Below, piece by piece: positions 1-64,000 of a stretch of DNA of 64,000 nucleotides. A program made the position numbers and the translations under genes. The first letter of the stretch is position 1. The number at the start of each line of letters is the position of its first letter. Origin of the DNA: Porticoccaceae bacterium (GTDB lineage: Bacteria > Pseudomonadota > Gammaproteobacteria > Pseudomonadales > Porticoccaceae). Where the stretch lies: positions 242 through 64,241 of the forward strand of contig JAQWMF010000014.1 in assembly GCA_029246925.1 (NCBI GenBank), given 5' to 3'. Under the pieces are notes generated by a model. The model had not been told where the DNA came from, did no database searches, and saw only the letters and a list, made by a program, of their open reading frames with translations.

Positions 1-30
1 GTGTAATGTATGTTTTCAAGAAGTAAGATC

Positions 31-68
31 AGGCCCCTTTGCGGTTAAACGCATAGGGGCCTTTTTTT
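31..68 (+). terminator. Rho-independent terminator of an upstream gene
   Basis: aggcccct-ttgcg..cgca-taggggcct hairpin followed by a T7 tract. Confidence 0.75.
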
Positions 69-257
69 ATCTAGTCTTTTTTAGCGACACATTCTCAGTA
101 GAATGAAATAAACCTTTTAATTGAATCAAGCGTAACCATTAAAAATGCGGTGAAATACTACAGGGCTAAAAATTAATGGGGGTTGCAGGCAATTTTCAAT
201 ACCGCTTTGAAAATATGCAAACGTAAAATGGATATACTATTTACTATCAATACAGTG

Positions 258-1046
258 ATGATGTATGAAAGCCTAAAGATACTGCTTATTTTGGCGGGCA
301 TTACTTGGTTTGTTAGTTTAATTATTGAAGATGTCAGTATTGTTGACTATATCTGGTCGCTCTTAATATTATTGGCTGTTTGTACCTACGCATATATGGC
401 TGGCGTTGATAACCCCGTCAGCTTGATAATGTTGTTGATGGTGGCTATCTGGGCCTTACGCCTGACGTGGTTTTTAGTTAAACGCGGCAGAAATAAACCT
501 GAAGATAGGCGCTACCAAGTTATTCGTGAGCGTCATTCTCCCAATTTTAGCTATAAAAGCCTGTATTTAATTTTTATCTTTCAGGCCTTAGTGGCCTGGG
601 TGTTGAGTTCATTATTTGTGCCTATTTTTGAATCTGGTGCAGATCCTTCTGCAACACCAGTTTGGGGCCTGTGGCATTCTGCTGGTGTAATGCTTTGGTT
701 GTTTGGCTTTGTCTATGAAACTATTGCGGACCAGCAACTACACCACTACAACTCTAGGGTTGTTAAAGAGAGTTCTACGCTCTCTACAGGCCTTTGGCGT
801 TATTGCCGACACCCTAATTACTTTGGCGAGTGTTGTATCTGGTGGGCCTGGTGTATATTCGCTATTCCAACCGGCTCTGCGTGGATACTATTAGCGCCAT
901 TAGTAATGACTTATCTTTTACTTACATTTTCTGGCGTGGGTAATATGGAGCAGGGGATAACTGCTCGTAGACCCGATTATCAGGCGTATATTCATTCAAC
1001 TAATACATTCTTTCCCGGCAAGCCGCGAAGTAAAGTTATTAGATGA
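258..1046 (+). CDS. DUF1295 / steroid 5-alpha-reductase-like membrane protein
   Basis: Multi-TM ORF with WALRL, EDRRY, IADQQL, GLWRYCRHPNYFGE and YIHSTNTFFP motifs. The ORF track starts at TTG 183; the in-frame ATG at 258 is the more plausible start. Confidence 0.85.
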   Translation: MMYESLKILLILAGITWFVSLIIEDVSIVDYIWSLLILLAVCTYAYMAGVDNPVSLIMLLMVAIWALRLTWFLVKRGRNKPEDRRYQVIRERHSPNFSYKSLYLIFIFQALVAWVLSSLFVPIFESGADPSATPVWGLWHSAGVMLWLFGFVYETIADQQLHHYNSRVVKESSTLSTGLWRYCRHPNYFGECCIWWAWCIFAIPTGSAWILLAPLVMTYLLLTFSGVGNMEQGITARRPDYQAYIHSTNTFFPGKPRSKVIR

Positions 1047-1244
1047 TAAGGGGATTATTTTTTTCAATTGACTGAAAAATGGGAAAAAGGGTGCCTTATT
1101 CACCAATATGTAAAAGTTCTAATAAATAAAGTTTCACTTAGTCGAACAATCATCTGTTATAAAAATAATATAATAATTAAATTCCGCGACAATTTTGTTG
1201 TGGTTTTTTGACCTATAACTAAATTTTTTTGGGATCCTAACTCA

Positions 1245-2696
1245 ATGTATAAATATCTTGTAATTCTAATATGTTCAATTGTTGTTGTTGGCTGTGACCA
1301 GCCTGTTGCAGATAATACAGCTGACAAGTCCACAAGGGATAGTCTAACGGTTTATACCACGGCAAAAGATACTGACCAGCGTTTAACTAAAACAGGTACC
1401 TTTCAATTTAAGCCGCGGGTTCAGGCGACAGAGGGTGAGATTTCAATTTTTGTTAATTCGAGTAAGCAGTTTCAAAAATTTCTGGGTATTGGTGGTTCGT
1501 TCACTGACGCCAGTGCTGAGGTATTTGCAAAATTAGATACTGCTAAACAAGAGGAATTCCTTAAAGCCTATTACGATATCGAAGAGGGTATTGGATATTC
1601 GCTTGCTCGGACCACTATCCATAGTTCGGATTTTGGCAGTGGCAGTCACACCTATATTGACGAGGGTGATAAGTCCCTAGACACTTTTTCTATTGATAAG
1701 GATAAGCAATTTCGTATTCCTCTCATCAAAAGAGCAACCGAGGCAGCGGGTGGTGAATTATTGCTTTACGCGAGTCCTTGGAGTGCGCCAGCATTTATGA
1801 AAAGCAATAACAATATGTTGCGTGGCGGAAAGCTCTTACCTGAGTACTTTGATTCTTGGGCTAACTACTACACAAAATTTATTAAGGCCTATGAAAGTGA
1901 AGGTATGCCTATCTGGGGTATTTCAATACAAAATGAGCCAATGGCTACTCAGCGCTGGGAGTCAATGATCTACACAGCGCAAGAGGAAAGAGATTTCTTG
2001 AAAAACCATCTTGGGCCAGCAATGGAAAAAGCAGGCTATGGCGACAAAAATATTGTTGTTTGGGATCATAACCGAGACCTTCTTACCGATCGCGCAAATG
2101 TAATTTTGGATGATCCAGAAGCCTACAAATATGTTTGGGGTATTGGATATCATTGGTACGAGACCTGGACTGGCGGTGACAGCATGCACGACAATCTTGC
2201 TGCGGTTAAGGAATCATATCCAGAGGTTCAGCTGCTGTTTACCGAGGGGACTGTTGAAGGGTTTAGAGAGGATCGCTATCAATATTGGCCCAATGCTGAA
2301 CGTTATGCTCGTTCTATGATTAAGGATTTTAATATTGGCACTGTGGGCTGGACTGATTGGAACTTGCTGCTAGATCACACTGGCGGGCCAAATCATGTGA
2401 GTAATTTCTGCTTTGCGCCAATTCATGCAGATACACGCACAGGTGAGCTTATTTATACGCCAAGTTATTACTACATAGGGCACTTCTCTAAATTTATCCG
2501 TCCTGACGCAAGAAGAATTAGCACTAGCAGTAGTCGCAGCGTTCTTCTGGCCACCTCTTTTATGAATACAGATAATCAAATTGCTACGGTGGTTATGAAT
2601 GAAACTGACCAGTCTATTGACTATCATTTCTTTGCTGATATGGAACAGGTGACTTTGACCATTCCGGCTCGCAGTATGCAGACGTTGGTATACTAA
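1245..2696 (+). CDS. GH30 (GH30_1-like) beta-glucosidase / beta-1,6-glucanase, lipoprotein
   Basis: Lipobox VVVGC; GIGGSFTD, YASPWSAP, QNEP (acid/base), FTEG (nucleophile), WTDWNLLLD motifs; C-terminal beta domain. Confidence 0.9.
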   Translation: MYKYLVILICSIVVVGCDQPVADNTADKSTRDSLTVYTTAKDTDQRLTKTGTFQFKPRVQATEGEISIFVNSSKQFQKFLGIGGSFTDASAEVFAKLDTAKQEEFLKAYYDIEEGIGYSLARTTIHSSDFGSGSHTYIDEGDKSLDTFSIDKDKQFRIPLIKRATEAAGGELLLYASPWSAPAFMKSNNNMLRGGKLLPEYFDSWANYYTKFIKAYESEGMPIWGISIQNEPMATQRWESMIYTAQEERDFLKNHLGPAMEKAGYGDKNIVVWDHNRDLLTDRANVILDDPEAYKYVWGIGYHWYETWTGGDSMHDNLAAVKESYPEVQLLFTEGTVEGFREDRYQYWPNAERYARSMIKDFNIGTVGWTDWNLLLDHTGGPNHVSNFCFAPIHADTRTGELIYTPSYYYIGHFSKFIRPDARRISTSSSRSVLLATSFMNTDNQIATVVMNETDQSIDYHFFADMEQVTLTIPARSMQTLVY

Positions 2697-2704
2697 GCTT
2701 GATG

Positions 2705-2733
2705 ATCGTATCGGGTCATTGGCCCGATACGAT
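2705..2733. terminator. Hairpin between convergent GH30 and AraC genes (probable bidirectional terminator)
   Basis: atcgtatcggg / cccgatacgat 11-bp inverted repeat; U-tracts are weak. Confidence 0.55.
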
Positions 2734-3891
2734 TTAATGAATTTGACGATATTTGGTAGGGGTCATACCCTCTAATTTCTTAAAGAAAGTATAAAAGACT
2801 GATTTACTGTTAAAGCCTACGGCAAGATATATATCAGTTATCGTAGTATCTCTCTGATCCGAATCCTTCAGCATCCTCTTGGCTTCATCTATTCTGTAAC
2901 TGTTTATAAAGGTATAAAAGTTAGCGCCAAAGTGTCTATTGATAATCATTGATAGATCTCTTGACATGATTTCAAGGGTTTCTGCCAAGCTGTCTAGGGT
3001 GATATCAGGATCCAAATACAGTTTTTCTTGCTTAATCCGCTCATTAATTGACTCCGCCTCTTGGGGGTTTATCGCAAACTCATCTGCGGGTTTCTTGGGT
3101 AGATCTGCTTCATTAACCTGCTCGAACATGCCGAAAAATCGTATAGCAGTGAATACTAGTAAATTGACCAAAAAGAACGTGGTGTAATAGCGAGTGAGCC
3201 CTATATAAAAGTATATATAGTGATAATGGGTAAAGATTTTTGAGGCAGAAAGGATAAGCTCAAACAGCATAACAATGGTAAAGCCAGCAACCAATGCTCT
3301 CAACCAGGATAGATGCGCTTTTTCCATGTTTGAGTGCTTCTCTTGAAGCTTCAATGCGTATCGGCTAATAAGAATAAAGCAGGCAATAACGTAGGAAAAA
3401 CGAATTAACTTGCTGAAAAACTCTATACCGACATAGTTAGCGCTGTAAACAAATGACTCGCTATTTAGCATCTCTAGGCGAATACTAGGTGGGTTGCCAT
3501 AGAAGCTAAAGCCAATAAAGAGACTGTAGATGGCGAATGGCAATAGATGTAAAAGATCAGCTCGCTTTAATGCAAAATCTCGAAAAACCAATGATTTTAT
3601 ACATAAGAATAATAAGGGTCCGTCTAAGTAGTAAGCAATACCAGGCGCAAAATATAAAGAGGTCAATTGTTGACGAGCATGTACTTTAAACTCCACGCCC
3701 CACATCATTAATTCATTAATCGGAATCAGTGAGTGAGCAAATAGAAAGGCAGCGAGAAAAAAAGTACTTTTAATTTGCTTACTGTTTGTAAACCACAGTA
3801 ATAGGGCAAAAAATAGGCACTGCAACGATATCATCATCAGGATAACATCGTGAAAATTAAACAGTACAGATTCGAATTTAAGATTAGTCAT
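2734..3891 (-). CDS. Membrane-anchored AraC-family transcriptional regulator
   Basis: N-terminal ~250 aa has several hydrophobic helices; C-terminal AraC HTH (LYLDPDITLDSLA..., INSYRIDEAK, VGFNSKSVFYTFFKKLEGMTPTKYR). Confidence 0.92.
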   Translation of the reverse strand: MTNLKFESVLFNFHDVILMMISLQCLFFALLLWFTNSKQIKSTFFLAAFLFAHSLIPINELMMWGVEFKVHARQQLTSLYFAPGIAYYLDGPLLFLCIKSLVFRDFALKRADLLHLLPFAIYSLFIGFSFYGNPPSIRLEMLNSESFVYSANYVGIEFFSKLIRFSYVIACFILISRYALKLQEKHSNMEKAHLSWLRALVAGFTIVMLFELILSASKIFTHYHYIYFYIGLTRYYTTFFLVNLLVFTAIRFFGMFEQVNEADLPKKPADEFAINPQEAESINERIKQEKLYLDPDITLDSLAETLEIMSRDLSMIINRHFGANFYTFINSYRIDEAKRMLKDSDQRDTTITDIYLAVGFNSKSVFYTFFKKLEGMTPTKYRQIH

Positions 3892-4045
3892 TAATTTTTA
3901 TCTTTTAATATCATCGCCTTTGAGGGACACAGTGTAGGCACTAAGCTGTGAATTTTAAAGCGTATTCTAGTATAGAAAATAACAGGTGGTTAATGATTGA
4001 CTGTTACGGTATTCAATTATTTTAGTGTTTTGTTATAAATTTTGA

Positions 4046-4069
4046 GTTCGAGTGCTTTAGTCGGACGCA
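4046..4069. promoter_or_regulatory. Putative transcription-factor operator GTTCGA-N9-TCGGAC
   Basis: 22/24 identical to 59286-59309; lies between the divergent AraC and GH16-like genes. Confidence 0.65.
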
Positions 4070-4212
4070 ATAAATAAGCCCAATCTGTAATTTAGACTTA
4101 AATCAACCTTGCAAGTGCCATAAATTACTGTGTAAGGAAAAAATACATCTAGTAAGTTAAGAGAATGCCATGAGAGCGGCATAACAAAAATAAAGAAGAA
4201 AAGAGGTTTTAA

Positions 4213-6690
4213 ATGTTTGCTAAAAAAGTGCTTGTCGCGCTGAGTCTACCATTTATATTTTCACTTACAGCCTGTGGTGGCGATGCAGATCAAAATGTTG
4301 TGCGTGATATTTTTGCAATTGGCGATATTGTAGAAACTAAAGAAGATGGCGGTGAGGTGATTGGTGATGTGAGCACCAATGATCAAGGCGACAATCTTAG
4401 TTTTTCTTTGGTTGAAAATCAGACCATGGAAAATGGAACTCTTGTGTTCAATACAGATGGCACATTTACCTATACACCTGATTTAGATTTTTTTGGCTCT
4501 GACGCAATACATTATGTAGCGACTAATGATGTTACTGGTGCCACCTCTACGGCGACTCTTACTATAAATGTAGTGAATGATTTTGAGCGTATTGATGAAT
4601 ATGGCTGGGAATTAGTTTGGAGTGACGAATTTAATGCTGCTGATGTATTCGACTCAAGTCTCTGGGTTGGAGATGATGTTACTGTTAGTAGTGGCAGTCT
4701 TAAAATTAATGCAATTGAGGGTCAATCTTCGTCAGTTAAAGGTATACAGCCAATCAGCAAAGGTCGTATTGAAGCCAATGTAAGAACGGCTGCTGGTGTT
4801 GATGTAATGTCGGCCTTTAAATTAGTTCCAGTGAGCGATATTTACGATGGTGATAACGCGCTAAGTTTAATGCAGGCTGAAGATGGCACTATGACGGCTG
4901 GTGCGCACTACGGTTTGGATAGAATAAGTGGCGTTCTTATGAATGCTGATATTCTTGCGACTACTTCTGATGAGTTTCATACCTATGCTATTGAATGGGG
5001 TGAGAAAAAAATACGTTGGTATATAGATGGAACCCATGTCTATACAGTAAATACACTGAACCTATGGGGATATAACCAAAGTGCCGACGATATAGTTGCT
5101 GATACAGACGGACCATTTAATCAGCCTATGCACGTTATTTTTGATGTGACAGCAGCCACTGAAGATTTGCCGACTCAAATTCTTGTTGATTATATAAAGG
5201 TGTGGTCTTGTAACCCTTCAGTGGAAGCTAGCGTTGAAGAATGTGCGTCCAAGGAAAAGTCAAAAATCTCTCGGGGAGCAACAGACAGGATTGAGGCTGT
5301 AGGCGCTGAGCAAACCACTATCTTTTCTGATGGTTATAAAGATCCTGCTACTGAGGCTCTAATATCTGCGTTACACCCTTTGAGCTGGCACTATCTAAAA
5401 AAAGATGTATTCGATTTAACTCTAACCAGTGACAATGAGTCTGAAGTTAAAACCCTTACTCTTGAAGGCGACGAGCATGATCTTGTATTAGATTTCACCA
5501 ATGCTTCTGGGGCAGCTTCAATGGGCATTGAAACAGAGGTAATAGAGAGCGTTGAGTTAAATGGCTACGATATTACTTTGAATTTTGATCTTTTGATCGA
5601 TAGCGCTGCAACAGATGCTGAAAATATCACCATCAAAATGCAATCTGGTGATGCTGTTGATGATGATACTGCTGATTCTGGTGCTGGAGAAGTCTCTTGG
5701 GTTCTGGAAGAGCTTACCTTGGACTCTTGGGTAACTTACAGTATTCCAGTGTCAGACTTTATCGACAATCCTGTAGACCCGTTAGGTCTAGATCCAGAGA
5801 ACCTTACATCATTGATGATCCTTGAAGTGGATGGTGGCGCCCATTTGCAATTAGATAATATTTCGCTGAATTGCATAAACTCAGAAGGTTGTCTTCAGGG
5901 TCCACTGGCCTTGCAAACGGCTGCTGCACCAAAAGCTGATCCAATTCGCATTGAAGCCGAAAACCACATAACCCAAAGTGGAACTGGTCTTGAAGATACA
6001 GCGGATGAGGGTGGCGGTCAGAATGTTGGTTTTGTCAGTGATGGTGACTTTGTAAGTTACACCATCAATGCACCAGCTATTGGGCCCTACACTCTGGACT
6101 ATCGTGTGGCGAGTAAGGGCGGGAGTGATGGGTTTGTTATGTCGCTTGATGGTGAGGTTATTCATTCCCAATCAATTCCTGATACTGGCGATTGGCAGAA
6201 TTGGGTCACAGTCACTTCTTCAGCATTCGAGTTGACTGCAGGGGTATATACCATGCAGATCGACTTTGTTGATGAAAACCAGAATCTAAACTGGCTTGAA
6301 ATACAGCCGCCACTTGGTGAAGTTTTTATCGAAGCTGAAGACTATGACGTCGTGAGTGGAATTGATATGGAAGAAACCACTGATACTGGCGGTGGTGAGA
6401 ATATTGGCTGGATTGATCAGGGTGATTTTGTTGAATACACCGTCAATATTCCATCGACCGGTGAATATCTCATTCAATACCGTGTTGCAGGACTCTGGGA
6501 TACCCTAGGGCTTGAGAACACTATTGGTGGCGTTTTAGTGGATACGCAAGCGATGGATTCAACGGGCGACTGGCAGAACTGGGTAACGCAAAGCGCCGTG
6601 GTGAATTTAACCGCGGGTGAGCAAACCATGCGCTTAGACTTTATCGATGGGCCTATGAATATCAACTGGATTAAGCTGATCAGACAATAG
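4213..6690 (+). CDS. Lipoprotein: Ig/cadherin-like domain + degenerate GH16 domain + CBM-like beta-sandwich + 2x CBM6
   Basis: Lipobox LTAC; DGTFTYTP repeat-type domain; GH16 framework (WELVWSDEF, GRIE, FHTYAIEW, IRWYIDG, PFNQ, VDYIKV) but no ExDxxE motif; two CBM6 modules (RIEAE...GWID.GD..EY...TG.WQ.W.T...N.NW). Confidence 0.8.
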   Translation: MFAKKVLVALSLPFIFSLTACGGDADQNVVRDIFAIGDIVETKEDGGEVIGDVSTNDQGDNLSFSLVENQTMENGTLVFNTDGTFTYTPDLDFFGSDAIHYVATNDVTGATSTATLTINVVNDFERIDEYGWELVWSDEFNAADVFDSSLWVGDDVTVSSGSLKINAIEGQSSSVKGIQPISKGRIEANVRTAAGVDVMSAFKLVPVSDIYDGDNALSLMQAEDGTMTAGAHYGLDRISGVLMNADILATTSDEFHTYAIEWGEKKIRWYIDGTHVYTVNTLNLWGYNQSADDIVADTDGPFNQPMHVIFDVTAATEDLPTQILVDYIKVWSCNPSVEASVEECASKEKSKISRGATDRIEAVGAEQTTIFSDGYKDPATEALISALHPLSWHYLKKDVFDLTLTSDNESEVKTLTLEGDEHDLVLDFTNASGAASMGIETEVIESVELNGYDITLNFDLLIDSAATDAENITIKMQSGDAVDDDTADSGAGEVSWVLEELTLDSWVTYSIPVSDFIDNPVDPLGLDPENLTSLMILEVDGGAHLQLDNISLNCINSEGCLQGPLALQTAAAPKADPIRIEAENHITQSGTGLEDTADEGGGQNVGFVSDGDFVSYTINAPAIGPYTLDYRVASKGGSDGFVMSLDGEVIHSQSIPDTGDWQNWVTVTSSAFELTAGVYTMQIDFVDENQNLNWLEIQPPLGEVFIEAEDYDVVSGIDMEETTDTGGGENIGWIDQGDFVEYTVNIPSTGEYLIQYRVAGLWDTLGLENTIGGVLVDTQAMDSTGDWQNWVTQSAVVNLTAGEQTMRLDFIDGPMNINWIKLIRQ

Positions 6691-6743
6691 GTTTTGGCAA
6701 CAATTAAAAAATAATTAGAAGTAGCTCGAGTAGGGATAAATAT

Positions 6744-9700
6744 ATGAAGTACGAGACTAAATTCAAAAGACAATTATTAGCAAGTAGTATTGCTATGGTT
6801 GTGGCTGCTGGTGCTAATGCTCAGGAAGCAGTGCTTGAGACGGCGGATGATAATATCGAAGAGGTTGTAGTCACAGGTATTCGAGCCAGTTTGCAGCGTT
6901 CGATGGATATTAAGCGCGATGCCAAGGGTATTGTCGATGGAATTTCAGCAGAAGATATAGGTAAATTTCCGGATACTAACCTAGCTGAGTCTCTGCAGCG
7001 AATCACGGGGGTTGCTATTGAGCGCGATCGCGGTGAGGGCTCAAAGATTACGGTTCGTGGTTTTGGTCCAGACTTTAATATTGTCAGTTTTAATGGCCGT
7101 CAGATGCCTACCAACGGTGGTAGATCTTTTGACTTTGGTAATATTGCATCTGAGGGTATATCTGCGGTTGAGGTGTATAAATCGGGTCGAGCCAATGTAG
7201 CTTCTGGTGGTATTGGCGCGGTAGTCAATGTGATAACCAGCAAGCCGCTTGAAAAACCCGGTCTTCGTGCAGTTTTAAGTACCAAAGGGGTCTATGATCC
7301 AGGCACTAGACGCGGGAATTCAGTGAATCCTGAAATTGTTGGGCTGTTTAGTCAAACCTTTGCCGAGGACACCATTGGTGTTTCTCTATCTGCCAGTAAA
7401 CAGGTTCGAGATGGTGGCTCTCAGTCAGTCACAACTCAAAGCTTTATGGGCCGCAATTTTGTTACTCTGGATGATATGGATAATAACGTTGATGATGCAG
7501 AATGGGGCTCAATACCTGTTGGCGATCCAACAGCGATTAACTTCCCTACAGAGGTTTCTGAGGGTATTTATGCCATTCCAACCAATATTCAATATAACCT
7601 CGATGATTTTCGCCGTGAACGTATTAATGGACAGCTGACTTTACAGTGGCGACCGGTAGAAAATATTACTGGAACTATCGACTATACCTATGCTGAAAAT
7701 CAGATGAATACTCAGCACCAAGATTTATCGGCGTGGTTTGATCCGGGTTGTAGCACGCGCGAGAGTGAATGGGTTCAAGAGGGAAATATATGGTCGCCTA
7801 CGGTTTATCGTCAAGTGGGTTGTGCGCAGGATAATCTTCAGGGTGTCGGACTTTTTGCAACAGTTGATGAAAATAAATCGGCTGGCTTTAATTTGGAATG
7901 GCTAGTCAATGACAACCTGACTTTAAATATGGACTATCACGATTCAACCGGTGAATCTCGCCCCAATAGTAAACATGGATCAGGCGGTTCAATGGCAGTT
8001 GCTGCACTTAATCGAATTACTACATCGGGCTACTTTAGTGAAGACGGTATGCCTGTTTTAGAGGTTCAGCTGGGTGAGCGAAATTCTTATAACCAAATTT
8101 CTAGAATAGACCCAGTAAATGCTGAAGATATGCAGGTGTCTGGTAGTTCATTTGGAAGCTTTAACAATGTTATGGATGTTAAGCAGCTTCAGTTTGACGG
8201 TGAGTATGTATTTGATGAGGGGCATAGCATAGATTTCGGTATTGGTCGCATTGAGGTTACCAACAGAGGGCAGTCTAAGAGTATTGCTCGAAATACATGG
8301 AGTGGTGTGGGTGATCCGGGTGATATTGCTGATTTCCTGACGGTTGATTCTATTGCCGATGTCTACGATACACTTGAAGGCAGCGGTGATCCGCGACAGG
8401 TAACAGAGTTTTTCACTTGGGATTTTCAGGCGCTTATTGATCGCAGTGAGGAGCTTCTGCAATCAGGTAGCCATGGTGATGTTGATGGTGATGGCGGACC
8501 CTGTTTAACCGGTTTCTGCCCCTCTTATAACTTTGATTTGGACGAAGTCACAACTGAAACGTCTGATTCAATCTATTTGCAAACCCATTGGGCTGGCGAT
8601 CTATTAGATCGTCCAGTTAATCTATTCTATGGCATACGCTACGAAAAAACAGAAGTTCATTCTGAGGCGCTAGTGCCACTTTATGACCGTGTTGAGTGGA
8701 GTATTTTGGATAACCGCTTTAATCTTTATCAGCAGCAAGATGAAGAGGGCAATACCATTGTAGGCTTCTCAGAAATTGATGGTTCCTACAGCATGTTTTT
8801 GCCAAGTCTCGATTTTGATATGGAAATTATGGATGATGTCATCTTGCGTGCTTCCTACAGCTTGACTGTAACGCGCCCAGTTTACAACGATCTCAAAGGT
8901 GCGTTGATTATCGATTATCTAGGCACTGATGGTGGTGGTGGTCGAAGAGGTAACCCGCAGCTTCTACCTATGGAAGCAACCAACTTAGATCTATCATTAG
9001 AATGGTATTACGATGAAGGCAGTTACGTTTCTGCAGGCCTATGGTCTAAGGATGTAGATAACTTTATTATAAGTGCTACCTTTGAAGATCAGCCGTTATT
9101 CAAAAACCTTTACACGCCGATTGATGGCGATTTATACAATCAGGCAGTGGATGAGTTAACGGGTGGTGATCCGCGATTTGACTATGATGCGGGGGACCTA
9201 AATGAATACTATGCGGAAAATTATATAGGTCAACCGGGAATAGAGATATCTGGTCTGGGTGACGATATTGAGGTGACTCAAACTGGTCTTGAAGGGGATC
9301 CAGTGGCTATTTTTGATGTTACTATTCCAATTAATCAGCGTGAAACCAACGTTAAAGGTCTAGAGTTAATGGCCCAGCATACCTTTGGTGAATCAGGCTT
9401 TGGTTTTCAAGCAAACTACACGGTTGTCGATGGTGACCTTAAGTACGATATCAATCTTAATGAGGAACAGTGGGTTATTCCTGGTATGAGCGATACGGCT
9501 AACCTAGTTGCCTTTTATGATAAGAATGGATTCCAAATTCGGTTGGCCTATAACTGGCGTGATGAGTTCTTGGCATCCCCCGGAAGAGATCCACGCTTTG
9601 TTGAAGAATATTCCCAGTTTGACCTTAATGCGAGCTATGAATTTAACGATAATTTGTCAGTATTTATTGAGGGAATTAACTTAACCGAAGAGCATCAGCG

Positions 9701-9785
9701 TATTCATGGTCGATCGTCTTATCAGGTTAGAGAATACTCTGTAGGTCATGCTCGCTATAACCTAGGTGCCCGATATAGCTTCTAA
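6744..9785 (+). CDS. TonB-dependent receptor (SusC-like glycan importer by context)
   Basis: Signal peptide, TonB box IEEVVVTG, plug ISAEDIGKFPDTNLAESLQRITGV, C-terminal YNLGARYSF. Confidence 0.95.
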   Translation: MKYETKFKRQLLASSIAMVVAAGANAQEAVLETADDNIEEVVVTGIRASLQRSMDIKRDAKGIVDGISAEDIGKFPDTNLAESLQRITGVAIERDRGEGSKITVRGFGPDFNIVSFNGRQMPTNGGRSFDFGNIASEGISAVEVYKSGRANVASGGIGAVVNVITSKPLEKPGLRAVLSTKGVYDPGTRRGNSVNPEIVGLFSQTFAEDTIGVSLSASKQVRDGGSQSVTTQSFMGRNFVTLDDMDNNVDDAEWGSIPVGDPTAINFPTEVSEGIYAIPTNIQYNLDDFRRERINGQLTLQWRPVENITGTIDYTYAENQMNTQHQDLSAWFDPGCSTRESEWVQEGNIWSPTVYRQVGCAQDNLQGVGLFATVDENKSAGFNLEWLVNDNLTLNMDYHDSTGESRPNSKHGSGGSMAVAALNRITTSGYFSEDGMPVLEVQLGERNSYNQISRIDPVNAEDMQVSGSSFGSFNNVMDVKQLQFDGEYVFDEGHSIDFGIGRIEVTNRGQSKSIARNTWSGVGDPGDIADFLTVDSIADVYDTLEGSGDPRQVTEFFTWDFQALIDRSEELLQSGSHGDVDGDGGPCLTGFCPSYNFDLDEVTTETSDSIYLQTHWAGDLLDRPVNLFYGIRYEKTEVHSEALVPLYDRVEWSILDNRFNLYQQQDEEGNTIVGFSEIDGSYSMFLPSLDFDMEIMDDVILRASYSLTVTRPVYNDLKGALIIDYLGTDGGGGRRGNPQLLPMEATNLDLSLEWYYDEGSYVSAGLWSKDVDNFIISATFEDQPLFKNLYTPIDGDLYNQAVDELTGGDPRFDYDAGDLNEYYAENYIGQPGIEISGLGDDIEVTQTGLEGDPVAIFDVTIPINQRETNVKGLELMAQHTFGESGFGFQANYTVVDGDLKYDINLNEEQWVIPGMSDTANLVAFYDKNGFQIRLAYNWRDEFLASPGRDPRFVEEYSQFDLNASYEFNDNLSVFIEGINLTEEHQRIHGRSSYQVREYSVGHARYNLGARYSF

Positions 9786-9816
9786 AATTTCATGAAGTTT
9801 TGATCGATTGATAAAG

Positions 9817-9850
9817 AAGCTCTTAACTTTAATTAGTTAGGAGCTTTTTT
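9817..9850 (+). terminator. Rho-independent terminator after TBDR1
   Basis: aagctcttaac / gttaggagctt stem followed by a T-tract. Confidence 0.75.
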
Positions 9851-9927
9851 ATTAAATTCCAATTCTCAATATCCAAGGGTATATTAGAGAGCTGACATAA
9901 CATTGCCGGAGTAATTTAGGAGTAGGC

Positions 9928-10623
9928 ATGGCCAATCATGTGCTTTTAGATAATATTAATCATAAAGATCTAAAAATAATGACCAAAAGATCCGCAAGTC
10001 TAGGGGATAATATTCCCTCCCTTGTGACATTTCCTTTTGAGTACAGGGATATCCAAACAAATTTCCCTATCTGTTTTTGCAAGGATTCAGAAACCGGTAA
10101 ATTTTATACTGCCGCTTTGTTTGGTTTTGAAGAAAACGAAAATCTTTTTTTAGATGGGGATAACTGGGATGCAGCCTATACCCCCTTAATGCTAGAGCGT
10201 CAGCCTTTCTTTATTGGAAATCAGCAGAAGCAAAATGGTGAAGAGGAGCGGCTTATATATATTGATATGGATAGCCCCAGAGTTGGCTCAACCGATGGCG
10301 AGGCATTATTTCTTGAACAGGGTGGAGTCACTAATTATTTGCAAAGAATGAGTGCTATTCTAGAAGCCATTCATCAGGGGCAGCAGCAAGCCAAAGAATT
10401 CGTTGAATTAATGCTAAAGCATAATCTTAAGGTTGAATTAAACGATGGTACAAATAATCAGTTGCAGGGTTTTTACACCATTAATGAAGACGCACTTGAT
10501 GCACTTTCTTCAGAAGCAGTCTCTGAGTTATGGGCAAGTGGTTATATGCAGGCGGCCTATATGGTGATTGCCTCAATGTCTAATTTTAGATCCCTAATTG
10601 AGCGAAAAAACAAACGTTTATGA
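9928..10623 (+). CDS. SapC-family protein (TBDR-associated, function unknown; not the SapC ABC permease)
   Basis: FPFEYRDIQTNFPICF, ALFGFEENENLFL, W.AAY.P.MLERQPF.IG, IDMDSPR, L.GFYTINE motifs; paralog of 35944-36660. Confidence 0.85.
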   Translation: MANHVLLDNINHKDLKIMTKRSASLGDNIPSLVTFPFEYRDIQTNFPICFCKDSETGKFYTAALFGFEENENLFLDGDNWDAAYTPLMLERQPFFIGNQQKQNGEEERLIYIDMDSPRVGSTDGEALFLEQGGVTNYLQRMSAILEAIHQGQQQAKEFVELMLKHNLKVELNDGTNNQLQGFYTINEDALDALSSEAVSELWASGYMQAAYMVIASMSNFRSLIERKNKRL

Positions 10624-11633
10624 TTTCCATTAATAAGCCAATTAAAGACATTAAATGCGCTGATCAAGGGCGAGTTCCCGATGAGGTTTATGCTTCCGTG
10701 GAGCCAGTAGTTATTCGCGGGCTAGTTGCCGATTGGCCATTAGTGAAAATGGGGCAAAAATCCTTCCGTGATGCAGGAGATTATCTTAAAGGTTTTTATC
10801 AAAATCTCCCTGTTGCGGCGTCAATTGGTGACCCCGATATAGATGGCAGAATTTTTTATAATGAAGATTTTTCTGGATTTAATTTTCGCTCAGTTAAAGC
10901 AGATCTTCACCAGTTATTAGACAAGATATATCAATCTGCTGATGATCAGAATCCTGAAACTGTCTATATGGCGTCTACCATGGTTGATCGCTGGTTTCCC
11001 AAATTTCGGGATAAGCACAGACTGTCGATTGACCCAAATAATCCCCTAGTCAGTATTTGGCTGGGTAATCGCACGCGCATTGCTGCGCATTATGATCTGC
11101 CAGATAATATTGCCTGTTGCGCAGTTGGTCGCCGTCGATTTACTCTTTTCCCGCCAGATCAGTTAGCTAATTTATACCCAGGTCCAATTGATTGGGCGCC
11201 GGGCGGTCAGTCAATCAGCCTAGTGGATTTTGAAAATCCCGATTTTGAGAAATTTCCAAACTTTCAAAAAGCGCTTGAATCTGCTCAGACTGCTACTTTA
11301 GAACCGGGTGATGGATTATTTATTCCCAGTATGTGGTGGCATCATGTTGAGGGATTGGATCCTCTAAATATACTGATTAATTACTGGTGGCGGCAATCGC
11401 CAAGCTATATGGATAGTCCGGCAAATGTATTAATGTATGGTCTTATGAGTATTCGTGACTTGCCTGCAGAGCAAAAACAGGCTTGGCGAGATATTTTTGA
11501 TTATTATATTTTTGATGCTGATTCGGATGCTCATAGCCATATCCCCGAGCAAGCAAAAGGTTCATTGGGATCAATTGATGAAAACTTAAATAGAAAAATA
11601 AGATCACTGTTAATGAAAAAAATTAATCGATAG
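10620..11633 (+). CDS. Cupin_8 / JmjC-like Fe(II)/2-oxoglutarate oxygenase (Pass1-related)
   Basis: HYD...H metal triad (AHYDLPDN; WWHHV), GRRRFTLFPP, LEPGDGLFIPSMWW; ATGA overlap with the SapC stop. Confidence 0.85.
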   Translation: MISINKPIKDIKCADQGRVPDEVYASVEPVVIRGLVADWPLVKMGQKSFRDAGDYLKGFYQNLPVAASIGDPDIDGRIFYNEDFSGFNFRSVKADLHQLLDKIYQSADDQNPETVYMASTMVDRWFPKFRDKHRLSIDPNNPLVSIWLGNRTRIAAHYDLPDNIACCAVGRRRFTLFPPDQLANLYPGPIDWAPGGQSISLVDFENPDFEKFPNFQKALESAQTATLEPGDGLFIPSMWWHHVEGLDPLNILINYWWRQSPSYMDSPANVLMYGLMSIRDLPAEQKQAWRDIFDYYIFDADSDAHSHIPEQAKGSLGSIDENLNRKIRSLLMKKINR

Positions 11634-11766
11634 TAATTTTTCCGTATTTTCCATTTTTACCAGCCCATTATGAAATTGGGCGGGTAACTTCTGCCTGCAA
11701 ACATTCTTTTTAGTTACCCATCTACTGATTACAGGTAAAAAAAAAGATATGAATCTAAAAAAATTG

Positions 11767-11788
11767 GTTCGAATACGTTACTAGGACG
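11767..11788. promoter_or_regulatory. Degenerate third copy of the operator (GTTCGA-N9-TAGGACG)
   Basis: Same half-sites and 9-nt spacer as the 4046 site; about 100 bp upstream of the GH5 gene. Confidence 0.45.
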
Positions 11789-11886
11789 ATTCCTAGTATG
11801 AAAATTTATACATTAGAATTAAATTTCCATAGATATTTATTTAAAAATGCGATGCTATCGTGACCAATAATTAGAAAGGTAACCCA

Positions 11887-14800
11887 ATGCAAATCAACAG
11901 TCCAAATTACGCTCTTAGCTCGGTAAGTCCCTTGAAGGCTTGCGCGCTATGCTTTTTACTATTATTTATTGTCAGCTGTGGTGTTGAAACTGGCAATGAA
12001 TTTCTGGATGCTCCAGAAAATATAGTAGATACCAGTAATCAGGACTCAAATGCCTATAAGCCACTAGGAGAAATTCCTGATGTGTCACTGGCAGATATCA
12101 CTGTTCGTGGGCGACCTTATATAGATAAGTCTCTAGGTTATAACGTCATCCGTTCTGATATGGGTACCTTGCTTCGAGGTGTCAGCCTATCGACAGATGG
12201 TGGCGATCCCTATAACGCGGCAAATGCAATGAATCCGCCTATGCCAACCCTACAGCAGTTGCAGGATATGGTGAATAATTATGGTTTCAATACCCTGCAT
12301 GTATATCTGGAGGGCGATGCAGCACAAAACCCCAATCCAGCAGGTATTAATGAAGCTCTAGCGGATCACTTAGTTGAAATCACCCGTGAAGCCAAAATGT
12401 ACCTCATTATCACCATCGGTAATAACGGCGAAAATGGGGCGATTCACAGTATGGAAAAAGTATTGGCGTTTTGGGATCTCTATGGCGCCAAATATAAAGA
12501 TGAAACCCATGTTATCTATGAAGCACACAATGAGCCGGTAGTTGGTTCAAATGCTTATTGGACGACAGAAGACTGGGAAAAGCAGGCTCAGATGTATCAA
12601 AAAATTCGGGAAGTGGCGCCTGATACCATGGTTTTATTGGGATCCTTTATGTCATTTTTTGGTGGTTCTCAAGCCATTAAAGGCGCTGATGGTTTGGCTG
12701 AGCAGTTCCCTGATATTTGGAAAAATGCCGGATTCGCATTCCACGCCTATTGGAATCTCCCTCAGGTTGAAAGCACTATTGAAGCCTTTGAAGCAAGTGA
12801 TGACTATCCAGCATTGCTATGTACAGAATTTTGGCCTGGTGATACCAAAAATGGCTATAACGAAGTATTCGAAAGTCATCAAATTGGCTGGACTCAATTT
12901 GAATGGCTAGGTGCCAATGATCTTGAATTAGATCGCATTAAAAACTATATGGATACCTATGGTACGGCATGGCGTCCAGACAACCCTACGACTACCTGGC
13001 CAGCAAGCGGTACACCCAATATACCTATAGACCAAAAAATTGGTTTGTATAGTCGTGCCGATAAAGCGTTTCTTGGACTTGATGATAATGACAGAGTTGT
13101 AGCTGGTGATCGTAGCTATGATGGCGTGGGTTCGGATGAATTTATTGTGGTAGATGCCGGTGATGACGGGCATATCGCATTGCTAGCCGATAATGGTAGA
13201 TATTTATCTGTCAGCGACTATGGGCAACCCCTAGTGGCCACCGCTAGAAAAATCGGGGTTAATCAAAAATTCAAATGGTTGGAGTTGCCCACTGGTGATA
13301 TAGCGCTTCGCCCATGGTCAGGATCAGGCCACTTAATTGGAACCATTCCCTCTGCTGATGGCGATGGGTTCGGTCTAACGGGCTCAATGGGTGCCGGTAT
13401 TAAACGCGGAGGTGCAAACACATACCGCATGGTGACCAGTTACACTGATTCTGTTGATCCATTACCAGAGCTACCAGAGACTCCCCCTGGTCCATTTTTC
13501 GGAAGTCCAATGCCAGTGCCAACTAGCGGCAATGGCGACCACCCTCTAGACAGTTTGGCACCTAACGGTCGCCTTTGGGCTTCTGATTATGATAATGGCG
13601 GTGAAGGAATATCCTATCATGACACCGGTGCAGTCAATCTCGGTGAGGCCTATCGTGCGTCTGAAGCGGTTGATGTTCAGTCCAGCTCAGAAGGCCATAC
13701 CTCTGTGGGATTCTTTGAACCAGACGAATGGCTTGAATACAGTATAGATGTGGCTCAGGCTGGAAATTATACCCTGACTCTGCGAACGGCATCATGGGGT
13801 GGTGGCTTTATTAGTCTAGAGTCTGACTGTGAAAAACTAACGGGAAATCTCTCAACACCAGATACAACGAGTTGGGATATTTGGCAAGATATGACGGTTG
13901 ATATCACTTTGAAAGCCGGTGTGCAAAAGCTCAGAGTAGTCAGTGGCGGCAATATGAACTTTATGAATATGGATATTCAGTTGGGCGGTGAAGGCGGTTC
14001 TGACTATGGTGCTGGTTGTGAGTGGGTTGCACCAGAGCCAGATGATTTAAAAGTCGAAGCAGAGGATTGGACTACCGTAGTAGCTGCACCAGCAGGTACG
14101 GTCAGTATAGATACGGCTTCTGATAGCGATTTAAGTCAGCATGTGGGTAATTTTGATGCCGGTGACTTTATTGAATATGCCGTAGAGTTACCAAGTACAG
14201 CCTGTTATCGCGCGGAATATCGTGTCGCTAGTGATTCAGGCAGTGATGGTTTTGAGCTTATATTTGACGGTGAAACTGCAGATAGCTTCAAAATAGCGCC
14301 AACCGGTGGTTGGTCAAGCTGGGTTACATTCACTCGACACTATGAGCTTAACGAAGGCAGTCAAACCCTAAGACTCGAAGCTTTGGGCGATTCCTTCAAT
14401 ATTAACTGGCTAACATTTAATGAAACTGAAGCGGTTGATTGTGAGCAAAGCGCCGCAATTATCATTGAAGCTGAAACCTATTCAAATTCGGTTCAGCTTC
14501 CCGATGGAGAAGTGAACACACAGCCTAGTGAAGATGAAGGTGGCGGTCTAAATGTGGGTTGGATTGATGCTGGTGACTGGATGGAGTATGAACTACAGGT
14601 TAGTGAAGCGAGTAACTACACAGTGAGTTACCGCATGGCCAGCCAGTCAGGCAGTAGCTCAGGTATTAATCTTCTTACAGATGGCAACCTAGTTGATTCG
14701 ATTCAGGTGCCAAACACCGGTGGTTGGCAGATTTGGCAAACTGTCGAAGGTGGAAATATTTCTCTAGAAGCGGGTGATTATGTGCTTCGATTTGAAGCGC

Positions 14801-16818
14801 CAGGAGGAGGTCTTAACCTTAATTGGATTAAGTTGATGCCAACGAATGAAACAGCTACTGGCAATTTAGGTACAGGAGTCGATGACAGCCTAAATGTTGG
14901 TGAAGTGATTAACTTTAATGATCTGTATGTGGATTATGACTTAATCGATCTAGGTGATAGTTTATCTAACCTAGAAGCTGACCCATCGGATAATACCAAT
15001 ACCGTTGTCTCTATCCTTAAAGGTGCTGTTGCACAATCTGGGGTTAAGATTGCCAGCGCTCAGGTTACATACCCATTGAGTGAGACTCTAACTAGATTAT
15101 CGATGCGCGCGTATAGCTCAGCTATTGGCACCTCAGTGCGTATGAAACTAGAAGATTCAACCAACAGTGCTAATTCTGTTGAGGCTGAAGCCTTAACCAC
15201 GGTAGCTAATGAATGGGAAATATTAATCTTTGACTTTAGTAACCCAGTCGATGGCACAGCTGAATTAAACACAGGCTATAATTTTGATACAGTTTCAGTA
15301 TTCTTTAATTACTTAAGTGCGGGTAATGGAGAAACTTACTATTTTGACGACATAACCATGCTAGACGAAGTGGTTGAGCCTATAACTTTGACGCAAGAAA
15401 TACTGGTTGGTGAATGGAAATTAGCCCCAGAAGCTGGTTCCGCTGGTGTGGGTTGGGAATCTGGCAATCTAGGCTGGTGGCAGGTTGATGCAGCTACCGT
15501 TATCGATAGAGATTGCTTGTTTGATGATCTATTTGTATTTTCTGAAGATGGGACGTTCACTAACCAAATGGGTGGTTCAACTTGGATTGAACCATGGCAA
15601 GGTGTAGATCCTGAGGCCTGTGGCACACCAGTTGCGCCTCACGATGGTAGTGGCAGTGCATCCTATGTATTAGATCCTGAAGCGGGAACCATTACATTGA
15701 CCGGTGTTGGCGCTCATCTCGGTCTGGCTAAAGTAATGAGTGGTGGCGATGAACTGGCCAGTCCAGATGATGCCCCTGAATCCATTGTTTATAAGGTAAT
15801 GGCCAGTACAGATAACAGTATAACTGTAGAAGTTGCCTATTCAGCAGGGTTCTGGACCTTTAAGTTGGTTGCATCTGACTATGTTGCTGAGGTGCAGGAA
15901 GACCCTGTTGTTGATAGCGATAACCCTCGCATTGAAGCTGAAGATTGGTCGAATGTAATTTCAGCACCAGAGGGTGAAGTAGCCACTGAAAACTCTCAGG
16001 ACACTGGTGGTGGTGAAAATGTAGGTTGGATTGACCTTGGTGACTGGATGGAATACAGCCTTAATATCAGTCAGTCAGGTAATTATCAGATGAACTACCG
16101 AGTTGCGAGTCAGAGCGGCAGTTCGCCAGGCTTTAAGATCCTATTAGATGGTACTTGGATTGATCAAATTGCAGTCACAAACACTGGCGCCTGGCAGAAT
16201 TGGGAGACAATTTCTGGCAGAGTAATCTATCTTGATCAAGGACTACACACATTGCGTCTGGAAGCTCGTTCTGGTGGTGTTAATTTAAATTGGATCGAAC
16301 TTGTAGCGACTAATGCGCAAGCTGATCCATTGCCAGAGGCAGCCCCCCCAATAACGGCCAGTGATTTAGTGGGTAATTGGAAGTTAGCCCCTGAAGCGGG
16401 TGCATTGAGCAATCCGTACTGGGCTAATGATGTAGCATCAGTAACTAGTCGAAGCTGCCTATTTGATGATCTATTTATATTTTCTAGTAATGGCGCGTTT
16501 ATCAACCAAATGGACGGTGAGACTTGGGTAGAACCATGGCAAGGGGTAGCTTCAGAGCGTTGTGGAACACCGGTTGCACCGCATAATGGCGCTGGACGTA
16601 CTGGTTATATTTTTGATGATTCAGCTATGACCATAACATTAAATGGTGCGGGTGCTCATTTAGGGATTCCCAAGGCAATTAATGGTTCGGAAATGGATTC
16701 TCCAAGCCAAACGCCAGATTCAATTGTTTATGAGGTTATTGATAGCACCGCGACAACCATGACCTTGAATATTAATGTCTCCTGGGGTGATTGGACATTT
16801 AAATTAATCAAAGATTAA
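11887..16818 (+). CDS. Multimodular GH5 glycoside hydrolase lipoprotein (GH5 + fascin-like + 4x CBM6 + CBM-like + 2x repeated domain)
   Basis: Lipobox IVSC; GH5 motifs LLRG, YEAHNEP, FHAY, CTEF, QFEW; beta-trefoil-like segment; four CBM6-type modules; internal repeat at about 15403-15870 and 16366-16815. Confidence 0.8.
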   Translation: MQINSPNYALSSVSPLKACALCFLLLFIVSCGVETGNEFLDAPENIVDTSNQDSNAYKPLGEIPDVSLADITVRGRPYIDKSLGYNVIRSDMGTLLRGVSLSTDGGDPYNAANAMNPPMPTLQQLQDMVNNYGFNTLHVYLEGDAAQNPNPAGINEALADHLVEITREAKMYLIITIGNNGENGAIHSMEKVLAFWDLYGAKYKDETHVIYEAHNEPVVGSNAYWTTEDWEKQAQMYQKIREVAPDTMVLLGSFMSFFGGSQAIKGADGLAEQFPDIWKNAGFAFHAYWNLPQVESTIEAFEASDDYPALLCTEFWPGDTKNGYNEVFESHQIGWTQFEWLGANDLELDRIKNYMDTYGTAWRPDNPTTTWPASGTPNIPIDQKIGLYSRADKAFLGLDDNDRVVAGDRSYDGVGSDEFIVVDAGDDGHIALLADNGRYLSVSDYGQPLVATARKIGVNQKFKWLELPTGDIALRPWSGSGHLIGTIPSADGDGFGLTGSMGAGIKRGGANTYRMVTSYTDSVDPLPELPETPPGPFFGSPMPVPTSGNGDHPLDSLAPNGRLWASDYDNGGEGISYHDTGAVNLGEAYRASEAVDVQSSSEGHTSVGFFEPDEWLEYSIDVAQAGNYTLTLRTASWGGGFISLESDCEKLTGNLSTPDTTSWDIWQDMTVDITLKAGVQKLRVVSGGNMNFMNMDIQLGGEGGSDYGAGCEWVAPEPDDLKVEAEDWTTVVAAPAGTVSIDTASDSDLSQHVGNFDAGDFIEYAVELPSTACYRAEYRVASDSGSDGFELIFDGETADSFKIAPTGGWSSWVTFTRHYELNEGSQTLRLEALGDSFNINWLTFNETEAVDCEQSAAIIIEAETYSNSVQLPDGEVNTQPSEDEGGGLNVGWIDAGDWMEYELQVSEASNYTVSYRMASQSGSSSGINLLTDGNLVDSIQVPNTGGWQIWQTVEGGNISLEAGDYVLRFEAPGGGLNLNWIKLMPTNETATGNLGTGVDDSLNVGEVINFNDLYVDYDLIDLGDSLSNLEADPSDNTNTVVSILKGAVAQSGVKIASAQVTYPLSETLTRLSMRAYSSAIGTSVRMKLEDSTNSANSVEAEALTTVANEWEILIFDFSNPVDGTAELNTGYNFDTVSVFFNYLSAGNGETYYFDDITMLDEVVEPITLTQEILVGEWKLAPEAGSAGVGWESGNLGWWQVDAATVIDRDCLFDDLFVFSEDGTFTNQMGGSTWIEPWQGVDPEACGTPVAPHDGSGSASYVLDPEAGTITLTGVGAHLGLAKVMSGGDELASPDDAPESIVYKVMASTDNSITVEVAYSAGFWTFKLVASDYVAEVQEDPVVDSDNPRIEAEDWSNVISAPEGEVATENSQDTGGGENVGWIDLGDWMEYSLNISQSGNYQMNYRVASQSGSSPGFKILLDGTWIDQIAVTNTGAWQNWETISGRVIYLDQGLHTLRLEARSGGVNLNWIELVATNAQADPLPEAAPPITASDLVGNWKLAPEAGALSNPYWANDVASVTSRSCLFDDLFIFSSNGAFINQMDGETWVEPWQGVASERCGTPVAPHNGAGRTGYIFDDSAMTITLNGAGAHLGIPKAINGSEMDSPSQTPDSIVYEVIDSTATTMTLNINVSWGDWTFKLIKD

Positions 16819-16832
16819 TGATCTAAAAGAAC

Positions 16833-16862
16833 AAAAAAAGGGCCCCTACAGGGCCCTTTTTT
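16833..16862. terminator. Bidirectional Rho-independent terminator
   Basis: A7-gggccc-ctaca-gggccc-T6. Confidence 0.85.
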
Positions 16863-16875
16863 GTATCACTTAATT

Positions 16876-17433
16876 TTAAGGCATTATCTTAGTAAAAGAT
16901 TTAAAGCCATCTTGTATTTGAATAAACCATTGAGGGACTGAAGGCCCGTCACCCGCTTTTTTAATTCTCGGATGTTTTTTGACCCTATCAACCAACAGCT
17001 GGTCATTTTTAGGTTCAATATCAACAAAAAAGATATGTTTCCCGTTTTTAAGGGCCTTTTCGAAGCGGGCAAAACGGTTATTTTTGCGTTGTATGCCAAT
17101 AAATCCAAATTCCCAGGTGAAGAATCCAATCATTACTATTGATAAGAAAATAAACGGAACCCATGTAGCCTGTTGTGCCCAGCCTGTTAGTGTGACAGCG
17201 TAGAGCATCAATGTAGCGGCAATAACACCAACAACTGCACCTATCTTTGTGCTGTGAACAACATCTGTACGAAGGACCGCTTCAACCTCGTTGAGGTTTG
17301 GATGTGCTGCAACTTCAGCATCGTCCAGACTCAGTACATGGGAGTGGGCGGCGGATATGCCTGCAGTTTCAAGTTCTACTTCAAGTAATTCGAGATCATT
17401 AAGATTATTGCTGATATAAAAGTGTCTATTCAT
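16876..17433 (-). CDS. Conserved hypothetical 2-TM membrane protein (family often labelled 'NAD/FAD-utilizing enzyme')
   Basis: RHFYISNNLNDLE, two TM helices, FTWEFGFIGIQ, GKHIFFVD. Confidence 0.7.
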   Translation of the reverse strand: MNRHFYISNNLNDLELLEVELETAGISAAHSHVLSLDDAEVAAHPNLNEVEAVLRTDVVHSTKIGAVVGVIAATLMLYAVTLTGWAQQATWVPFIFLSIVMIGFFTWEFGFIGIQRKNNRFARFEKALKNGKHIFFVDIEPKNDQLLVDRVKKHPRIKKAGDGPSVPQWFIQIQDGFKSFTKIMP

Positions 17434-17700
17434 AGTAATACCCTTAAACCTTTTTCATTATTTGTATTGTCTAAGTCGCAATTTTCCGATTCAGTTAAAT
17501 TTTCATACGACAATAATTTGAAAGAGGATTAATTCTAAAAAAATGACCAGTTAACCCCTAAACAAACCCAAGACCTTTATATTAAGTGTAGTCTAGGGTG
17601 AAGAGGCTTTTCTGATTAAGGGATTTTATAACAAAGATATTTGACGACCATCCATAGTAATCAAAGGTATTTAAGGATAGGTGATAATCAGAGGATGAAA

Positions 17701-18612
17701 TTAACTCTGCATTACCAGCTTGGGTGTTCTATCTGCTTTATAGATGCCCCAGTGTTTTTCTGGTTCTAGTGGATCGGGCGAGCCTTTCCAGTTTTCATCA
17801 AAGGCTTCAAAGAAATAAACCAGTACCTGTTGTTCCTGAGCCCAGTTCATAAGTTGGTGAAAATACTGCTGTTGAAAATTTTCATTAACATTATGGCTTT
17901 CAATGCCACGTCCGTTTGAATTCGTCGCCCAGCCAGCTTCAGTAATAATAATCTGTTTGTCAGGGTGGGCGTCTTGGACTGCTTGAAAATTAGCAATAGT
18001 GTAGGCCAAACCCTCATCAATGCTTTTGAACTCCCATACTGGATAGGTATGGATGGAAATAACGTCAAGCTGCTCTGCAAGTGGTCTGAGATGTTCTAGC
18101 CAAGGAACGTAATTTTCACAAAAAGTTACTGGCTGTAATACCTGTGATTTGGTGCGCTGAGCATAATCAATTAGATTTTCCGTGGGTACTAAGTGATCGG
18201 TCCAGCTAACTGCGGCCTCATTGCCTATAGAGACTGAGCTAATAATGGTTGGATACTTATTAGCCAGTTCAATTAATTCTTCAATTTGTTTTTCATTATG
18301 ATGCTTATTGCTGCGTAATTCTTCTTCAGAGTAAAGGCCGCCCCAAGGACAATTTTCATTGCAAACCTCAGCAGTAATATAGGCGCCAAGCATTACATCA
18401 AATGGCAGTTGCTCATTCTCAATAACATGCAAAATGGTTTTTGAATGTTGATCGCTACCGTAGAGTCGTAATGATTTCCAATCATCTTTAAGGATCAATA
18501 GGTCTTGCTTGACTTGATCATAGGATGGAAATTCACCGCCATCTGGACTCTGTCCATCGCGATATCCCGAATAGCAAATAGCTTTTGTAAAAGGTAAGAT
18601 ATTTTTTGTCAT
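17701..18612 (-). CDS. GH17 beta-1,3-glucanase/glucosidase, no signal peptide
   Basis: ICYSGYR, IGNEA, SIHTYP, ITEAGW, YFFEAFDENWK, EKHWG. Confidence 0.88.
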   Translation of the reverse strand: MTKNILPFTKAICYSGYRDGQSPDGGEFPSYDQVKQDLLILKDDWKSLRLYGSDQHSKTILHVIENEQLPFDVMLGAYITAEVCNENCPWGGLYSEEELRSNKHHNEKQIEELIELANKYPTIISSVSIGNEAAVSWTDHLVPTENLIDYAQRTKSQVLQPVTFCENYVPWLEHLRPLAEQLDVISIHTYPVWEFKSIDEGLAYTIANFQAVQDAHPDKQIIITEAGWATNSNGRGIESHNVNENFQQQYFHQLMNWAQEQQVLVYFFEAFDENWKGSPDPLEPEKHWGIYKADRTPKLVMQS

Positions 18613-18617
18613 ATTTC

Positions 18618-19508
18618 TTATTTTGAGTATTTTAAATGTTCATTTTTGTCCCACAAACCCCAATAGGCACCAACATCACCTTCGGCACCAATTTTCCATG
18701 ATTCATCAAACGATGAAAAATAGAACATGTCTATATCTTCAGACTCTGTCCACTGCTGACTGTTCAGAAAATACCGAATGGCATTAGTTTCTGATGGCTC
18801 AGCCCCATGAAAACTTTGGCCGCGATTGGGCCAGCCAGTTTCGGTAATAATAACTTTCTTGCCACCAGCGGCCTTAATGGTTCGATTGTACATATCTTTC
18901 ATATACAGCAAAGAATATTCAATAGGACAGCCTTCCCAGAAGGGATAGCAATTAGCAAGAATGACGTCGCAAATTTCCGTGACTGCTGGGCGATCTTCGA
19001 ATTCATAGTAGGCATCAACATAGCCTACAGGTAGATTGGGAACTGCTGCCTTAACTCTGGCAATATATTCAAGTAACTGTTCTTCAGATAGGTCATCGCG
19101 ATAAAGTACTTCATTGCCGACTGCGCAAATGTCAACATAACCTTCTTTGGCTAGTTTTATCAGTCCCTCAATCTCAAGCTCATTCTTTTTAAGGTTGTCG
19201 CCAAGCCATGCTCCGACAAGCGTTTTAAGTCCCATCTCTTTTGCAACCACAGGAACAAGCTCATTACCTAAGCAGCAAGAGAACGAGCGCACCCATCCAG
19301 TATGTGGCTTTAGGGTAGCCATGCGCTCTCGAATCTGTTCAATTTCCAGTTGATCGCCAGGCTCTTGGCCTTCGCGATAGGCACTAAAACCAATACCATG
19401 AATCCCAGAATCTAAGCAGCTTTTAAAATATTCCTGCATTTGGACTTGGCTAAGCTGAGAAATATCTATACCAGTGAGGGATAGGATTTTTCCTTCTCTT
19501 TTAGACAT
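18618..19508 (-). CDS. GH17 beta-1,3-glucanase/glucosidase, no signal peptide
   Basis: GFSAY, WVRSFS, VGNEV, ANCYPFWEG, ITETGWP, FYFSSFDESWK. Confidence 0.88.
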   Translation of the reverse strand: MSKREGKILSLTGIDISQLSQVQMQEYFKSCLDSGIHGIGFSAYREGQEPGDQLEIEQIRERMATLKPHTGWVRSFSCCLGNELVPVVAKEMGLKTLVGAWLGDNLKKNELEIEGLIKLAKEGYVDICAVGNEVLYRDDLSEEQLLEYIARVKAAVPNLPVGYVDAYYEFEDRPAVTEICDVILANCYPFWEGCPIEYSLLYMKDMYNRTIKAAGGKKVIITETGWPNRGQSFHGAEPSETNAIRYFLNSQQWTESEDIDMFYFSSFDESWKIGAEGDVGAYWGLWDKNEHLKYSK

Positions 19509-19946
19509 TGATTAATAGAACCTCGGGATTTGTCTTAGTTAAACGACTAGTTTACATCAAGTGTGGTGCAATTATTAGCGCCGAATTTTTTTAAATAGGC
19601 TATTTTGTTGTTTAAATTGCCTGGGCGCAGAATCGTACTGGACAAGATAAAAAGTTACAACAAAGAAACATAATTTTACGATCTGTAAAAAGTTATTTAG
19701 CCAAAACAGGTGAAAAAAATGAATAAATTTGCCCAAATTTGCCCAATTTTCGTCAAAAAGGTCTATTTAATCGGTCGATAAACTGGCGAAATTAAAATAG
19801 TGCCCTTAGAATAGCCGCCTTTTGAGTTTTACCAATTAGCGTATATAGCATTAAAAGTCTAAACGAGACAAATGGATTTGCTAGCGGGTATCCAGTAATT
19901 AGGATCCAAGTACTTACTTTCAACGAGATAATTAGTTAGGTTTCAA

Positions 19947-22900
19947 ATGACTCATAAGCAAATTCACGTAGGTCAGCAACTTCAACAAACCAATAATGTT
20001 GAGGTTGGCGGCAATTACATCAATATAGAAGGTGAAACCTTCTATCAAATTGAGAACTACGACCAGATGAAGGATTTCTTCATCAGCGTAGTTAGCGATT
20101 CCGATCACTGGATGTTCATTTCCACTCGCGGTGGACTTACTGCTGGAAGAATTAATTCAGAAAATGCCCTTTTCCCATACTACACAGATGACAAAATTAG
20201 TGATGGCTCGCCATATACGGGTAGTAGAACCATAGCACTTGCGACTATTGCAGATAAAACCTCTCTCTGGGAGCCGTTCTCTGAGCAATATAATGGCATC
20301 TACAACATCACCCGCAACCTTTATAAGAATGTGTTTGGTGATAAGCTAATTTTTGAAGAGGTTAATCAGGATTTATCCCTGACTTTCCGTTACGCATGGC
20401 GTACATCCGATAAATTTGGTTTTGTTAAAACTTCAACTCTGATCAATAACGGTAATTCATCTGCTGAGGTAGAGATTATCGATGGTATTGAAAATCTTTT
20501 GCCTTATGGCGTTGAAACTGATGTTCAAGGTGGTTTGAGTTGTCTGGTTGATGCTTATAAGAAGAATGAGCTCGATGCAGAAAGTGGACTTGGTTTGTAC
20601 AGCATGAGTTCTATTTTGGTAGACCGTGCTGAGCCTAGTGAAGCGCTTTCTACCACTACGGTTTGGTCAGTTGGTTTGCCAAACGCTAAAAAATTGGTTT
20701 CTTCCCTTCAACTTGATAGCTTCCGTAAAGGTGTAAGTGTCGAGCAAGAGCTAGACGTTCGCGGTCGTCGCGGTGCTTATTTTGTCAATGATTGCCTAAC
20801 TTTGGGGTCATCTGAAGAAAAAAGCTGGAATATTGTTGCTGAAATCAATCAGGGTCCAGCTAAAGTAAGAGACTTAATGGCTTACTTGAAGGCAGATAAA
20901 AATATCAATCAGGATATAGAAGCTGATATAGCCTTGGGTTCAGAAAATCTTGCCCGTATCGTAGGCATCTCAGATGGCTTACAGGTCACTGAAGATCGAC
21001 TAAGCGCTAACCACCATTTTGCCAATGTGTTATTCAATGTAATGCGTGGGGGTTTGTTTGTAGATAACTATTCAGTGCCCAAGGCAGATTTAATTGGATT
21101 TGTTAAAGGCTTTAACCGCCAAGTATATGATCAGTTTAAAGACTTTTTCGAAGGCTTGGATGACACTTTTCACTACAGTGATCTAGTCAAAGCTGCTTCC
21201 AAGCAAAATGATGCTGGCGTTCAGAGACTGTGTTTTGAATACTTGCCGCTTTCATTTAGCCGTCGCCATGGGGATCCATCTCGACCGTGGAATAAATTTA
21301 ATATCAAAGTGAAGCAAGAAGATGGATCGCAGCTGCTTAACTTTGAGGGTAACTGGCGCGATATTTTCCAAAACTGGGAAGCCTTGAGTTACTCAATTCC
21401 TAATTACATCGAAAGCATGATCTGTAAGTTTGTGAATGCTTCTACAGCCGATGGCTATAATCCTTACCGAATTACTAAAGCCGGTATTGATTGGGAAAAG
21501 CCAGATCCGCATGATCCTTGGGCCAATATTGGCTACTGGGGTGATCATCAGATTATTTACCTATTGAAGTTCTTAGAATTCTCCAATGACCATCATCCAG
21601 GTACATTGCGTGACTTCTTAACCCGTGATCTATTTTGTTACGCCAACGTGCCCTACAAAATTAAAGGCTATCAAGATCTATTAAAAGATCCTCACAACAC
21701 TATCGATTTTGATGAGGCTACTGATGAACTTATTGAGCAGCGCGTCTCTCAGGTAGGTGCTGATGGGCGTCTTATCTGGGATAAAAATGGTTCGGTTTAC
21801 TATGTGAATCTGACTGAGAAGCTTTTAGCAACTATGCTGTCTAAGTTGTCGAACTTTATTCCAGAGGGCGGTATTTGGATGAATACCCAGCGTCCAGAGT
21901 GGAACGATGCGAATAATGCATTGGTAGGCTACGGTGTATCCATGGTAACGCTGTATTACACAAGACGTTATCAGCAATATCTTCTTGATCTGTTCTCTAA
22001 TACAGAGCTTGAAGAGGTGGCAATTTCAGAAGAAATTGATGGGCTTTTACGATCAATTAACCGTACTTTTGAAGATAATAAGCAACTATTGGCTGGAAAA
22101 ATTAACGACACGGATAGAAAGCGTGTGGTTGATGCGCTGGGTGAAGCAGGTTGCCAATTCCGCAGCGGCGTTTATGACAATGACTTCAGTGGCAATCGCG
22201 TGATGCTCAAAACAGCTGACCTGACTGCATTCTTGAAGCTATCGCTTGAGTATATTGATCACAGTATTGAGGCTAATCGCCGTGAAGATGGCTTGTATCA
22301 TGCCTATAACCTAATGACTGCTACAGAAGACTCTGTAGAAGTAAGCCATCTCTACGAAATGCTAGAAGGTCAGGTTGCGGTATTGAGTTCGGGCTATTTG
22401 AGTCCAGAGCAGGCTCTTGAAGTATTAACCTCATTAAGAAATTCTTCAGTTTATACGGAGCGTCAGCACTCATATTTGTTATACCCAGATCGTGAACTTA
22501 CTCGTTTTGTCGATAAAAATATTATCCCTGAAGCGCAGCTAAAACGTTCGGAGTTATTAACGTTGCTAGTGAGCTCTGGTGATACCGCTCTTGTCGAAAA
22601 AAATTCTCAGGGGGGCTATCACTTTAACGGCGCCTTTAATAATGTCGACAGCGCTAGGGTTGTTTTAGGCGCATTGAAGGAAAATGGCTACCAAGATTTA
22701 GTTGATAAAGAGCAGTCATTAATTGAAGAGATTTTTGAGTCGGTATTTAATCATCGTCAATTTACCGGTCGATCAGGCGGTATGTATGCCTATGAAGGAC
22801 TAGGTTCTATTTATTGGCATATGGTTTCTAAGTTATTGCTTGCATCGCTCGAAAATTTCCGCAAAGCACTAGAGCAGGGTTCTGATACGGTTACTGTGGG

Positions 22901-23411
22901 TAAATTAGCAGATTGCTATTTTGATATACGCGCAGGTATTGGGTTTAATAAAACACCAGATAATTACGGTGCTTTCCCAACCGATCCATACTCTCATACT
23001 CCAGGTTTTGCCGGTGCTAAACAGCCGGGAATGACTGGTCAGGTAAAAGAAGAAGTGATTACACGCCTTATGGAGCTGGGTCTATCGGTATCAGGTGGCT
23101 CTATTTACTTTAAGCCGTTTATTTTAAGAAAGTCTGAGTTCTTATCTTCAGCTGATGAGTTAAGTTATTTTGATATTTCAGGCGATCAGCAGACGGTTGA
23201 GCTTCAGGCTGGTCAGTTGGGCTTTACTTACTGTCAGGTGCCTGTTGTATACAGTCTTGCAGAGGAAACATCAGTTGTCATCAGTTACGCCGATGGTACT
23301 GAAAAGGCAATTTCCGGTGATGCTATTGATCCGCAAACGTCGCTTTCCATCTTTGATAAGACCGGCGAAGTTGTGAAGATCAGTGTTACTCTACAGCCTG
23401 GATTAGAATAA
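19947..23411 (+). CDS. GH149 beta-1,3-glucan phosphorylase
   Basis: 1154 aa, no signal peptide; HWMFIS..GGLTAGR, LSFSRRHGDPSRPWN.F, EGNWRDIFQNWEAL, GYWGDHQIIYL, YEMLEGQVAVLSSG, AYEGLGSIYWHMVSKL, FPTDPYSHTP. Confidence 0.85.
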   Translation: MTHKQIHVGQQLQQTNNVEVGGNYINIEGETFYQIENYDQMKDFFISVVSDSDHWMFISTRGGLTAGRINSENALFPYYTDDKISDGSPYTGSRTIALATIADKTSLWEPFSEQYNGIYNITRNLYKNVFGDKLIFEEVNQDLSLTFRYAWRTSDKFGFVKTSTLINNGNSSAEVEIIDGIENLLPYGVETDVQGGLSCLVDAYKKNELDAESGLGLYSMSSILVDRAEPSEALSTTTVWSVGLPNAKKLVSSLQLDSFRKGVSVEQELDVRGRRGAYFVNDCLTLGSSEEKSWNIVAEINQGPAKVRDLMAYLKADKNINQDIEADIALGSENLARIVGISDGLQVTEDRLSANHHFANVLFNVMRGGLFVDNYSVPKADLIGFVKGFNRQVYDQFKDFFEGLDDTFHYSDLVKAASKQNDAGVQRLCFEYLPLSFSRRHGDPSRPWNKFNIKVKQEDGSQLLNFEGNWRDIFQNWEALSYSIPNYIESMICKFVNASTADGYNPYRITKAGIDWEKPDPHDPWANIGYWGDHQIIYLLKFLEFSNDHHPGTLRDFLTRDLFCYANVPYKIKGYQDLLKDPHNTIDFDEATDELIEQRVSQVGADGRLIWDKNGSVYYVNLTEKLLATMLSKLSNFIPEGGIWMNTQRPEWNDANNALVGYGVSMVTLYYTRRYQQYLLDLFSNTELEEVAISEEIDGLLRSINRTFEDNKQLLAGKINDTDRKRVVDALGEAGCQFRSGVYDNDFSGNRVMLKTADLTAFLKLSLEYIDHSIEANRREDGLYHAYNLMTATEDSVEVSHLYEMLEGQVAVLSSGYLSPEQALEVLTSLRNSSVYTERQHSYLLYPDRELTRFVDKNIIPEAQLKRSELLTLLVSSGDTALVEKNSQGGYHFNGAFNNVDSARVVLGALKENGYQDLVDKEQSLIEEIFESVFNHRQFTGRSGGMYAYEGLGSIYWHMVSKLLLASLENFRKALEQGSDTVTVGKLADCYFDIRAGIGFNKTPDNYGAFPTDPYSHTPGFAGAKQPGMTGQVKEEVITRLMELGLSVSGGSIYFKPFILRKSEFLSSADELSYFDISGDQQTVELQAGQLGFTYCQVPVVYSLAEETSVVISYADGTEKAISGDAIDPQTSLSIFDKTGEVVKISVTLQPGLE

Positions 23412-23436
23412 GCCTAAGTTTAAAGTTAAAACCAAT

Positions 23437-23467
23437 AAAAAAAGCCGTCTAAACAGACGGCTTTTTT
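23437..23467. terminator. Bidirectional Rho-independent terminator
   Basis: A7-gccgtct-aaac-agacggc-T6. Confidence 0.85.
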
Positions 23468-23495
23468 ATGCTTGCGAATAATAAGTTTATCTACA

Positions 23496-24917
23496 TTATC
23501 GCGCTTCTAATTGTGTGCGAATCTCATGAGATTTCTCCTCATCAAGATCGTAATTTCGCATCGCAAAGATGGCTATTAGAGTACCAGTGCAGGGGATAAT
23601 AATATAGCTAAGTCGAAGCAATGTCATTGTTTCTTCACTTTGGAGAGCCACTGATTGGTCAAAGCCAATAACGCTTAGAATTAAGCCACTTGCCGCGCCA
23701 GCAAATGCACCGCCAAATTTAACCATCCACCAGTAGATAGCGCCAAAGGTGCCTTCGCGTCGTTGATTAGTTTCTAGTTCATCTAAGTCACAGACATCGG
23801 CAGTCATAGACATCATGATAGTAAATAGGCCGCCAATACCGAATGCGAAAAGTGGTAATGGGATAAACATCATCCATGGATTTTCTGGTGAAAATCCCCA
23901 CCAGAAAAGCACATAACCCAGCAGTGAAACCGCTTGCGAGTATAGGAAAGTGGTTTTTTTACCGTATTTTTGGGCAAAGTGATTTACGATAGGAATTACC
24001 ATAAAGGTAGTAAATAAAGCACCAACAGAGCCAAATAAAGTAGGCCAGACACCCGCGGCTGTTGGATCGCCTTCGTTCATGTAGTACACAACGATAAACC
24101 AAGAAAATGCAGCTACTACTTGGAACGCATTAAAGATAAAGAAAGTAGCAATACAGATTTTCTGGAAGGGTTTATTGCGTAGAGTCACTAGAATACCACG
24201 ACCAAAATCGAGCATAGTTTCTTTAAGAGACTTATCATCTCTTTCATGTTGGACAGCAGATGCTGGTGTTGTATGGGTGCAAAAAATAGCGGGTACCAAT
24301 GCCATTATCATACAGCCACCGCCAACCCATAGTGAAAGGGTTCTAGCGCCTTCAGTGGCTGATTCATACCAATCGGGATCATAGAGAATAATCCAGAACC
24401 AGGGTGCAATTACCCAGGCCCACTGACCAATCCACTGAGCCACTGCCATAATGCGGGTGCGCTCATGGAAGTCAGTACTCATCTCATAGCCCATAGCGAC
24501 ATAAGGAACGCCGAAAATAGTCATGCCAATCCAAAATACACAGGCCCAGAATAGGAAGTAATAAAAGTTATACATCTCGGTGTTAGTGGCATATAGCTGC
24601 CACATCATCATAAACGATAAGCCTGAGATAATAGCGCCTACAAATACGTAGGGACGGCGTTTTCCCCATCTTGAATTGGTGTGATCGGAGATCTAACCCA
24701 TTAATGGATCAGTTACTGCATCTATTAGTTTGGGGATAAAGAAAATTAGCGCCCAAAGAACAGGGCTCATGCCTAATCCTTGAACAAGAATCACCATAAA
24801 TATACCCAATGCAGCGGGGAACATTTGATTGGCTAACATGCCAATGCCAAAAGCGATTTTTTGATTAAAGGGTACCTGATTGGTGGTTGATACTTCTTGC
24901 AAGTTATCTTGGGTCAT
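23496..24917 (-). pseudogene. GPH-family (MFS) glycoside:cation symporter interrupted by one in-frame TAG
   Basis: ORFs 24693-24917 and 23496-24611 share one frame. Continuous translation gives DAVTDPLMG*ISDHTNSRWGKRRPY, the conserved GPH motif, with TAG at 24693-24695. Confidence 0.85.
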
Positions 24918-25042
24918 AATCCGTATCTTCTAATGTTATTATTAGTTTGAAGTGACTCTATTCATCACCTAGATGTGTTTTGAGTCTACCATCTTTTATT
25001 AATTAATCGTTCGAAAATCTGTCAGCTTTATGTGTTAACTGC

Positions 25043-26272
25043 CTAAGATTCGATCAAAATAGGCATATTTGCGGTAGCCGAACCGCCATGGCCGTCATCT
25101 ACATAAACAAAAAGTCGAAACTCCCCAGTTTGAGGGGGTGAAAACTCTACATTCATTAATGTATTGGCATTTGATTGCTGCCAAACAATTTCTGGCGTTG
25201 GCTCAAAGTCGCCACCATCGCTTTCTAATTCTCGGTCAACCTCTCTCATTAATTCCCAACGATAACTTAGATTTTTATTAGTGGTTTTACTATCAATCTT
25301 TGCACTGTAGGTTTGGCCCTGTTGCAAGCAGACACTCTCCTCGGCCAGCATACCATTGACGGTTAATTTACCAATCTGTGGAATTTTATGCTGTGCCCAT
25401 TTTCCCGTCCAAAGATACTGCATGACTTGAGCGGCTTCAGTGCTGTTATTATTGTCTAAAAATAGCCCATACCAGGTAGGTGTTCGCTCTTGCTTTTGGC
25501 CCCACAAAAAAACGAATGACCCAATGCATTGTTTGGCATCTTCTGCAATATAATTTAAATATCTTAAACGATAGTCATTAGCTTTTTCCGTGCTATTTGC
25601 CTCTATAGGTCTGTCCCAGCGGGTATTTTCACATTCCCAGTGACCTGTAGCCCCCCATTCGGTAATCATATAAGCACCCTGATAGTGACTCTCCTGTAAA
25701 AAACCAGGAAGTTTGTCTATAGCGCCATAAATCTGGAAAGATAGTAGATCTAGATCTGGACATAATTTATCGACTAGCTCAATAACCTCGGGCTCAGCAC
25801 CCGCCAGCATGGTAGTGGTGGGGTGATTGGGGTCAATCTGGTGGATCATTTTTGATAGATCATTGACCGCATCCCATACCTTGGGGTTTTTATGGCGAAG
25901 ATTTAGCTCATTGCCAATACCCCAGATTAAAAGTGCGGGGTGGTCCTTCAGGGCTAGGATATCCTCTTTGATTGCCGCCATTTGCTCAGATACTGCCTGC
26001 TGGTTTTCGTAATTAAAGCCATGCCGTTCGCGTTCCACCTCAATACCCATACACACCATCAGGCCATTTTGATGTGCTTCATCAAGAATTTCGAGTCCGC
26101 TTTTTTCACCATTATTAACACGCCAGGTACGAAAAGCATTGCCTCCGAAATCTGCAAGACTTTTGATATTGCCAAAATCGACACCAGCGCCATTAATATA
26201 GAAAGGTTTGTTATTAACCCGAAGTTGGTATTTTTTGTCACGGTAATTGAGTTCAACTTTGGAAGGTTTCAT
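25043..26272 (-). CDS. Clan GH-A beta-glucanase, GH158-like (usually auto-annotated GH2 TIM-barrel) with C-terminal Ig-like domain
   Basis: PFYINGAG, GGNAFRTW, WGIGNELN, ITEWG, FLWGQKQERTPTWYG. ATG at 26272 has an AAGGTGA RBS (the track starts at GTG 26281). No signal peptide. Family number is from memory. Confidence 0.7.
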   Translation of the reverse strand: MKPSKVELNYRDKKYQLRVNNKPFYINGAGVDFGNIKSLADFGGNAFRTWRVNNGEKSGLEILDEAHQNGLMVCMGIEVERERHGFNYENQQAVSEQMAAIKEDILALKDHPALLIWGIGNELNLRHKNPKVWDAVNDLSKMIHQIDPNHPTTTMLAGAEPEVIELVDKLCPDLDLLSFQIYGAIDKLPGFLQESHYQGAYMITEWGATGHWECENTRWDRPIEANSTEKANDYRLRYLNYIAEDAKQCIGSFVFLWGQKQERTPTWYGLFLDNNNSTEAAQVMQYLWTGKWAQHKIPQIGKLTVNGMLAEESVCLQQGQTYSAKIDSKTTNKNLSYRWELMREVDRELESDGGDFEPTPEIVWQQSNANTLMNVEFSPPQTGEFRLFVYVDDGHGGSATANMPILIES

Positions 26273-26417
26273 TGGTGTCACCTTGGGTTAAAAATTAAGT
26301 CGGACATTCTATTTCCGAGGGCTGTGCAAAACAAGCGCTATAACTACTATGCAAAATTGTTAAATGAGTAATATAATCGCCTAAATGTCTGTACATAATA
26401 ATTATAGGTTAAATTAA

Positions 26418-27710
26418 GTGGGAACTTTCTCTAAGTATCTTGTCCTTGCGCTAATAACTTTCAGCCTTTTTGGCTGTGAAAAAACAACCCATAATGAGTC
26501 TAGTTATGACTCTCATGGGCCCTCTGCTAAGGAAATTTTAGGAAATCCAAATTATCCGGCAATTTCCTATGGTGGTTATCGCGAAAAGACGCGTGATGAT
26601 GTGCCTACAGTTGAAGATCTAAAAGAGGATATGCGCATACTCTCAGCTATGGGCGTAAGAATTCTTCGCACCTACAATACATCACAATTTCCTCAGGCAG
26701 AGAGAATCCTTGAAGCGATTAGGCAGCTAAAACAAGCGGATTCTAGTTTTGAAATGTATGTCATGTTGGGAGCCTGGATCGACTGTAAAAATGCTTGGAC
26801 CGAAATTTCTCCAATTCACGGGGAAGAAAGTGAAGAAAATAATCGGGCTGAAATTGAAATGTCGGTATCGCTCGCTAACCAATACCCAGATATCGTCAAG
26901 GTAATTGCTGTGGGTAATGAAGCGATGGTGCATTGGGCCACCAGGTATTTTGTCTATCCAAACACTATTCTAAGGTGGGTGAATTATCTACAGAATCTTA
27001 AAAAGGACGGCCAGCTATCTAATGATGTTTGGATTACCAGTTCAGATAATTATGCATCTTGGGGTGGTGGTGACAAGAGCTATCATTCTGAAGACCTAGA
27101 AGCCTTAATTAAAGCGGTCGATTATTTATCAGTTCATACCTACCCATTCCATGATTCGCACTATAACCCTAACTACTGGGGAGTTTTTGAGGGCGAGGAA
27201 AATTTATCAAAAATTGAAATGATTGAGGCAGCCATGCTGCGTGCTAAACAGTATGCAATTTCCCAATATCAGGGGGTTGCGGACTATGTGCAAAGTCTTG
27301 GGTTGGAAAAGCCAATCCATATTGGTGAAACTGGCTGGTCTTCTGTTGCCGCAACCCTCTATGGTGCCTCTGGGTCTTTGGCCGCCGATGAGCTAAAGCA
27401 GGGCCTGTATTATCAGCATATGCGCGACTGGGAAAAAGAATCCAGCATGTCAGTGTTTTATTTTGAGGCATTTGATGAGCAGTGGAAAGATCCAGACGAT
27501 ATCAATGGATCAGAAAATTATTTTGGTCTAATAGGGTTGGATAACAATGTTAAATATGCCCTTTGGAATCTGATGGACCAACAGTCCTTTAAGGGATTAA
27601 GCCGAGGCGGTAAACCGCTGAGTAAAAGTTACGGTGGCGATCAGGCTGCTCTTTTAAAGGACGTTGGGCTACCGCCTTTTAAAGGTGACGATTCTGTAAT
27701 TGCAGATTAG
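26418..27710 (+). CDS. GH17 beta-1,3-glucanase lipoprotein
   Basis: Lipobox LFGC; ISYGGYR, LRTYN, VGNEA, SVHTYPFH, IGETGW, YFEAFDEQWK. Confidence 0.85.
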   Translation: MGTFSKYLVLALITFSLFGCEKTTHNESSYDSHGPSAKEILGNPNYPAISYGGYREKTRDDVPTVEDLKEDMRILSAMGVRILRTYNTSQFPQAERILEAIRQLKQADSSFEMYVMLGAWIDCKNAWTEISPIHGEESEENNRAEIEMSVSLANQYPDIVKVIAVGNEAMVHWATRYFVYPNTILRWVNYLQNLKKDGQLSNDVWITSSDNYASWGGGDKSYHSEDLEALIKAVDYLSVHTYPFHDSHYNPNYWGVFEGEENLSKIEMIEAAMLRAKQYAISQYQGVADYVQSLGLEKPIHIGETGWSSVAATLYGASGSLAADELKQGLYYQHMRDWEKESSMSVFYFEAFDEQWKDPDDINGSENYFGLIGLDNNVKYALWNLMDQQSFKGLSRGGKPLSKSYGGDQAALLKDVGLPPFKGDDSVIAD

Positions 27711-27741
27711 AAAATTTACTAGTGTAAATTGAGTTTATAGC

Positions 27742-29637
27742 TTAACGGTTGTCTAAGATGGTTTCCATTTCATCCATAATACTATCCATGCGTTCAACGA
27801 GTGCTTTGTAAGGTGCCGCAGTCGCCATATCAATTCCTGCATCTTTCATTAATTGGTAGGGGTAATCAGACCCACCAGCGTCTAATAACTTGATAAAATC
27901 TTGTTGCGCTTGTTGATCGCCGCTACGGATTTTTTTCGCTAGATCGCTCGCTGCGGCAATTGAAGTGGCATACTGAAAAACATAGAAATCATAGTAAAAG
28001 TGAGGGATATATGCCCATTCAATACCATATAAATCATCGATAGTCACCACGTTTTGATCATGTCCGTGGTAACGTTTTAATAGCTCTAAATACATAGCGG
28101 TGAGCTTGGTTCCAGTCAGCACATTGCCAGACTCAACCTCTTTATTAATTTTTAATTCAAATTCGGCAAACATGGTCTGCCTAAAGAAAGTGCCGCGTAA
28201 GGCCTCGAGCCCAATGCCTAAATAAAATAATTTTTCCTCAGCAGTTTTAGCCTCTTCTATCAGCATATCTTGAAGCAGCATTTCATTCATTATTGAAGCA
28301 GTTTCTGCGATAAACGTAGAATAGCCAGCAGTCTCCCAAGGTTGAGTTGCGTTGGAAAGTACCGAGTGCACCGCATGCCCATATTCATGAGCAAAGGTAG
28401 AGGCGCTTTCAAAATCATCGTTGTGGTTTAGCAATACATAGGGGTGGACATCGTAGGCTCCCCCTGACATATAGGCGCCTGAACGCTTTCCAGTTGAGGG
28501 GAATACATGCATCCAGCGACCCTTAACGCCTAAATCATAGGCAGCCATATATTTCGGGCCTAGCGGCTCTAATGCGCGTCGAGTAACAGCGATTGAGTCT
28601 TCAATACTGAAGGTTTTCTTTAGGTTAACTAGGGGTGGATAGATGTCGTAGTAGCGCATAGCATCTTCGATACCGAGCATTTTTTTCCGCAATCTAAAAT
28701 AACGATGTAAGGTCGGTAGAGCTTGATTAACCTCGGTGACTAAGGTGCGATAAACCTCCGGTGGCATATTGTCGTCAAATAGCGCACGCCCCATGGAGCT
28801 TTTATAATTGCGAGCATCTGTCTGGAACGCTAACCCCTGAATTTGCGAATTCATAATAGTGCCAAGAGTGGCTTCATAGTCTTGCCAGACCGACCAAAAA
28901 CTATTGAATACCCGTTTTCTATCTTCGCGATTGGGTGCCTGCCGCCCAGAGGAATACCCAGCTTGACTAAGTCTTATTTCGCGACCATCAGATAATGTTA
29001 TTTCTGGCCAAGGTAAATTGGCATTGGCAAAAACAGAGTAAATAGAATTGGGCGCACTAGTGAGTTGGCCGGTTTTTGCCAGTAGCGTTTCAATGTCTTT
29101 ATTTAGTGTATGCGGAGCGCGACGCAAAGTGTCATCAAAATTAAAGCTGTGCTTTTTTAATGCTGGCTCCTGCTCAAGGAACAGGCTAATTTTTTCTTCC
29201 CCAAGAGTTAATAGCTCGGGGCTATACCAGCTGATAGCCGCACCTAGATCAGTTAAAAGATTTGCAGCTAACTGGCTGCGCTCCTCATTTTCTGCGTTGC
29301 GTGTATCAGTATCTGCTCTTAGGCTGGCATGAATGTAAACTCTAACAGCTTCCTTATATACAGTAGAGATTTGGTCAGATGCATTTAATAAAGATTGAGA
29401 ACTTTCCCTCAGGGTGCCCTGAAGTTTGGTTAGCTGACCAATTTGATGGGCAACATCTAATCTAGCGGTTTCCCAAGCATCTGTATCAGTATATAAATCA
29501 CTAAGATCCCATTTGTATTTTTCTTCAGCCACATTATTTATAGTGGTTTCCGAATCTAGATTTACAGGATTGCCGCTACATGCCGTTAAAAAATAACCTG
29601 TAACAATAAGTGTGTAAAAACTTTTTTTAGTGATCAT
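27742..29637 (-). CDS. pepF: Oligoendopeptidase F (M3B), lipoprotein
   Basis: Lipobox LTAC; KWDLSDLY, KRSGAY, HPYVLLN, HEYGH zinc motif, WAYIPHFY. Confidence 0.9.
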   Translation of the reverse strand: MITKKSFYTLIVTGYFLTACSGNPVNLDSETTINNVAEEKYKWDLSDLYTDTDAWETARLDVAHQIGQLTKLQGTLRESSQSLLNASDQISTVYKEAVRVYIHASLRADTDTRNAENEERSQLAANLLTDLGAAISWYSPELLTLGEEKISLFLEQEPALKKHSFNFDDTLRRAPHTLNKDIETLLAKTGQLTSAPNSIYSVFANANLPWPEITLSDGREIRLSQAGYSSGRQAPNREDRKRVFNSFWSVWQDYEATLGTIMNSQIQGLAFQTDARNYKSSMGRALFDDNMPPEVYRTLVTEVNQALPTLHRYFRLRKKMLGIEDAMRYYDIYPPLVNLKKTFSIEDSIAVTRRALEPLGPKYMAAYDLGVKGRWMHVFPSTGKRSGAYMSGGAYDVHPYVLLNHNDDFESASTFAHEYGHAVHSVLSNATQPWETAGYSTFIAETASIMNEMLLQDMLIEEAKTAEEKLFYLGIGLEALRGTFFRQTMFAEFELKINKEVESGNVLTGTKLTAMYLELLKRYHGHDQNVVTIDDLYGIEWAYIPHFYYDFYVFQYATSIAAASDLAKKIRSGDQQAQQDFIKLLDAGGSDYPYQLMKDAGIDMATAAPYKALVERMDSIMDEMETILDNR

Positions 29638-29846
29638 CTGATGCCTGTTTTTTTGTGGTTACATGATTATCCATGATGTCATACTAACAAAGGCTATTGG
29701 CTAGCTATAGTAATCAATGGATAAATTATTATGCTAGATAAGTCTATCAATCAAATTGAACTATTACTGCTTAATAGCTGTATATTTGCCAGTAGAAATA
29801 TAAACTTTTTAAGACTTTACTATTAAAATCTTTTGGGTATCCATAA

Positions 29847-30632
29847 ATGTATCGAGTTATTGTATTTATTTACTTTAGTCTAATTTCAGCGACATCGTAT
29901 TCTTGGTGGGAAAAAGAGCACCAAATAGTAGCCGTTATTGCAGAGGAAAATTTATCGCTGGAGGCTAAACAGCAAGTCAATAAATTACTCAAGGGAAGAA
30001 AGCTTTCTGATATAGCCAATTGGGCAGATACCATTAAGTCGCAATCAAAATGGTCGCATAGTAAGCGCTGGCACTATATGAATGTCGAACAGGGTGAGAC
30101 TGTTTCTGATTATGAGGTGCTAGTTGGAGGGGATATTTTATGGGCATTAGAGTATTTTTATGGACAGTTGAATGATCAAGATAAGCCTTTAGATCAAAGG
30201 CGAGAAGCATTGATGTTTTTTGTTCATTTGGTGGGTGATATTCATCAGCCATTGCATGTAGGTAAAGCAAGTGATGCAGGGGATAATCGAGAATCTGTTA
30301 AATGGAAAGATGATTCTCGTTTATTAAACTTGCATAAGGTCTGGGACGGGCTTCTAACTCGTTCTAGTCTTTCTCCACAGCAATATGCAAAAAAAATCAA
30401 TTACAGTTCGTTTAAAGAGAGGGCTATATGGGGGCAAGCATCGTTCGAAGATTGGGCGCAAGAATCTCTAGAACTGCATAAAAACGTGTATAAATTTGGG
30501 GTAAAAAATAAGGGTAAAAAGATCATAAAATTGGATGATACCTACCAAACTCAAAACAGGCCTATTGCAGAAAAGCGCATACTGCAAGCTGGTATACGTA
30601 TGGCGCATTATTTAAATTCAGCTTTCCAGTAA
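29847..30632 (+). CDS. S1/P1 nuclease, secreted
   Basis: Signal peptide then W..H; WAD, WHY, HLVGDIHQPLH, NLHKVWD. Confidence 0.9.
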   Translation: MYRVIVFIYFSLISATSYSWWEKEHQIVAVIAEENLSLEAKQQVNKLLKGRKLSDIANWADTIKSQSKWSHSKRWHYMNVEQGETVSDYEVLVGGDILWALEYFYGQLNDQDKPLDQRREALMFFVHLVGDIHQPLHVGKASDAGDNRESVKWKDDSRLLNLHKVWDGLLTRSSLSPQQYAKKINYSSFKERAIWGQASFEDWAQESLELHKNVYKFGVKNKGKKIIKLDDTYQTQNRPIAEKRILQAGIRMAHYLNSAFQ

Positions 30633-30934
30633 ACTCACAAGTTATAGCTTTGTTACCCGTAGGCCCTGATAGCGCTAATAACAAAATACAGTGTTCTAAA
30701 GCAAATTTTTTCCACAAATTAAAGTCCATTTCAACGCAAATAATTACCCTTTTGTCGCAGCTATTTTAAGCGCTTCTAGGGCGAGTCCCTGTTGTCGCAT
30801 ATCTGGCTATTTCGTCTCAAAAACAATGCCTTTACTAGCAGGACGTTGTACTTTATGTGCTTGATCTAGGCTGGCAAAAAATCCACAACGTTTCAGTCTG
30901 TAGTTTTATGTTTTAATTTAGGGGGTTTAACAAC

Positions 30935-33900
30935 ATGTTATTCAAGAAGAAAGTTCTTTCTAGCAGTGTAGCTCTAGCCTTAGTTGGCTCAACTATGCCT
31001 GCACTTGCTCAGGATGAAGGCCTTGAGATTGAAGAGGTTATTGTAGAAGGCGGTATCCGTGCTAGTCTTAAGAAGTCAATGGATATAAAACGTGACACGG
31101 CGGGTGTTGCTGATGCTATCTCTGCCGAAGATATGGGTAAATTCCCTGATACTAACCTTGCAGAAGCGTTGCAGCGTGTTACTGGTGTTTCTATTAACCG
31201 AGAGCGCGGCGAAGGTAGTAAGGTGACGGTTCGTGGCTTTGGTCCTGAATATAACATGGTAACGTTAAATGGTCGCCAGATGCCAACCCACAGCGGCACC
31301 AGCCGTGCTTATGACTTTGCAGATATAGCCTCAGAGGGTATTTCTGCTGTTGTTGTAAGTAAAACTGGTGATGCTGCTGCTCCATCGGGTGGTATTGGTT
31401 CATCCATTAATATCATAACTACAAAACCCCTAGAAGCTGGTACTGTGCGGTCACTTGGGTTGAAATCGGTGTTTGACACCTCTGTTTTAACCGGTGATAA
31501 AGCAACACCTGAAATTGCAGGTCTAATCTCAGAAACCTTTGCAGATGACACTATCGGTGTATCTCTTAGCTTCTCTGCTCAGGAGAGAAACAGTGCTGAG
31601 CGATCTGGCAGTGTAGGTGGTTGGAGAAGTAACTACGCTTCTGCAGTAGATGCTCGCTTAACCGTACCTGCTGATGACGAAGATGGTGAGCGTCATCTAA
31701 ATCGACCACAAATTGGTGACTATTTTGATTCTTCAGAATGTGACGTGGTTCTTGATAATTGTGAGTTAGAGTCGATCTCGATACTCCAAAGTATGGCCTA
31801 CAATCTTTCAGAGTACGAATCATCGCGTATCAATGGTCAGTTGACCATGCAGTGGAGACCTGTTGAATCTCTTACAGCCACTGTTGACTATACTCATTCG
31901 GAGTTGGATGTTGAGAAAAGCTACAATGATTTATCGGCTTGGTTTAATGGTCAGGGCGCTGTTGAGCAAACATCTGAATGGGAAGAAGGTGTACCTGTTT
32001 CGACGCCATTAATGTATCGAGAAGTTGGATCCAATAATGACTTTGCTATGGGGCTTGGTCGCAATGGCTTTATTAACGAAAATGATTCAGTTGGCTTAAA
32101 TTTAGAGTGGTATGCAAGTGATAGATTGCAACTAGGTTTAGATTATCATGAGTCTAAAGCTCGTTCTGGTGCTAATACCGATTATGGAACGAACTCGCTA
32201 ATAACCATGGCTAGCTTCAACCGAACTGTTTCAAAAGTATACTTTACTGAGGACTTCCCAATTCTAGAGCTTGGATTGGATCCTAATAACCCGATTACAG
32301 AGAGCGAAGCTGCAGATCCAGCCTATGAAGACCGTCCTCTTTATAAAGACGATATGATCATTACGGGTAGTGTATTTGGTAATGGTAAATCGCTGATGGA
32401 AATCAAACAGCTACGATTGAATGGTAGCTACGATTTCTCAGACATCACGACTATTGATTTTGGTATTGAAACGACTGAGGTGTCTAATAGCTCGGTTGGC
32501 AGTAATGTTCAGCGTGATACCTGGGGTGGTGTTTCACAGCCGGGTGATATCAGTGATGTATTGGTTCGTACCACCATGGAAAATAATTTTGACAATATAT
32601 CAGGTGGTGATAACTCACTTCGTCAGACTGAGTCTTTCTGGGCCCCATTTGATGATATTGTCAATGAAGCTCGTCAGTTAGATGCAGGAACTTGGACGCA
32701 TGAATCTCAAAAACAAGGTACATGTGATGTTCCAGAGATGGACGATGTTAAAAAGATCAATTGGTACTGTGCATCAACTGATTGGGATACAGATCTTCGT
32801 ACAACTGAAACGACAGATGCTGTTTATATGCAGCTAAGTGTTGATGAAGAGATTGCTGGCTTACCTGCAAGCTTGAGAGCTGGGTTGCGCTACGAAGAAA
32901 CTGAAGTCGAATCCACTGCTATGACCCCTAAATTCTTAAGAACAGAGTGGACTGGCGGTAATGAGTTCAATTTAGTTAAAGACGTTGATGAAGACGGAAT
33001 ACCTGTAATTGTATTCGTACCCCAGTATGGTGGTTATGAACTACTTTTACCTAACCTCGACATAAACGTTGAATTTACTGATGATATTGTGGGTAGAATT
33101 TCAACCAGTAAAACAGTCACTAGACCAAATTATCAAGCCATTAAAGGCGGTACAACGGTAGGTGGTACATCGTATAAGTACGGTGATATTAGTGCTAGTC
33201 GTGGTGCGCCAGACTTGGATCCGATTGAATCGATAAACCTTGATGTTTCATTTGAGTGGTATTATGACGATGCAAGCTATCTTTCAACCGGTTGGTTCAG
33301 AAAGAAGACTAAAAACTTTATTGGGACTACCAAGCAGCCAGGTGTCACCATTACTGATTGGCCTGGTCTGACCGATGTTTCTAATGGTGGTGCTTGGTCA
33401 AAAGCGGTTGCCGATGCTACGCTTACAGCTCAGAATACTGATCCAGATGCTGTTGTCCAGCCTAACGACTTTGAAGCTATTAAACCTGAATTGGTCAATA
33501 TGCCAACGCCAGAGGATCCATTGCAGTCTGTGAATGCAGATGATGTTGTAAATGATGACACTGGTTCATTGGTTGAAAACGGACCCTTAGAGTTCACCCT
33601 AAGTTACCCAGTCAACCAAAAAGCAGCCAATGTTTATGGTTGGGAATTTAATATTCAGCATAACTTTGGTGAAAGCGGTTTTGGTGTTATTGCTAACTAC
33701 ACGAAGGCATGGTCTGATCAAAGTTATGTTACCAATCCAACAACTGAAAAATGTATATCTGATGAAGTTGTTGCTGAGGGTGGGAAGTGCATGATTACTC
33801 AGTTTGCTTTGAGTGGTCTTAGTGATTCAGCCAACTTGATTGCGTTTTATGATAAGGACGGACTCAACGCTCGTATTGCTTACAACTGGCGTGATGATTT

Positions 33901-34165
33901 CTTTGCTGGAGACGGTCAAGGTCAGGGTGCTTTCTATGCGGATAATGGCGATCGAAGAATTGGTGAGAACCCAACCTTTGTTCAAGATTACGGTCAAATA
34001 GATATAAGTGCGAGCTATGAAATTAATGATAATCTAACAGTATTCTTAGATGGCATTAACGTTACCAACGAAAGTAATAGAAACTATGGTCGTACAGAGA
34101 GGCAAGTACTTCGTGCTGGCCAGACCGGAGCGCGTTATAACTTAGGTGTTCGCTATAACTTCTAA
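30935..34165 (+). CDS. TonB-dependent receptor (paralog of 6744-9785)
   Basis: Signal peptide, IEEVIVEG, ISAEDMGKFPDTNLAEALQRVTGV, C-terminal YNLGVRYNF. Confidence 0.95.
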   Translation: MLFKKKVLSSSVALALVGSTMPALAQDEGLEIEEVIVEGGIRASLKKSMDIKRDTAGVADAISAEDMGKFPDTNLAEALQRVTGVSINRERGEGSKVTVRGFGPEYNMVTLNGRQMPTHSGTSRAYDFADIASEGISAVVVSKTGDAAAPSGGIGSSINIITTKPLEAGTVRSLGLKSVFDTSVLTGDKATPEIAGLISETFADDTIGVSLSFSAQERNSAERSGSVGGWRSNYASAVDARLTVPADDEDGERHLNRPQIGDYFDSSECDVVLDNCELESISILQSMAYNLSEYESSRINGQLTMQWRPVESLTATVDYTHSELDVEKSYNDLSAWFNGQGAVEQTSEWEEGVPVSTPLMYREVGSNNDFAMGLGRNGFINENDSVGLNLEWYASDRLQLGLDYHESKARSGANTDYGTNSLITMASFNRTVSKVYFTEDFPILELGLDPNNPITESEAADPAYEDRPLYKDDMIITGSVFGNGKSLMEIKQLRLNGSYDFSDITTIDFGIETTEVSNSSVGSNVQRDTWGGVSQPGDISDVLVRTTMENNFDNISGGDNSLRQTESFWAPFDDIVNEARQLDAGTWTHESQKQGTCDVPEMDDVKKINWYCASTDWDTDLRTTETTDAVYMQLSVDEEIAGLPASLRAGLRYEETEVESTAMTPKFLRTEWTGGNEFNLVKDVDEDGIPVIVFVPQYGGYELLLPNLDINVEFTDDIVGRISTSKTVTRPNYQAIKGGTTVGGTSYKYGDISASRGAPDLDPIESINLDVSFEWYYDDASYLSTGWFRKKTKNFIGTTKQPGVTITDWPGLTDVSNGGAWSKAVADATLTAQNTDPDAVVQPNDFEAIKPELVNMPTPEDPLQSVNADDVVNDDTGSLVENGPLEFTLSYPVNQKAANVYGWEFNIQHNFGESGFGVIANYTKAWSDQSYVTNPTTEKCISDEVVAEGGKCMITQFALSGLSDSANLIAFYDKDGLNARIAYNWRDDFFAGDGQGQGAFYADNGDRRIGENPTFVQDYGQIDISASYEINDNLTVFLDGINVTNESNRNYGRTERQVLRAGQTGARYNLGVRYNF

Positions 34166-34196
34166 CAGAGTTATGGCTGTAGCCTAGTTTAAAGCC

Positions 34197-34230
34197 AAAG
34201 AAGCCGCTTATTTTAAGCGGCTTCTTTGTT
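34197..34230 (+). terminator. Rho-independent terminator after TBDR2
   Basis: aaagaagccgctta / taagcggcttcttt inverted repeat followed by T-rich sequence. Confidence 0.75.
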
Positions 34231-34329
34231 TCTAATGATAAGAACATTAGACACAGAAAGGCTGTAAATCTGTATACTAACCAGCAATATTTTTTAGCAG
34301 AGCTGCAAAAAGACACAAAATTATTTGAA

Positions 34330-35907
34330 ATGAAAAACACCATTAATCGAATTGTAATTGTTGGCGGTGGTACGGCTGGTTGGTTATCCGCTGGGATAAT
34401 CGCTGCCGAGCATTTTATGGGAGAAAAATCGTCTTCAAGCGATCACAATTTCCATCTAGTTTTGATTGAGTCGCCGGATATACCGACTATTGGTGTAGGT
34501 GAGGGTACCTGGCCCTCAATGCGCTCAACGCTTAAAAAGATAGGTATTTCGGAAACAGATTTCATTCGAGAATGTAGTGCTAGCTTTAAACAGGGTACCG
34601 AATTTCATAATTGGGTGCATGGAAAAGATGATACCTATACGCATCCTTTCACAGTACCGCATAACTTTAATGAAACAAACCTAGCGCCCCATTGGCAACA
34701 GCTTAGAGAAAAAGTGAATTTTGCCAATGCTGTGAATCCGCAAAGCGCATTGTTTGATAAGCAACTAGCACCCAAAAATATCGCTACTCCCGAGTATTCA
34801 TTTCACGTTAATTATGGCTATCATTTAGATGCAGGTAAATTTGCCAATCTTTTGCGACAACATTGTGTTGAGACATTGGGTGTAGAGCATATAAGCGCCA
34901 ATATGACGGCTATAAATTCGGTGGAAAACGGTGATATTTCATCAATTTCAACAGATACTCATGGCGATATTCAAGGTGATCTTTTTATTGATTGTAGTGG
35001 ATCAAAAGCATTGTTGCTTGGCGAGCATTATGGGGTACCACTGGTCAGTAAAAGTCAGTTTTTATTCAATAATTGCGCCCTAGCTACACAGATTCCCTAC
35101 CAAAATTCAGAAGACCCTATTCAGTCTGCCACGCTATCTACAGCACAGGCTGTCGGATGGATATGGGATATTGGTCTGCCAACAAGACGTGGAGTCGGTC
35201 ATATCTATTCCAGTGACTACACAACCGAAGAACGCGCGCGTAGCGAGTTGTTAAAATATATAGCCGCAACCGCAAGCGAGGATGCCGCCGCCAATGCAAC
35301 TATTCGCAAGATCACCTTTGATCCTGGGCATAGAGAAAAGTTCTGGCATAAAAATTGTGTGGCTATTGGAATGTCATCTGGATTTATTGAGCCCCTTGAA
35401 GCCTCTGCCTTGGTCTTAGTAGAGCTATCTGCTGCAATGATTGCTGAGCAATTACCTGCAAACCGAAAAATAATGGATTTAGTGGCAAAGCGTTTTAATG
35501 AAAAGTTCTTGTATCGCTGGGATCGTATCGTTGATTTTCTGAAGTTACACTATGTTTTAACTCAGCGTACAGATTCACAATATTGGATAGATAACTGTGA
35601 TCCATCATCGATTCCAGAAAGTCTTCAGGAGTTAATGGACATATGGCAGTATCAATCACCTTGGCATCGCGATAACTATCATGTTGATGAAATGTTCCCT
35701 TCAGCCAGTTTCCAATACATTCTTTACGGCATGGATTTTAAAACCCAGTTAGATCCCAGGTTTAAACGTACCGATCGTGAGGCAGCGGATAAAGCAATGG
35801 GTTTATTTATGGAAAATGCCAAGCGTACTGAACAGCTAGTCAGTTCAATGCCTACCAATAGAGAGTTAATCAATAAAATTTATAAATATGGATTTCAAAA
35901 AATCTAG
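34330..35907 (+). CDS. Flavin-dependent (tryptophan) halogenase family protein
   Basis: GGGTAG FAD motif, IGVGEGT, SFKQG (catalytic Lys position), WIWDIG variant of WxWxIP, FIEPLEAS. Confidence 0.9.
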   Translation: MKNTINRIVIVGGGTAGWLSAGIIAAEHFMGEKSSSSDHNFHLVLIESPDIPTIGVGEGTWPSMRSTLKKIGISETDFIRECSASFKQGTEFHNWVHGKDDTYTHPFTVPHNFNETNLAPHWQQLREKVNFANAVNPQSALFDKQLAPKNIATPEYSFHVNYGYHLDAGKFANLLRQHCVETLGVEHISANMTAINSVENGDISSISTDTHGDIQGDLFIDCSGSKALLLGEHYGVPLVSKSQFLFNNCALATQIPYQNSEDPIQSATLSTAQAVGWIWDIGLPTRRGVGHIYSSDYTTEERARSELLKYIAATASEDAAANATIRKITFDPGHREKFWHKNCVAIGMSSGFIEPLEASALVLVELSAAMIAEQLPANRKIMDLVAKRFNEKFLYRWDRIVDFLKLHYVLTQRTDSQYWIDNCDPSSIPESLQELMDIWQYQSPWHRDNYHVDEMFPSASFQYILYGMDFKTQLDPRFKRTDREAADKAMGLFMENAKRTEQLVSSMPTNRELINKIYKYGFQKI

Positions 35908-35943
35908 TTTTGAAGAAAAACGTGAAAGTCTTATGGAGAAAAA

Positions 35944-36660
35944 ATGAGTAACTACGTAGTTTTAAGTCCAGCGACACATAAAAACACCCATGTACTGACC
36001 GAGCGTGGAGAAGCGCAGGGTGACAGTATCCAGTATTCGTTAATCTACCCGTTGGAGTTTAGAAATATACAATCCTGCTATCCGATCTTCTTTTCAAAAA
36101 GTGCTGAAACTGGTGAATTCTTTCCCATAGCGTTGTTTGGGTTTGAAAATAACGAAAACCTTTTTCTAGATGAAAATGGTTGGAGTGCAGCCTATATACC
36201 CATGATGGTAGAGCGACAACCTTTTCTAATTGGCTATCAGGGTGCATCCGAAGACGATTTAAAGCCAATTGTTTCAATTGATATGGACAGTCCAAAAATG
36301 AGTGAGGACGAGGGTCAGGCTTTATTTGATAAGGATTCACAGCCCACAGAATTTCTTAAAGCAATGATGACTAAATTAGAATCGCTGCATCATGGCCATG
36401 AACATAACAAAGGTTTTATAACCGCATTAACAGCAGAAGATCTTCTAGAGCCATTTACCTTAGAAATTACCTTGGATAACGGTTCAACCAATCAGCTAAT
36501 GGGCTTCTACACAATTAACGAAAATAAATTACAAGAGCTTGATGGGTCTACTTTGGCAGATTTTAATAGCAAAGGATATCTTCAGCCAATTTATATGGCA
36601 GTGGCGTCATATGCTCGCATAAGAGCATTAATTGATAAGAAAAATGCCTTGACCAAATAG
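35944..36660 (+). CDS. SapC-family protein
   Basis: YPLEFRNIQSCYPIFF, ALFGFENNENLFL, YIPMMVERQPFLIG, LLEPFTL, GFYTINE. Confidence 0.85.
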   Translation: MSNYVVLSPATHKNTHVLTERGEAQGDSIQYSLIYPLEFRNIQSCYPIFFSKSAETGEFFPIALFGFENNENLFLDENGWSAAYIPMMVERQPFLIGYQGASEDDLKPIVSIDMDSPKMSEDEGQALFDKDSQPTEFLKAMMTKLESLHHGHEHNKGFITALTAEDLLEPFTLEITLDNGSTNQLMGFYTINENKLQELDGSTLADFNSKGYLQPIYMAVASYARIRALIDKKNALTK

Positions 36661-36680
36661 CGACAAATGAGGAAAAAAGC

Positions 36681-38171
36681 GTGTCAAATCAACCAGTAAA
36701 AAAGGTAGTAATCGTAGGTGGCGGAACTGCTGGCTGGATGGCTGCGGCCTCAATTTCAAAGTTGATTGGTAAAAATATAGATGTCAGTCTCATTGAGTCG
36801 GATGCTATAGGCACTGTAGGTGTAGGTGAAGCGACTATACCCACGATGATTACACTACATCGTCTATTAAAAATAGATGAACGTGATTTTATGAAAGCCG
36901 TTCAGGGTACTTTCAAACTAGGTATTTCGTTTGAAAACTGGAAAAATGTGAATGAAAACTATATTCACTCTTTTGGTTTTACCGGCAAGGATTGTTGGGC
37001 CGCGGGATTTCAGCATTTTTGGCTCAAAGGAAAGGAGCAGGGTATAAGTTCGGAATTTGGTGATTACTGCAGCGAACTTCAGGCAGCAAAACAGAATAAG
37101 TTTGCAGTGATACCGCAGAATGGTCTCAACTATGCTTTTCATATGGATGCAGGGTTATACGCAAAATATTTGCGAAAAATTGCAGAAATGAATGGCTGTA
37201 AACGCATAGAAGGCATGATTACCGAGGTGGTGACTGATACAAAGACCGGTAATATAAGTCATGTGAATTTAGAGTCTGGGCAAAAAATTGAGGGCGACCT
37301 TTTTATTGATTGTAGTGGTTTTATAGGGTTACTTATCGATAAGGCATTGCACACGGGCTATGACGATTGGTCTCACTACCTGCCCTGCGATAGTGCCGTG
37401 GCGGTTCAAACTAAGTCAGTTGCTGATCCCATTCCCTATACCAGATCTATAGCCAGAGAAGCTGGTTGGCAGTGGCAGATTCCGCTTCAGCATCGAGTGG
37501 GCAATGGGCTAGTTTTCTGTAGTAAGTATCTAACCGACGAGCAAGCAACCGAAACTCTGCTTAATAATATTGAGGGCGAGCCACTGACAAAGCCGCGTAT
37601 TATTAAATTCCGCACCGGTCAGCGTCGTAAACACTGGAATAAAAATTGTGTTGCTCTAGGTCTAGCCGCAGGGTTTTTAGAGCCCTTAGAATCCACCAGT
37701 ATTCATCTTATTCAGCGTGGGATTATTAGGTTGTTGCAGCTTTTTCCAACCCAGGGAATCAGCGAGACAGATGTAGCTGAGTTTAATACCCAGATGAGAG
37801 AAGAATTTTTAAATGTAAGAGACTTTATCGTACTGCATTATCATGTCACTGAACGAGATGACACGCCATTTTGGCGCCATTGTAAGAACATGAAAATTCC
37901 ACAAACCTTAAAGCATAGAATGGATTTATTTAAGGAGTCTGGTCGAATTTTTCAAAAAGACAATGATGTTTTTGCTGAAAACTCCTGGTCTCAAGTTATG
38001 TTAGGACAGGGCATAATGCCCGAAGAATATCACCCTATTGTTAACATGATGAGCGATAAAGAGCTAGAAGGCTTTCTTAATGGTATTAAGGGCTCAGTGG
38101 ATAATTTGGTGGATCAATTGCCTACTCATCAGCAATTTATTGATAGCTATTGTAAAGCGCCATTGATGTAA
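36681..38171 (+). CDS. Flavin-dependent (tryptophan) halogenase family protein
   Basis: GGGTAG, VGVGEATIP, TFKLG (catalytic Lys), WQWQIP, FLEPLESTS. Confidence 0.92.
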   Translation: MSNQPVKKVVIVGGGTAGWMAAASISKLIGKNIDVSLIESDAIGTVGVGEATIPTMITLHRLLKIDERDFMKAVQGTFKLGISFENWKNVNENYIHSFGFTGKDCWAAGFQHFWLKGKEQGISSEFGDYCSELQAAKQNKFAVIPQNGLNYAFHMDAGLYAKYLRKIAEMNGCKRIEGMITEVVTDTKTGNISHVNLESGQKIEGDLFIDCSGFIGLLIDKALHTGYDDWSHYLPCDSAVAVQTKSVADPIPYTRSIAREAGWQWQIPLQHRVGNGLVFCSKYLTDEQATETLLNNIEGEPLTKPRIIKFRTGQRRKHWNKNCVALGLAAGFLEPLESTSIHLIQRGIIRLLQLFPTQGISETDVAEFNTQMREEFLNVRDFIVLHYHVTERDDTPFWRHCKNMKIPQTLKHRMDLFKESGRIFQKDNDVFAENSWSQVMLGQGIMPEEYHPIVNMMSDKELEGFLNGIKGSVDNLVDQLPTHQQFIDSYCKAPLM

Positions 38172-38183
38172 TTTAATACCTGC

Positions 38184-39182
38184 TTATTTAAGTTTTTCAG
38201 CCAAGAAATTGCGAACTGTAGCTGCCTGTTGAGGGCTAAGTTCAGTTACTATATCCTTTAACTTAGGCGGCAAGTGTTCAGACGGGTCATCCATAGTCTT
38301 AAAGACATAGTAGTTAAAAAAATGTTGCCATGCCTCACGTTTTGTTTGATCTAAATTAGCAATGCTCATCATACTATGCAAGAGACTATCATTAGGTGAC
38401 AGATTATCTTGGCTATTACCTCCCCACCAATAATTCACTAAAATATTGAAAGTCTCTAACGACTTGACCCCGTGCCACCAAAGAGCAGGTATAAACACTG
38501 CGTCACCAGGTTCTAATGTAGCCTCAAAGCCTGCTTCAAGTGCATCCTTATATTTAGGGTAGCGCTTGAAATCGGGATTTTTCATATCCACCATGCTAAC
38601 GGGAACCCCAGCTGGTGCACTGAGAGTAGGGCCAGGGTATAGATTATTGACTTGTTCTGGTGGAAAAAGGGTGAATGTCCTTTTTCCAGCGACCACACAG
38701 GCCAAATTGTCATGAATATCATAGTGCGGAGCCACAGTGGCTTGATTACCTATCCACATAGTGGGTTCAGCCGAACTATCTAAAAGCGGCTGAGGATGTA
38801 GCGCCTTATACTCTGGTAGCACCTGCTTAAGCTGTATTGCTTGCAGTGCAATTGCATGGGGATCGGGTTGGTTTTGAATAGCCAGTAGGCGTTCCAGTCC
38901 GATAGTTAGAGTGACATCAGCGCGCTGAAAATTGATATCTGTTAAATCATCAGAGTAGAAAAACCGTCCATCGATCTCTGGTTTTCCGACTAACGCAGAA
39001 ATAACCACATTCTTATCAAAGGGTTTAAGGTACTCAACGACAGTTTTGGAAGACTTTTTTGCTGCCTGCACGGTCGGCCAGTCAGATACTACGGATCTAA
39101 TAATGGCGGGCTGATTTAAAGGAATTATTTCGTTGTGAAAGCGCTCATAATCCACATTGTCCCAGACTCGAATATCCTGCAA
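38184..39182 (-). CDS. Cupin_8 / JmjC-like Fe(II)/2-oxoglutarate oxygenase
   Basis: PHYDIHDN...WWHGV triad, GKRTFTLFPP, LEPGDAVFIP; TTG start; paralog of 10620-11633. Confidence 0.85.
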   Translation of the reverse strand: MQDIRVWDNVDYERFHNEIIPLNQPAIIRSVVSDWPTVQAAKKSSKTVVEYLKPFDKNVVISALVGKPEIDGRFFYSDDLTDINFQRADVTLTIGLERLLAIQNQPDPHAIALQAIQLKQVLPEYKALHPQPLLDSSAEPTMWIGNQATVAPHYDIHDNLACVVAGKRTFTLFPPEQVNNLYPGPTLSAPAGVPVSMVDMKNPDFKRYPKYKDALEAGFEATLEPGDAVFIPALWWHGVKSLETFNILVNYWWGGNSQDNLSPNDSLLHSMMSIANLDQTKREAWQHFFNYYVFKTMDDPSEHLPPKLKDIVTELSPQQAATVRNFLAEKLK

Positions 39183-39289
39183 AGCTTACACCCTATTACA
39201 TCCCCACTAAATGCAGGATTTTTTTATTGATTAAAAGTTGATTATCGCAGAAAAAAGTTCAGCTGGCACAGTAATACTGCACCTAAAAT

Positions 39290-40228
39290 TTATCGGCGAT
39301 TAGCTTTGGTTTTTCTTCTTCGTGCAGCCTTTTCTTCAAGGCGGCGTTTTTCAAGCTCTTCTTTTTCCGCTTTCATTACCGCCACCTGCTGCATTTCTTT
39401 ATCAATCACCTCTGGCGTTTCCAAAGTCATTGGGCCAAGTTTTCCATCTCTTAATTCATTGATAAAAATAGTTGAGGCACGCTCCAAATCAATTCGCTTA
39501 CCACCTCTTAAGCAGCCTCTCTGTGTGCCTATTATTTCTAATAGCTCAATTTCTGTCTTAGGTAGCTGTGATAAATTAAATCGATTTTTTAAATGATCTG
39601 GATACTGTTTTAGGCAAAATTCTGCGGCAAAAAATGCCACATCCTCATAACTCATGGCGGTATCTTTAATAGCGCCAGTAGTGGCTAATCTATAGCTACT
39701 ATTTGGGTGATCTATTTTTGGCCATAAGATACCCGGTGTATCTAAAAGCATAATCCCGTTGCGAAGATTAATACGCTGTTGTCCCTTAGTAATTGCCGGT
39801 TCATCACCTGTATTAGCGATATGTTTACCGGCTAAGCAATTAATGAGCGACGACTTACCCACATTGGGAATACCGGTGACCATAGCCAGAGTATTGCGTT
39901 CCGTTTTCTGGGGAAATAGTTTATTGATTAGATCGATAACCTGTCCGCTGGGGTCAGTATTAAGCAAATCCAAAGCCATTGATTTGGTATTATCTTGGCG
40001 CTCGAAATAAGCCTGCCACTGTTTGGTTATAGTGGGGTCGGCAAGGTCTAGTTTAGTCAATAACTTAATGCGAGGTTTTTCATTGCAGAGGGTTTGAATA
40101 AACGGATTAGAGCTACTGTAGGGAATACGCGCATCAAGCACCTCGATCACAAGATTAACCTGAGGCAATGCCTCGGTCATTTCCTTGCTGGCTTTGTGCA
40201 TATGGCCTGGATACCAATGTATAGGCAT
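39290..40228 (-). CDS. rbgA: Ribosome biogenesis GTPase RbgA/YlqF
   Basis: IHWYPGHM, DARIP, GIPNVGKSS, DTPGILWP. Confidence 0.95.
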   Translation of the reverse strand: MPIHWYPGHMHKASKEMTEALPQVNLVIEVLDARIPYSSSNPFIQTLCNEKPRIKLLTKLDLADPTITKQWQAYFERQDNTKSMALDLLNTDPSGQVIDLINKLFPQKTERNTLAMVTGIPNVGKSSLINCLAGKHIANTGDEPAITKGQQRINLRNGIMLLDTPGILWPKIDHPNSSYRLATTGAIKDTAMSYEDVAFFAAEFCLKQYPDHLKNRFNLSQLPKTEIELLEIIGTQRGCLRGGKRIDLERASTIFINELRDGKLGPMTLETPEVIDKEMQQVAVMKAEKEELEKRRLEEKAARRRKTKANRR

Positions 40229-40399
40229 ATTGTGTCTTAGTGTATGTCAATTAATAAAGATCTATACTAAAGCAATAAGCGGTGTCCTCGCAAACAATAA
40301 TACAGTGCTACGCAAGCATCTATTTGGTTACAGAATAATGACGTTAAGCTGTTACGATGTAGTAATCTATAAAAATTAGACAGCGCTCAAAAGGGTAAG

Positions 40400-41602
40400 G
40401 TGCTCATGAAACAGATCATATTTATTTTATTTACCGTTGTTATCTGCGCTCTAGATTCGGTTGCCAGTGAACAGTTATTCCCCAATGAAGAGTGGATTGA
40501 GGCAAATTCACAGCAGGTATCAATCGATCCGCTAAAAGTACAAAACCTGTTTAATTTAGCCTATGAAGATCAAGCAACCCAGGCGGTAGTGCTCATCAAA
40601 GATGGACTATTGATCGGTGAGCGTTATGCACATGGTTTTGATAAGCACAGCATCGCCACTTCTTGGTCTATGGCAAAAAGTTTTTATGCTGCATTAATTG
40701 GCATCTCAATTGATCGAGGGGAAATAGGACATCTCGATGACAAAGTAAGCCAATACCTTGAGTATTTTAAAGATGATCGCCGAGAAATAACTATCCGGCA
40801 GTTGCTTGATATGACTAGTGGTTTAGCAATGCCTGCCCATGAGCACGAGCATATGTTCTTTACTCAGGACCATTTAGCCTATGCCAAAAAAGTCGGTATT
40901 GAAAAAGCGCCAGGGCGCAAATTCGAATATAACAATGTCAATTCAATGCTTTTAGCCGATATTCTGTTTCGCGCAACGGGCGTGCCTGCGGATGCTCTTT
41001 TAAAAGAGAGAATACTAAAAAAAATTGGCATGGATAACGTCACTCTTTGGAAAGATACTGCGGGTAACCCCCTTATATACTGCTGTATCGATACCACTGT
41101 AAGACAATTTGCCAGATTTGGTTTGCTATTTGCGCGAGGTGGAAAGTGGCAGGATCAGCAAATAGTTCCCAAAGCATTTGTCGATGAAACCTTTCAACGG
41201 GTCTGGAGTGATCTACCCAGCAACAGCATTCAACAGCAAAGAGGCTACTCACTCCATTGGTGGATTTCCCGCTATAAACAAGATGCCAAGATATTTAATG
41301 CCAGTGGTAAATTTGGACAGTATATTTTTGTAGACCCTATTAACGATACAGTCTTTGTTAGGGTGACAAAATATCACCCAACTGGCGGCGAAAAAATAGA
41401 CTGGGGACCGCTAAAGTATTTCAATCAGTTTGGCACTGTTGAGTTCCGAAGAAAATTGACCGCTTTTCTAAGTAGTATTGGGTTAATTGATATTCAGAAT
41501 AATGTTAAGGCACCAATGACCTTTGAAGATGGCGTATCAAACGAATTCTTTACCAATTATGGCGCCATAATGAATGCTCTGGTGGCGCTCAATAAACCAT
41601 AG
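40400..41602 (+). CDS. Serine hydrolase (beta-lactamase/class C-like family), secreted
   Basis: Signal peptide; SMAK (SxxK), YNN, ASGKFGQ. Confidence 0.85.
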   Translation: MLMKQIIFILFTVVICALDSVASEQLFPNEEWIEANSQQVSIDPLKVQNLFNLAYEDQATQAVVLIKDGLLIGERYAHGFDKHSIATSWSMAKSFYAALIGISIDRGEIGHLDDKVSQYLEYFKDDRREITIRQLLDMTSGLAMPAHEHEHMFFTQDHLAYAKKVGIEKAPGRKFEYNNVNSMLLADILFRATGVPADALLKERILKKIGMDNVTLWKDTAGNPLIYCCIDTTVRQFARFGLLFARGGKWQDQQIVPKAFVDETFQRVWSDLPSNSIQQQRGYSLHWWISRYKQDAKIFNASGKFGQYIFVDPINDTVFVRVTKYHPTGGEKIDWGPLKYFNQFGTVEFRRKLTAFLSSIGLIDIQNNVKAPMTFEDGVSNEFFTNYGAIMNALVALNKP

Positions 41603-41955
41603 CCCTTAAGTCATCAAAGTTGCTCTAAATTTTCAATGCAGTAATTGCCGCGTTTCAGAATTCTTTGCTTGATGCCCAGCTGCATTTTGTCCCAACGTCT
41701 AAAAGCTATAGCCGTTCTGGGGTTATTCATTAAACGATCGCTGTTTGACATCATAAAGCGCCTACATGGATTAGGCTGAAAATTCTATCCCTTGGTCGTT
41801 ACAATAGGTCCGAACTGGGATTGAGTAAAAATGTATAAAGCCAGATGAAAATCAATGCTTTTCTCTGTTAGAACCAGACAGATTAATGTAAAATGGCCCG
41901 CATAATTTAGCTCGTCTTTTAATATTCTAAATAATACTTAGGAAACGTCAAAACC

Positions 41956-43215
41956 ATGTTCGATAAACAACAGACTATTGAAAAAATTGACGCTGAACTG
42001 TGGCAAGCAATCCAGCAGGAAGATCAACGTCAAGAACAGCATATTGAACTTATTGCATCAGAGAACTATACCAGCCCAGCTGTGATGGAAGCTCAGGGCA
42101 CTAAGCTGACCAATAAGTATGCCGAGGGATACCCGAAAAAGCGCTACTATGGTGGTTGTGAATATGTTGATGTGGCTGAAGAGTTGGCCATCGAAAGATT
42201 GAAAAGCCTCTATAGTGCAGACTTTGCTAATGTACAGCCTCACTCAGGTTCTCAGGCCAATAATGCCGTATTTTTAGCGCTAATTAAGGGTGGCGATACC
42301 GTGTTGGGTATGAGTCTTGCCGACGGTGGTCACCTTACGCATGGTGCCAAGCCAAATTTTTCTGGCAAGCTATACAACGCCGTTCAATACGGTCTGAATA
42401 CCGAGACGGGTCTTATAGATTATGAGCAGGTTGAAGCGCTTGCGCTAGAGCATAAACCAGCAATGATCATTGCCGGTTTCTCCGCTTACTCAGGCATTAT
42501 GGACTGGGCTCGTTTTAGAGAGATTGCCGATAAAGTTGGTGCCTATCTATTGGTAGATATGGCGCACGTTTCTGGTCTAGTTGCTGCGGGCGTGTACCCG
42601 AGTCCTATTCCACACGCTCATGTAGTGACCTCTACAACGCACAAAACATTGCGTGGCCCGCGAGGCGGTTTTGTTCTAACCAATGATGAAGCTATTGCTA
42701 AGAAAGTAAATTCAGCAGTCTTCCCCGGCAGTCAGGGTGGACCTCTGTGTCATGTCATTGCGGCAAAAGCTATCGCCTTTAAAGAAGCGGCTAGCGATGA
42801 GTTTGTTGAATACCAAAAGCAGGTAGTTGCCAATGCCAAAGCAATGGCAAAAACCTTTATTGATCGCGGTATCAATGTTGTCTCAAACGGTACAGAAAAC
42901 CATCTTATGCTTGTAGATCTTATCGGTAAAGAATACACAGGTACCGATGCTGATCGCGCTATGGGAGAGGCCTTTATCACAGTCAACAAAAACGCTGTTC
43001 CCAACGATCCTCGCTCACCTTTTGTTACCTCCGGTTTAAGGGTGGGTACGCCAGCGATTACTACCAGAGGTTTTGGTATCGAAGAAACAGTGCAGTTAAC
43101 CCATTGGATGTGCGATATCTTAGATGGCTTAGAGCAAGGTAATTCAGAGACAATTATTGCCGAAGTAAAAGCCAAAGTCTTGGATGTCTGTCAGCGTTTT
43201 CCAGTTTACAAATAA
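41956..43215 (+). CDS. glyA: Serine hydroxymethyltransferase
   Basis: [41 protein letters not shown]. Confidence 0.98.
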
Positions 43216-43235
43216 ACTGGATTAAAGCGGATATT

Positions 43236-43262
43236 AAAAGCCCCATTGAATGGGGCTTTTTT
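43236..43262 (+). terminator. Rho-independent terminator after glyA
   Basis: aaaagccccat-tga-atggggctttttt. Confidence 0.85.
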
Positions 43263-43382
43263 ATCGCTGGGATTAAACTAAAAAATTACTACACTTAACC
43301 TCAGGTCAACCACCTACTGCAATACACTCAAACAAGAGTGTATGTTGTGTTAGAATATCTAATCATTTAAAGGTGCATCGCT

Positions 43383-43853
43383 ATGTTTTGTCCATTTTGT
43401 AATGCTGATGATACAAAAGTTATAGATTCCCGCTTGGTGACCAACGGAGGTCAGGTGCGTCGGCGCAGAGAGTGCTCTGAATGCAGTGAGCGATTTACGA
43501 CCTATGAATTAGCAGAGTTGGTTATGCCGCGCGTTATTAAAACTGATGGTACCAGACAGTCCTTTGACGAAGATAAATTGCGTGCAGGCCTTCAGCGTGC
43601 ATTAGAAAAACGTCCAGTGCCTATCGAGCAAATAGAAGTTGCTATATCTGAAATAAAACATTTCTTACAGGTAACAGGTGAGCGTGAAATACCCTCAAAA
43701 ATTATTGGTGAAGAGGTGATGCGCCAACTCAGAGAACTGGATGCGGTGGCCTATGTTAGGTTTGCCTCTGTTTATCGTAGTTTTCAAGATATCAGTGAAT
43801 TCCAAGCTGAACTCAATCGACTTAATGAAGATAATAGTGGTTTGACTGACTAA
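43383..43853 (+). CDS. nrdR: Transcriptional repressor NrdR
   Basis: CPFC...VIDSR...RRRREC..C..RFTTYE; ATP-cone; [10 protein letters not shown]. Confidence 0.97.
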
Positions 43854-43855
43854 TT

Positions 43856-44977
43856 ATGCAATTTTCAGCTCAAGATCACAGCATGATGGGGCGAGCATTA
43901 CAGCTTGCAGCTAAGGCACGTTTTACTACCGCGCCCAATCCCGCAGTTGGCTGTGTTGTGGTTGCAGATAATGAAATTATTGGTGAGGGTTTTACTCGTC
44001 CGCCGGCAGGTAATCATGCCGAAATAGAAGCATTGGAAATGGCCGGTGAAGCTCCTAGATCCACACTTTATGTCACCCTAGAGCCCTGTAGTCATCAAGG
44101 TAAAACGGGTCCCTGTGTTCAGGCATTAATTAAAGCCAAAGTCTCGCGAGTAGTTATTGCATGCGAAGATCCCAATCCGAAAGTCTCTGGCTCTGGTATA
44201 AAACAACTAGAAGAAGCGGGGATAGAGGTTCAAGTTGGGTTGATGGAAGCGCAGGCAAGAGACTTAAATAAGGGATTTTTTAAACGTAATACCGAGGGTA
44301 CTCCCTGGGTGTTGGTTAAAATGGCAGCTAGCTTGGACGGTCGTACAGCTATGGCAAGTGGCCAAAGTCAGTGGATTACATCCCCTGCAGCGCGTCTAGA
44401 TGTTCAGCGCTTAAGAGCTGCCAGCTGTGCCATTATTACTGGCATAGGCACGCAGCAAATGGACAACCCATCGCTAACTCTGCGTATAACAGAGGAACAG
44501 CTTGGGGTTGAAGATACGCTGCAACAGCCATTGCGCGTGGTGGTTGATGCGCAGATGAAAATGTCTGCCGATGCGCGACTGCTGCAAGCTTCGGGACCCT
44601 GTCTGATTGCGACCTTAGATAAGCCGCAACAAAGAGAGAGATCAAAAGCACTGGCTGCTGCTGGAGCTGAGGTAATCTTCCTCCCGGCTCAAGGAGAGCA
44701 TATCGATCTTCAGGCACTTTTAGAGGAGCTGGCACAGCGCGAATGCAATCAGGTAATGGTCGAAGCGGGTGCGGGCCTAGCGGGGGCATTTATAGCCGAA
44801 GGTTTACTGGATGAATTGGTCTGTTACTGGGCGCCGAAATTATTTGGCAGTGAGGCAAGACCCATGTTTGATCTGCCGATTGAAACCATTGATGCCCACT
44901 TAGCATTATCGGTAAAAGATATGCGTATGGTGGGTGAAGATATAAAATTGATAATGCAGCCAGATAAAGATTATTAG
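43856..44977 (+). CDS. ribD: Riboflavin biosynthesis deaminase/reductase RibD
   Basis: PNPAVG, HAE, LEPCSHQGKTGPC, ASLDGRTA, VEAGAGLAG. Confidence 0.96.
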   Translation: MQFSAQDHSMMGRALQLAAKARFTTAPNPAVGCVVVADNEIIGEGFTRPPAGNHAEIEALEMAGEAPRSTLYVTLEPCSHQGKTGPCVQALIKAKVSRVVIACEDPNPKVSGSGIKQLEEAGIEVQVGLMEAQARDLNKGFFKRNTEGTPWVLVKMAASLDGRTAMASGQSQWITSPAARLDVQRLRAASCAIITGIGTQQMDNPSLTLRITEEQLGVEDTLQQPLRVVVDAQMKMSADARLLQASGPCLIATLDKPQQRERSKALAAAGAEVIFLPAQGEHIDLQALLEELAQRECNQVMVEAGAGLAGAFIAEGLLDELVCYWAPKLFGSEARPMFDLPIETIDAHLALSVKDMRMVGEDIKLIMQPDKDY

Positions 44978-44999
44978 AATTAAAGTTAGGTAAAAATGT

Positions 45000-45608
45000 A
45001 TGTTTACAGGAATTATTAGCGCCATAGGTAAAATTGCCGCACTTGAACAGCGGCAAGGCGACGTTCGACTGTCTATTCATGCTCCAGAGTTGGGTTTTGA
45101 TGATGTTAGGCTGGGTGACAGTATTGCCTGTAATGGTGTTTGCCTAACAGCAGTTGAATTAGTTGATTCTGGCTTTATTGCTGATGTCTCTGTTGAAACT
45201 CTCAGCCTAACGACTATTGAGAATTGGCAAATAGGGACTGGGGTTAACCTAGAAAAAGCCATGCAAGCCAGTGATCGCTTTGGTGGACATATGGTGTCTG
45301 GTCATGTTGATGGTATTGGCGAGGTAACTTCGCTTCACGAAGATGCACGTTCATGGCGTTTCACGATAAAGGCACCTGCTAATCTAGCCAAATATATTGC
45401 ACAAAAAGGCTCAATTACCGTTGATGGTACTAGCTTAACGGTCAATGCCGTTAAAGGTGCAGAGTTTGAATTAAATATAGTGCCCCACACCATGATTCAC
45501 ACAATAATGAGCGACTATCAGGTTGGAGTCAAAGTGAATTTAGAGGTGGATTTGATCGCCAGATACTTAGAGCGATTAACCAGCCAAGACAATACTGACA
45601 CATTATAA
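45000..45608 (+). CDS. ribE: Riboflavin synthase (alpha chain)
   Basis: MFTGII N-terminus, GDSIACNGVCLT, GGHMVSGHVD, VNLEVD (called ribC in some nomenclatures). Confidence 0.96.
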   Translation: MFTGIISAIGKIAALEQRQGDVRLSIHAPELGFDDVRLGDSIACNGVCLTAVELVDSGFIADVSVETLSLTTIENWQIGTGVNLEKAMQASDRFGGHMVSGHVDGIGEVTSLHEDARSWRFTIKAPANLAKYIAQKGSITVDGTSLTVNAVKGAEFELNIVPHTMIHTIMSDYQVGVKVNLEVDLIARYLERLTSQDNTDTL

Positions 45609-45643
45609 TTAGTCCTGTTGCGGACTATAGGAAGAAGAACAGC

Positions 45644-46777
45644 ATGCAGCTAAATACAGTGGAAGAGCTAATCGAAGATATCCGTCAGGGCAAGATGGTT
45701 ATTCTGATGGATGACGAAGATCGTGAAAATGAAGGCGATCTAGTGATGGCCGCCCCTATGGTTAGACCCGAAGATATCAACTTTATGGCCACCAATGCTC
45801 GCGGCTTAATCTGTTTGCCGCTCAGTGAGGCGCGCTGTCAGCAACTTAATTTAGGTTTAATGGTTGCCAGTGATAGCAACAGTTCAAGTCATGCCACGCC
45901 TTTTACATTATCGATTGAAGCTGCGGAGGGGGTGACTACAGGTATTTCTGCAGCAGATCGTGCACGTACCGTGCAGGCAGCGGTGGCGAGTAATGCCCAT
46001 CCAGAGGATATTGTTCAGCCAGGACATATTTTTCCCCTTAAAGCACAGCCCGGCGGTGTGTTAAGTCGAGCGGGGCATACTGAAGCTGGTTGTGATCTGG
46101 CACGACTCGCAGGATTTGAGTCTGCTGCGGTGATTGTCGAAATTATGAATGAAGATGGCACCATGGCAAGGCGCGATGATTTGGAGCATTTTGCTAAAAA
46201 ACATGATCTTAAGATCGGCACTATTGCCGATTTAATCCACTACCGCTTAGTGACCGAAAAAACCACCCAATGTGTTAGTGAGCGGATAGTGAACACTCAC
46301 TATGGTCAATTTACCCTTAAAACCTACTTGGATCATGCGCGAGATGAAAAGCATTTTGCGCTGGTTATGGGTGACGTCAGTGGGGATGATGCACCCTTGG
46401 TTCGGGTACACATCAATCGATCAGCCAGAGATTTATTGGCCATTGAGCCTAGAGAGGGCTTTCAGTCATGGTCAACCCATACAGCCCTAGAAGCAATTGC
46501 CAAAGAGGGGCGTGGTGTTTTGGTGTTACTTGTTTATTCAGAAACGGCAGAAGATATGGATAGACACATTGATGAAATGTTAAATATTAGCAGCGATAAA
46601 ACACCGCCAGCCAGCGAAGTGGTTTACTTTCAGGTAGGCACAGGGTCACAAATTCTAATGGATTTAGGGATTAGTAAAATGCGTCTATTGAGTGCCCCTT
46701 TCAAATTTAGTGGTATTTCTGGTTTTGATCTAGAAGTAGTGGAATATGTAGATTATCAAGAGAGTAAAAGGACCTAA
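45644..46777 (+). CDS. ribB: DHBP synthase RibB fused to a degenerate GTP cyclohydrolase II-like domain (RibBX type)
   Basis: [23 protein letters not shown]; the C-terminal domain lacks the Zn-binding cysteines. Confidence 0.9.
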
Positions 46778-46779
46778 CA

Positions 46780-47256
46780 ATGGGTGAATTTAGACCTCAA
46801 GAAGGCAATTTTTCAGTACAAGATGCGCGAATTGCGGTGATAACTGCACGTTGGAACTCCCAAGTGACTGATGGATTGCGTGCCGGAGCATTGCGGACTT
46901 TAGCGCGGCACAATATACAAGCAGTCGAAGATTTTTATGTGCCAGGGGCATTTGAACTGCCATTGGCAGCACAGCGTGCCGCACGCACAGGTCGTTTTGA
47001 TGCCATTATTACACTGGGTTGCGTGATTCGCGGGGATACCCCGCATTTTGACTATGTATGTGCTGAGACCACCAGAGGCATTGGTGAAGTTGGTCTTAGA
47101 GAGGATCTGCCGGTCGCCTTTGGGTTACTGACCACAGACAACCTGCAGCAGGCGTTGGATCGTGCTGGAGAAAATCAAGAAAACAAAGGTGAAGAGGCCG
47201 CATTAACCGTCCTTGAAATACTCGAGCTGTTTAAAAATATGCAGGTGACTCAATAA
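46780..47256 (+). CDS. ribH: 6,7-dimethyl-8-ribityllumazine synthase
   Basis: ARWN, VPGAFELP, LGCVIRGDTPHFDYV, FGLLT. Confidence 0.97.
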   Translation: MGEFRPQEGNFSVQDARIAVITARWNSQVTDGLRAGALRTLARHNIQAVEDFYVPGAFELPLAAQRAARTGRFDAIITLGCVIRGDTPHFDYVCAETTRGIGEVGLREDLPVAFGLLTTDNLQQALDRAGENQENKGEEAALTVLEILELFKNMQVTQ

Positions 47257-47694
47257 ATGTCAAAAACAAAAGCCAAGCAAAAGGCTAGAAAGTTATCACT
47301 TCAAGCACTCTATTCATGGGATTTGAGCGGTATTGATTTGCAAACCATTGAAGTCAATTTCCAGACTGAAAACGATATGAGCAAAGTGGATACCGATCTA
47401 TTCAAAAACTTGCTCTATGATGTGCCTAAAAATCTCGAAAAAATTGATGAAGCCTATCAGCCTTATTTAGACCGTGAACAGGATCAGCTTGATCCAGTGT
47501 CGCGCGCTATATTGAGAATTTCCACCTATGAACTATTATTTAGTATTGAGGTACCCTATAAGGTGGTTATAAATGAAGGGGTTAACTTAGCTAAAACATT
47601 TGGCCCAACAGATGCCTATAAATTTATTAATGGCGTTCTCGATCGAGTAGCAGCGCAGAGCAGAGCTGTGGAAATCGCCGCCAAACAAGGATAA
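47257..47694 (+). CDS. nusB: Transcription antitermination factor NusB
   Basis: ARKLSLQALY, AILRI..YEL, VVINEGVNLAKTFG, FINGVLD. Confidence 0.96.
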   Translation: MSKTKAKQKARKLSLQALYSWDLSGIDLQTIEVNFQTENDMSKVDTDLFKNLLYDVPKNLEKIDEAYQPYLDREQDQLDPVSRAILRISTYELLFSIEVPYKVVINEGVNLAKTFGPTDAYKFINGVLDRVAAQSRAVEIAAKQG

Positions 47695-47709
47695 ATACCG
47701 TATTCAAGC

Positions 47710-48678
47710 ATGAATCAAACAATCGACGAATTCTCGCTTATCTCTAATTTTTTTAAAGAGTTAACAGGCCAACAGGATGTTGCTGTTGGGATTGGCGATG
47801 ATGCAGCGATAATTAATACAACAAAAGATCATCAAATTGCGGTAGCTACAGATACTCTAGTCGCCTCAGTACATTTCCCTGAAGATGCAACAGCTGAACA
47901 AATCGCCACTAGAGCGCTTTGCGTTAACCTCAGTGATATGGCGGCTATGGGAGCCATTCCAAAATGGTTTACCCTCTCCCTGTGCATGCCTAAAGAATGG
48001 GTCTCTTCAGAATGGTTACAAGGGTTTAGTCAGGGACTGGCAAGAGTAGCTGATCAATATAATGTTTCCCTTATTGGAGGGGATACAACAGCGGGGCCTC
48101 TAACCATAAGTATTACGGTGCTAGGCGAGAATCCGATAGGTCAGAGTCTCTGTCGCGATGGTGCCAAGCCAGACGATATTATCTATGTTAGCGGCACATT
48201 GGGCGATGGAGCGGCAGCACTACATCAGCTTTTAAACTCAACTTTGAAGAAAAATGATCGTCTGATAGAAAGATTTTATCAGCCCCAACCTCAAATTGAT
48301 CTAGGTATTGGTCTTCGCGCCTATGCAAGTGCCTGCATCGATATTTCAGATGGGTTGATAGCGGATCTTGGGCATCTATGTAAAGCGAGTGGAGTTACAG
48401 CATTAATCAATAGTCAGTTATTGCCGATTCATCCCGATATAAAGCAGGCTCATTCAGGCCAAAGTAGGAGTTGGGCACTAACCGGTGGTGATGACTATCA
48501 ACTCTGCTTTACTGTTCCGTTAAACCAACAAGCAGACTTTGAATACTGGGCAGACTCTAATAATTTTGATGTGAATGCAATTGGCAATATGATCCCATTA
48601 GATCATAATCAAGATTATTTAAAGATAGATAACCAAAAAGTATCTATCACAGCAGGAGGGTACTCTCATTTCAGATAA
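47710..48678 (+). CDS. thiL: Thiamine-monophosphate kinase
   Basis: EFSLI, GIGDDAA, NLSDMAAMGA, GGDT, DISDGL, GGDDYQL, GYSHF. Confidence 0.96.
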   Translation: MNQTIDEFSLISNFFKELTGQQDVAVGIGDDAAIINTTKDHQIAVATDTLVASVHFPEDATAEQIATRALCVNLSDMAAMGAIPKWFTLSLCMPKEWVSSEWLQGFSQGLARVADQYNVSLIGGDTTAGPLTISITVLGENPIGQSLCRDGAKPDDIIYVSGTLGDGAAALHQLLNSTLKKNDRLIERFYQPQPQIDLGIGLRAYASACIDISDGLIADLGHLCKASGVTALINSQLLPIHPDIKQAHSGQSRSWALTGGDDYQLCFTVPLNQQADFEYWADSNNFDVNAIGNMIPLDHNQDYLKIDNQKVSITAGGYSHFR

Positions 48679-48718
48679 AAACCCCCAATTTAGTGAGTTA
48701 TTCCGCTCACCTAGCCTA

Positions 48719-49156
48719 ATGCTAGCCTTTGGATTTGGCAGTGGTCTATCACCCAAAGCGCCCGGAACCATGGGTACTCTGGCTGCAATACCCCTATGGT
48801 TACTACTTAATCAATTACCCATGACTATATATTGGTTGGTAATCTTAGTTGCTATCATTGTGGGCATCTATATTTGCGGCAGTGCAGCAAAAACACTGGG
48901 TGTGCACGATCATTCAGGGATTGTCTGGGATGAATTTGTTGGTCTATGGATTGCTATGGCATTTCTACCCCCCACATTAGGCTCGGTTATTTGTGGTTTT
49001 GTGTTATTTCGTTTTTTCGATATTGTAAAACCTTGGCCAATTAGTTGGTTGGACAAAAATATGCACGGTGGTGTAGGCATTATGATTGACGATATAGTGG
49101 CGGGAAGCTTTGCCGCCTGCCTAGCCTTTTATATTAACTACTTGGGCTATTTATAA
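48719..49156 (+). CDS. pgpA: Phosphatidylglycerophosphatase A (true start may be ATT at 48668)
   Basis: FGFGSGLSPKAPGT.GT, VWDEFVG, FRFFDIVKPWP, GIMIDD. Confidence 0.93.
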   Translation: MLAFGFGSGLSPKAPGTMGTLAAIPLWLLLNQLPMTIYWLVILVAIIVGIYICGSAAKTLGVHDHSGIVWDEFVGLWIAMAFLPPTLGSVICGFVLFRFFDIVKPWPISWLDKNMHGGVGIMIDDIVAGSFAACLAFYINYLGYL

Positions 49157-49198
49157 AAGAAAAACGTAACCTATTTGTATACTGAATAAGTAAAACCA

Positions 49199-50398
49199 AT
49201 GGCCACAGAGGGCAACCTGTTGAAAACAAAAATTCTACCCTTAATTATCATTATTATTGCCTTTCTAATTGCCGGGCTAATGAGTCTTCTAAAGCCGGAT
49301 GCTGTTGAGCTTGAGTCACCCAGTCGAGAAGTTGCCGTAACAACAGAAGTTTTAGAAAAATCGCAGATTCAGCTCAAGGTTAAGTCTCAGGGGACTGTTC
49401 AACCGCGAACTAGAACCATGTTAGTTTCAGAGGTTTCCGGCATAGTCATGGAAGTCGCCCCCCAATTTGTAGTAGGCGGAACCTTTGTCAAAGGTGATGT
49501 ATTAATTAAGCTAGATGCGGCTGACTATAAGGTGGCAAAGCAAAGAGCAGATGCACAGTTAAACAGCGCAAAAGCTCAATTGCTATCAGAGCAGGCTAAA
49601 TCATCTCAGGCACAAAAAGAATGGGAAATGACCGGTCGACCTTTAGCTGAGGCACCTATTTTGGCACTGCGCACGCCATTTCTTGCAGAAGCGCAGTCAC
49701 GCTTATTACAGGCTGAGGCTGAGGTCAGGCAAGCAGAACTCAAACTACAAAGAACCATTATTCGTGCCCCCTATATAGGAATGGTTTCAGCTAAAATGGT
49801 TGATGTGGGTCAGTACGTCACTATAGGTACAAGACTAGGCGAAACCTTTGCCATCGATTTTGCCGAAATACGCTTACCTATGACCGGCAAGGATTTATCA
49901 AAACTGGGCTGGGATGCAGCCACAGCAAAAGAACAAATATTTAATAAAAATAGGGTTCAATTACAGGGAACGGTCAATGGTCATTCTGCCACTTGGCAAG
50001 CAGTGCTTGTTCGCTCAGAGGGAATTATTGAACAGAGTAGTAGAGCCCAGTATTTAGTGGCTCAAATCGCTGATCCCTACAATATAAAAGGTCAATCAAA
50101 TCGACCACCATTACTCATCGGCAGTTTTGTTGAGGCCAGGGTGGCAGGAAAAATAATAAATGATGTTTATCCGCTTCCTCGCCATGCTCTGCGTTCAAAT
50201 AATCGAGTGGCAACAGTAGATGCTGATCAACGTTTAAAATGGGTTGCCGTTGATTATCAGTTTGAAGACTATGCCAATTACTATATTAATAAAGGTCTTG
50301 AGAGTCAGGTCGAAATTGTGACCAGTGGTATGGGCGTTATGGTGGATGGCATGCAACTAAAGCCAGTCAATAACCTTAAAGCGGCAGCAACAAAATGA
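49199..50398 (+). CDS. RND efflux periplasmic adaptor (MFP) subunit
   Basis: N-terminal TM helix, QGTVQPR..LVSEVSG, coiled coil, IRAPY.G.V. Confidence 0.9.
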   Translation: MATEGNLLKTKILPLIIIIIAFLIAGLMSLLKPDAVELESPSREVAVTTEVLEKSQIQLKVKSQGTVQPRTRTMLVSEVSGIVMEVAPQFVVGGTFVKGDVLIKLDAADYKVAKQRADAQLNSAKAQLLSEQAKSSQAQKEWEMTGRPLAEAPILALRTPFLAEAQSRLLQAEAEVRQAELKLQRTIIRAPYIGMVSAKMVDVGQYVTIGTRLGETFAIDFAEIRLPMTGKDLSKLGWDAATAKEQIFNKNRVQLQGTVNGHSATWQAVLVRSEGIIEQSSRAQYLVAQIADPYNIKGQSNRPPLLIGSFVEARVAGKIINDVYPLPRHALRSNNRVATVDADQRLKWVAVDYQFEDYANYYINKGLESQVEIVTSGMGVMVDGMQLKPVNNLKAAATK

Positions 50399-53300
50399 TA
50401 AATCCTCCATCCTATGGTCTGATCGGCTGGTTTGCTAAAAATCCGGTTGCGGCCAATTTATTGATGCTATTTATTATAGTGGCAGGTGCAATTTCAGCGG
50501 TCACCATCAGCAAAGATATGTTTCCAAGAATGGAAAGACATTCTATTCAGGTCACTGCAGTTTATCCGGGTGCGGCACCTGTGGAAGTAGAGAAAGGCGT
50601 TATTTTACCCATAGAGGCAGCGTTGCAGGGGCTAAGTGGAGTCAAAGAAATACGCTCTACGGCAAATCGCGATAATGCCAGAATTGAATTGGATATTGAG
50701 CCCAGTCAAGATATCAACGAAATGTTGGCTAGGGTTGAAGATCGCATTAGCGGCATCCTAAATTTTCCTGAAGGCCTAGAAAAGCCCAGCGTTAGCAAAT
50801 TTGAAAATATGGGTTGGGTATCTGGTGTAGCTGTATCTGGCCCCCTCGATGAATTTCAAAGAAAGACCCTAGGTCAGCAAATTAGAGATGAATTGCTAGA
50901 ATTACCAGAAGTAAAAAAAGTGATTCTGTGGGGCGTTGACGACTATGAAATTGCCATTGAAGTCAAAGAAGATCGGCTTAGAGAATTAAATATGACACTG
51001 AGTGAAGTAGCCCGAGCGCTTCGCGAGTCCTCACTGGATCTGCCCGCAGGGATGATTCGGTCATCTAACGGAAATATCCTAGTTCGAACCGAAGGCAAAG
51101 CTTATTCAGGTGAGGAATTTGAAAATATAGTACTGCGCAGCAACCCCGACGGGTCTCAATTACTGGTATCCGATGTTGCCGTGGTCAAAGACGCATTTAA
51201 AGAATCCAGCACCTTTGTGCACTTTGATAAAGAGTCTGCCATTACCCTAGGTATATTTTCCTTAGAAAATCAAAATTTACTGGCAATAGATGAAGCAGTC
51301 AAAAGCTATATTGAGAAAAAATCAGACAGCCTAGTCGATGGTCTAGCCATAGAACAATTCGAGCCACTGTCATTTCATCTACGTGGTCGACTCGACATGA
51401 TGTTATCCAATCTTGCCATGGGTGCAATATTAGTTGCAGTGGTCCTAACTCTATTCCTTAACATTCAGGTTGGATTTTGGGTATTGCTAGGAATACCCGT
51501 CAGTTTCTTAGGGGCATTTTGGTTAATGCCAGTAAACCCCTATCCAGTAACAGTCAATGTTTTAAGCCTATTTGCTTTTATAATGGTGCTGGGGATTGTG
51601 GTGGATGACGCCATTGTTATCGGCGAGAGTATTTATACCGAGGCACAGCAGCAGGCAGCAATAATAGGTGCAGAAGGTGGCGATGAAAGCGCCTTTAGAG
51701 CCTCTTTAGAGCATGTAATAGCCGGTGCACAAAAGGTGGCAATACCCTCAACAATTGGTGTATTAACCACCATGGCCGCCTTTGCACCAATGTTATTTAT
51801 TGGTGGTGTCGTGGCAGGCTTCCAAGAAGCCATTGCAACAGTTGTTATTCTCTGCCTAATATTTTCACTGATCGAATCCAAGTTAATTTTGCCAGCGCAT
51901 TTGGTAGGGTTAAAAATTGGCGGCAAGCCAAAGTCGCGGTTTCAATTTATTGGCAAATGGCAGACGCAAATTGATAAAAGTCTAAAATCATTTATCGCCA
52001 ATAAGTATCAGCCCTTCCTTGCCCTCTGCATTAAGCGGCGTTACCTAACGGTATCATTCTTTTTAGGGCTATTAATTATTGCCGGCGGGGCAGTCAACAG
52101 TGGTATCGCTCGATTTGAGTTTTTCCCGAATGTACCAAGTGACACGGTTCGTGCAGAGGTGATTGTGTATGATGGCACTTCAGCACAAGATATGGCCGAT
52201 ATACTTATCGCAATTGAAGAAGCGGCCTACATAGTCGATGAAAATTATCGCAAGCAGAACCCCAATAGTGATGGTCTAGTTAAACACCTTTTGTTCTATG
52301 CAGGTTCTGATACAAGCGGTACCTTTATTGTGTCATTGGTTCCATCCGAACATAGACAAATTTCATCCTTAGAGTTTGAGCGACTTTGGCGACAGCAGGT
52401 GGGAGAATTACCCAACGTAAGAAAGCAGCGATACTATGCCAGTACCAATGCTGGTGGTGGAGCAAAGATTAATTTGCAGCTCAGTGGCGTTAATCCCGAA
52501 CAGTTAGCACTGGCGAGTAACCAGCTACAAAACACATTAGCCCAATACAATGGGGTGTTTGATATTTATAACTCTCAGGGAACTGGAGGACAGGAAATTC
52601 AAATAAGTCTTAAGCCCTATGCAAGTCAGATAGGGATAAGCCTTGCCGATGTGGGCCGGCAGGTGCGGCAAGCCTTCTTTGGTGAAGAAGTGCAGCGTAT
52701 CCAAAGAGGTGTCGACAGAGTAAAAGTCATGGTTCGCTATCCAATAGAAGAGCGTGGTTCGGTAGATAATCTTGAAAATCTGTTAATTAGAACCAAAACC
52801 GGACAAGCAATTCGTATAGGTCAAGTGGCTGATATTAAACTAGGCGAGGGTCTCTCCAGTATTTCTAGAACTGATAGAAAGCGAACAGTTAATGTTACTG
52901 CAGATATAGATCCAACTAAAACTCAAACAGGGATTGTGGTGTCGGATATCACCGAAAATCATATTCCCCAATTACTTGAACAGTATCCCGATGTGGCATT
53001 TGATGTTGGTGGCTCAACCAAAGAAGAAAACACGCTAATGATGCGAACAGCGGTTGGCTTTATAGCGGCATTGTTTATGATCTATGGTCTATTAGCGGTT
53101 CCCCTAAGGTCCTATGTTCAGCCATTAGTTATTATGTCAGTCATTCCTTTTGGATTTATAGGTGCAGTAGTGGGTCATATTCTCTTTGGTATCTCGCTGA
53201 ATATGTTGTCCATACTGGGATTAGTTGCCCTATCGGGGGTTGTGGTCAATGACAGTCTCATTCTAGTTGAGTTTGCTAATCGGCGTCGCTCTGATGGATT

Positions 53301-53580
53301 ATCCATTGAAGATTCCCTGCTGTCTGCTGGCCAGCAGAGATTTCGCGCCATAGTGCTGACCACTTTAACAACCTTTGTCGGTCTTCTACCCATGCTTTTT
53401 GAAACCAGTATGCAGGCTCAGTTTGTAATACCAATGGCTATTTCACTGAGTTTTGGCATCGTGTTCGCAACCACTATGACCCTAATATTAGTCCCCTGTT
53501 GTTATCGAATTGTTTACGATGTCAGGGGCCAAGTGGATAGCCGATTACAGGCTCTTAAAGCTAAAATAGCCAATGATTGA
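50395..53580 (+). CDS. RND efflux permease (AcrB/AcrD/AcrF family)
   Basis: NPVAANLLM, GIVVDDAIV, VVVNDSL, RFRAIVLTTLTT; ATGA overlap with the MFP gene. Confidence 0.93.
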   Translation: MINPPSYGLIGWFAKNPVAANLLMLFIIVAGAISAVTISKDMFPRMERHSIQVTAVYPGAAPVEVEKGVILPIEAALQGLSGVKEIRSTANRDNARIELDIEPSQDINEMLARVEDRISGILNFPEGLEKPSVSKFENMGWVSGVAVSGPLDEFQRKTLGQQIRDELLELPEVKKVILWGVDDYEIAIEVKEDRLRELNMTLSEVARALRESSLDLPAGMIRSSNGNILVRTEGKAYSGEEFENIVLRSNPDGSQLLVSDVAVVKDAFKESSTFVHFDKESAITLGIFSLENQNLLAIDEAVKSYIEKKSDSLVDGLAIEQFEPLSFHLRGRLDMMLSNLAMGAILVAVVLTLFLNIQVGFWVLLGIPVSFLGAFWLMPVNPYPVTVNVLSLFAFIMVLGIVVDDAIVIGESIYTEAQQQAAIIGAEGGDESAFRASLEHVIAGAQKVAIPSTIGVLTTMAAFAPMLFIGGVVAGFQEAIATVVILCLIFSLIESKLILPAHLVGLKIGGKPKSRFQFIGKWQTQIDKSLKSFIANKYQPFLALCIKRRYLTVSFFLGLLIIAGGAVNSGIARFEFFPNVPSDTVRAEVIVYDGTSAQDMADILIAIEEAAYIVDENYRKQNPNSDGLVKHLLFYAGSDTSGTFIVSLVPSEHRQISSLEFERLWRQQVGELPNVRKQRYYASTNAGGGAKINLQLSGVNPEQLALASNQLQNTLAQYNGVFDIYNSQGTGGQEIQISLKPYASQIGISLADVGRQVRQAFFGEEVQRIQRGVDRVKVMVRYPIEERGSVDNLENLLIRTKTGQAIRIGQVADIKLGEGLSSISRTDRKRTVNVTADIDPTKTQTGIVVSDITENHIPQLLEQYPDVAFDVGGSTKEENTLMMRTAVGFIAALFMIYGLLAVPLRSYVQPLVIMSVIPFGFIGAVVGHILFGISLNMLSILGLVALSGVVVNDSLILVEFANRRRSDGLSIEDSLLSAGQQRFRAIVLTTLTTFVGLLPMLFETSMQAQFVIPMAISLSFGIVFATTMTLILVPCCYRIVYDVRGQVDSRLQALKAKIAND

Positions 53581-53634
53581 AAAATCTGAATAAACGCCTG
53601 CCATTAGTTACAATGTCTGGTTTAAACAATAATT

Positions 53635-54246
53635 TTGGAGTCTCCGTTGGTTCTACGTTTTATTGAATCTTCTACCTTACCCACCCGTTGGGGTACTTTT
53701 GATATACATGGTTTTGAAGACCCATTCAAAGGCAAAGAGCATATTGCCATTACCATGGGTAACTGTGCAGCCAATGAGCCATTAGCCGTGAGAATTCACT
53801 CTGAATGCTTAACCGGAGATGCGTTAGGTAGTTTGCGTTGTGACTGTGGCGAGCAATTACAAGAAGCTTTACGCAGCATAGCTGAAATAGGTCGTGGAGC
53901 CATTTTATATCTTCGTCAAGAGGGTCGAGGCATAGGCCTAGTGAATAAGATACGCGCCTATAACCTTCAAGATCAGGGCGCAGATACAGTAGAAGCTAAC
54001 GAGCGCTTAGGCTTTGGTGCAGATATGCGTGACTATTCCATCTGCGCACCAATGCTTCAGCATTTAGGCGCTCAAAAAATACAGCTCATGACCAATAATC
54101 CACGCAAGATAGAAGCACTCAAAGAGCTGGGTTTTGATGTTACTGATCGTATTCCACATCAGGTTGAAAGTAATCCACATAATGTACAATATCTAGCGAT
54201 CAAAGCTGGAAAGTTGGGTCATATTTTTAAAGATAACAACAAGTGA
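53635..54246 (+). CDS. ribA: GTP cyclohydrolase II
   Basis: [41 protein letters not shown]; TTG start. Confidence 0.96.
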
Positions 54247-54254
54247 GACCTAGT

Positions 54255-55028
54255 ATGTCAAAAGGTTTAGCAAAGCGTCTGATACCCTGCCTCGATGTTG
54301 ATAAAGGTCGTGTGGTTAAAGGCGTGCAGTTTGTAGATATACGTGATGCTGGCGACCCTGTAGAAGTCGCGCGTCGCTATAACGAACAGGGTGCCGATGA
54401 AATTACTTTTCTCGATATTACAGCCAGTCATGAAGATAGAGATACCACATTGCATACCGTCGAGCGCATGGCGGGTGAAGTATTTATTCCCCTTACTGTA
54501 GGTGGTGGCGTTCGCGAACTGTCAGATATCCGTAACCTGTTAAATGCTGGTGCAGACAAAGTAGCTATCAATTCAGCCGCCATTAAAAACCCACAGTTTG
54601 TTAAAGACGCTGCAAGTAAATTTGGATCCCAGTGTATAGTAGTGGCCATTGATGCCAAGCAGACAGATCATTCAAGCAATCCAAGATGGGAAATTTTTAC
54701 CCATGGCGGGCGAAATTCAACCGGTATCTGCGCTATAAAATGGGCCATTAAAATGGCCAGTTATGGCGCAGGAGAAATCCTTCTTACCAGTATGGATCGC
54801 GATGGAACAAAAAATGGTTTTGATTTAGAGCTCACCTCAAGAATTAGCGACGCAATTGCAGTGCCCGTTATAGCCTCTGGCGGAGTAGGGAATCTTCAGC
54901 ATTTAGTAGACGGCGTTCAAAAAGGTGGAGCAGATGCAGTATTGGCCGCCAGTATTTTTCACTTTGGCGAGCACAGTATTCCTGAAGCCAAGAAATTTAT
55001 GGCTGAGCAGGGTGTGCTAGTAAGATAA
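54255..55028 (+). CDS. hisF: Imidazole glycerol phosphate synthase cyclase subunit
   Basis: [49 protein letters not shown]; ATG at 54255 (the track starts at GTG 54243). Confidence 0.97.
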
Positions 55029-55030
55029 TT

Positions 55031-55055
55031 AAAAAAAGACCGCGAAGCCGCGGTC
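55031..55055 (-). terminator. Rho-independent terminator of rpoE-chrR
   Basis: gaccgcg-aagc-cgcggtc preceded by A7 on the + strand (U-tract on the minus strand). Confidence 0.75.
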
Positions 55056-55085
55056 AAAGTCTTAAGATGCTAAGAGGGAATAGTT

Positions 55086-55754
55086 TTATGAAGGGTTGAC
55101 CCTCAACCATGGGTTTAGGATCAAGCCTAAAATACTTTTCAGCTTAATCGGGGCCTCTCGGGCGGAGAGACAAATACACTCACCGTTTTTAGCGCCCATA
55201 GGCTGATGAACATCACCTGGCTCTCTGATAATAAAGTCGCCTTGCGTGTAAACAGATTTTTCATCCGAGAAACTGCCTTTTAATACCACTGTATATTCCA
55301 AGCCGCGGTGATCATGTTTAGGCGTTACACCACCAGCGCAAATTTTATGTAAGGCAACTTCAAACTTGCTCTGACCCGTAAATAATTTAGCGACTTCCAT
55401 AGAGCTTGAGAGGCGTTTCCATACAGGCGTATTTTGAGCGTCGTTAAGTAATTTATTAACATGTGTGGGAAAACCACTGATGTCAGTTTTTTCTCGCGAA
55501 TTCTCGACGGCTGGTTGTGGTTGATCTATTTGAGCCATAACCTTATCGAATAGACCGTTATCAATAATAGCCTCAGGCTGAGCTTCATACATAAGCTGGG
55601 CGCCAATTTCGTTGAGTCTAGCCACTTCATTTCTACAGCATTTGCAAAAATGTAAGTGAGCCGAGACGCAGATAGAGGTGGCGGTATCGAGAGTTCCGGC
55701 TGAAAATTCAACAAGCATTTCACTTGAGGGGTGGTGATTTAAAAATTTAGTCAT
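55086..55754 (-). CDS. chrR: Anti-sigma factor ChrR
   Basis: HHPS.EMLVEFSAG, HLHFCKCC zinc-binding anti-sigma motif, C-terminal cupin (H.H.G.E.TVVL.GSF.D, HQP). Confidence 0.9.
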   Translation of the reverse strand: MTKFLNHHPSSEMLVEFSAGTLDTATSICVSAHLHFCKCCRNEVARLNEIGAQLMYEAQPEAIIDNGLFDKVMAQIDQPQPAVENSREKTDISGFPTHVNKLLNDAQNTPVWKRLSSSMEVAKLFTGQSKFEVALHKICAGGVTPKHDHRGLEYTVVLKGSFSDEKSVYTQGDFIIREPGDVHQPMGAKNGECICLSAREAPIKLKSILGLILNPWLRVNPS

Positions 55755-56406
55755 TAACTAGCTCTTTTTTAAATTCTGGAGCGACTAAAATCTGCAATTT
55801 GTGCAGGCCTAATCTAACTCTCGATTTTACTGTTCCTAGAGGTAAGTCCAGTTCTTGTGATGCTTCAGTATGAGACTTACCTTCCAGATACACTTTCCTT
55901 AGAATTTCATCTTGCTCCTGAGGGAGTTGTTCAAGGCTCAATTTCACATGTTCCTCGGTTCTTTTTTGTCTGAGTAAAGATACTGGTGTTGCTTCGTCAG
56001 GCTCATGCCAAAAATCTTCATTTTCCAACGGTAAATGCTGGGTATTGCATTTACGTCGTAACATATCTATTCGGCAGTTTCGAGCAACGGTATAGATCCA
56101 AGTAGTCGCAGAAGCTTTTTGCGGATTATAACCACCCGCTTTTTGCCAAACCTTAATCATAACCTCTTGAACTAAGTCTTCAGCAAGCCCAGGGAACCAA
56201 CCATCTTGACGGCTAGCTTGGGCAAAACTTTTTAGCAAAGGGGCATAGTGCTCAAATAATTGAGCAAATGCACTACGATCTTGAGAGGTGCCAACCTCTA
56301 CAAGGAGGACACTCCATATATCGTCGCGCTTCTCAGTGCTTTTAAAAATAGCAACTTTAGGCGCACTTTGATTTATTTTGTCCATAGTGGCTCTTGTTTT
56401 ATTCAT
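55747..56406 (-). CDS. rpoE: ECF sigma factor RpoE of the RpoE-ChrR (ECF11) type
   Basis: AEDLVQEVMIKVW, WIYTVARN..ID, HTEASQELDLPLGTVKSRVRLG; overlaps chrR. Confidence 0.9.
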   Translation of the reverse strand: MNKTRATMDKINQSAPKVAIFKSTEKRDDIWSVLLVEVGTSQDRSAFAQLFEHYAPLLKSFAQASRQDGWFPGLAEDLVQEVMIKVWQKAGGYNPQKASATTWIYTVARNCRIDMLRRKCNTQHLPLENEDFWHEPDEATPVSLLRQKRTEEHVKLSLEQLPQEQDEILRKVYLEGKSHTEASQELDLPLGTVKSRVRLGLHKLQILVAPEFKKELVND

Positions 56407-56440
56407 TACTATTAGTCTTCTTATTAAGTCTAACAGTAGT

Positions 56441-56466
56441 TACGTTTAAATCGAAAACTAAGATCA
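56441..56466 (-). promoter_or_regulatory. Probable autoregulatory ECF11 promoter (TGATCT-N16-CGTA)
   Basis: Minus strand reads TGATCT tagttttcgatttaaa CGTA, 35 nt upstream of the rpoE start; matches the recalled RpoE-ChrR consensus TGATCC/CGTA. Confidence 0.65.
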
Positions 56467-56627
56467 CCGGTTCAGGGATTATTTTTATGGCAGGCATAAT
56501 ATCTAGGTTATCTATAACCGATATATTAATTAAGGCTAACGGTATCAGCTAGATTTAAGTAGGATTATGCTATGGTTACAAAGAAATTGTCCTGTAATTT
56601 TATGTCGAATAAAAGAAGGTTTAGTTT

Positions 56628-57911
56628 ATGAGTATTACCCAGCGAATCGTTATGGCCATGTTACTTGGTCTCCTCTGTGGAGCATTGTTAAATATTATGT
56701 TGTCTACAGGAATATTTCCAGAAACGGTAACAGCATGGTTAGAAAACAGTATAGTCAACGGCCTTTTTGACACAATTGGGCAGATCTTTGTCCGCTCACT
56801 AAAACTTCTAGTAGTCCCCCTAGTTTTTATTTCCTTAATTTGTGGTGTTTCATCCTTAGGAAACAATTCACGAATGGGTGCGGTGGCTTCGAAAACCGTC
56901 GCTTTGTATATGGTGACAACCGCCATTGCCATTGGACTGGCAATTTTAACCGCAGTGATAGTTAAGCCCGGCGTGGGTATTGATTTAGCAATGGCTAGCG
57001 AATTTGTGGCCAAAGAAGCACCACCACTAAAGCAAACAATCATCAACATTTTCCCCAGCAATCCCATTCAATCTATGTCCAATGGGTCGATTCTTCAAGT
57101 GATAGTCTTTGCATTATTAATGGGTTTTGCAATATCCAAAGCGGGTGATCAGGGTAAAAGAATTAGCGACTTCTTTAACGATCTCAATGCCATCATTATG
57201 AAGATGGTAATGATACTTATGAAATTAGCGCCCTATGGAATATTTTGCCTCTTGGCCAAGTTATTTGCTGATGTAGGCATAGCAATGATAATGAGTCTCG
57301 CCAAATACTTCTTTACAGTGCTTTTTGTACTCTTATTACACAGCTTAGGTGTTTACTCAGTAATTTTCAAAGCGTTTACGGGTCTAAACATTAAAACCTT
57401 TTTAAGCAAACTACGCCCTGCATTAGCACTAGCATTCAGCACCGCATCAAGCGGCGCTACTATGCCTGTTACCATGAAAACCGTTGAACAGCGCATGGGA
57501 GTTAGCAAGAGTGTTTCCTCTTTTACCATACCGCTAGGCGCAACCATTAATATGGACGGTACAGCCATAATGCAAGGCGTAGCCACAGTATTTATCGCAC
57601 AGGCCTATAATATCGGGCTGGGTTTAGAAGGCTATCTCACCGTTGTTTTAACAGCTACTCTTGCCTCAATTGGTACAGCCGCAGTGCCAGGGGTTGGGCT
57701 TGTAATGTTGGTAATGGTCCTCAATCAAGTGGGCTTGCCCGTTGAAGGTATTGGCCTCATTATTGGTGTGGATAGACTATTAGACATGACTCGAACCGCC
57801 ACTAATATAACGGGTGATGCCATGGTGACTACCGTGGTAGCGAATAGTGAAAATCTGTTGGATAAAGATAAATTTAATAATCCCCTTTCGGGTACAGAAG
57901 AGGCAGTCTAA
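56628..57911 (+). CDS. Dicarboxylate/amino acid:cation symporter (DAACS, GltP-like)
   Basis: LKLLVVPLVF, FSTASS.AT.P, PLGATINMDGTA, ASIGTAAVPG, DRLLDM.RT. Confidence 0.93.
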   Translation: MSITQRIVMAMLLGLLCGALLNIMLSTGIFPETVTAWLENSIVNGLFDTIGQIFVRSLKLLVVPLVFISLICGVSSLGNNSRMGAVASKTVALYMVTTAIAIGLAILTAVIVKPGVGIDLAMASEFVAKEAPPLKQTIINIFPSNPIQSMSNGSILQVIVFALLMGFAISKAGDQGKRISDFFNDLNAIIMKMVMILMKLAPYGIFCLLAKLFADVGIAMIMSLAKYFFTVLFVLLLHSLGVYSVIFKAFTGLNIKTFLSKLRPALALAFSTASSGATMPVTMKTVEQRMGVSKSVSSFTIPLGATINMDGTAIMQGVATVFIAQAYNIGLGLEGYLTVVLTATLASIGTAAVPGVGLVMLVMVLNQVGLPVEGIGLIIGVDRLLDMTRTATNITGDAMVTTVVANSENLLDKDKFNNPLSGTEEAV

Positions 57912-57919
57912 TACTTTAT

Positions 57920-59257
57920 ATGGAAGCCTCAGTACAAGAAACGGCCCTTACTGATTTATTTCAACAGCATATTGCTGAAAAGGTCTCAAGATTCCAGCAC
58001 ATTCTCGAGACTTTAGATTGGGATGAAATTATCATTGGTTCAGGTAGTGAAAAAGTTCAATTTCAGGACGATATGGCCTATTCATTCAAAATAAATCCCT
58101 ACTTTAGAGAATGGATGCCCCTAGATAAACGCGCCAATTGTTTTCTGCAGATACAGCGCAACACAGATAAGCCAACGTTATATTTATGCTGTAAGGAAGA
58201 TATTTGGCATTCGGCGCCACAGGCATTGCCAGAAGGATTTTCCGAACATCTCGAAATTATTGAATACGCCAGTATCGAGGAATTAAAAAAACAGTTAAAA
58301 ATTTCCGAAGAAAGGCTGGTTTTAATCAATGAAACCAATGATTTAGAAATACCTAATGCACAATGGAATTCTCAGCAAGTTCTCCATGCCATTGATTTTC
58401 AGCGACGCAGTAAAACGTCTTATGAACATGCCTGTGTACGTCAAGCAACACAGCTTGCAGTGCCAGCGCACAGGGCAGCTGAGCAAGCCTTTATGTCAGG
58501 TGCAACAGAATTAGAAATCGCCAGTGCCTACCTTTCGGCCTGTAAGCGAAGTGAAAACGAAATGCCCTACGCCATTATTGCAGGTATCAATGAAAACGCA
58601 GCAGTACTCCACCATCATCAGTTAAATAGACAATCAGTTCAGCCGCGAAGTTTCTTAATTGATGCTGGGGTCCAATTTAATAACTACGCATCAGATATTA
58701 CCCGCACCTACGCTTTCGATAAAGACTCTGATTTTTCAGCAATGATTGATCATTTAGATAAGGTTCAGCAGACGTTAGTCAACGAGGGCGGTATTGGCAA
58801 AAGTCCAATGGATTTGCATGTATTAGCACAGCAACAGATTGCTCAGATCCTGATAGATTTTAAATTACTCAAGGTTTCTGTAGAGCAGGCGTTAGATAAA
58901 AAAATTATCAATACATTCTTTCCCCACGGTCTAGGGCACCATTTAGGCAGTAATGTGCATGATAAGGGGAGTCGGCTAGCTAGCCCGAAAGGTGATCTGG
59001 TTCCGGCATCTGAAAAATACCCTAAATTGCGAGCCAGTGCCCCGATGGTAGCTAATCAAATTTACACAGTAGAGCCGGGTATATATTTTATACCTTCACT
59101 TTTAGATAAATTAAATGCGGGCAAGCAAGCAGATAGCATTAACTGGAAAGAGATAAAAAAATGGATGCCATACGGCGGTATTCGTATTGAGGATAATATT
59201 ATTTTGCATGCAAATTCTGAGTTAGAAAATATTACCCGACAAGCATTTCATAAATAG
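57920..59257 (+). CDS. pepQ: Xaa-Pro dipeptidase (prolidase)
   Basis: FKINPYF..W.P, KTSYE..C.R.A, LIDAG, ASDITRT, PHGLGH, TVEPG.YF, GGIRIEDN. Confidence 0.92.
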   Translation: MEASVQETALTDLFQQHIAEKVSRFQHILETLDWDEIIIGSGSEKVQFQDDMAYSFKINPYFREWMPLDKRANCFLQIQRNTDKPTLYLCCKEDIWHSAPQALPEGFSEHLEIIEYASIEELKKQLKISEERLVLINETNDLEIPNAQWNSQQVLHAIDFQRRSKTSYEHACVRQATQLAVPAHRAAEQAFMSGATELEIASAYLSACKRSENEMPYAIIAGINENAAVLHHHQLNRQSVQPRSFLIDAGVQFNNYASDITRTYAFDKDSDFSAMIDHLDKVQQTLVNEGGIGKSPMDLHVLAQQQIAQILIDFKLLKVSVEQALDKKIINTFFPHGLGHHLGSNVHDKGSRLASPKGDLVPASEKYPKLRASAPMVANQIYTVEPGIYFIPSLLDKLNAGKQADSINWKEIKKWMPYGGIRIEDNIILHANSELENITRQAFHK

Positions 59258-59284
59258 TCTTTGGTAAAAAATATAATTTTTATT

Positions 59285-59309
59285 CGTTCGAGTGCTTCAG
59301 TCGAACGCA
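59285..59309. promoter_or_regulatory. Putative operator CGTTCGA-N9-TCGAACG
   Basis: Perfect 7-bp inverted repeat; 22/24 identical to 4046-4069; upstream of the sugar MFS transporter. Confidence 0.65.
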
Positions 59310-59527
59310 CTTAATTTATTCTTTCGGTAACTTCAACTTCATCAACTCATATTAGAAAGGTAGATTTTATGCCCCAAGGCTAAAATTACGTCCATTTTTA
59401 CTAGAGTCGATAAAGTAACTATAGGTTGCGACTAAAACGCCGATATATGTTTTTACCATATTGAATGAATTTCATTACGGTACTAATCTAATTGCACAGT
59501 AACTAACAAACCATTTGGGGGGTTCTT

Positions 59528-60754
59528 ATGGCAGGTTCAATGTCAGGCGGTTCATCGACTAACACAGCAGGTGATCAGCAAAAAACACAAACATTCGCAT
59601 TTGTAGCGATGACATGTCTGTTTTTCTTTTGGGGATTTATCACAGTACTCAATGATATTTTAATTCCCTTTCTCAAGGACTCCTTTGATCTCAATTATAC
59701 ACAGGCAATGCTGGTACAATTTTGTTTTTTTGGTGCCTATTTTATTATTTCGCCATTTGCAGGAAAGTTAATCGATAAAGTTGGATACCAGCAAGGTATT
59801 GTTATTGGATTATTGACAACAGCACTGGGCTGTTTTCTTTTTTATCCATCAGCAGATCTTAATGTCTACGAGCTTTTCTTATTCGCATTCTTTGTTCTAG
59901 CTAGTGGTATAACTATCCTACAGGTTGCGGCAAACCCCTATGTAGCTGCATTAGGTCCCGATAAAACTGCGGCTAGCCGACTTAATTTAGCCCAAGCGGC
60001 AAACTCGCTAGGTACCACAGTAGGGCCATTAGTTGGTGCCGCACTCATTTTAGGTGTAGTAACTGCAGATGCATCAGCAGTTCAGGGTCCATATATCATA
60101 CTTGGGGTATTGCTAGTTTTAGTTGCGATTATGTTCCGCTATATAAAACTACCTAGAATTACCAGTGTAGAAAGTGATGTAGCTAATGATGATGAAAATA
60201 TTTGGGATCGTCGCTCACTCGTTTTGGGCGCATTGGCTATTTTCTTATATGTAGGTGGGGAAGTTTCCATTGGAAGTTTCTTAGTTAATTACTTTGCTGA
60301 GAGCTCTATTGCTGGTTTAAGTCATGCAGAAGCTGGTGAAATGGTTGCTTATTATTGGGGAGCAGCCATGATTGGACGTCTTGTTGGTGCTGTCGCAATG
60401 AACTACGTAGCACCTACCAAATATCTTTCACTCAATGCGCTGATTGCCATTTTAATGATAGTTGTAAGCATGAACTCCTCCGGAAGTATCGCCATGTGGT
60501 CAATATTGGCGGTAGGGTTCTTTAACTCAATTATGTTTCCCACAATATTTACACTGGCTGTAAAAGGTTTGGGCTCTCTAACAAGCAAAGGGTCAGGGTT
60601 AGTCTGTCAGGCAATTGTCGGTGGCGCATTGATTCCGCTAATTCAGGGTATGGCTGCAGATAGCATGGGTATACAGCTAAGCTTTATTGTACCCATGCTC
60701 TGCTATATCTACATAGGCTGGTATGCGCTAAGAGGTGTGCCTAATAGCCAATAG
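59528..60754 (+). CDS. Glucose/galactose MFS transporter (GluP/FucP family)
   Basis: FFFWGFITVLNDILIP, LQVAANPYV, YVGGEV, SIMFPTIFTL. Confidence 0.9.
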   Translation: MAGSMSGGSSTNTAGDQQKTQTFAFVAMTCLFFFWGFITVLNDILIPFLKDSFDLNYTQAMLVQFCFFGAYFIISPFAGKLIDKVGYQQGIVIGLLTTALGCFLFYPSADLNVYELFLFAFFVLASGITILQVAANPYVAALGPDKTAASRLNLAQAANSLGTTVGPLVGAALILGVVTADASAVQGPYIILGVLLVLVAIMFRYIKLPRITSVESDVANDDENIWDRRSLVLGALAIFLYVGGEVSIGSFLVNYFAESSIAGLSHAEAGEMVAYYWGAAMIGRLVGAVAMNYVAPTKYLSLNALIAILMIVVSMNSSGSIAMWSILAVGFFNSIMFPTIFTLAVKGLGSLTSKGSGLVCQAIVGGALIPLIQGMAADSMGIQLSFIVPMLCYIYIGWYALRGVPNSQ

Positions 60755-60767
60755 ATAGTACTACTTT

Positions 60768-60798
60768 AAAAAGCCTTAGCGACTCGTTAGGGCTTTTT
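60768..60798 (+). terminator. Rho-independent terminator after the MFS transporter
   Basis: aaaagccttagcga-c-tcgttagggctttt. Confidence 0.8.
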
Positions 60799-60824
60799 AT
60801 TTAAAGGGAAAATTATCGATTTTT

Positions 60825-60840
60825 TGTGATCTGGGTCACA
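60825..60840. promoter_or_regulatory. CRP-type binding site, perfect TGTGA-N6-TCACA
   Basis: TGTGA TCTGGG TCACA with AT-rich flanks, upstream of the GH3 gene. Confidence 0.75.
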
Positions 60841-61175
60841 TTATAAAAAATTACCATAAGCTATAATTACCATCGGAATGTACAAATTACCTTGGGGTTT
60901 CACCATTTTAATGGTGGGGAGTTCTTCTAAATATAATACCTGTTTTCAGGAAATAAGAAGAGCAGTCCCAAGGCTGTTACTACCATTCCCCGCCACCATT
61001 AATGAGCGCAAAGCCACCTGTGTTCTTTTTTATCAAGTATTTTCTCGATTCATCTTATTAAACCTACAAATTATCGATTATTAATTGCCTAGTCACACAT
61101 ATTTTGTAATTTTGTATCCCTTGCAAGAGAATGATAACCAATTATTTTTAGCCTAAAATTAAATGAGAGAAAAAC

Positions 61176-63548
61176 ATGATGTTAAAAATCAATGCCCGAT
61201 TACTAGTAATCTCGCTTTTAATGTTTCTAGGAGCGCCAGTGAACGCAGAATTTAATGAAGCTAACATAGCCAAAAAGATTGACCAATTAGTGTCAAAAAT
61301 GACGCTAGAAGAAAAAGCACTACTTACCTCAGGTAGAGATGCGTGGAGCACACAACCCATAGAGCGATTAGATATCCCCTATATCTGGATGGCAGATGGT
61401 CCTCATGGGCTTCGTCGAGCACCTACAACAGATACATGGGGTTACGGTAATCAGGCGCCGGCAACCTGCTTCCCGACGGCATCAGCATTATCGGCATCAT
61501 GGGATATGGATTTACTGAAAGAAGTAGGTGCAGCACTTGGCGTAGAGTCAAATGCCTTAGGTGTAGACCTTCTACTAGGGCCAGGTATCAATATTAAACG
61601 CTCACCATTGGCTGGACGAAATTTTGAATACTTCTCAGAGGATCCACTACTTTCAGGCAAACTAGGTGCCGCCTATATTAATGGCGTGCAAAGTCAGGGA
61701 GTGGGTGCAACAGCAAAACACTATGTAGCCAACAATGTAGAAACCCAGCGTATGTGGGCAAACTCAAACGTAGATGAACGCACATTAAATGAAATATATA
61801 TGACGCCATTTGAAATAGTGGTTAAAGAAGCCCAGCCCTGGTCCGTTATGGCCTGCTACAACCGAGTGCAGGGTGCCTATGGTACAGAATCCCTAAGACT
61901 GTTAACTGACAAGTTAAAAAATGAATGGGGTTTTAAAGGTTTTGTAGTATCAGACTGGGATGCAGTAGTCGATCGTGTTCAGGGTATACGAGCCGGAATG
62001 CACCTAGAAATGCCCGGTAAGCCAGCCAGAATAACCAACAAAATGGTGGTTGATGCAGTTGAAAGTAAAGAATTAGATGAGCAGCAATTAGATTCGATTG
62101 TAAAAGATCTGCTTCGCATCGTCTTTATGGGGCAAAATACTGAAGACAAACATGGCGATCAAAATCTCGATGAACATCATCAACTAGCCCGCAAAGTAGC
62201 AGCAGAAGCTATCACCCTATTAAAAAATACCGAAAAACTGCTTCCAGTGGATACCGCTAAATATAAGAAAATCGCTGTATTGGGAGAGTTCGCAGTAAAT
62301 CCGCGTTATCAGGGTAATGGTAGTTCACAGGTGAAGCCCGCCAGACTAGATAAGTTCATTGATATTATTCGCGATGAATATGGTGAGGGCGTTGAGATTA
62401 TATACTCAGCAGGTTACAGCTTAGCCAACGACGATGATCTATCTTTAGTAAAAGAAGCCGCAGCAGTTGCAGCTGATGCTGATTTAGCCCTAGTAATGGC
62501 GGGTTTGCCTCTTAGTTATGAGTCAGAGGGTATAGATCGAACGCATATAAATCTTCCTCCGTCACACAACAAACTAATAAGTGCGGTTGCCAAAGTTCAA
62601 CCGAACACAGCCATCATTCTTACCAACGGTAGCGCAATAGCAATGCCATGGGTGGATGAGGTGTCCGCTATTCTTGAAACATGGCTTGGCGGTCAAGCAG
62701 GTGCAGGTGCAATCGCAGATGCCGTGTTTGGCAAGGTTAACCCATCGGGTAAATTGGCTGAGACATTCCCAGTTCGTCTAGAAGATACCCCAGCCTACCT
62801 AAACTTCCCTGGCGAAGACGGTCAGGTGATTTACGGTGAGCGCATGTTTGTGGGTTACAGATATTATGACAAGCGTCATATTGAGCCATTGTTTCCATTT
62901 GGTCACGGTCTATCCTATACAGATTTCGGTTACAGTGATTTAAAACTATCTGCTAGCGATATAACCGACAAAGACCAACTTCAGGTCAGCCTCAAAATTA
63001 CTAATACAGGAAAGGTAAAAGGCAAAGAAGTTGTTCAGCTTTACATTGCTGACCAAGAATCAACTGTTCAGCGACCCGTTAAAGAGTTAAAAGCCTTTGA
63101 TAAAATTGAATTAGAGCCAGGTCAAAGCAGGGAAGTTAGTTTTACCCTAACTAAAAGAGACTTCTCTTACTACAGTAAAGTCTATGATCGTTGGTTGGCG
63201 GAAAGTGGCGCATTTGAAATTCTTGTAGGTTCGTCTTCTCGCGATATCCGACTTAAGGGTGAACTAAACCTAAACAATAGCGAAAAGCTTAATTACAAGA
63301 TGACAGTATTCAGCTTCTTCTCAGAGTTTTGGAGCAATCCGCAACTCAAGCCACTACTCATAGAATTTATGCCGAAGTGGATCAAGGCTATGACGCCAGA
63401 AGGAAAGCCCGTTGAAGAGGCTAAGATTGAAGATTTCTTGCAACAACAACCATTAATTAAATTCCCCTACTTCACGGGTGGAGAGGTTGATGAGCAAAAA
63501 ATCAAAGCATTTATAGAGCACATCAATCAGCTAACGTATAACCCATAA
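61176..63548 (+). CDS. GH3 beta-glucosidase, secreted
   Basis: Signal peptide ending PVNA; DGPHG, GRNFEY.SEDP, KHY, VVSDW (nucleophile), ESEG, FPFGHGLSYT, Fn3-like C-terminal domain. Confidence 0.95.
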   Translation: MMLKINARLLVISLLMFLGAPVNAEFNEANIAKKIDQLVSKMTLEEKALLTSGRDAWSTQPIERLDIPYIWMADGPHGLRRAPTTDTWGYGNQAPATCFPTASALSASWDMDLLKEVGAALGVESNALGVDLLLGPGINIKRSPLAGRNFEYFSEDPLLSGKLGAAYINGVQSQGVGATAKHYVANNVETQRMWANSNVDERTLNEIYMTPFEIVVKEAQPWSVMACYNRVQGAYGTESLRLLTDKLKNEWGFKGFVVSDWDAVVDRVQGIRAGMHLEMPGKPARITNKMVVDAVESKELDEQQLDSIVKDLLRIVFMGQNTEDKHGDQNLDEHHQLARKVAAEAITLLKNTEKLLPVDTAKYKKIAVLGEFAVNPRYQGNGSSQVKPARLDKFIDIIRDEYGEGVEIIYSAGYSLANDDDLSLVKEAAAVAADADLALVMAGLPLSYESEGIDRTHINLPPSHNKLISAVAKVQPNTAIILTNGSAIAMPWVDEVSAILETWLGGQAGAGAIADAVFGKVNPSGKLAETFPVRLEDTPAYLNFPGEDGQVIYGERMFVGYRYYDKRHIEPLFPFGHGLSYTDFGYSDLKLSASDITDKDQLQVSLKITNTGKVKGKEVVQLYIADQESTVQRPVKELKAFDKIELEPGQSREVSFTLTKRDFSYYSKVYDRWLAESGAFEILVGSSSRDIRLKGELNLNNSEKLNYKMTVFSFFSEFWSNPQLKPLLIEFMPKWIKAMTPEGKPVEEAKIEDFLQQQPLIKFPYFTGGEVDEQKIKAFIEHINQLTYNP

Positions 63549-63690
63549 TACAAACGAGGTAACAATGCGCCTAAATAGGTAGGTGCATTGCTACCCATAT
63601 ACTTTTCCCAACAGCATTCTAAACTTTAATTTTAGACGCCTAAAATTAAAGTTATTTTAACGTAAATAGTGTTAAGTAATTCACTAATAT

Positions 63691-63706
63691 TGTGAACTGC
63701 ATCACC
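63691..63706. promoter_or_regulatory. CRP-type binding site (9/10)
   Basis: TGTGA ACTGCA TCACC. Confidence 0.55.
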
Positions 63707-63729
63707 CTTTCTTTTAGCATTATGGTCTA

Positions 63730-63830
63730 AACCAAAACAGGTAAAAGACCTCTAAATCGATCAGTTAAATCACAGTGAAACAACAATGATTGCTTCCTGC
63801 ATTCGACGCCCCATTAGGGGCTATTTTTTT
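63730..63830 (+). ncRNA. Candidate ~100-nt sRNA (5' end approximate)
   Basis: Intergenic; CRP site upstream; plus-strand-only intrinsic terminator with no plus-strand gene to terminate. Confidence 0.4.
63808..63830 (+). terminator. Rho-independent terminator
   Basis: gcccc-atta-ggggc-ta-T7. Confidence 0.7.
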
Positions 63831-63852
63831 GGTTTAAATTAAAGAAAACTAT

Positions 63853-63999
63853 TTAGTGGGGGTGGCGCTGTCGATCCCAAACTATTTCGCCTAATAACCG
63901 TTTTAATTTGGGGACCAGCTTATCAAATGGTGCAGATTTTACAAAACAATCACTAATGCCATATTCTTTGGCAACATTTACCATATCACCTCTTTCTGC
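63853..63999 (-). CDS. 3' end of a response-regulator receiver-like protein (truncated by the window edge)
   Basis: Minus frame reads AERGDMVNVAKEYGISDCFVKSAPFDKLVPKLKRLLGEIVWDRQRHPH*, like the alpha4-beta5-alpha5 end of a REC domain. Confidence 0.55.
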   Translation of the reverse strand, partial: AERGDMVNVAKEYGISDCFVKSAPFDKLVPKLKRLLGEIVWDRQRHPH

Positions 64000-64000
64000 A

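Follow-up and report, generated by a model that had tools for sequence, protein, structure and literature searches.

Classical class II activators of the AraC/XylS family, such as AraC at I1-I2, RhaS, MelR, XylS, and MarA/SoxS, are soluble, bind their ligand in the cytoplasm through a cupin or another domain, and use half-sites of ~17 to 20 bp that are usually arranged as direct repeats. In the HTCS regulators of Bacteroidota PULs, a large periplasmic sensor is combined with kinase and receiver domains. Laminarin is one of the largest oceanic carbon fluxes, and SAR92, a clade abundant in coastal waters, blooms in the wake of phytoplankton. To our knowledge, however, it is largely unknown how the TonB-dependent glycan loci of Gammaproteobacteria are switched on, because they lack the SusD, hybrid two-component, and ECF systems studied in Bacteroidota. 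Membrane-bound AraC regulators with 6 to 7 transmembrane (TM) segments, encoded beside CAZyme genes, have been described in Saccharophagus degradans 2-40 (Weiner et al. 2008, PMC2386152). That paper gives gene counts and neighborhoods only, without an operator, a regulon, or a promoter architecture, and we found no description in the literature of the operator motif reported here.

We analyzed a 64-kb stretch of DNA (the window) from an uncultured SAR92 marine bacterium, in which a palindromic site of 21 to 24 bp precedes several beta-glucan (laminarin) genes. From comparative sequence analysis, we consider it probable, at roughly 70%, that it serves as the operator for a regulon of beta-1,3-glucan (laminarin) genes in SAR92 (Porticoccaceae, HTCC2207) and that a dimer of a 7-TM regulator, AraC1, binds it as an activator. 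The AraC1 gene (2734 to 3891, minus strand) is flanked by GH30 and GH16 genes, and no second regulator gene was found in the PUL with Pfam. Its 385-residue product carries seven hydrophobic segments N-terminal to a helix-turn-helix domain (Pfam HTH_18, residues 302 to 383, 70.8 bits against a cut-off of 33.6). AraC1 is thus of the type described by Weiner et al. (PMC2386152), with 6 to 7 TM segments before the helix-turn-helix and a gene beside polysaccharide-degrading enzymes. The S. degradans regulators share its architecture of ~7 TM helices and a C-terminal AraC helix-turn-helix domain, come from the same order (Cellvibrionales/Pseudomonadales), are likewise encoded beside glucanase genes, and are the subject of the same hypothesis, the sensing of extracellular polysaccharide. 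An AlphaFold model of AraC1 (pLDDT 83.5) showed seven long helices and a C-terminal domain that superposes on the DNA-binding domains of YesN, AraT, AraC, MarA, and SoxS (TMt 0.70 to 0.83), and this ~100-residue domain is predicted to hold the two helix-turn-helix motifs of the AraC/XylS family. A fold search with the 7-TM domain returned generic 7-helix (GPCR) matches only, none of them significant (E > 0.06, rmsd 6 to 8 Å), and therefore gave no functional lead.

The core of the motif is a pair of inverted hexamers, GTYCGA and TCGRAC, often extended to GTTCGAGT and ACTCGAAC. Site 1 (GTTCGAGTGCTTTAGTCGGACGCA; 4046 to 4069, no strand assigned) reads GTTCGA-N9-TCGGAC (+ACGCA) and occupies the divergent spacer between the AraC1 and GH16 genes. 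Site 2 (GTTCGAGTGCTTCAGTCGAACGCA; 59286 to 59309, plus strand), GTTCGA-N9-TCGAAC, lies in the pepQ-gluP spacer, 29 nt past the pepQ stop codon and 219 nt upstream of the gluP start codon. The near-identity of these two 24-mers, pointed out in the initial annotation, was borne out by only 2 differences in 24 positions, with 0 such matches expected in shuffles. A third copy claimed upstream of the GH5 gene is also present: site 3 (GTTCGAATACGTTACTAGGACG; 11767 to 11788, plus strand) is a weaker copy, GTTCGA-N9-TAGGACG, and is conserved in the relative G013. The half-sites listed in the same annotation (TTAGTCGAAC at 1138 to 1147, GTTCGA at 25009, and TCGGAC at 26300) all exist, but only the first is conserved; it belongs to a GH30 promoter site (1116 to 1147, plus strand) with a degenerate partner, GTTCTA, 20 nt upstream. 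The other two, at the GPH transporter (25009) and the GH17 lipoprotein (26300), were rejected as probable chance occurrences because they are not conserved in G013, which is syntenic.

The putative target genes in the window, all on the plus strand and assigned with Pfam unless stated otherwise, are an operon for a GH16-CBM6 lipoprotein, a TonB-dependent receptor (TBDR), SapC, and a cupin (4213 to 11633), a GH5 gene with four CBM6 modules (11887 to 16818), a GH30 gene (1245 to 2696), and the genes for the glucose/galactose MFS transporter gluP (NCBIfam TIGR01272, 342 bits) and a GH3 beta-glucosidase (59528 to 63548). A search of the whole assembly (1.55 Mb) found the 24-mer in 2 copies only, sites 1 and 2, even with up to 5 mismatches allowed, and GTYCGA-N9-TCGRAC had no match beyond these two in the 1.55-Mb genome; such counts are lower bounds because the assembly is ~91% complete. 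With the spacer widened to N9/10, the assembly held 4 palindromes, all intergenic, compared to a mean of 0.76 per genome for palindromes of the same composition, which reached at least 4 in 7 of 360 permutations. All 4 precede beta-1,3-glucan genes, namely, GH16, gluP-GH3, GH81, and a gene for a DHOR-domain protein followed by GH16-CBM6. The last two are N10 palindromes on other contigs, upstream of the GH81 gene and the GH16-CBM6 operon, so that the predicted regulon extends beyond the 64-kb window. The split beta-glucan regulon proposed in the initial annotation is therefore coherent in its genes, both within the window (GH16, GH5, GH30, and gluP-GH3) and outside it (GH81 and GH16-CBM6). An N15 palindrome at C48:2701 lies inside a coding frame and was taken as chance. 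Genome-wide commonness had been named beforehand as the observation that would speak against an operator, and the motif proved not to be common. A REP-like or dispersed repeat, of which a genome would be expected to hold tens to hundreds of copies regardless of what the neighboring genes do, was rejected because the N9 form occurs nowhere else in the genome; related genomes carry 1 to 2 copies of the palindrome each.

The sites share a promoter layout, in which a -10-like hexamer lies exactly 21 nt past the promoter-proximal hexamer at five promoters, a spacing that is kept in relatives. At the GH16 promoter, TAATTT (4088 to 4093, plus strand) follows TCGGAC of site 1, and CTGTAATTT is invariant in close relatives; genomes of the class with AraC at 61 to 62% identity have TAATTT, TAGATT, or TAAATT at the same distance. 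On the other side of site 1, TAAAAT (4019 to 4024, minus strand) lies 21 nt past the other arm and would serve the AraC1 gene, in a layout that mirrors the GH16 promoter (TAATAT in G013 and TACTAT in G018). The remaining hexamers, all on the plus strand, are TAACTT (59328 to 59333) at site 2, a putative AraC-dependent upstream promoter of gluP-GH3, with TAACTT or TAATTT equally far from the site in 8 of 9 genomes; TACATT (11809 to 11814) at site 3, TATATT in G013; and TATAAT (1169 to 1174) at the GH30 site. Earlier, -10 elements had been placed at 26 nt (TAGACT at 4093 and TAGAAT at 11814); both hexamers exist, but this spacing fails to hold at site 2 and is less well kept than the one at +21. 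No sigma-70 -35/-10 pair and no -35 hexamer was found at the sites. An element at 59406 to 59432 that is conserved across the genus, a direct repeat with 21-bp spacing, was at first suspected to be the true AraC site and was rejected. The window has a single copy of it, and genomes that lack AraC carry it too; for these reasons it was assigned to another factor.

The sites are conserved in orthologous promoters, as an operator would be, with sites 1, 2, and 3 and the GH30 site kept in up to 9 SAR92 genomes while their flanks diverged. In the 9 SAR92 (HTCC2207) genomes with AraC1, the exact N9 matches were sites 1 and 2 only, apart from G427, where the spacer of site 1 is N10; a reversed control pattern gave 0 to 3 matches per genome. 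One site lies between AraC and GH16 and the other between pepQ and gluP in 9/9 of these genomes. Site 1 is invariant in G000, G013, G018, and six further SAR92 genomes within a diverged spacer, and site 2 keeps its arms, GTTCGAGT and ACTCGAAC, in 9/9 with a variable center. Site 3 is kept in G013 as GTTCGAATACGTTAtTAGGACGATT, again within a diverged spacer. The GH30 block AAGTTCTArTAAA..AGTTTCrCTTAGTCGAACAA recurs in 8 SAR92 genomes, and the class with AraC at 61 to 62% identity has both site 1 and the GH30 site conserved, the latter as GTTCGG-N20-TCGGAC/CCGAAC in an unchanged position. Site 2 is absent from genus members that lack AraC1. The nearest of these, G005, keeps the pepQ-gluP arrangement but lacks the entire ~130-nt segment that holds site 2, and within the genus the gluP site strictly co-occurs with AraC1.

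The same inverted hexamers flank AraC orthologues of 49 to 62% identity in other Porticoccaceae, Microbulbifer, Cellvibrio, and one Colwelliaceae genome. They were found in the upstream spacer at 33 of 77 orthologue loci, compared to 0.020 per 450 nt elsewhere and 0 for a control pattern; the other 44 loci, including that of strain HTCC2207, have no strict palindrome within 450 nt upstream. A strict N9 search around the orthologues of 53 to 54% identity gave no match, and their spacers, when read, held the same hexamers at other spacings. The spacer lengths observed were 9/10, 14/15, and 19/20. These differ by half helical turns, which counts against one rigid binding geometry. The gene for the paralogue AraC2, also a 7-TM AraC protein, directly adjoins a GTTCGAGT-N6-ACTCGAAC site upstream of GH81, in an arrangement kept in G428, G429, and G362. 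Because the site arms of the two paralogous regulators are nearly identical, either of them might serve a given site. Adjacency across four families, AraC2's own copy of the site, and the co-occurrence at gluP thus support the assignment of the motif to the membrane AraC protein suggested in the initial annotation. As judged from the genomes compared, the motif stands before related genes, is conserved in orthologous promoters, and co-occurs with its probable factor, as expected of a regulon in comparative genomics.

While the sequence, its copy number and conservation, the co-occurrence with the regulator, and the protein architecture are observed, we infer that AraC1 binds the site, that it activates rather than represses, where transcription starts, and which signal induces it (presumably laminari-oligosaccharides in the periplasm). 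An AraC1 dimer is the leading candidate for the bound protein, with the cytoplasmic double helix-turn-helix domain tethered to the membrane helix bundle. The site would span roughly -54 to -31 and may work in the manner of a class II activator site, substituting for the -35 contact, because its proximal hexamer lies 21 nt from the -10-like element and a -35 hexamer is absent; an activator would fit a site overlapping the -35 region of such promoters. Because the palindrome of site 1 is symmetrically flanked by two -10-like elements, one dimer there could drive both the GH16-TBDR operon and AraC1's own gene. Site 2 would provide a second, regulator-dependent promoter of gluP-GH3, upstream of the promoter conserved across the genus, and link the uptake and cleavage of end products with the PUL at a distance of 55 kb. 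With classical AraC/XylS activators, AraC1 shares the double helix-turn-helix domain and an adjacent regulator gene (here divergent) that is apparently autoregulated, and its putative proximal site would likewise overlap a -35 region that is poor or absent. It differs in having a 7-TM bundle as its sensor and, as its site, a compact inverted repeat with a spacer varying in half-turn steps; in place of direct half-sites of ~17 to 20 bp, we found arms of 6 to 10 bp and an overall length of 21 to 22 bp, with partial conservation of the flanks. A 21-bp palindrome with short arms of 6 to 8 bp is atypical for the AraC/XylS family, an observation that counts against an AraC1 operator. Like AraC1 as proposed here, HTCS regulators join a membrane-spanning sensor to an AraC-type output domain and switch on a TonB-dependent glycan utilization locus, but AraC1 has no large periplasmic sensor, kinase, or receiver domains. 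As in class II sites of CRP/FNR, a palindrome of ~21 to 22 bp is centered ~42 to 44 bp upstream of the putative start, and two divergent promoters can be served from one site; the half-sites differ in sequence and spacing, however, and the proposed binder is outside the CRP family.

The short-armed palindrome, more typical of dimeric CRP/FNR, LacI, or GntR types than of AraC, raises the question of whether a different transcription factor, encoded elsewhere, binds a genuine beta-glucan operator of which the AraC gene is a mere target. The strict palindrome is also missing at more than half of the AraC orthologue loci, and binding by AraC1 is a prediction. We consider such a factor unlikely, since the hexamers track the AraC gene across four families and the paralogue AraC2 as well, site 2 is found only where AraC1 is present, and the PUL has no other regulator gene. 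A little less likely still is that AraC1 occupies the same site as a repressor or at a dual operator, where the dimer would block the -35 region until it is released by an inducer. Repression is known within the AraC family, negative autoregulation is frequent at divergent promoters, and the site covers the expected position of RNA polymerase. However, promoters without a recognizable -35 hexamer, as all of these are, normally require an activator, and the fixed 21-nt distance at five promoters is a requirement of activation dependent on the face of the helix and not of simple occlusion.

The GAAC of TCGAAC is similar to the AAC core found in ECF -35 elements, and TCTG or TCGG follows 15 nt past CGRACGC at sites 1 and 2, as if GAAC were the -35 element in a promoter of an alternative (ECF-type) sigma factor. 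Such a promoter would call for a conserved -10 of the CGT/TC type at a fixed spacing of 16 to 17 nt at all sites, but the TC element stands at a suitable distance at sites 1 and 2 only and is missing from site 3 and the GH30 site; an ECF promoter would leave the conserved upstream arm, the palindromy, and the mirror-image layout of site 1 unexplained, and the only ECF/anti-sigma pair in the window (55086 to 56406) is unlinked. We therefore regard it as very improbable. Least probable of all is a structural hairpin, i.e., an RNA terminator, a stabilizer of pepQ, or a REP-like DNA repeat, in place of a protein-binding site. Site 2, close behind the pepQ stop codon, does fold to -10.6 kcal/mol (z = -2.2), and its arms are perfectly complementary in relatives. 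Site 1, however, lies between divergent genes and folds no better than shuffles (z = -0.7 and -0.2), the fold of site 3 differs, there are only 2 to 4 copies per genome, and the arm sequence itself is conserved beyond mere pairing. An intrinsic terminator or other RNA element was accordingly rejected: the sites have no T-run, which in a terminator would follow a G+C-rich stem, folding was weak or nonsignificant, Rfam gave no match, and no terminator-like site was called at 59200 to 59540 or 3880 to 4220.

With AraC1 as the probable activator, the operator would define a concrete, testable regulon comprising GH16-TBDR, GH5, GH30, GH81, GH16-CBM6, and gluP-GH3. It may also offer a handle for annotating the regulons of the many uncharacterized AraC regulators of the membrane-bound type in Cellvibrio, Microbulbifer, Saccharophagus, and their relatives. 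More speculatively, the 7-TM AraC proteins that abound among polysaccharide degraders of sea and soil (Porticoccaceae, Cellvibrionaceae, Colwelliaceae, and Alteromonadales) might form a distinct class of membrane-embedded one-component sensors that bind inverted YCGRAC hexamers, with a spacing quantized in half-turn steps (9/10, 14/15, and 19/20) through a flexible tether, and a streamlined SAR92 lineage might have made its core glucose transporter part of the laminarin regulon through the gain of a ~130-nt operator-bearing promoter module. gluP would then be a case from nature in which an acquired regulon has taken in a core transporter.

The two 24-nt sites from which a split β-glucan regulon had been proposed, site 1 (4046-4069) and site 2 (59286-59309), were found as the initial annotation described them, differing at 2 of 24 positions (0 expected in shuffled sequences) and carrying the inverted hexamers GTYCGA and TCGRAC around a 9-nt spacer. 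The third copy at 11767 (site 3, 11767-11788) and the hexamers at 4093 and 11814 were confirmed as well. Site 1 separates two divergent genes, one encoding a 385-aa AraC-family protein (AraC1; 2734-3891, minus strand) and the other a GH16-CBM6 lipoprotein that heads a TonB-dependent receptor/SapC/cupin operon. The cluster also contains a GH30 gene, three GH17 genes, a GPH transporter gene, a GH5 gene (1643 aa, with four CBM6 modules), and a GH149 β-1,3-glucan phosphorylase gene (NCBIfam, 1746 bits), and it is a laminarin utilization locus. Site 2 lies 29 nt past pepQ and 219 nt ahead of gluP, which encodes a glucose/galactose MFS transporter (TIGR01272) and is followed by a GH3 β-glucosidase gene.

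Across the assembly (G000; 1.55 Mb, about 91% complete), in which the window belongs to contig C14, the 24-mer has only these 2 copies, even at 5 mismatches, and is therefore not a dispersed repeat. Relaxing the spacer to 8 to 16 nt gave five palindromes, one in a coding frame and four intergenic. Two of the latter are sites 1 and 2, in the AraC1/GH16 and pepQ/gluP spacers. The third, GTTCGAGT-N6-ACTCGAAC at C3:10297, separates the gene for a paralogous 7-TM AraC protein (AraC2, 35% identical to AraC1) from that for a 1278-aa GH81 β-1,3-glucanase, and the fourth, at C31:7540, precedes the genes for a secreted di-haem oxidoreductase-domain protein and then a GH16-CBM6-CotH protein. The sites on C3 and C31 were both kept in related genomes amid diverged flanks. 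Palindromes of equal composition averaged 0.76 per genome and reached 4 in 7 of 360 permutations, so that the count by itself is only mildly unusual; the argument rests on all four being intergenic, conserved, and upstream of β-1,3-glucan genes, not on their number.

The trio of AraC2, palindrome, and GH81 on C3 (6332-11488) was also found in G428, G429, and G362. At the C31 locus (5895-16385), a dockerin-like DALTDGLLLLRHSFGL repeat is common to three secreted proteins; the operator copy lies upstream of a pair comprising a 1099-aa protein with a di-haem oxidoreductase (DHOR) domain at its end and a 1738-aa protein combining CBM6, GH16, and a CotH kinase-like domain.

The related genome G013 is syntenic with positions 1-33000 of the window at about 80% nucleotide identity, which made phylogenetic footprinting possible. 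Most of the AraC/GH16 spacer has diverged among G000, G013, and G018, yet the 24-mer shows no change in these genomes; site 3 is kept in G013, and the element AGTTTCrCTTAGTCGAACAA of the GH30 site (1116-1147) is kept in eight genomes. All three half-sites that had been noted are present, but those at 25009 and 26300 were not conserved in syntenic G013 and are treated as chance. AraC1 orthologues at 86 to 89% identity occur in six further assemblies of the SAR92 clade (genus HTCC2207), in each of which GTYCGA-N9-TCGRAC is found genome-wide in two places only, the AraC/GH16 and pepQ/gluP spacers, with the exception of an N10 spacer at site 1 in G427; the reversed control pattern gave 0 to 3 matches per genome. 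At site 2, the center is variable and the arms GTTCGAGT/ACTCGAAC are retained.

A separate small palindrome, CTAGGA-CGAT-TCCTAG (11783-11798), overlaps site 3; it dominates the predicted fold and is not preserved in G013. Upstream of the start listed for the GPH (MFS_2) ORF, positions 24612-24950 show coding-like conservation in G013, and the Pfam match of the transporter begins at profile position 80; the GPH gene is thus longer than the listed ORF, and it seems interrupted. Within 19509-19946, a stretch of approximately 250 nt ahead of the GH149 gene hardly differs between G000 and G013, a conservation far above that of the other spacers. This stretch contains GGTCGATAAAC, similar to the gluP-proximal element, had no Rfam match, and may act as a leader RNA or be densely packed with regulatory sites.

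A TAnnnT hexamer was found exactly 21 nt past the promoter-proximal hexamer at five positions: TAATTT at 4088 (plus strand) and TAAAAT at 4024-4019 (minus strand) for site 1, TAACTT at 59328 for site 2, TACATT at 11809 for site 3, and TATAAT at 1169 for the GH30 site. The same distance recurs in relatives, including those whose AraC1 belongs to the 61 to 62% identity class. Neither a sigma-70 -35/-10 pair nor a terminator was detected at sites 1 and 2, and an Rfam search returned no family match. Taking these hexamers as -10 elements, the 24-mer would span about -54 to -31, where class II activators sit, and both divergent promoters would be served symmetrically by site 1.

Repression rather than activation could also be the mode of action, although the absence of -35 hexamers and the constant phasing speak against it. 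An ECF-type promoter could account for the conserved sequence, but would fit two of the sites only. The modest folding of site 2 (z = -2.2) could indicate a hairpin; however, site 1 shows no such folding, and a T-run is absent. Binding by a different factor is hard to square with hexamers that accompany not only the AraC gene but also its paralogue.

The association of the site with AraC1 extends to the gluP promoter. The genomes of the genus that carry AraC1 of the 79 to 100% identity class are G000, G013, G018, and the six additional SAR92 assemblies. Neither AraC1 nor a site ahead of gluP was found in 16 other genomes of the genus with a readable gluP promoter, and G023 and G024, with only the 62% identity version of AraC1, likewise had no site ahead of gluP. 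In G005, which keeps the pepQ-gluP arrangement and has no AraC1, the whole ~130-nt segment with site 2 and the -10-like hexamer is missing. A different element, AGTCGATAAAGTAAC-N6-TTGCGACTAAA (59406-59432), has a single copy in the window, immediately preceding a -35/-10-like pair of gluP, and is conserved in 12/12 aligned HTCC2207 genomes, with or without AraC. Given this genus-wide element and the regulator-limited site 2, gluP seems to be served by a general promoter and, only in genomes with the regulator, by an added upstream one. In G019, which has no AraC, GTATGAGTCATTTAGTCGGACGCA lies about 181 nt ahead of gluP (locus L016) and contains a 14-mer, TTTAGTCGGACGCA, that also occurs in site 1; this may be what is left of a regulon connection since lost, or a coincidence.

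Searching with five aligned AraC1 orthologues yielded 80 loci from Porticoccaceae, Cellvibrio, Microbulbifer, Gilvimarinus, Teredinibacter, Marinimicrobium, Colwellia, Pseudoalteromonas, Glaciecola, and Psychrosphaera. The pattern GTYCGR-N8-16-YCGRAC was present within the 450 nt preceding the AraC gene in 33/77 loci, a proportion that is not a probability, the loci being related, with several families represented all the same; its frequency elsewhere in those loci was 0.020 per 450 nt, and that of a control pattern upstream was 0. The 61 to 62% identity class has GTCCGA(G/C)TAAC(G/T)TACTCGGAC, again laid out as 6-N9-6; the form in a Colwelliaceae genome is GTCTGACTAACTTACTCGGAC, and that in Cellvibrio is GTTCGA-N15-TCGAAC plus further hexamers. 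In Cellvibrio fontiphilus, GCGTTCGAATAAATTTAGTCGGGCGCAAG lies ahead of a gene for a CBM6 enzyme, after which comes a GH30 gene 65% identical to that in the window. Beside the AraC orthologues (loci L077-L156), the hexamer spacers are 9/10 or 14/15 nt, never 8, 11 to 13, or 16, and at GH30 promoters they are 19/20 nt; these values rise by half-turns of the helix, for which a flexible tether would be the sole explanation that we invoke.

In AraC1, seven hydrophobic segments precede an HTH_18 domain. An AlphaFold model based on 46 orthologues (pLDDT 83.5) has seven long helices, and its C-terminal domain superposes on the DNA-binding domains of AraC, MarA, SoxS, YesN, and AraT. This domain falls within the definition of the AraC family, and the helix bundle had no significant structural relative when the model was compared. 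In S. degradans, 16 of the 31 AraC regulators are membrane bound, several having 6 to 7 TM segments and adjoining glucanase genes, and they were proposed to sense extracellular polysaccharide; that genome paper named neither an operator nor a regulon (PMC2386152). Our literature search likewise found no operator or regulon described for such regulators. With its compact inverted repeat in place of ~17-bp direct repeats, the operator is unlike the classical AraC site. Taken as a whole, the comparative evidence supports a split β-glucan regulon under a membrane AraC protein, and enlarges the proposal: the putative regulon would comprise no fewer than six promoters, distributed over three contigs, and the regulator family would span several gammaproteobacterial families.

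Follow-up and report, generated by a model that had tools for sequence, protein, structure and literature searches.

The locus and its genes

In a 64-kb window (by which we mean the whole stretch of DNA analysed) from a marine gammaproteobacterium of SAR92/Porticoccaceae type, we found an uninterrupted 825-aa reading frame for a lipoprotein and, 53 bp downstream, the gene of a TonB-dependent receptor, TBDR1 (Table 1). In the neighbouring 1643-aa lipoprotein, the GH5 module conserves the NEP and TE catalytic Glu residues relative to 2y8k, and this GH5-4xCBM6 protein is likely the active surface glucanase of the locus. The SapC and Cupin_8 genes also lie downstream of most paralogous TBDR loci and are general companions of such receptors. 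Since GH30, GH17, GH149 and GH5-4xCBM6 genes occur together here, the target would be a β-1,3-glucan. Hence, judged by its gene content, this is a gammaproteobacterial laminarin (β-1,3-glucan) utilisation locus.

Table 1. Positions in the window of the lipoprotein, its parts and the surrounding genes
Feature	Position	Strand	Evidence or remark
GH30 lipoprotein, lipobox VVGC, Asp at +2	1245..2696	+	Pfam 252 bits; N-terminus; conserved synteny
AraC-family regulator, divergent, membrane-like N-terminal half	2734..3891	-	Pfam HTH_18; conserved synteny
Lipoprotein reading frame, 825 aa	4213..6690	+	Translation of the window
Signal peptide II with lipobox LTAC, Cys21 as lipidation site	4213..4275	+	Translation; Cys21 invariance
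Post-Cys tether GGDADQNVVRDIFA	4276..4317	+	Highest conservation within the protein
Big_9/cadherin-like Ig domain, spacer	4318..4575	+	Pfam PF17963, E=1.8e-12
GH16-like β-jelly-roll module, predicted non-catalytic, residues 122-340	4576..5232	+	Pfam, profile, Foldseek
MSAFK (residues 199-203) replacing WPA(F/I)W substrate-stacking strand	4807..4821	+	Alignments; family column counts
DNALSLMQ (residues 214-221) replacing (S)GEIDIME	4852..4875	+	Alignments; family column counts
Cys-bracketed linker and CBM-like β-sandwich, residues 341-575	5233..5937	+	AF2 model, Foldseek, weak Pfam Exop_C
CBM6 module a	5938..6312	+	Pfam CBM_6/CBM_35_2
CBM6 module b and stop codon	6313..6690	+	PDB profile matches, Foldseek
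TBDR1, syntenic TonB-dependent receptor	6744..9785	+	Plug and barrel domains; TIGR01782
SapC and Cupin_8 genes, without signal peptides	9928..11633	+	Pfam
1643-aa lipoprotein, GH5 and four CBM6, lipobox IVSC	11887..16818	+	Pfam; N-terminus
Two GH17-like genes, without signal peptides	17701..19508	-	Pfam; N-termini
GH149 β-1,3-glucan phosphorylase, cytoplasmic	19947..23411	+	NCBIfam NF058639, 1746 bits against a cutoff of 1150
MFS/GPH sugar transporter with in-frame TAG	23496..24917	-	Pfam MFS_2 only from profile position 80; ...DPLMG*ISD...
GH17-like lipoprotein, lipobox LFGC	26418..27710	+	Pfam weak match; N-terminus

The lipoprotein begins with MFAKKVLVALSLPFIFSLTAC, and its lipidation Cys21 is invariant in a 50-sequence family alignment; the residue at +2 is Gly, which predicts outer-membrane sorting only. 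The tether that follows has a mean top-residue frequency of 0.89, compared with 0.62 to 0.74 for the domains, with R31 invariant and G23, D24 and A25 at least 90% conserved, and the predicted structure has pLDDT below 50 up to residue 28. Pfam places the Big_9 match at residues 36-119; the long allele of a related locus, L003, carries Big_9 in duplicate. Hence, translation and Pfam agree with the sequence-only reading in an intact frame with lipobox, Ig-like spacer and two CBM6 modules, and the positions it gave for both replaced motifs and for the gap to the receptor gene were exact.

A GH16 scaffold without its triad or its canonical cleft residues

Residues 150-289 match Glyco_hydro_16 (Pfam PF00722) at 42 bits against a cutoff of 22, the family profile matches 3iln at 1e-14, and Foldseek matches GH16_3 laminarinase structures with TM 0.6 to 0.66, so that both the β-jelly-roll fold and sequence similarity place the module in GH16. 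The catalytic strand was located by phmmer to ZgLamC 4crq, by the family profile against 3iln, 5wut and 3azx, and by BLASTP to an active homologue, L154. In the L154 alignment 'YGGWPKSGEIDIVES' stands opposite 'YDG---DNALSLMQA', and the catalytic E-x-D-x(x)-E of the cleft strand is absent: the nucleophile Glu is replaced by Ala216, the Asp by Ser218 and the acid/base Glu by Gln221, next to an Asn215 that is invariant in the family. A register shifted by two residues, which the profile gave against 3iln, is disfavoured by the hydrophobic pattern and by the closer active homologue L154, and it holds no triad either. There is no conserved E-x-D-x(1,2)-E anywhere else in the module, nor does a motif-like E/D-x-E/D-x(1,2)-E/D occur at any conserved position of it in any family member.

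Elements of the substrate cleft have been lost along with the triad. Compared with 3iln and 3azx, the module lacks the GxGWGNxELQxYT loop (about 20 residues), the YTSAR segment and, before the catalytic strand, a 5- to 7-residue loop. The laminarinase WPA(F/I)W strand, WGNxE and SAR elements are thus all lacking, and with them the canonical sugar-contacting residues, including both Trp of WPAFW. The sequence-only reading had seen a GH16 scaffold bereft of all three carboxylates, with shortened cleft loops; the alignments to 4crq, 3iln, 5wut, 3azx and L154 bear out the former, and comparison with 3iln and 3azx shows the latter to be real.

Age of the loss and selection on the dead module

The homologue family, drawn from Tara, JGI and ENA metagenomes and clustered at 90% identity, comprises 91 clusters that are 46 to 99% identical to the query. 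Carriers are Porticoccaceae/SAR92, other Cellvibrionales and Colwelliaceae, and at least one carrier record, Colwelliaceae bacterium BS250 (L018), is not labelled as a MAG. A word-indexed search restricted to residues 122-575 yielded 11 proteins and no new members. In searches for expression data, the sequence was found only in marine DNA metagenomes, and RNA runs from the same study contained none of its words.

We found the ExDx(x)E triad in 0/91 homologues. At column 216 the counts are A39/S28/N7/Q5 with Glu only twice, at column 218 S40/N20/I14 with Asp once, and at column 221 L45/Q19 with Glu nine times; no acidic residue is conserved on the strand among the 91. The reading frame is intact across the clusters, which span two orders, and dN/dS is about 0.1 in every domain (0.07 to 0.14 for the GH16-like module, which has 23 invariant columns, and 0.06 to 0.18 for the CBM6 modules), indicating purifying selection on the dead module. 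Besides N215, its invariant residues include Y233, N244, H275, W285 and Y287. Because the triad is absent throughout and dN/dS is so low, the loss is ancient, and recent decay, with orthologues retaining ExDxxE, is rejected. Hence, by sequence, the proposed pseudo-enzyme is genuine as well as old.

Of all genes in the locus, that of the lipoprotein evolves fastest: its dN against L003 is 0.26, compared with 0.035 to 0.13 for flanking genes. For this comparison, blastn HSPs of the window against L003 were too coarse for recombination breakpoints, and per-gene dN and dS were used instead. Such divergence relative to flanking genes would fit an exposed protein.

Descent from active laminarinases

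Among the best 150 representatives, the closest non-members are active GH16 proteins by motif; many are lipoproteins and share the N-terminal architecture of the family. At L154, the gene of one such lipoprotein immediately precedes a paralogous TBDR that is accompanied by SapC and Cupin_8. Since the nearest outgroups are active GH16 lipoproteins and one holds the same position, a surface laminarinase has apparently turned non-catalytic. Hence, the pattern of relatedness shows descent of the family from lipoprotein GH16 laminarinases. Active GH16_3 laminarinases (ZgLamC 4crq/5fui, Saccharophagus degradans Lam16A/B, the L154 lipoprotein and P0138) share with the family the fold, the TBDR-adjacent position and layouts such as lipobox/Big_9/GH16/Cys-linker/Exop_C-like or GH16-CBM6-CBM6, but they keep GEIDIME, WPAFW and the cleft loops, all of which the dead lipoproteins lack. 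Three partial orthologue candidates were rejected: the Cellvibrio (L031) and Marinimicrobium (L040) loci carry active GH16 and/or GH5-CBM6-CBM6 genes, and the L073 match had no listed ORF.

The CBM6 modules and the middle domain

The CBM_6 Pfam score is 151 bits over two stretches, with CBM_6/CBM_35_2 modules at about residues 580-696 and 707-822. Module b matches 8zvk, 1uxz (3.5e-25), 5fui, which is the ZgLamC CBM6 (5e-20), and 1w9s, and Foldseek superposes it on 5fui with TM 0.92; fold and sequence thus both identify CBM6, and the nearest structures 1uxz, 5fui and 1w9s are β-glucan or laminarin binders. Cleft A of CBM6 binds chain ends, and we take its ligand residues to be the equivalents of CmCBM6-2 E20, Y33, W92 and N121. 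In module b these predicted ligand residues (E720, an aromatic at 733 that is W733 here, W787 and N816) are conserved in 91/91 homologues. In module a they are intact here (E594, F607, W661 and N691) and altered in about 20/91 homologues, so not every module need bind. Hence, β-glucan-type CBM6 modules are retained intact, as had been proposed.

For the middle domain (residues 341-575), the AF2 model (pLDDT 77.7) matches CBM11, CBM30 and the ExoP C-terminal domain in Foldseek with TM of about 0.6. The domain also has a weak Pfam Exop_C match and BLASTP similarity to the L154 protein, and has its relatives in the Exop_C-like modules found in active GH16 lipoproteins. The earlier description of this domain as CBM-like therefore holds for the modelled fold only.

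The idea that the lipoprotein captures glycan likewise stands in part: the CBM6 modules are intact, but the dead cleft is weakened as a capture site. Since the canonical GH16 contacts are lost, glycan binding probably rests on the CBM6 modules and not on the GH16-like cleft.

Pairing with TBDR1

TBDR1 matches TIGR01782 at 626 bits, and its profile matches include no SusC/RagA model (TIGR04056); its profile marks it as a classical receptor of the TIGR01782 type and not as a SusC-type one. Its orthogroup is discrete, with members at least 60% and paralogues at most 43% identical. We found the lipoprotein gene directly upstream of this orthogroup in 21/21 loci (14/14 genome loci, 5/5 metagenome loci, L081 and L083), on the same strand with 36 to 171 bp between the genes. 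In comparison, the lipoprotein gene precedes 0/74 paralogous TBDR loci. Hence, the pairing is tight and specific. A promoter/terminator scan detected no terminator-like site in the 53-bp spacer; because it returned fewer sites overall than shuffled controls, it says only that the spacer lacks such a site.

The sequence-only reading had set the lipoprotein beside a TBDR lacking SusD. Absence of SusD is the norm in Gammaproteobacteria (PMC13000452, PMC8371827), whose polysaccharide utilisation loci have no SusD (PMC13000452). The most abundant SAR92 TBDTs in bloom metaproteomes include those encoded alongside GH16 and CBM6 genes (PMC8371827).

Proposed function

We propose that the protein is a non-catalytic glycan-binding lipoprotein of a laminarin locus, resembling surface glycan-binding proteins (SGBPs), that serves TBDR1 and is probably anchored in the outer membrane (probability roughly 0.6). 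To judge from its sequence, it most likely assists laminarin uptake by capturing sugar and does not act as an enzyme. The lipid-anchored chain would be displayed at the cell surface, a location already proposed for lipobox-bearing carbohydrases of the related S. degradans. The CBM6 modules, and perhaps also the middle β-sandwich, would keep chains or chain ends of laminarin close to the transporter. The GH5-4xCBM6 lipoprotein next door would cut the glycan, TBDR1 would import the oligosaccharides, and processing may then proceed through GH30 and GH17 in the periplasm and through GH17-like enzymes and the GH149 phosphorylase in the cytoplasm. Because an active GH16 lipoprotein holds the slot at L154, the slot appears to be one for a surface enzyme or glycan-binding protein, not a lid.

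Description as a TBDR-coupled surface glycan-binding protein fits: the lipoprotein is encoded beside a TBDT in a glycan utilisation locus and is non-catalytic by sequence. By analogy, Bacteroidota SGBPs (SusE/F-type) are likewise non-catalytic, multimodular, all-β lipoproteins beside the TonB-dependent transporter of β-glucan loci, with tandem binding modules on an Ig-like stalk, as in the Christiangramia forsetii laminarin SGBP (bioRxiv 10.1101/2023.09.07.556657) and the gut Bacteroides β-glucan SGBPs (PMC7157763, PMC7974029). In contrast, our lipoprotein is gammaproteobacterial, its gene precedes a classical non-SusC TBDR with no SusD, and it combines a dead GH16 with CBM6 in place of the CBMxx/CBMyy of the C. 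forsetii preprint or the SusE/F folds.

If only the CBM6 modules bind, the strong constraint on the dead GH16 module is left unexplained. Its conserved role would lie elsewhere than in canonical cleft binding, most probably in giving the chain a rigid scaffold or in making contact with TBDR1 or the partner enzyme.

In an unlikely alternative, the lipoprotein is an obligate physical partner of TBDR1, docking by its GH16 face on the extracellular side of the barrel and handing over ligand or capping it, as a SusD analogue or in the manner of TbpB/TbpA. The one-to-one association with the TBDR1 orthogroup, the gene order with its short terminator-free spacer, the 23 invariant columns retained despite the lost sugar contacts and the exceptional conservation of the tether all argue for such contact. 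So does the rate asymmetry, the lipoprotein being far more variable than the receptor (dN/dS 0.09 to 0.13 vs 0.037). TbpB and TbpA show the same asymmetry in Neisseriaceae and Pasteurellaceae, where tbpB immediately precedes tbpA. However, TbpB captures a protein, transferrin, and needs Slam for surface export; our lipoprotein is not homologous to it, and we saw no Slam-type gene in the window. SusD-like proteins are also lipoproteins adjoining a glycan TBDT and presumed glycan binders, but SusD itself, with about 500-600 aa, has a helical, TPR-like fold and forms the lid of SusC/RagA-type barrels (TIGR04056), whereas the lipoprotein is all-β and multimodular, with no SusD Pfam match and hence outside the SusD/RagB family. 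Further, classical TIGR01782 receptors without SusC-specific features, such as TBDR1, are not known to need a lid, and the active enzyme in the L154 slot means that adjacency alone is no proof of a complex. Taken furthest, obligate partnership would give a two-component glycan receptor of marine Gammaproteobacteria, in which an ex-laminarinase docks on the TBDR through its remodelled GH16 face and tether and its CBM6 arms feed laminarin to the barrel. We hold this extension to be unlikely; if true, Proteobacteria would possess a functional counterpart of SusC/D that follows TbpA/B-like logic, and one could then understand how SAR92, without SusD, takes up laminarin with high affinity or in a 'selfish-like' manner.

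A quite improbable alternative keeps the lipoprotein inside the outer membrane, facing the periplasm beneath TBDR1, where it would bind imported β-1,3-oligosaccharides and retain or present them to GH30 and GH17. In Gammaproteobacteria, Lol-sorted lipoproteins face the periplasm by default, and most lipoproteins of the outer membrane do so. Gly at +2 predicts no more than the membrane, no surface-lipoprotein translocon or secretion gene lies in the 64-kb window, and a CBM6 cleft A that binds chain ends would also suit oligosaccharides. Against this, the nearest relatives are endo-acting GH16 lipoproteins, the GH5-4xCBM6 lipoprotein next door makes sense only if it acts on polymer outside the cell, and the high divergence relative to flanking genes fits exposure. 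In addition, surface proteins such as Cf-SGBP (bioRxiv 10.1101/2023.09.07.556657) typically combine an elongated Ig spacer with several CBMs.

That the lipoprotein is still an enzyme, such as a transglycosylase or a hydrolase whose carboxylates have moved elsewhere, is very improbable. Some pseudoenzymes have 'migrated' catalytic residues (PMC10211241), and just before the strand Asp212 (D in 68/91) and Asp214 (D or E in 67/91) are fairly conserved; however, the strand itself has no conserved acidic residue, both stacking Trp and two cleft loops are gone, and no substitute motif occurs at a conserved position. The last alternative, a decaying gene or an annotation artefact without function, could point to the lost motif, the weak Pfam GH16 score and the premature stop in the nearby MFS gene, but it is refuted by frames intact in 91 clusters from two orders under dN/dS of about 0.1, by the invariant lipobox Cys and CBM6b binding residues, and by conserved synteny.

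Laminarin is among the largest carbohydrate fluxes of the ocean, SAR92/Porticoccaceae are major bloom responders, and how polysaccharide is captured for TonB-dependent transporters in SusD-less Proteobacteria is poorly understood. The dead-GH16 lipoprotein family is a concrete, widespread candidate for such capture. CAZyme surveys such as PMC8371827 count these genes as GH16 laminarinases, and thereby overstate hydrolytic potential and miss the putative binding function.

Related proteins without catalytic residues

The architecture lipobox/dead GH16/CBM6/CBM6 is not new: it was already tabulated in 2008 for S. degradans, of a related order (Cellvibrionales), in a genome paper that lists a lipobox/GH16/CBM6/CBM6 protein with "catalytic residues missing" and proposes outer-membrane anchoring of carbohydrases by lipobox (PMC2386152). 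The architectural logic is the same, but the protein is a table entry there, its function and any TBDR link being undiscussed. S. degradans was not among the full-length genome matches of our lipoprotein, nor was a dead protein of about 877 aa (candidate S. degradans Lam16G) seen among the best 150 representatives; Lam16G may be an independent or distant case.

A further parallel comes from invertebrates, whose β-1,3-glucan recognition proteins (βGRP/GNBP) contain a GH16-like domain without catalytic residues. As in our lipoprotein, the GH16-like fold is retained without its carboxylates in a β-glucan-related, non-hydrolytic protein; however, βGRP/GNBP are soluble eukaryotic immune receptors of independent origin and are unrelated to transport.

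Domain layout and genomic setting of the lipoprotein

We found the lipoprotein ORF (4213..6690, + strand) is intact and encodes 825 aa, in keeping with the sequence-only reading, and its N-terminus is a type II signal peptide (MFAKKVLVALSLPFIFSLTAC) with a Cys21 that is invariant in a 50-sequence family alignment. The full-length AF2 model (pLDDT 84.9, pTM 0.72) matches GH16_3 laminarinases at TM 0.6-0.66 and the ZgLamC CBM6 at TM 0.92, and the middle domain (residues 341-575) is a β-sandwich that, at fold level only, resembles the ExoP C-terminal domain as well as CBM11 and CBM30. The tether that follows the lipidated Cys (GGDADQNVVRDIFA, GGDADQNVVR..., window 4276-4317) is conserved above every domain of the protein and could be a sorting signal or docking peptide.

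Features of the lipoprotein and its locus, with dN/dS computed by codon against three relatives at 84, 78 and 72% identity
Feature	Position	Strand	Detail	dN/dS
GH30 lipoprotein	window 1245-2696			
AraC-type regulator			divergently transcribed	
Lipoprotein gene (whole)	window 4213..6690	+	gene order: lipoprotein gene, TBDR1, SapC, Cupin_8	0.09-0.13
Big_9 Ig domain	residues 36-119		Pfam	
GH16 (GH16-like module)	residues 150-289		Pfam, weak yet over threshold (42 bits vs cutoff 22)	0.07-0.14
Two CBM_6/CBM_35_2 modules	residues ~580-696 and 707-822		Pfam	0.06-0.18
TBDR1	window 6744..9785	+		0.037
1643-aa lipoprotein, GH5 and four CBM6	window 11887-16818		both catalytic Glu intact	
Two GH17-like genes	window 17701-23411 stretch		no signal peptide; adjoining GH149	
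GH149 β-1,3-glucan phosphorylase	window 17701-23411 stretch		1746 bits	
MFS/GPH sugar transporter	window 23496-24917	-		
GH17-like lipoprotein			member of locus	
GH3	window 61176-63548		probably a β-glucosidase; ~35 kb from locus	

The neighbouring genes form a predicted β-1,3-glucan (laminarin) utilisation locus, in which the signal-less GH17-like pair and GH149 suggest a cytoplasmic, phosphorolytic end of the laminarin pathway. Among solved structures, the GH5, a putative glucanase, is closest to the arabinoxylanase CtXyl5A (GH5_34; 2e-24), a kinship that contrasts with the otherwise β-1,3-glucan-specific locus. The GH30 lipoprotein has Asp at +2 (VVGC-D), which by the E. coli rule would keep it in the inner membrane; in this it differs from the three further lipoproteins encoded in the locus. 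In the MFS/GPH gene, an in-frame TAG at codon 75 (24695-24693) lies within the conserved DPLMG-x-ISD, with the frame unchanged afterwards; a nonsense mutation, an error in sequencing or a pseudogene confined to this strain could each account for it. Ahead of the GH3 gene lie the housekeeping genes nrdR, rib operon, nusB, thiL and pgpA, an RND pump and an ECF sigma/anti-sigma pair.

The lipoprotein gene is paired with one receptor orthogroup

The best-supported model, to which we assign a probability of about 60%, is an SGBP-like, non-catalytic lipoprotein coupled to TBDR1, the TonB-dependent receptor encoded directly downstream. Its CBM6 modules would enrich laminarin on the outside of the cell, the GH5-4xCBM6 lipoprotein would cleave it there, and TBDR1 would import the cleavage products.

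TBDR1 is of the TIGR01782 (Xanthomonas/Caulobacter) type, not SusC/RagA, and no SusD-like gene was found anywhere in the 64-kb window; a missing SusD is the normal state for gammaproteobacterial PULs (PMC13000452, PMC8371827). SAR92 TBDTs beside GH16 genes and CBM6 domains are among the clade's most abundant in bloom metaproteomes, and the GH16 genes near them are treated as laminarin-degrading (PMC8371827).

Here, 53 bp separate the lipoprotein stop from the TBDR1 start, as first read, with no terminator-like site in this spacer. In each of the 14 genome loci whose sequence extends beyond it, the lipoprotein gene precedes, by 36-169 bp, a TBDR1 orthologue transcribed in the same direction; these loci belong to SAR92, Porticoccaceae, Cellvibrionales and Colwelliaceae. 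A TBDR1 profile was also used to find receptor loci in metagenomes, where its orthogroup was discrete (members at least 60% identical, next relatives at most 43%), and the lipoprotein was present at 5/5 orthogroup loci with upstream DNA and at 0/74 paralogous TBDR loci. Two further loci from exact protein look-up were concordant, bringing the pairing to 21/21. SapC and Cupin_8 follow most TIGR01782-type TBDRs, including most of the 74 paralogous loci (L090-L163). Hence, these two genes are not specific to the lipoprotein-TBDR1 pair. This recurrent SapC and Cupin_8 set, seen in window 9928-11633 and 30935-39182, lacks signal peptides, and is joined by Trp-halogenase-like genes at the window's second TBDR.

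The evidence fits the pseudo-enzyme, glycan capture and TBDR partner of the sequence-only reading; the idea of a lid or SusD substitute gained no support from these analyses, nor did that of a repurposed cleft. Though constant pairing is what a partner would display, we consider it unlikely that the lipoprotein is a true physical lid or forms a bipartite receptor complex with TBDR1.

Candidate sugar-binding modules and divergence of the lipoprotein

The closest matches of the CBM6 modules are CmCBM6-2 (1uxz), ZgLamC-CBM6 (5fui) and BhCBM6 (1w9s), all binders of β-glucan or laminarin. In CmCBM6-2, the cleft-A ligand residues are E20, Y33, W92 and N121; their equivalents are invariant in the second module, CBM6b (91/91 homologues), and in the first, CBM6a, they are intact here and altered in ~20/91.

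Relative to the compared locus L003, flanking proteins are 78-93% identical (dN 0.035-0.13, dS 0.8-1.3) whereas the lipoprotein is 58% identical (dN 0.26, dS 1.9, both above the flanks). In the L003 lipoprotein, Big_9 is duplicated and the GH16-like module is longer by an insertion of 23 residues, and its signal peptide and tether are 86% identical to those here. In the close relatives at L003:9303-12104 and L004:10001-12805, where the lipoprotein is 56-58% and the flanking proteins 77-93% identical, it looks like a divergent allele within a conserved frame. We infer that the lipoprotein is the fastest-evolving gene in the locus and that such an allele would suit an exposed surface protein. 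TbpB and TbpA have a similar pattern, a divergent lipoprotein beside a receptor. An oligosaccharide binder facing the periplasm is improbable.

The GH16-like module has lost its catalytic residues and canonical cleft

The sequence-only reading had DNALSLMQ (nt 4852-4875) replacing GEIDIME and MSAFK at nt 4807-4821; both positions were exact, and the loss was borne out. The catalytic strand of GH16 falls on DNALSLMQ in three independent alignments (phmmer with ZgLamC 4crq; the family profile with 3iln, 5wut and 3azx; and BLASTP with a closer active homologue, where 'YGGWPKSGEIDIVES' pairs with 'YDG---DNALSLMQA'), and Ala216, Ser218 and Gln221 stand in for Glu, Asp and Glu. The triad is also absent in the two-residue-shifted register of the family profile alignment, and no conserved ExDx(x)E was found elsewhere in the module.

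That profile alignment also agreed with the claim of shortened cleft loops: the module lacks three elements of laminarinases, namely YTSAR, the GxGWGNxELQxYT loop of ~20 residues and the 5-7-residue loop preceding the catalytic strand, and both Trp of WPAFW are replaced. Hence, the losses go beyond the catalytic residues and include the canonical minus-subsite architecture, which is dismantled. A cryptic catalyst is highly improbable.

The family is conserved under selection

The same architecture occurs in 91 full-length clusters (46-99% identity; Tara, JGI, ENA and NCBI marine assemblies), and those with a taxon name belong to Porticoccaceae, Cellvibrionales, Alteromonadaceae or Colwellia. 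Close orthologues retaining ExDxxE, which the sequence-only reading named as a sign of recent decay, were not found, since the Glu-Asp-Glu triad is present in 0/91 clusters. The catalytic columns are variable (216, A/S/N/Q; 218, S/N/I/V; 221, L/Q/E/K), and the adjacent Asn215 is invariant. These data show that the triad loss is old and that the non-catalytic module is kept by selection. Absent triads and low dN/dS in a conserved family rule out a decaying gene, and a relic without function has a negligible probability.

Since the canonical contacts are lost, the 23 invariant columns of the GH16-like module and its low dN/dS point to another maintained role, such as a remodelled groove, rigid scaffold or protein contact. 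A contig labelled as a Flavobacteriales MAG (L012, JBNMPD010000030.1; with P0088) holds the lipoprotein, a TIGR01782-like TBDR (73% identity), SapC and Cupin_8; carrying a gammaproteobacterial gene set, it is probably mis-binned.

Non-catalytic surface binding proteins are well known in Bacteroidota PULs (bioRxiv 10.1101/2023.09.07.556657, PMC7157763, PMC7974029). The S. degradans genome paper lists a GH16 protein lacking catalytic residues and states neither function nor receptor link for it (PMC2386152). Our literature search found no account of this family as widespread, anciently dead and selectively maintained, as locked to one classical TBDR orthogroup, as descended from active laminarinases, themselves lipoproteins, that occupy this slot, or as having a dismantled canonical cleft.

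Origin of the family

When all 1.84 billion representatives were scanned by HMMER with the GH16-like profile, the family formed a compact clade (216-308 bits) followed by a gap down to at most 149 bits. The relatives past this gap are overwhelmingly active GH16 proteins with GEIDIME, many of them lipoproteins, and some (e.g. P0138 and P0155) share the N-terminal layout of lipobox, Big_9, GH16, Cys-bracketed linker and Exop_C-like sandwich. L154, a locus from metagenomes, encodes an active GH16 lipoprotein (1064 aa, EIDIVE) directly upstream of a paralogous TBDR, then SapC and Cupin_8, and Cellvibrionales also have active GH16-CBM6-CBM6 enzymes (L040). The simplest history is that a surface laminarinase beside the receptor became non-catalytic, with its CBM6 modules either retained or newly acquired.

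Degenerate catalytic strands also occur in other multimodular GH16 proteins: P0159 (GQINILE), P0167 (GYLEIVN), P0154, P0166, P0206 and P0212, and P0136, P0152 and P0170 in their second modules. GQVVIME and GEIDIVN are further strands of this kind in the group, and such modules are frequently beside an active copy. Hence, dead modules seem to arise repeatedly, apparently independently in these other multimodular proteins.
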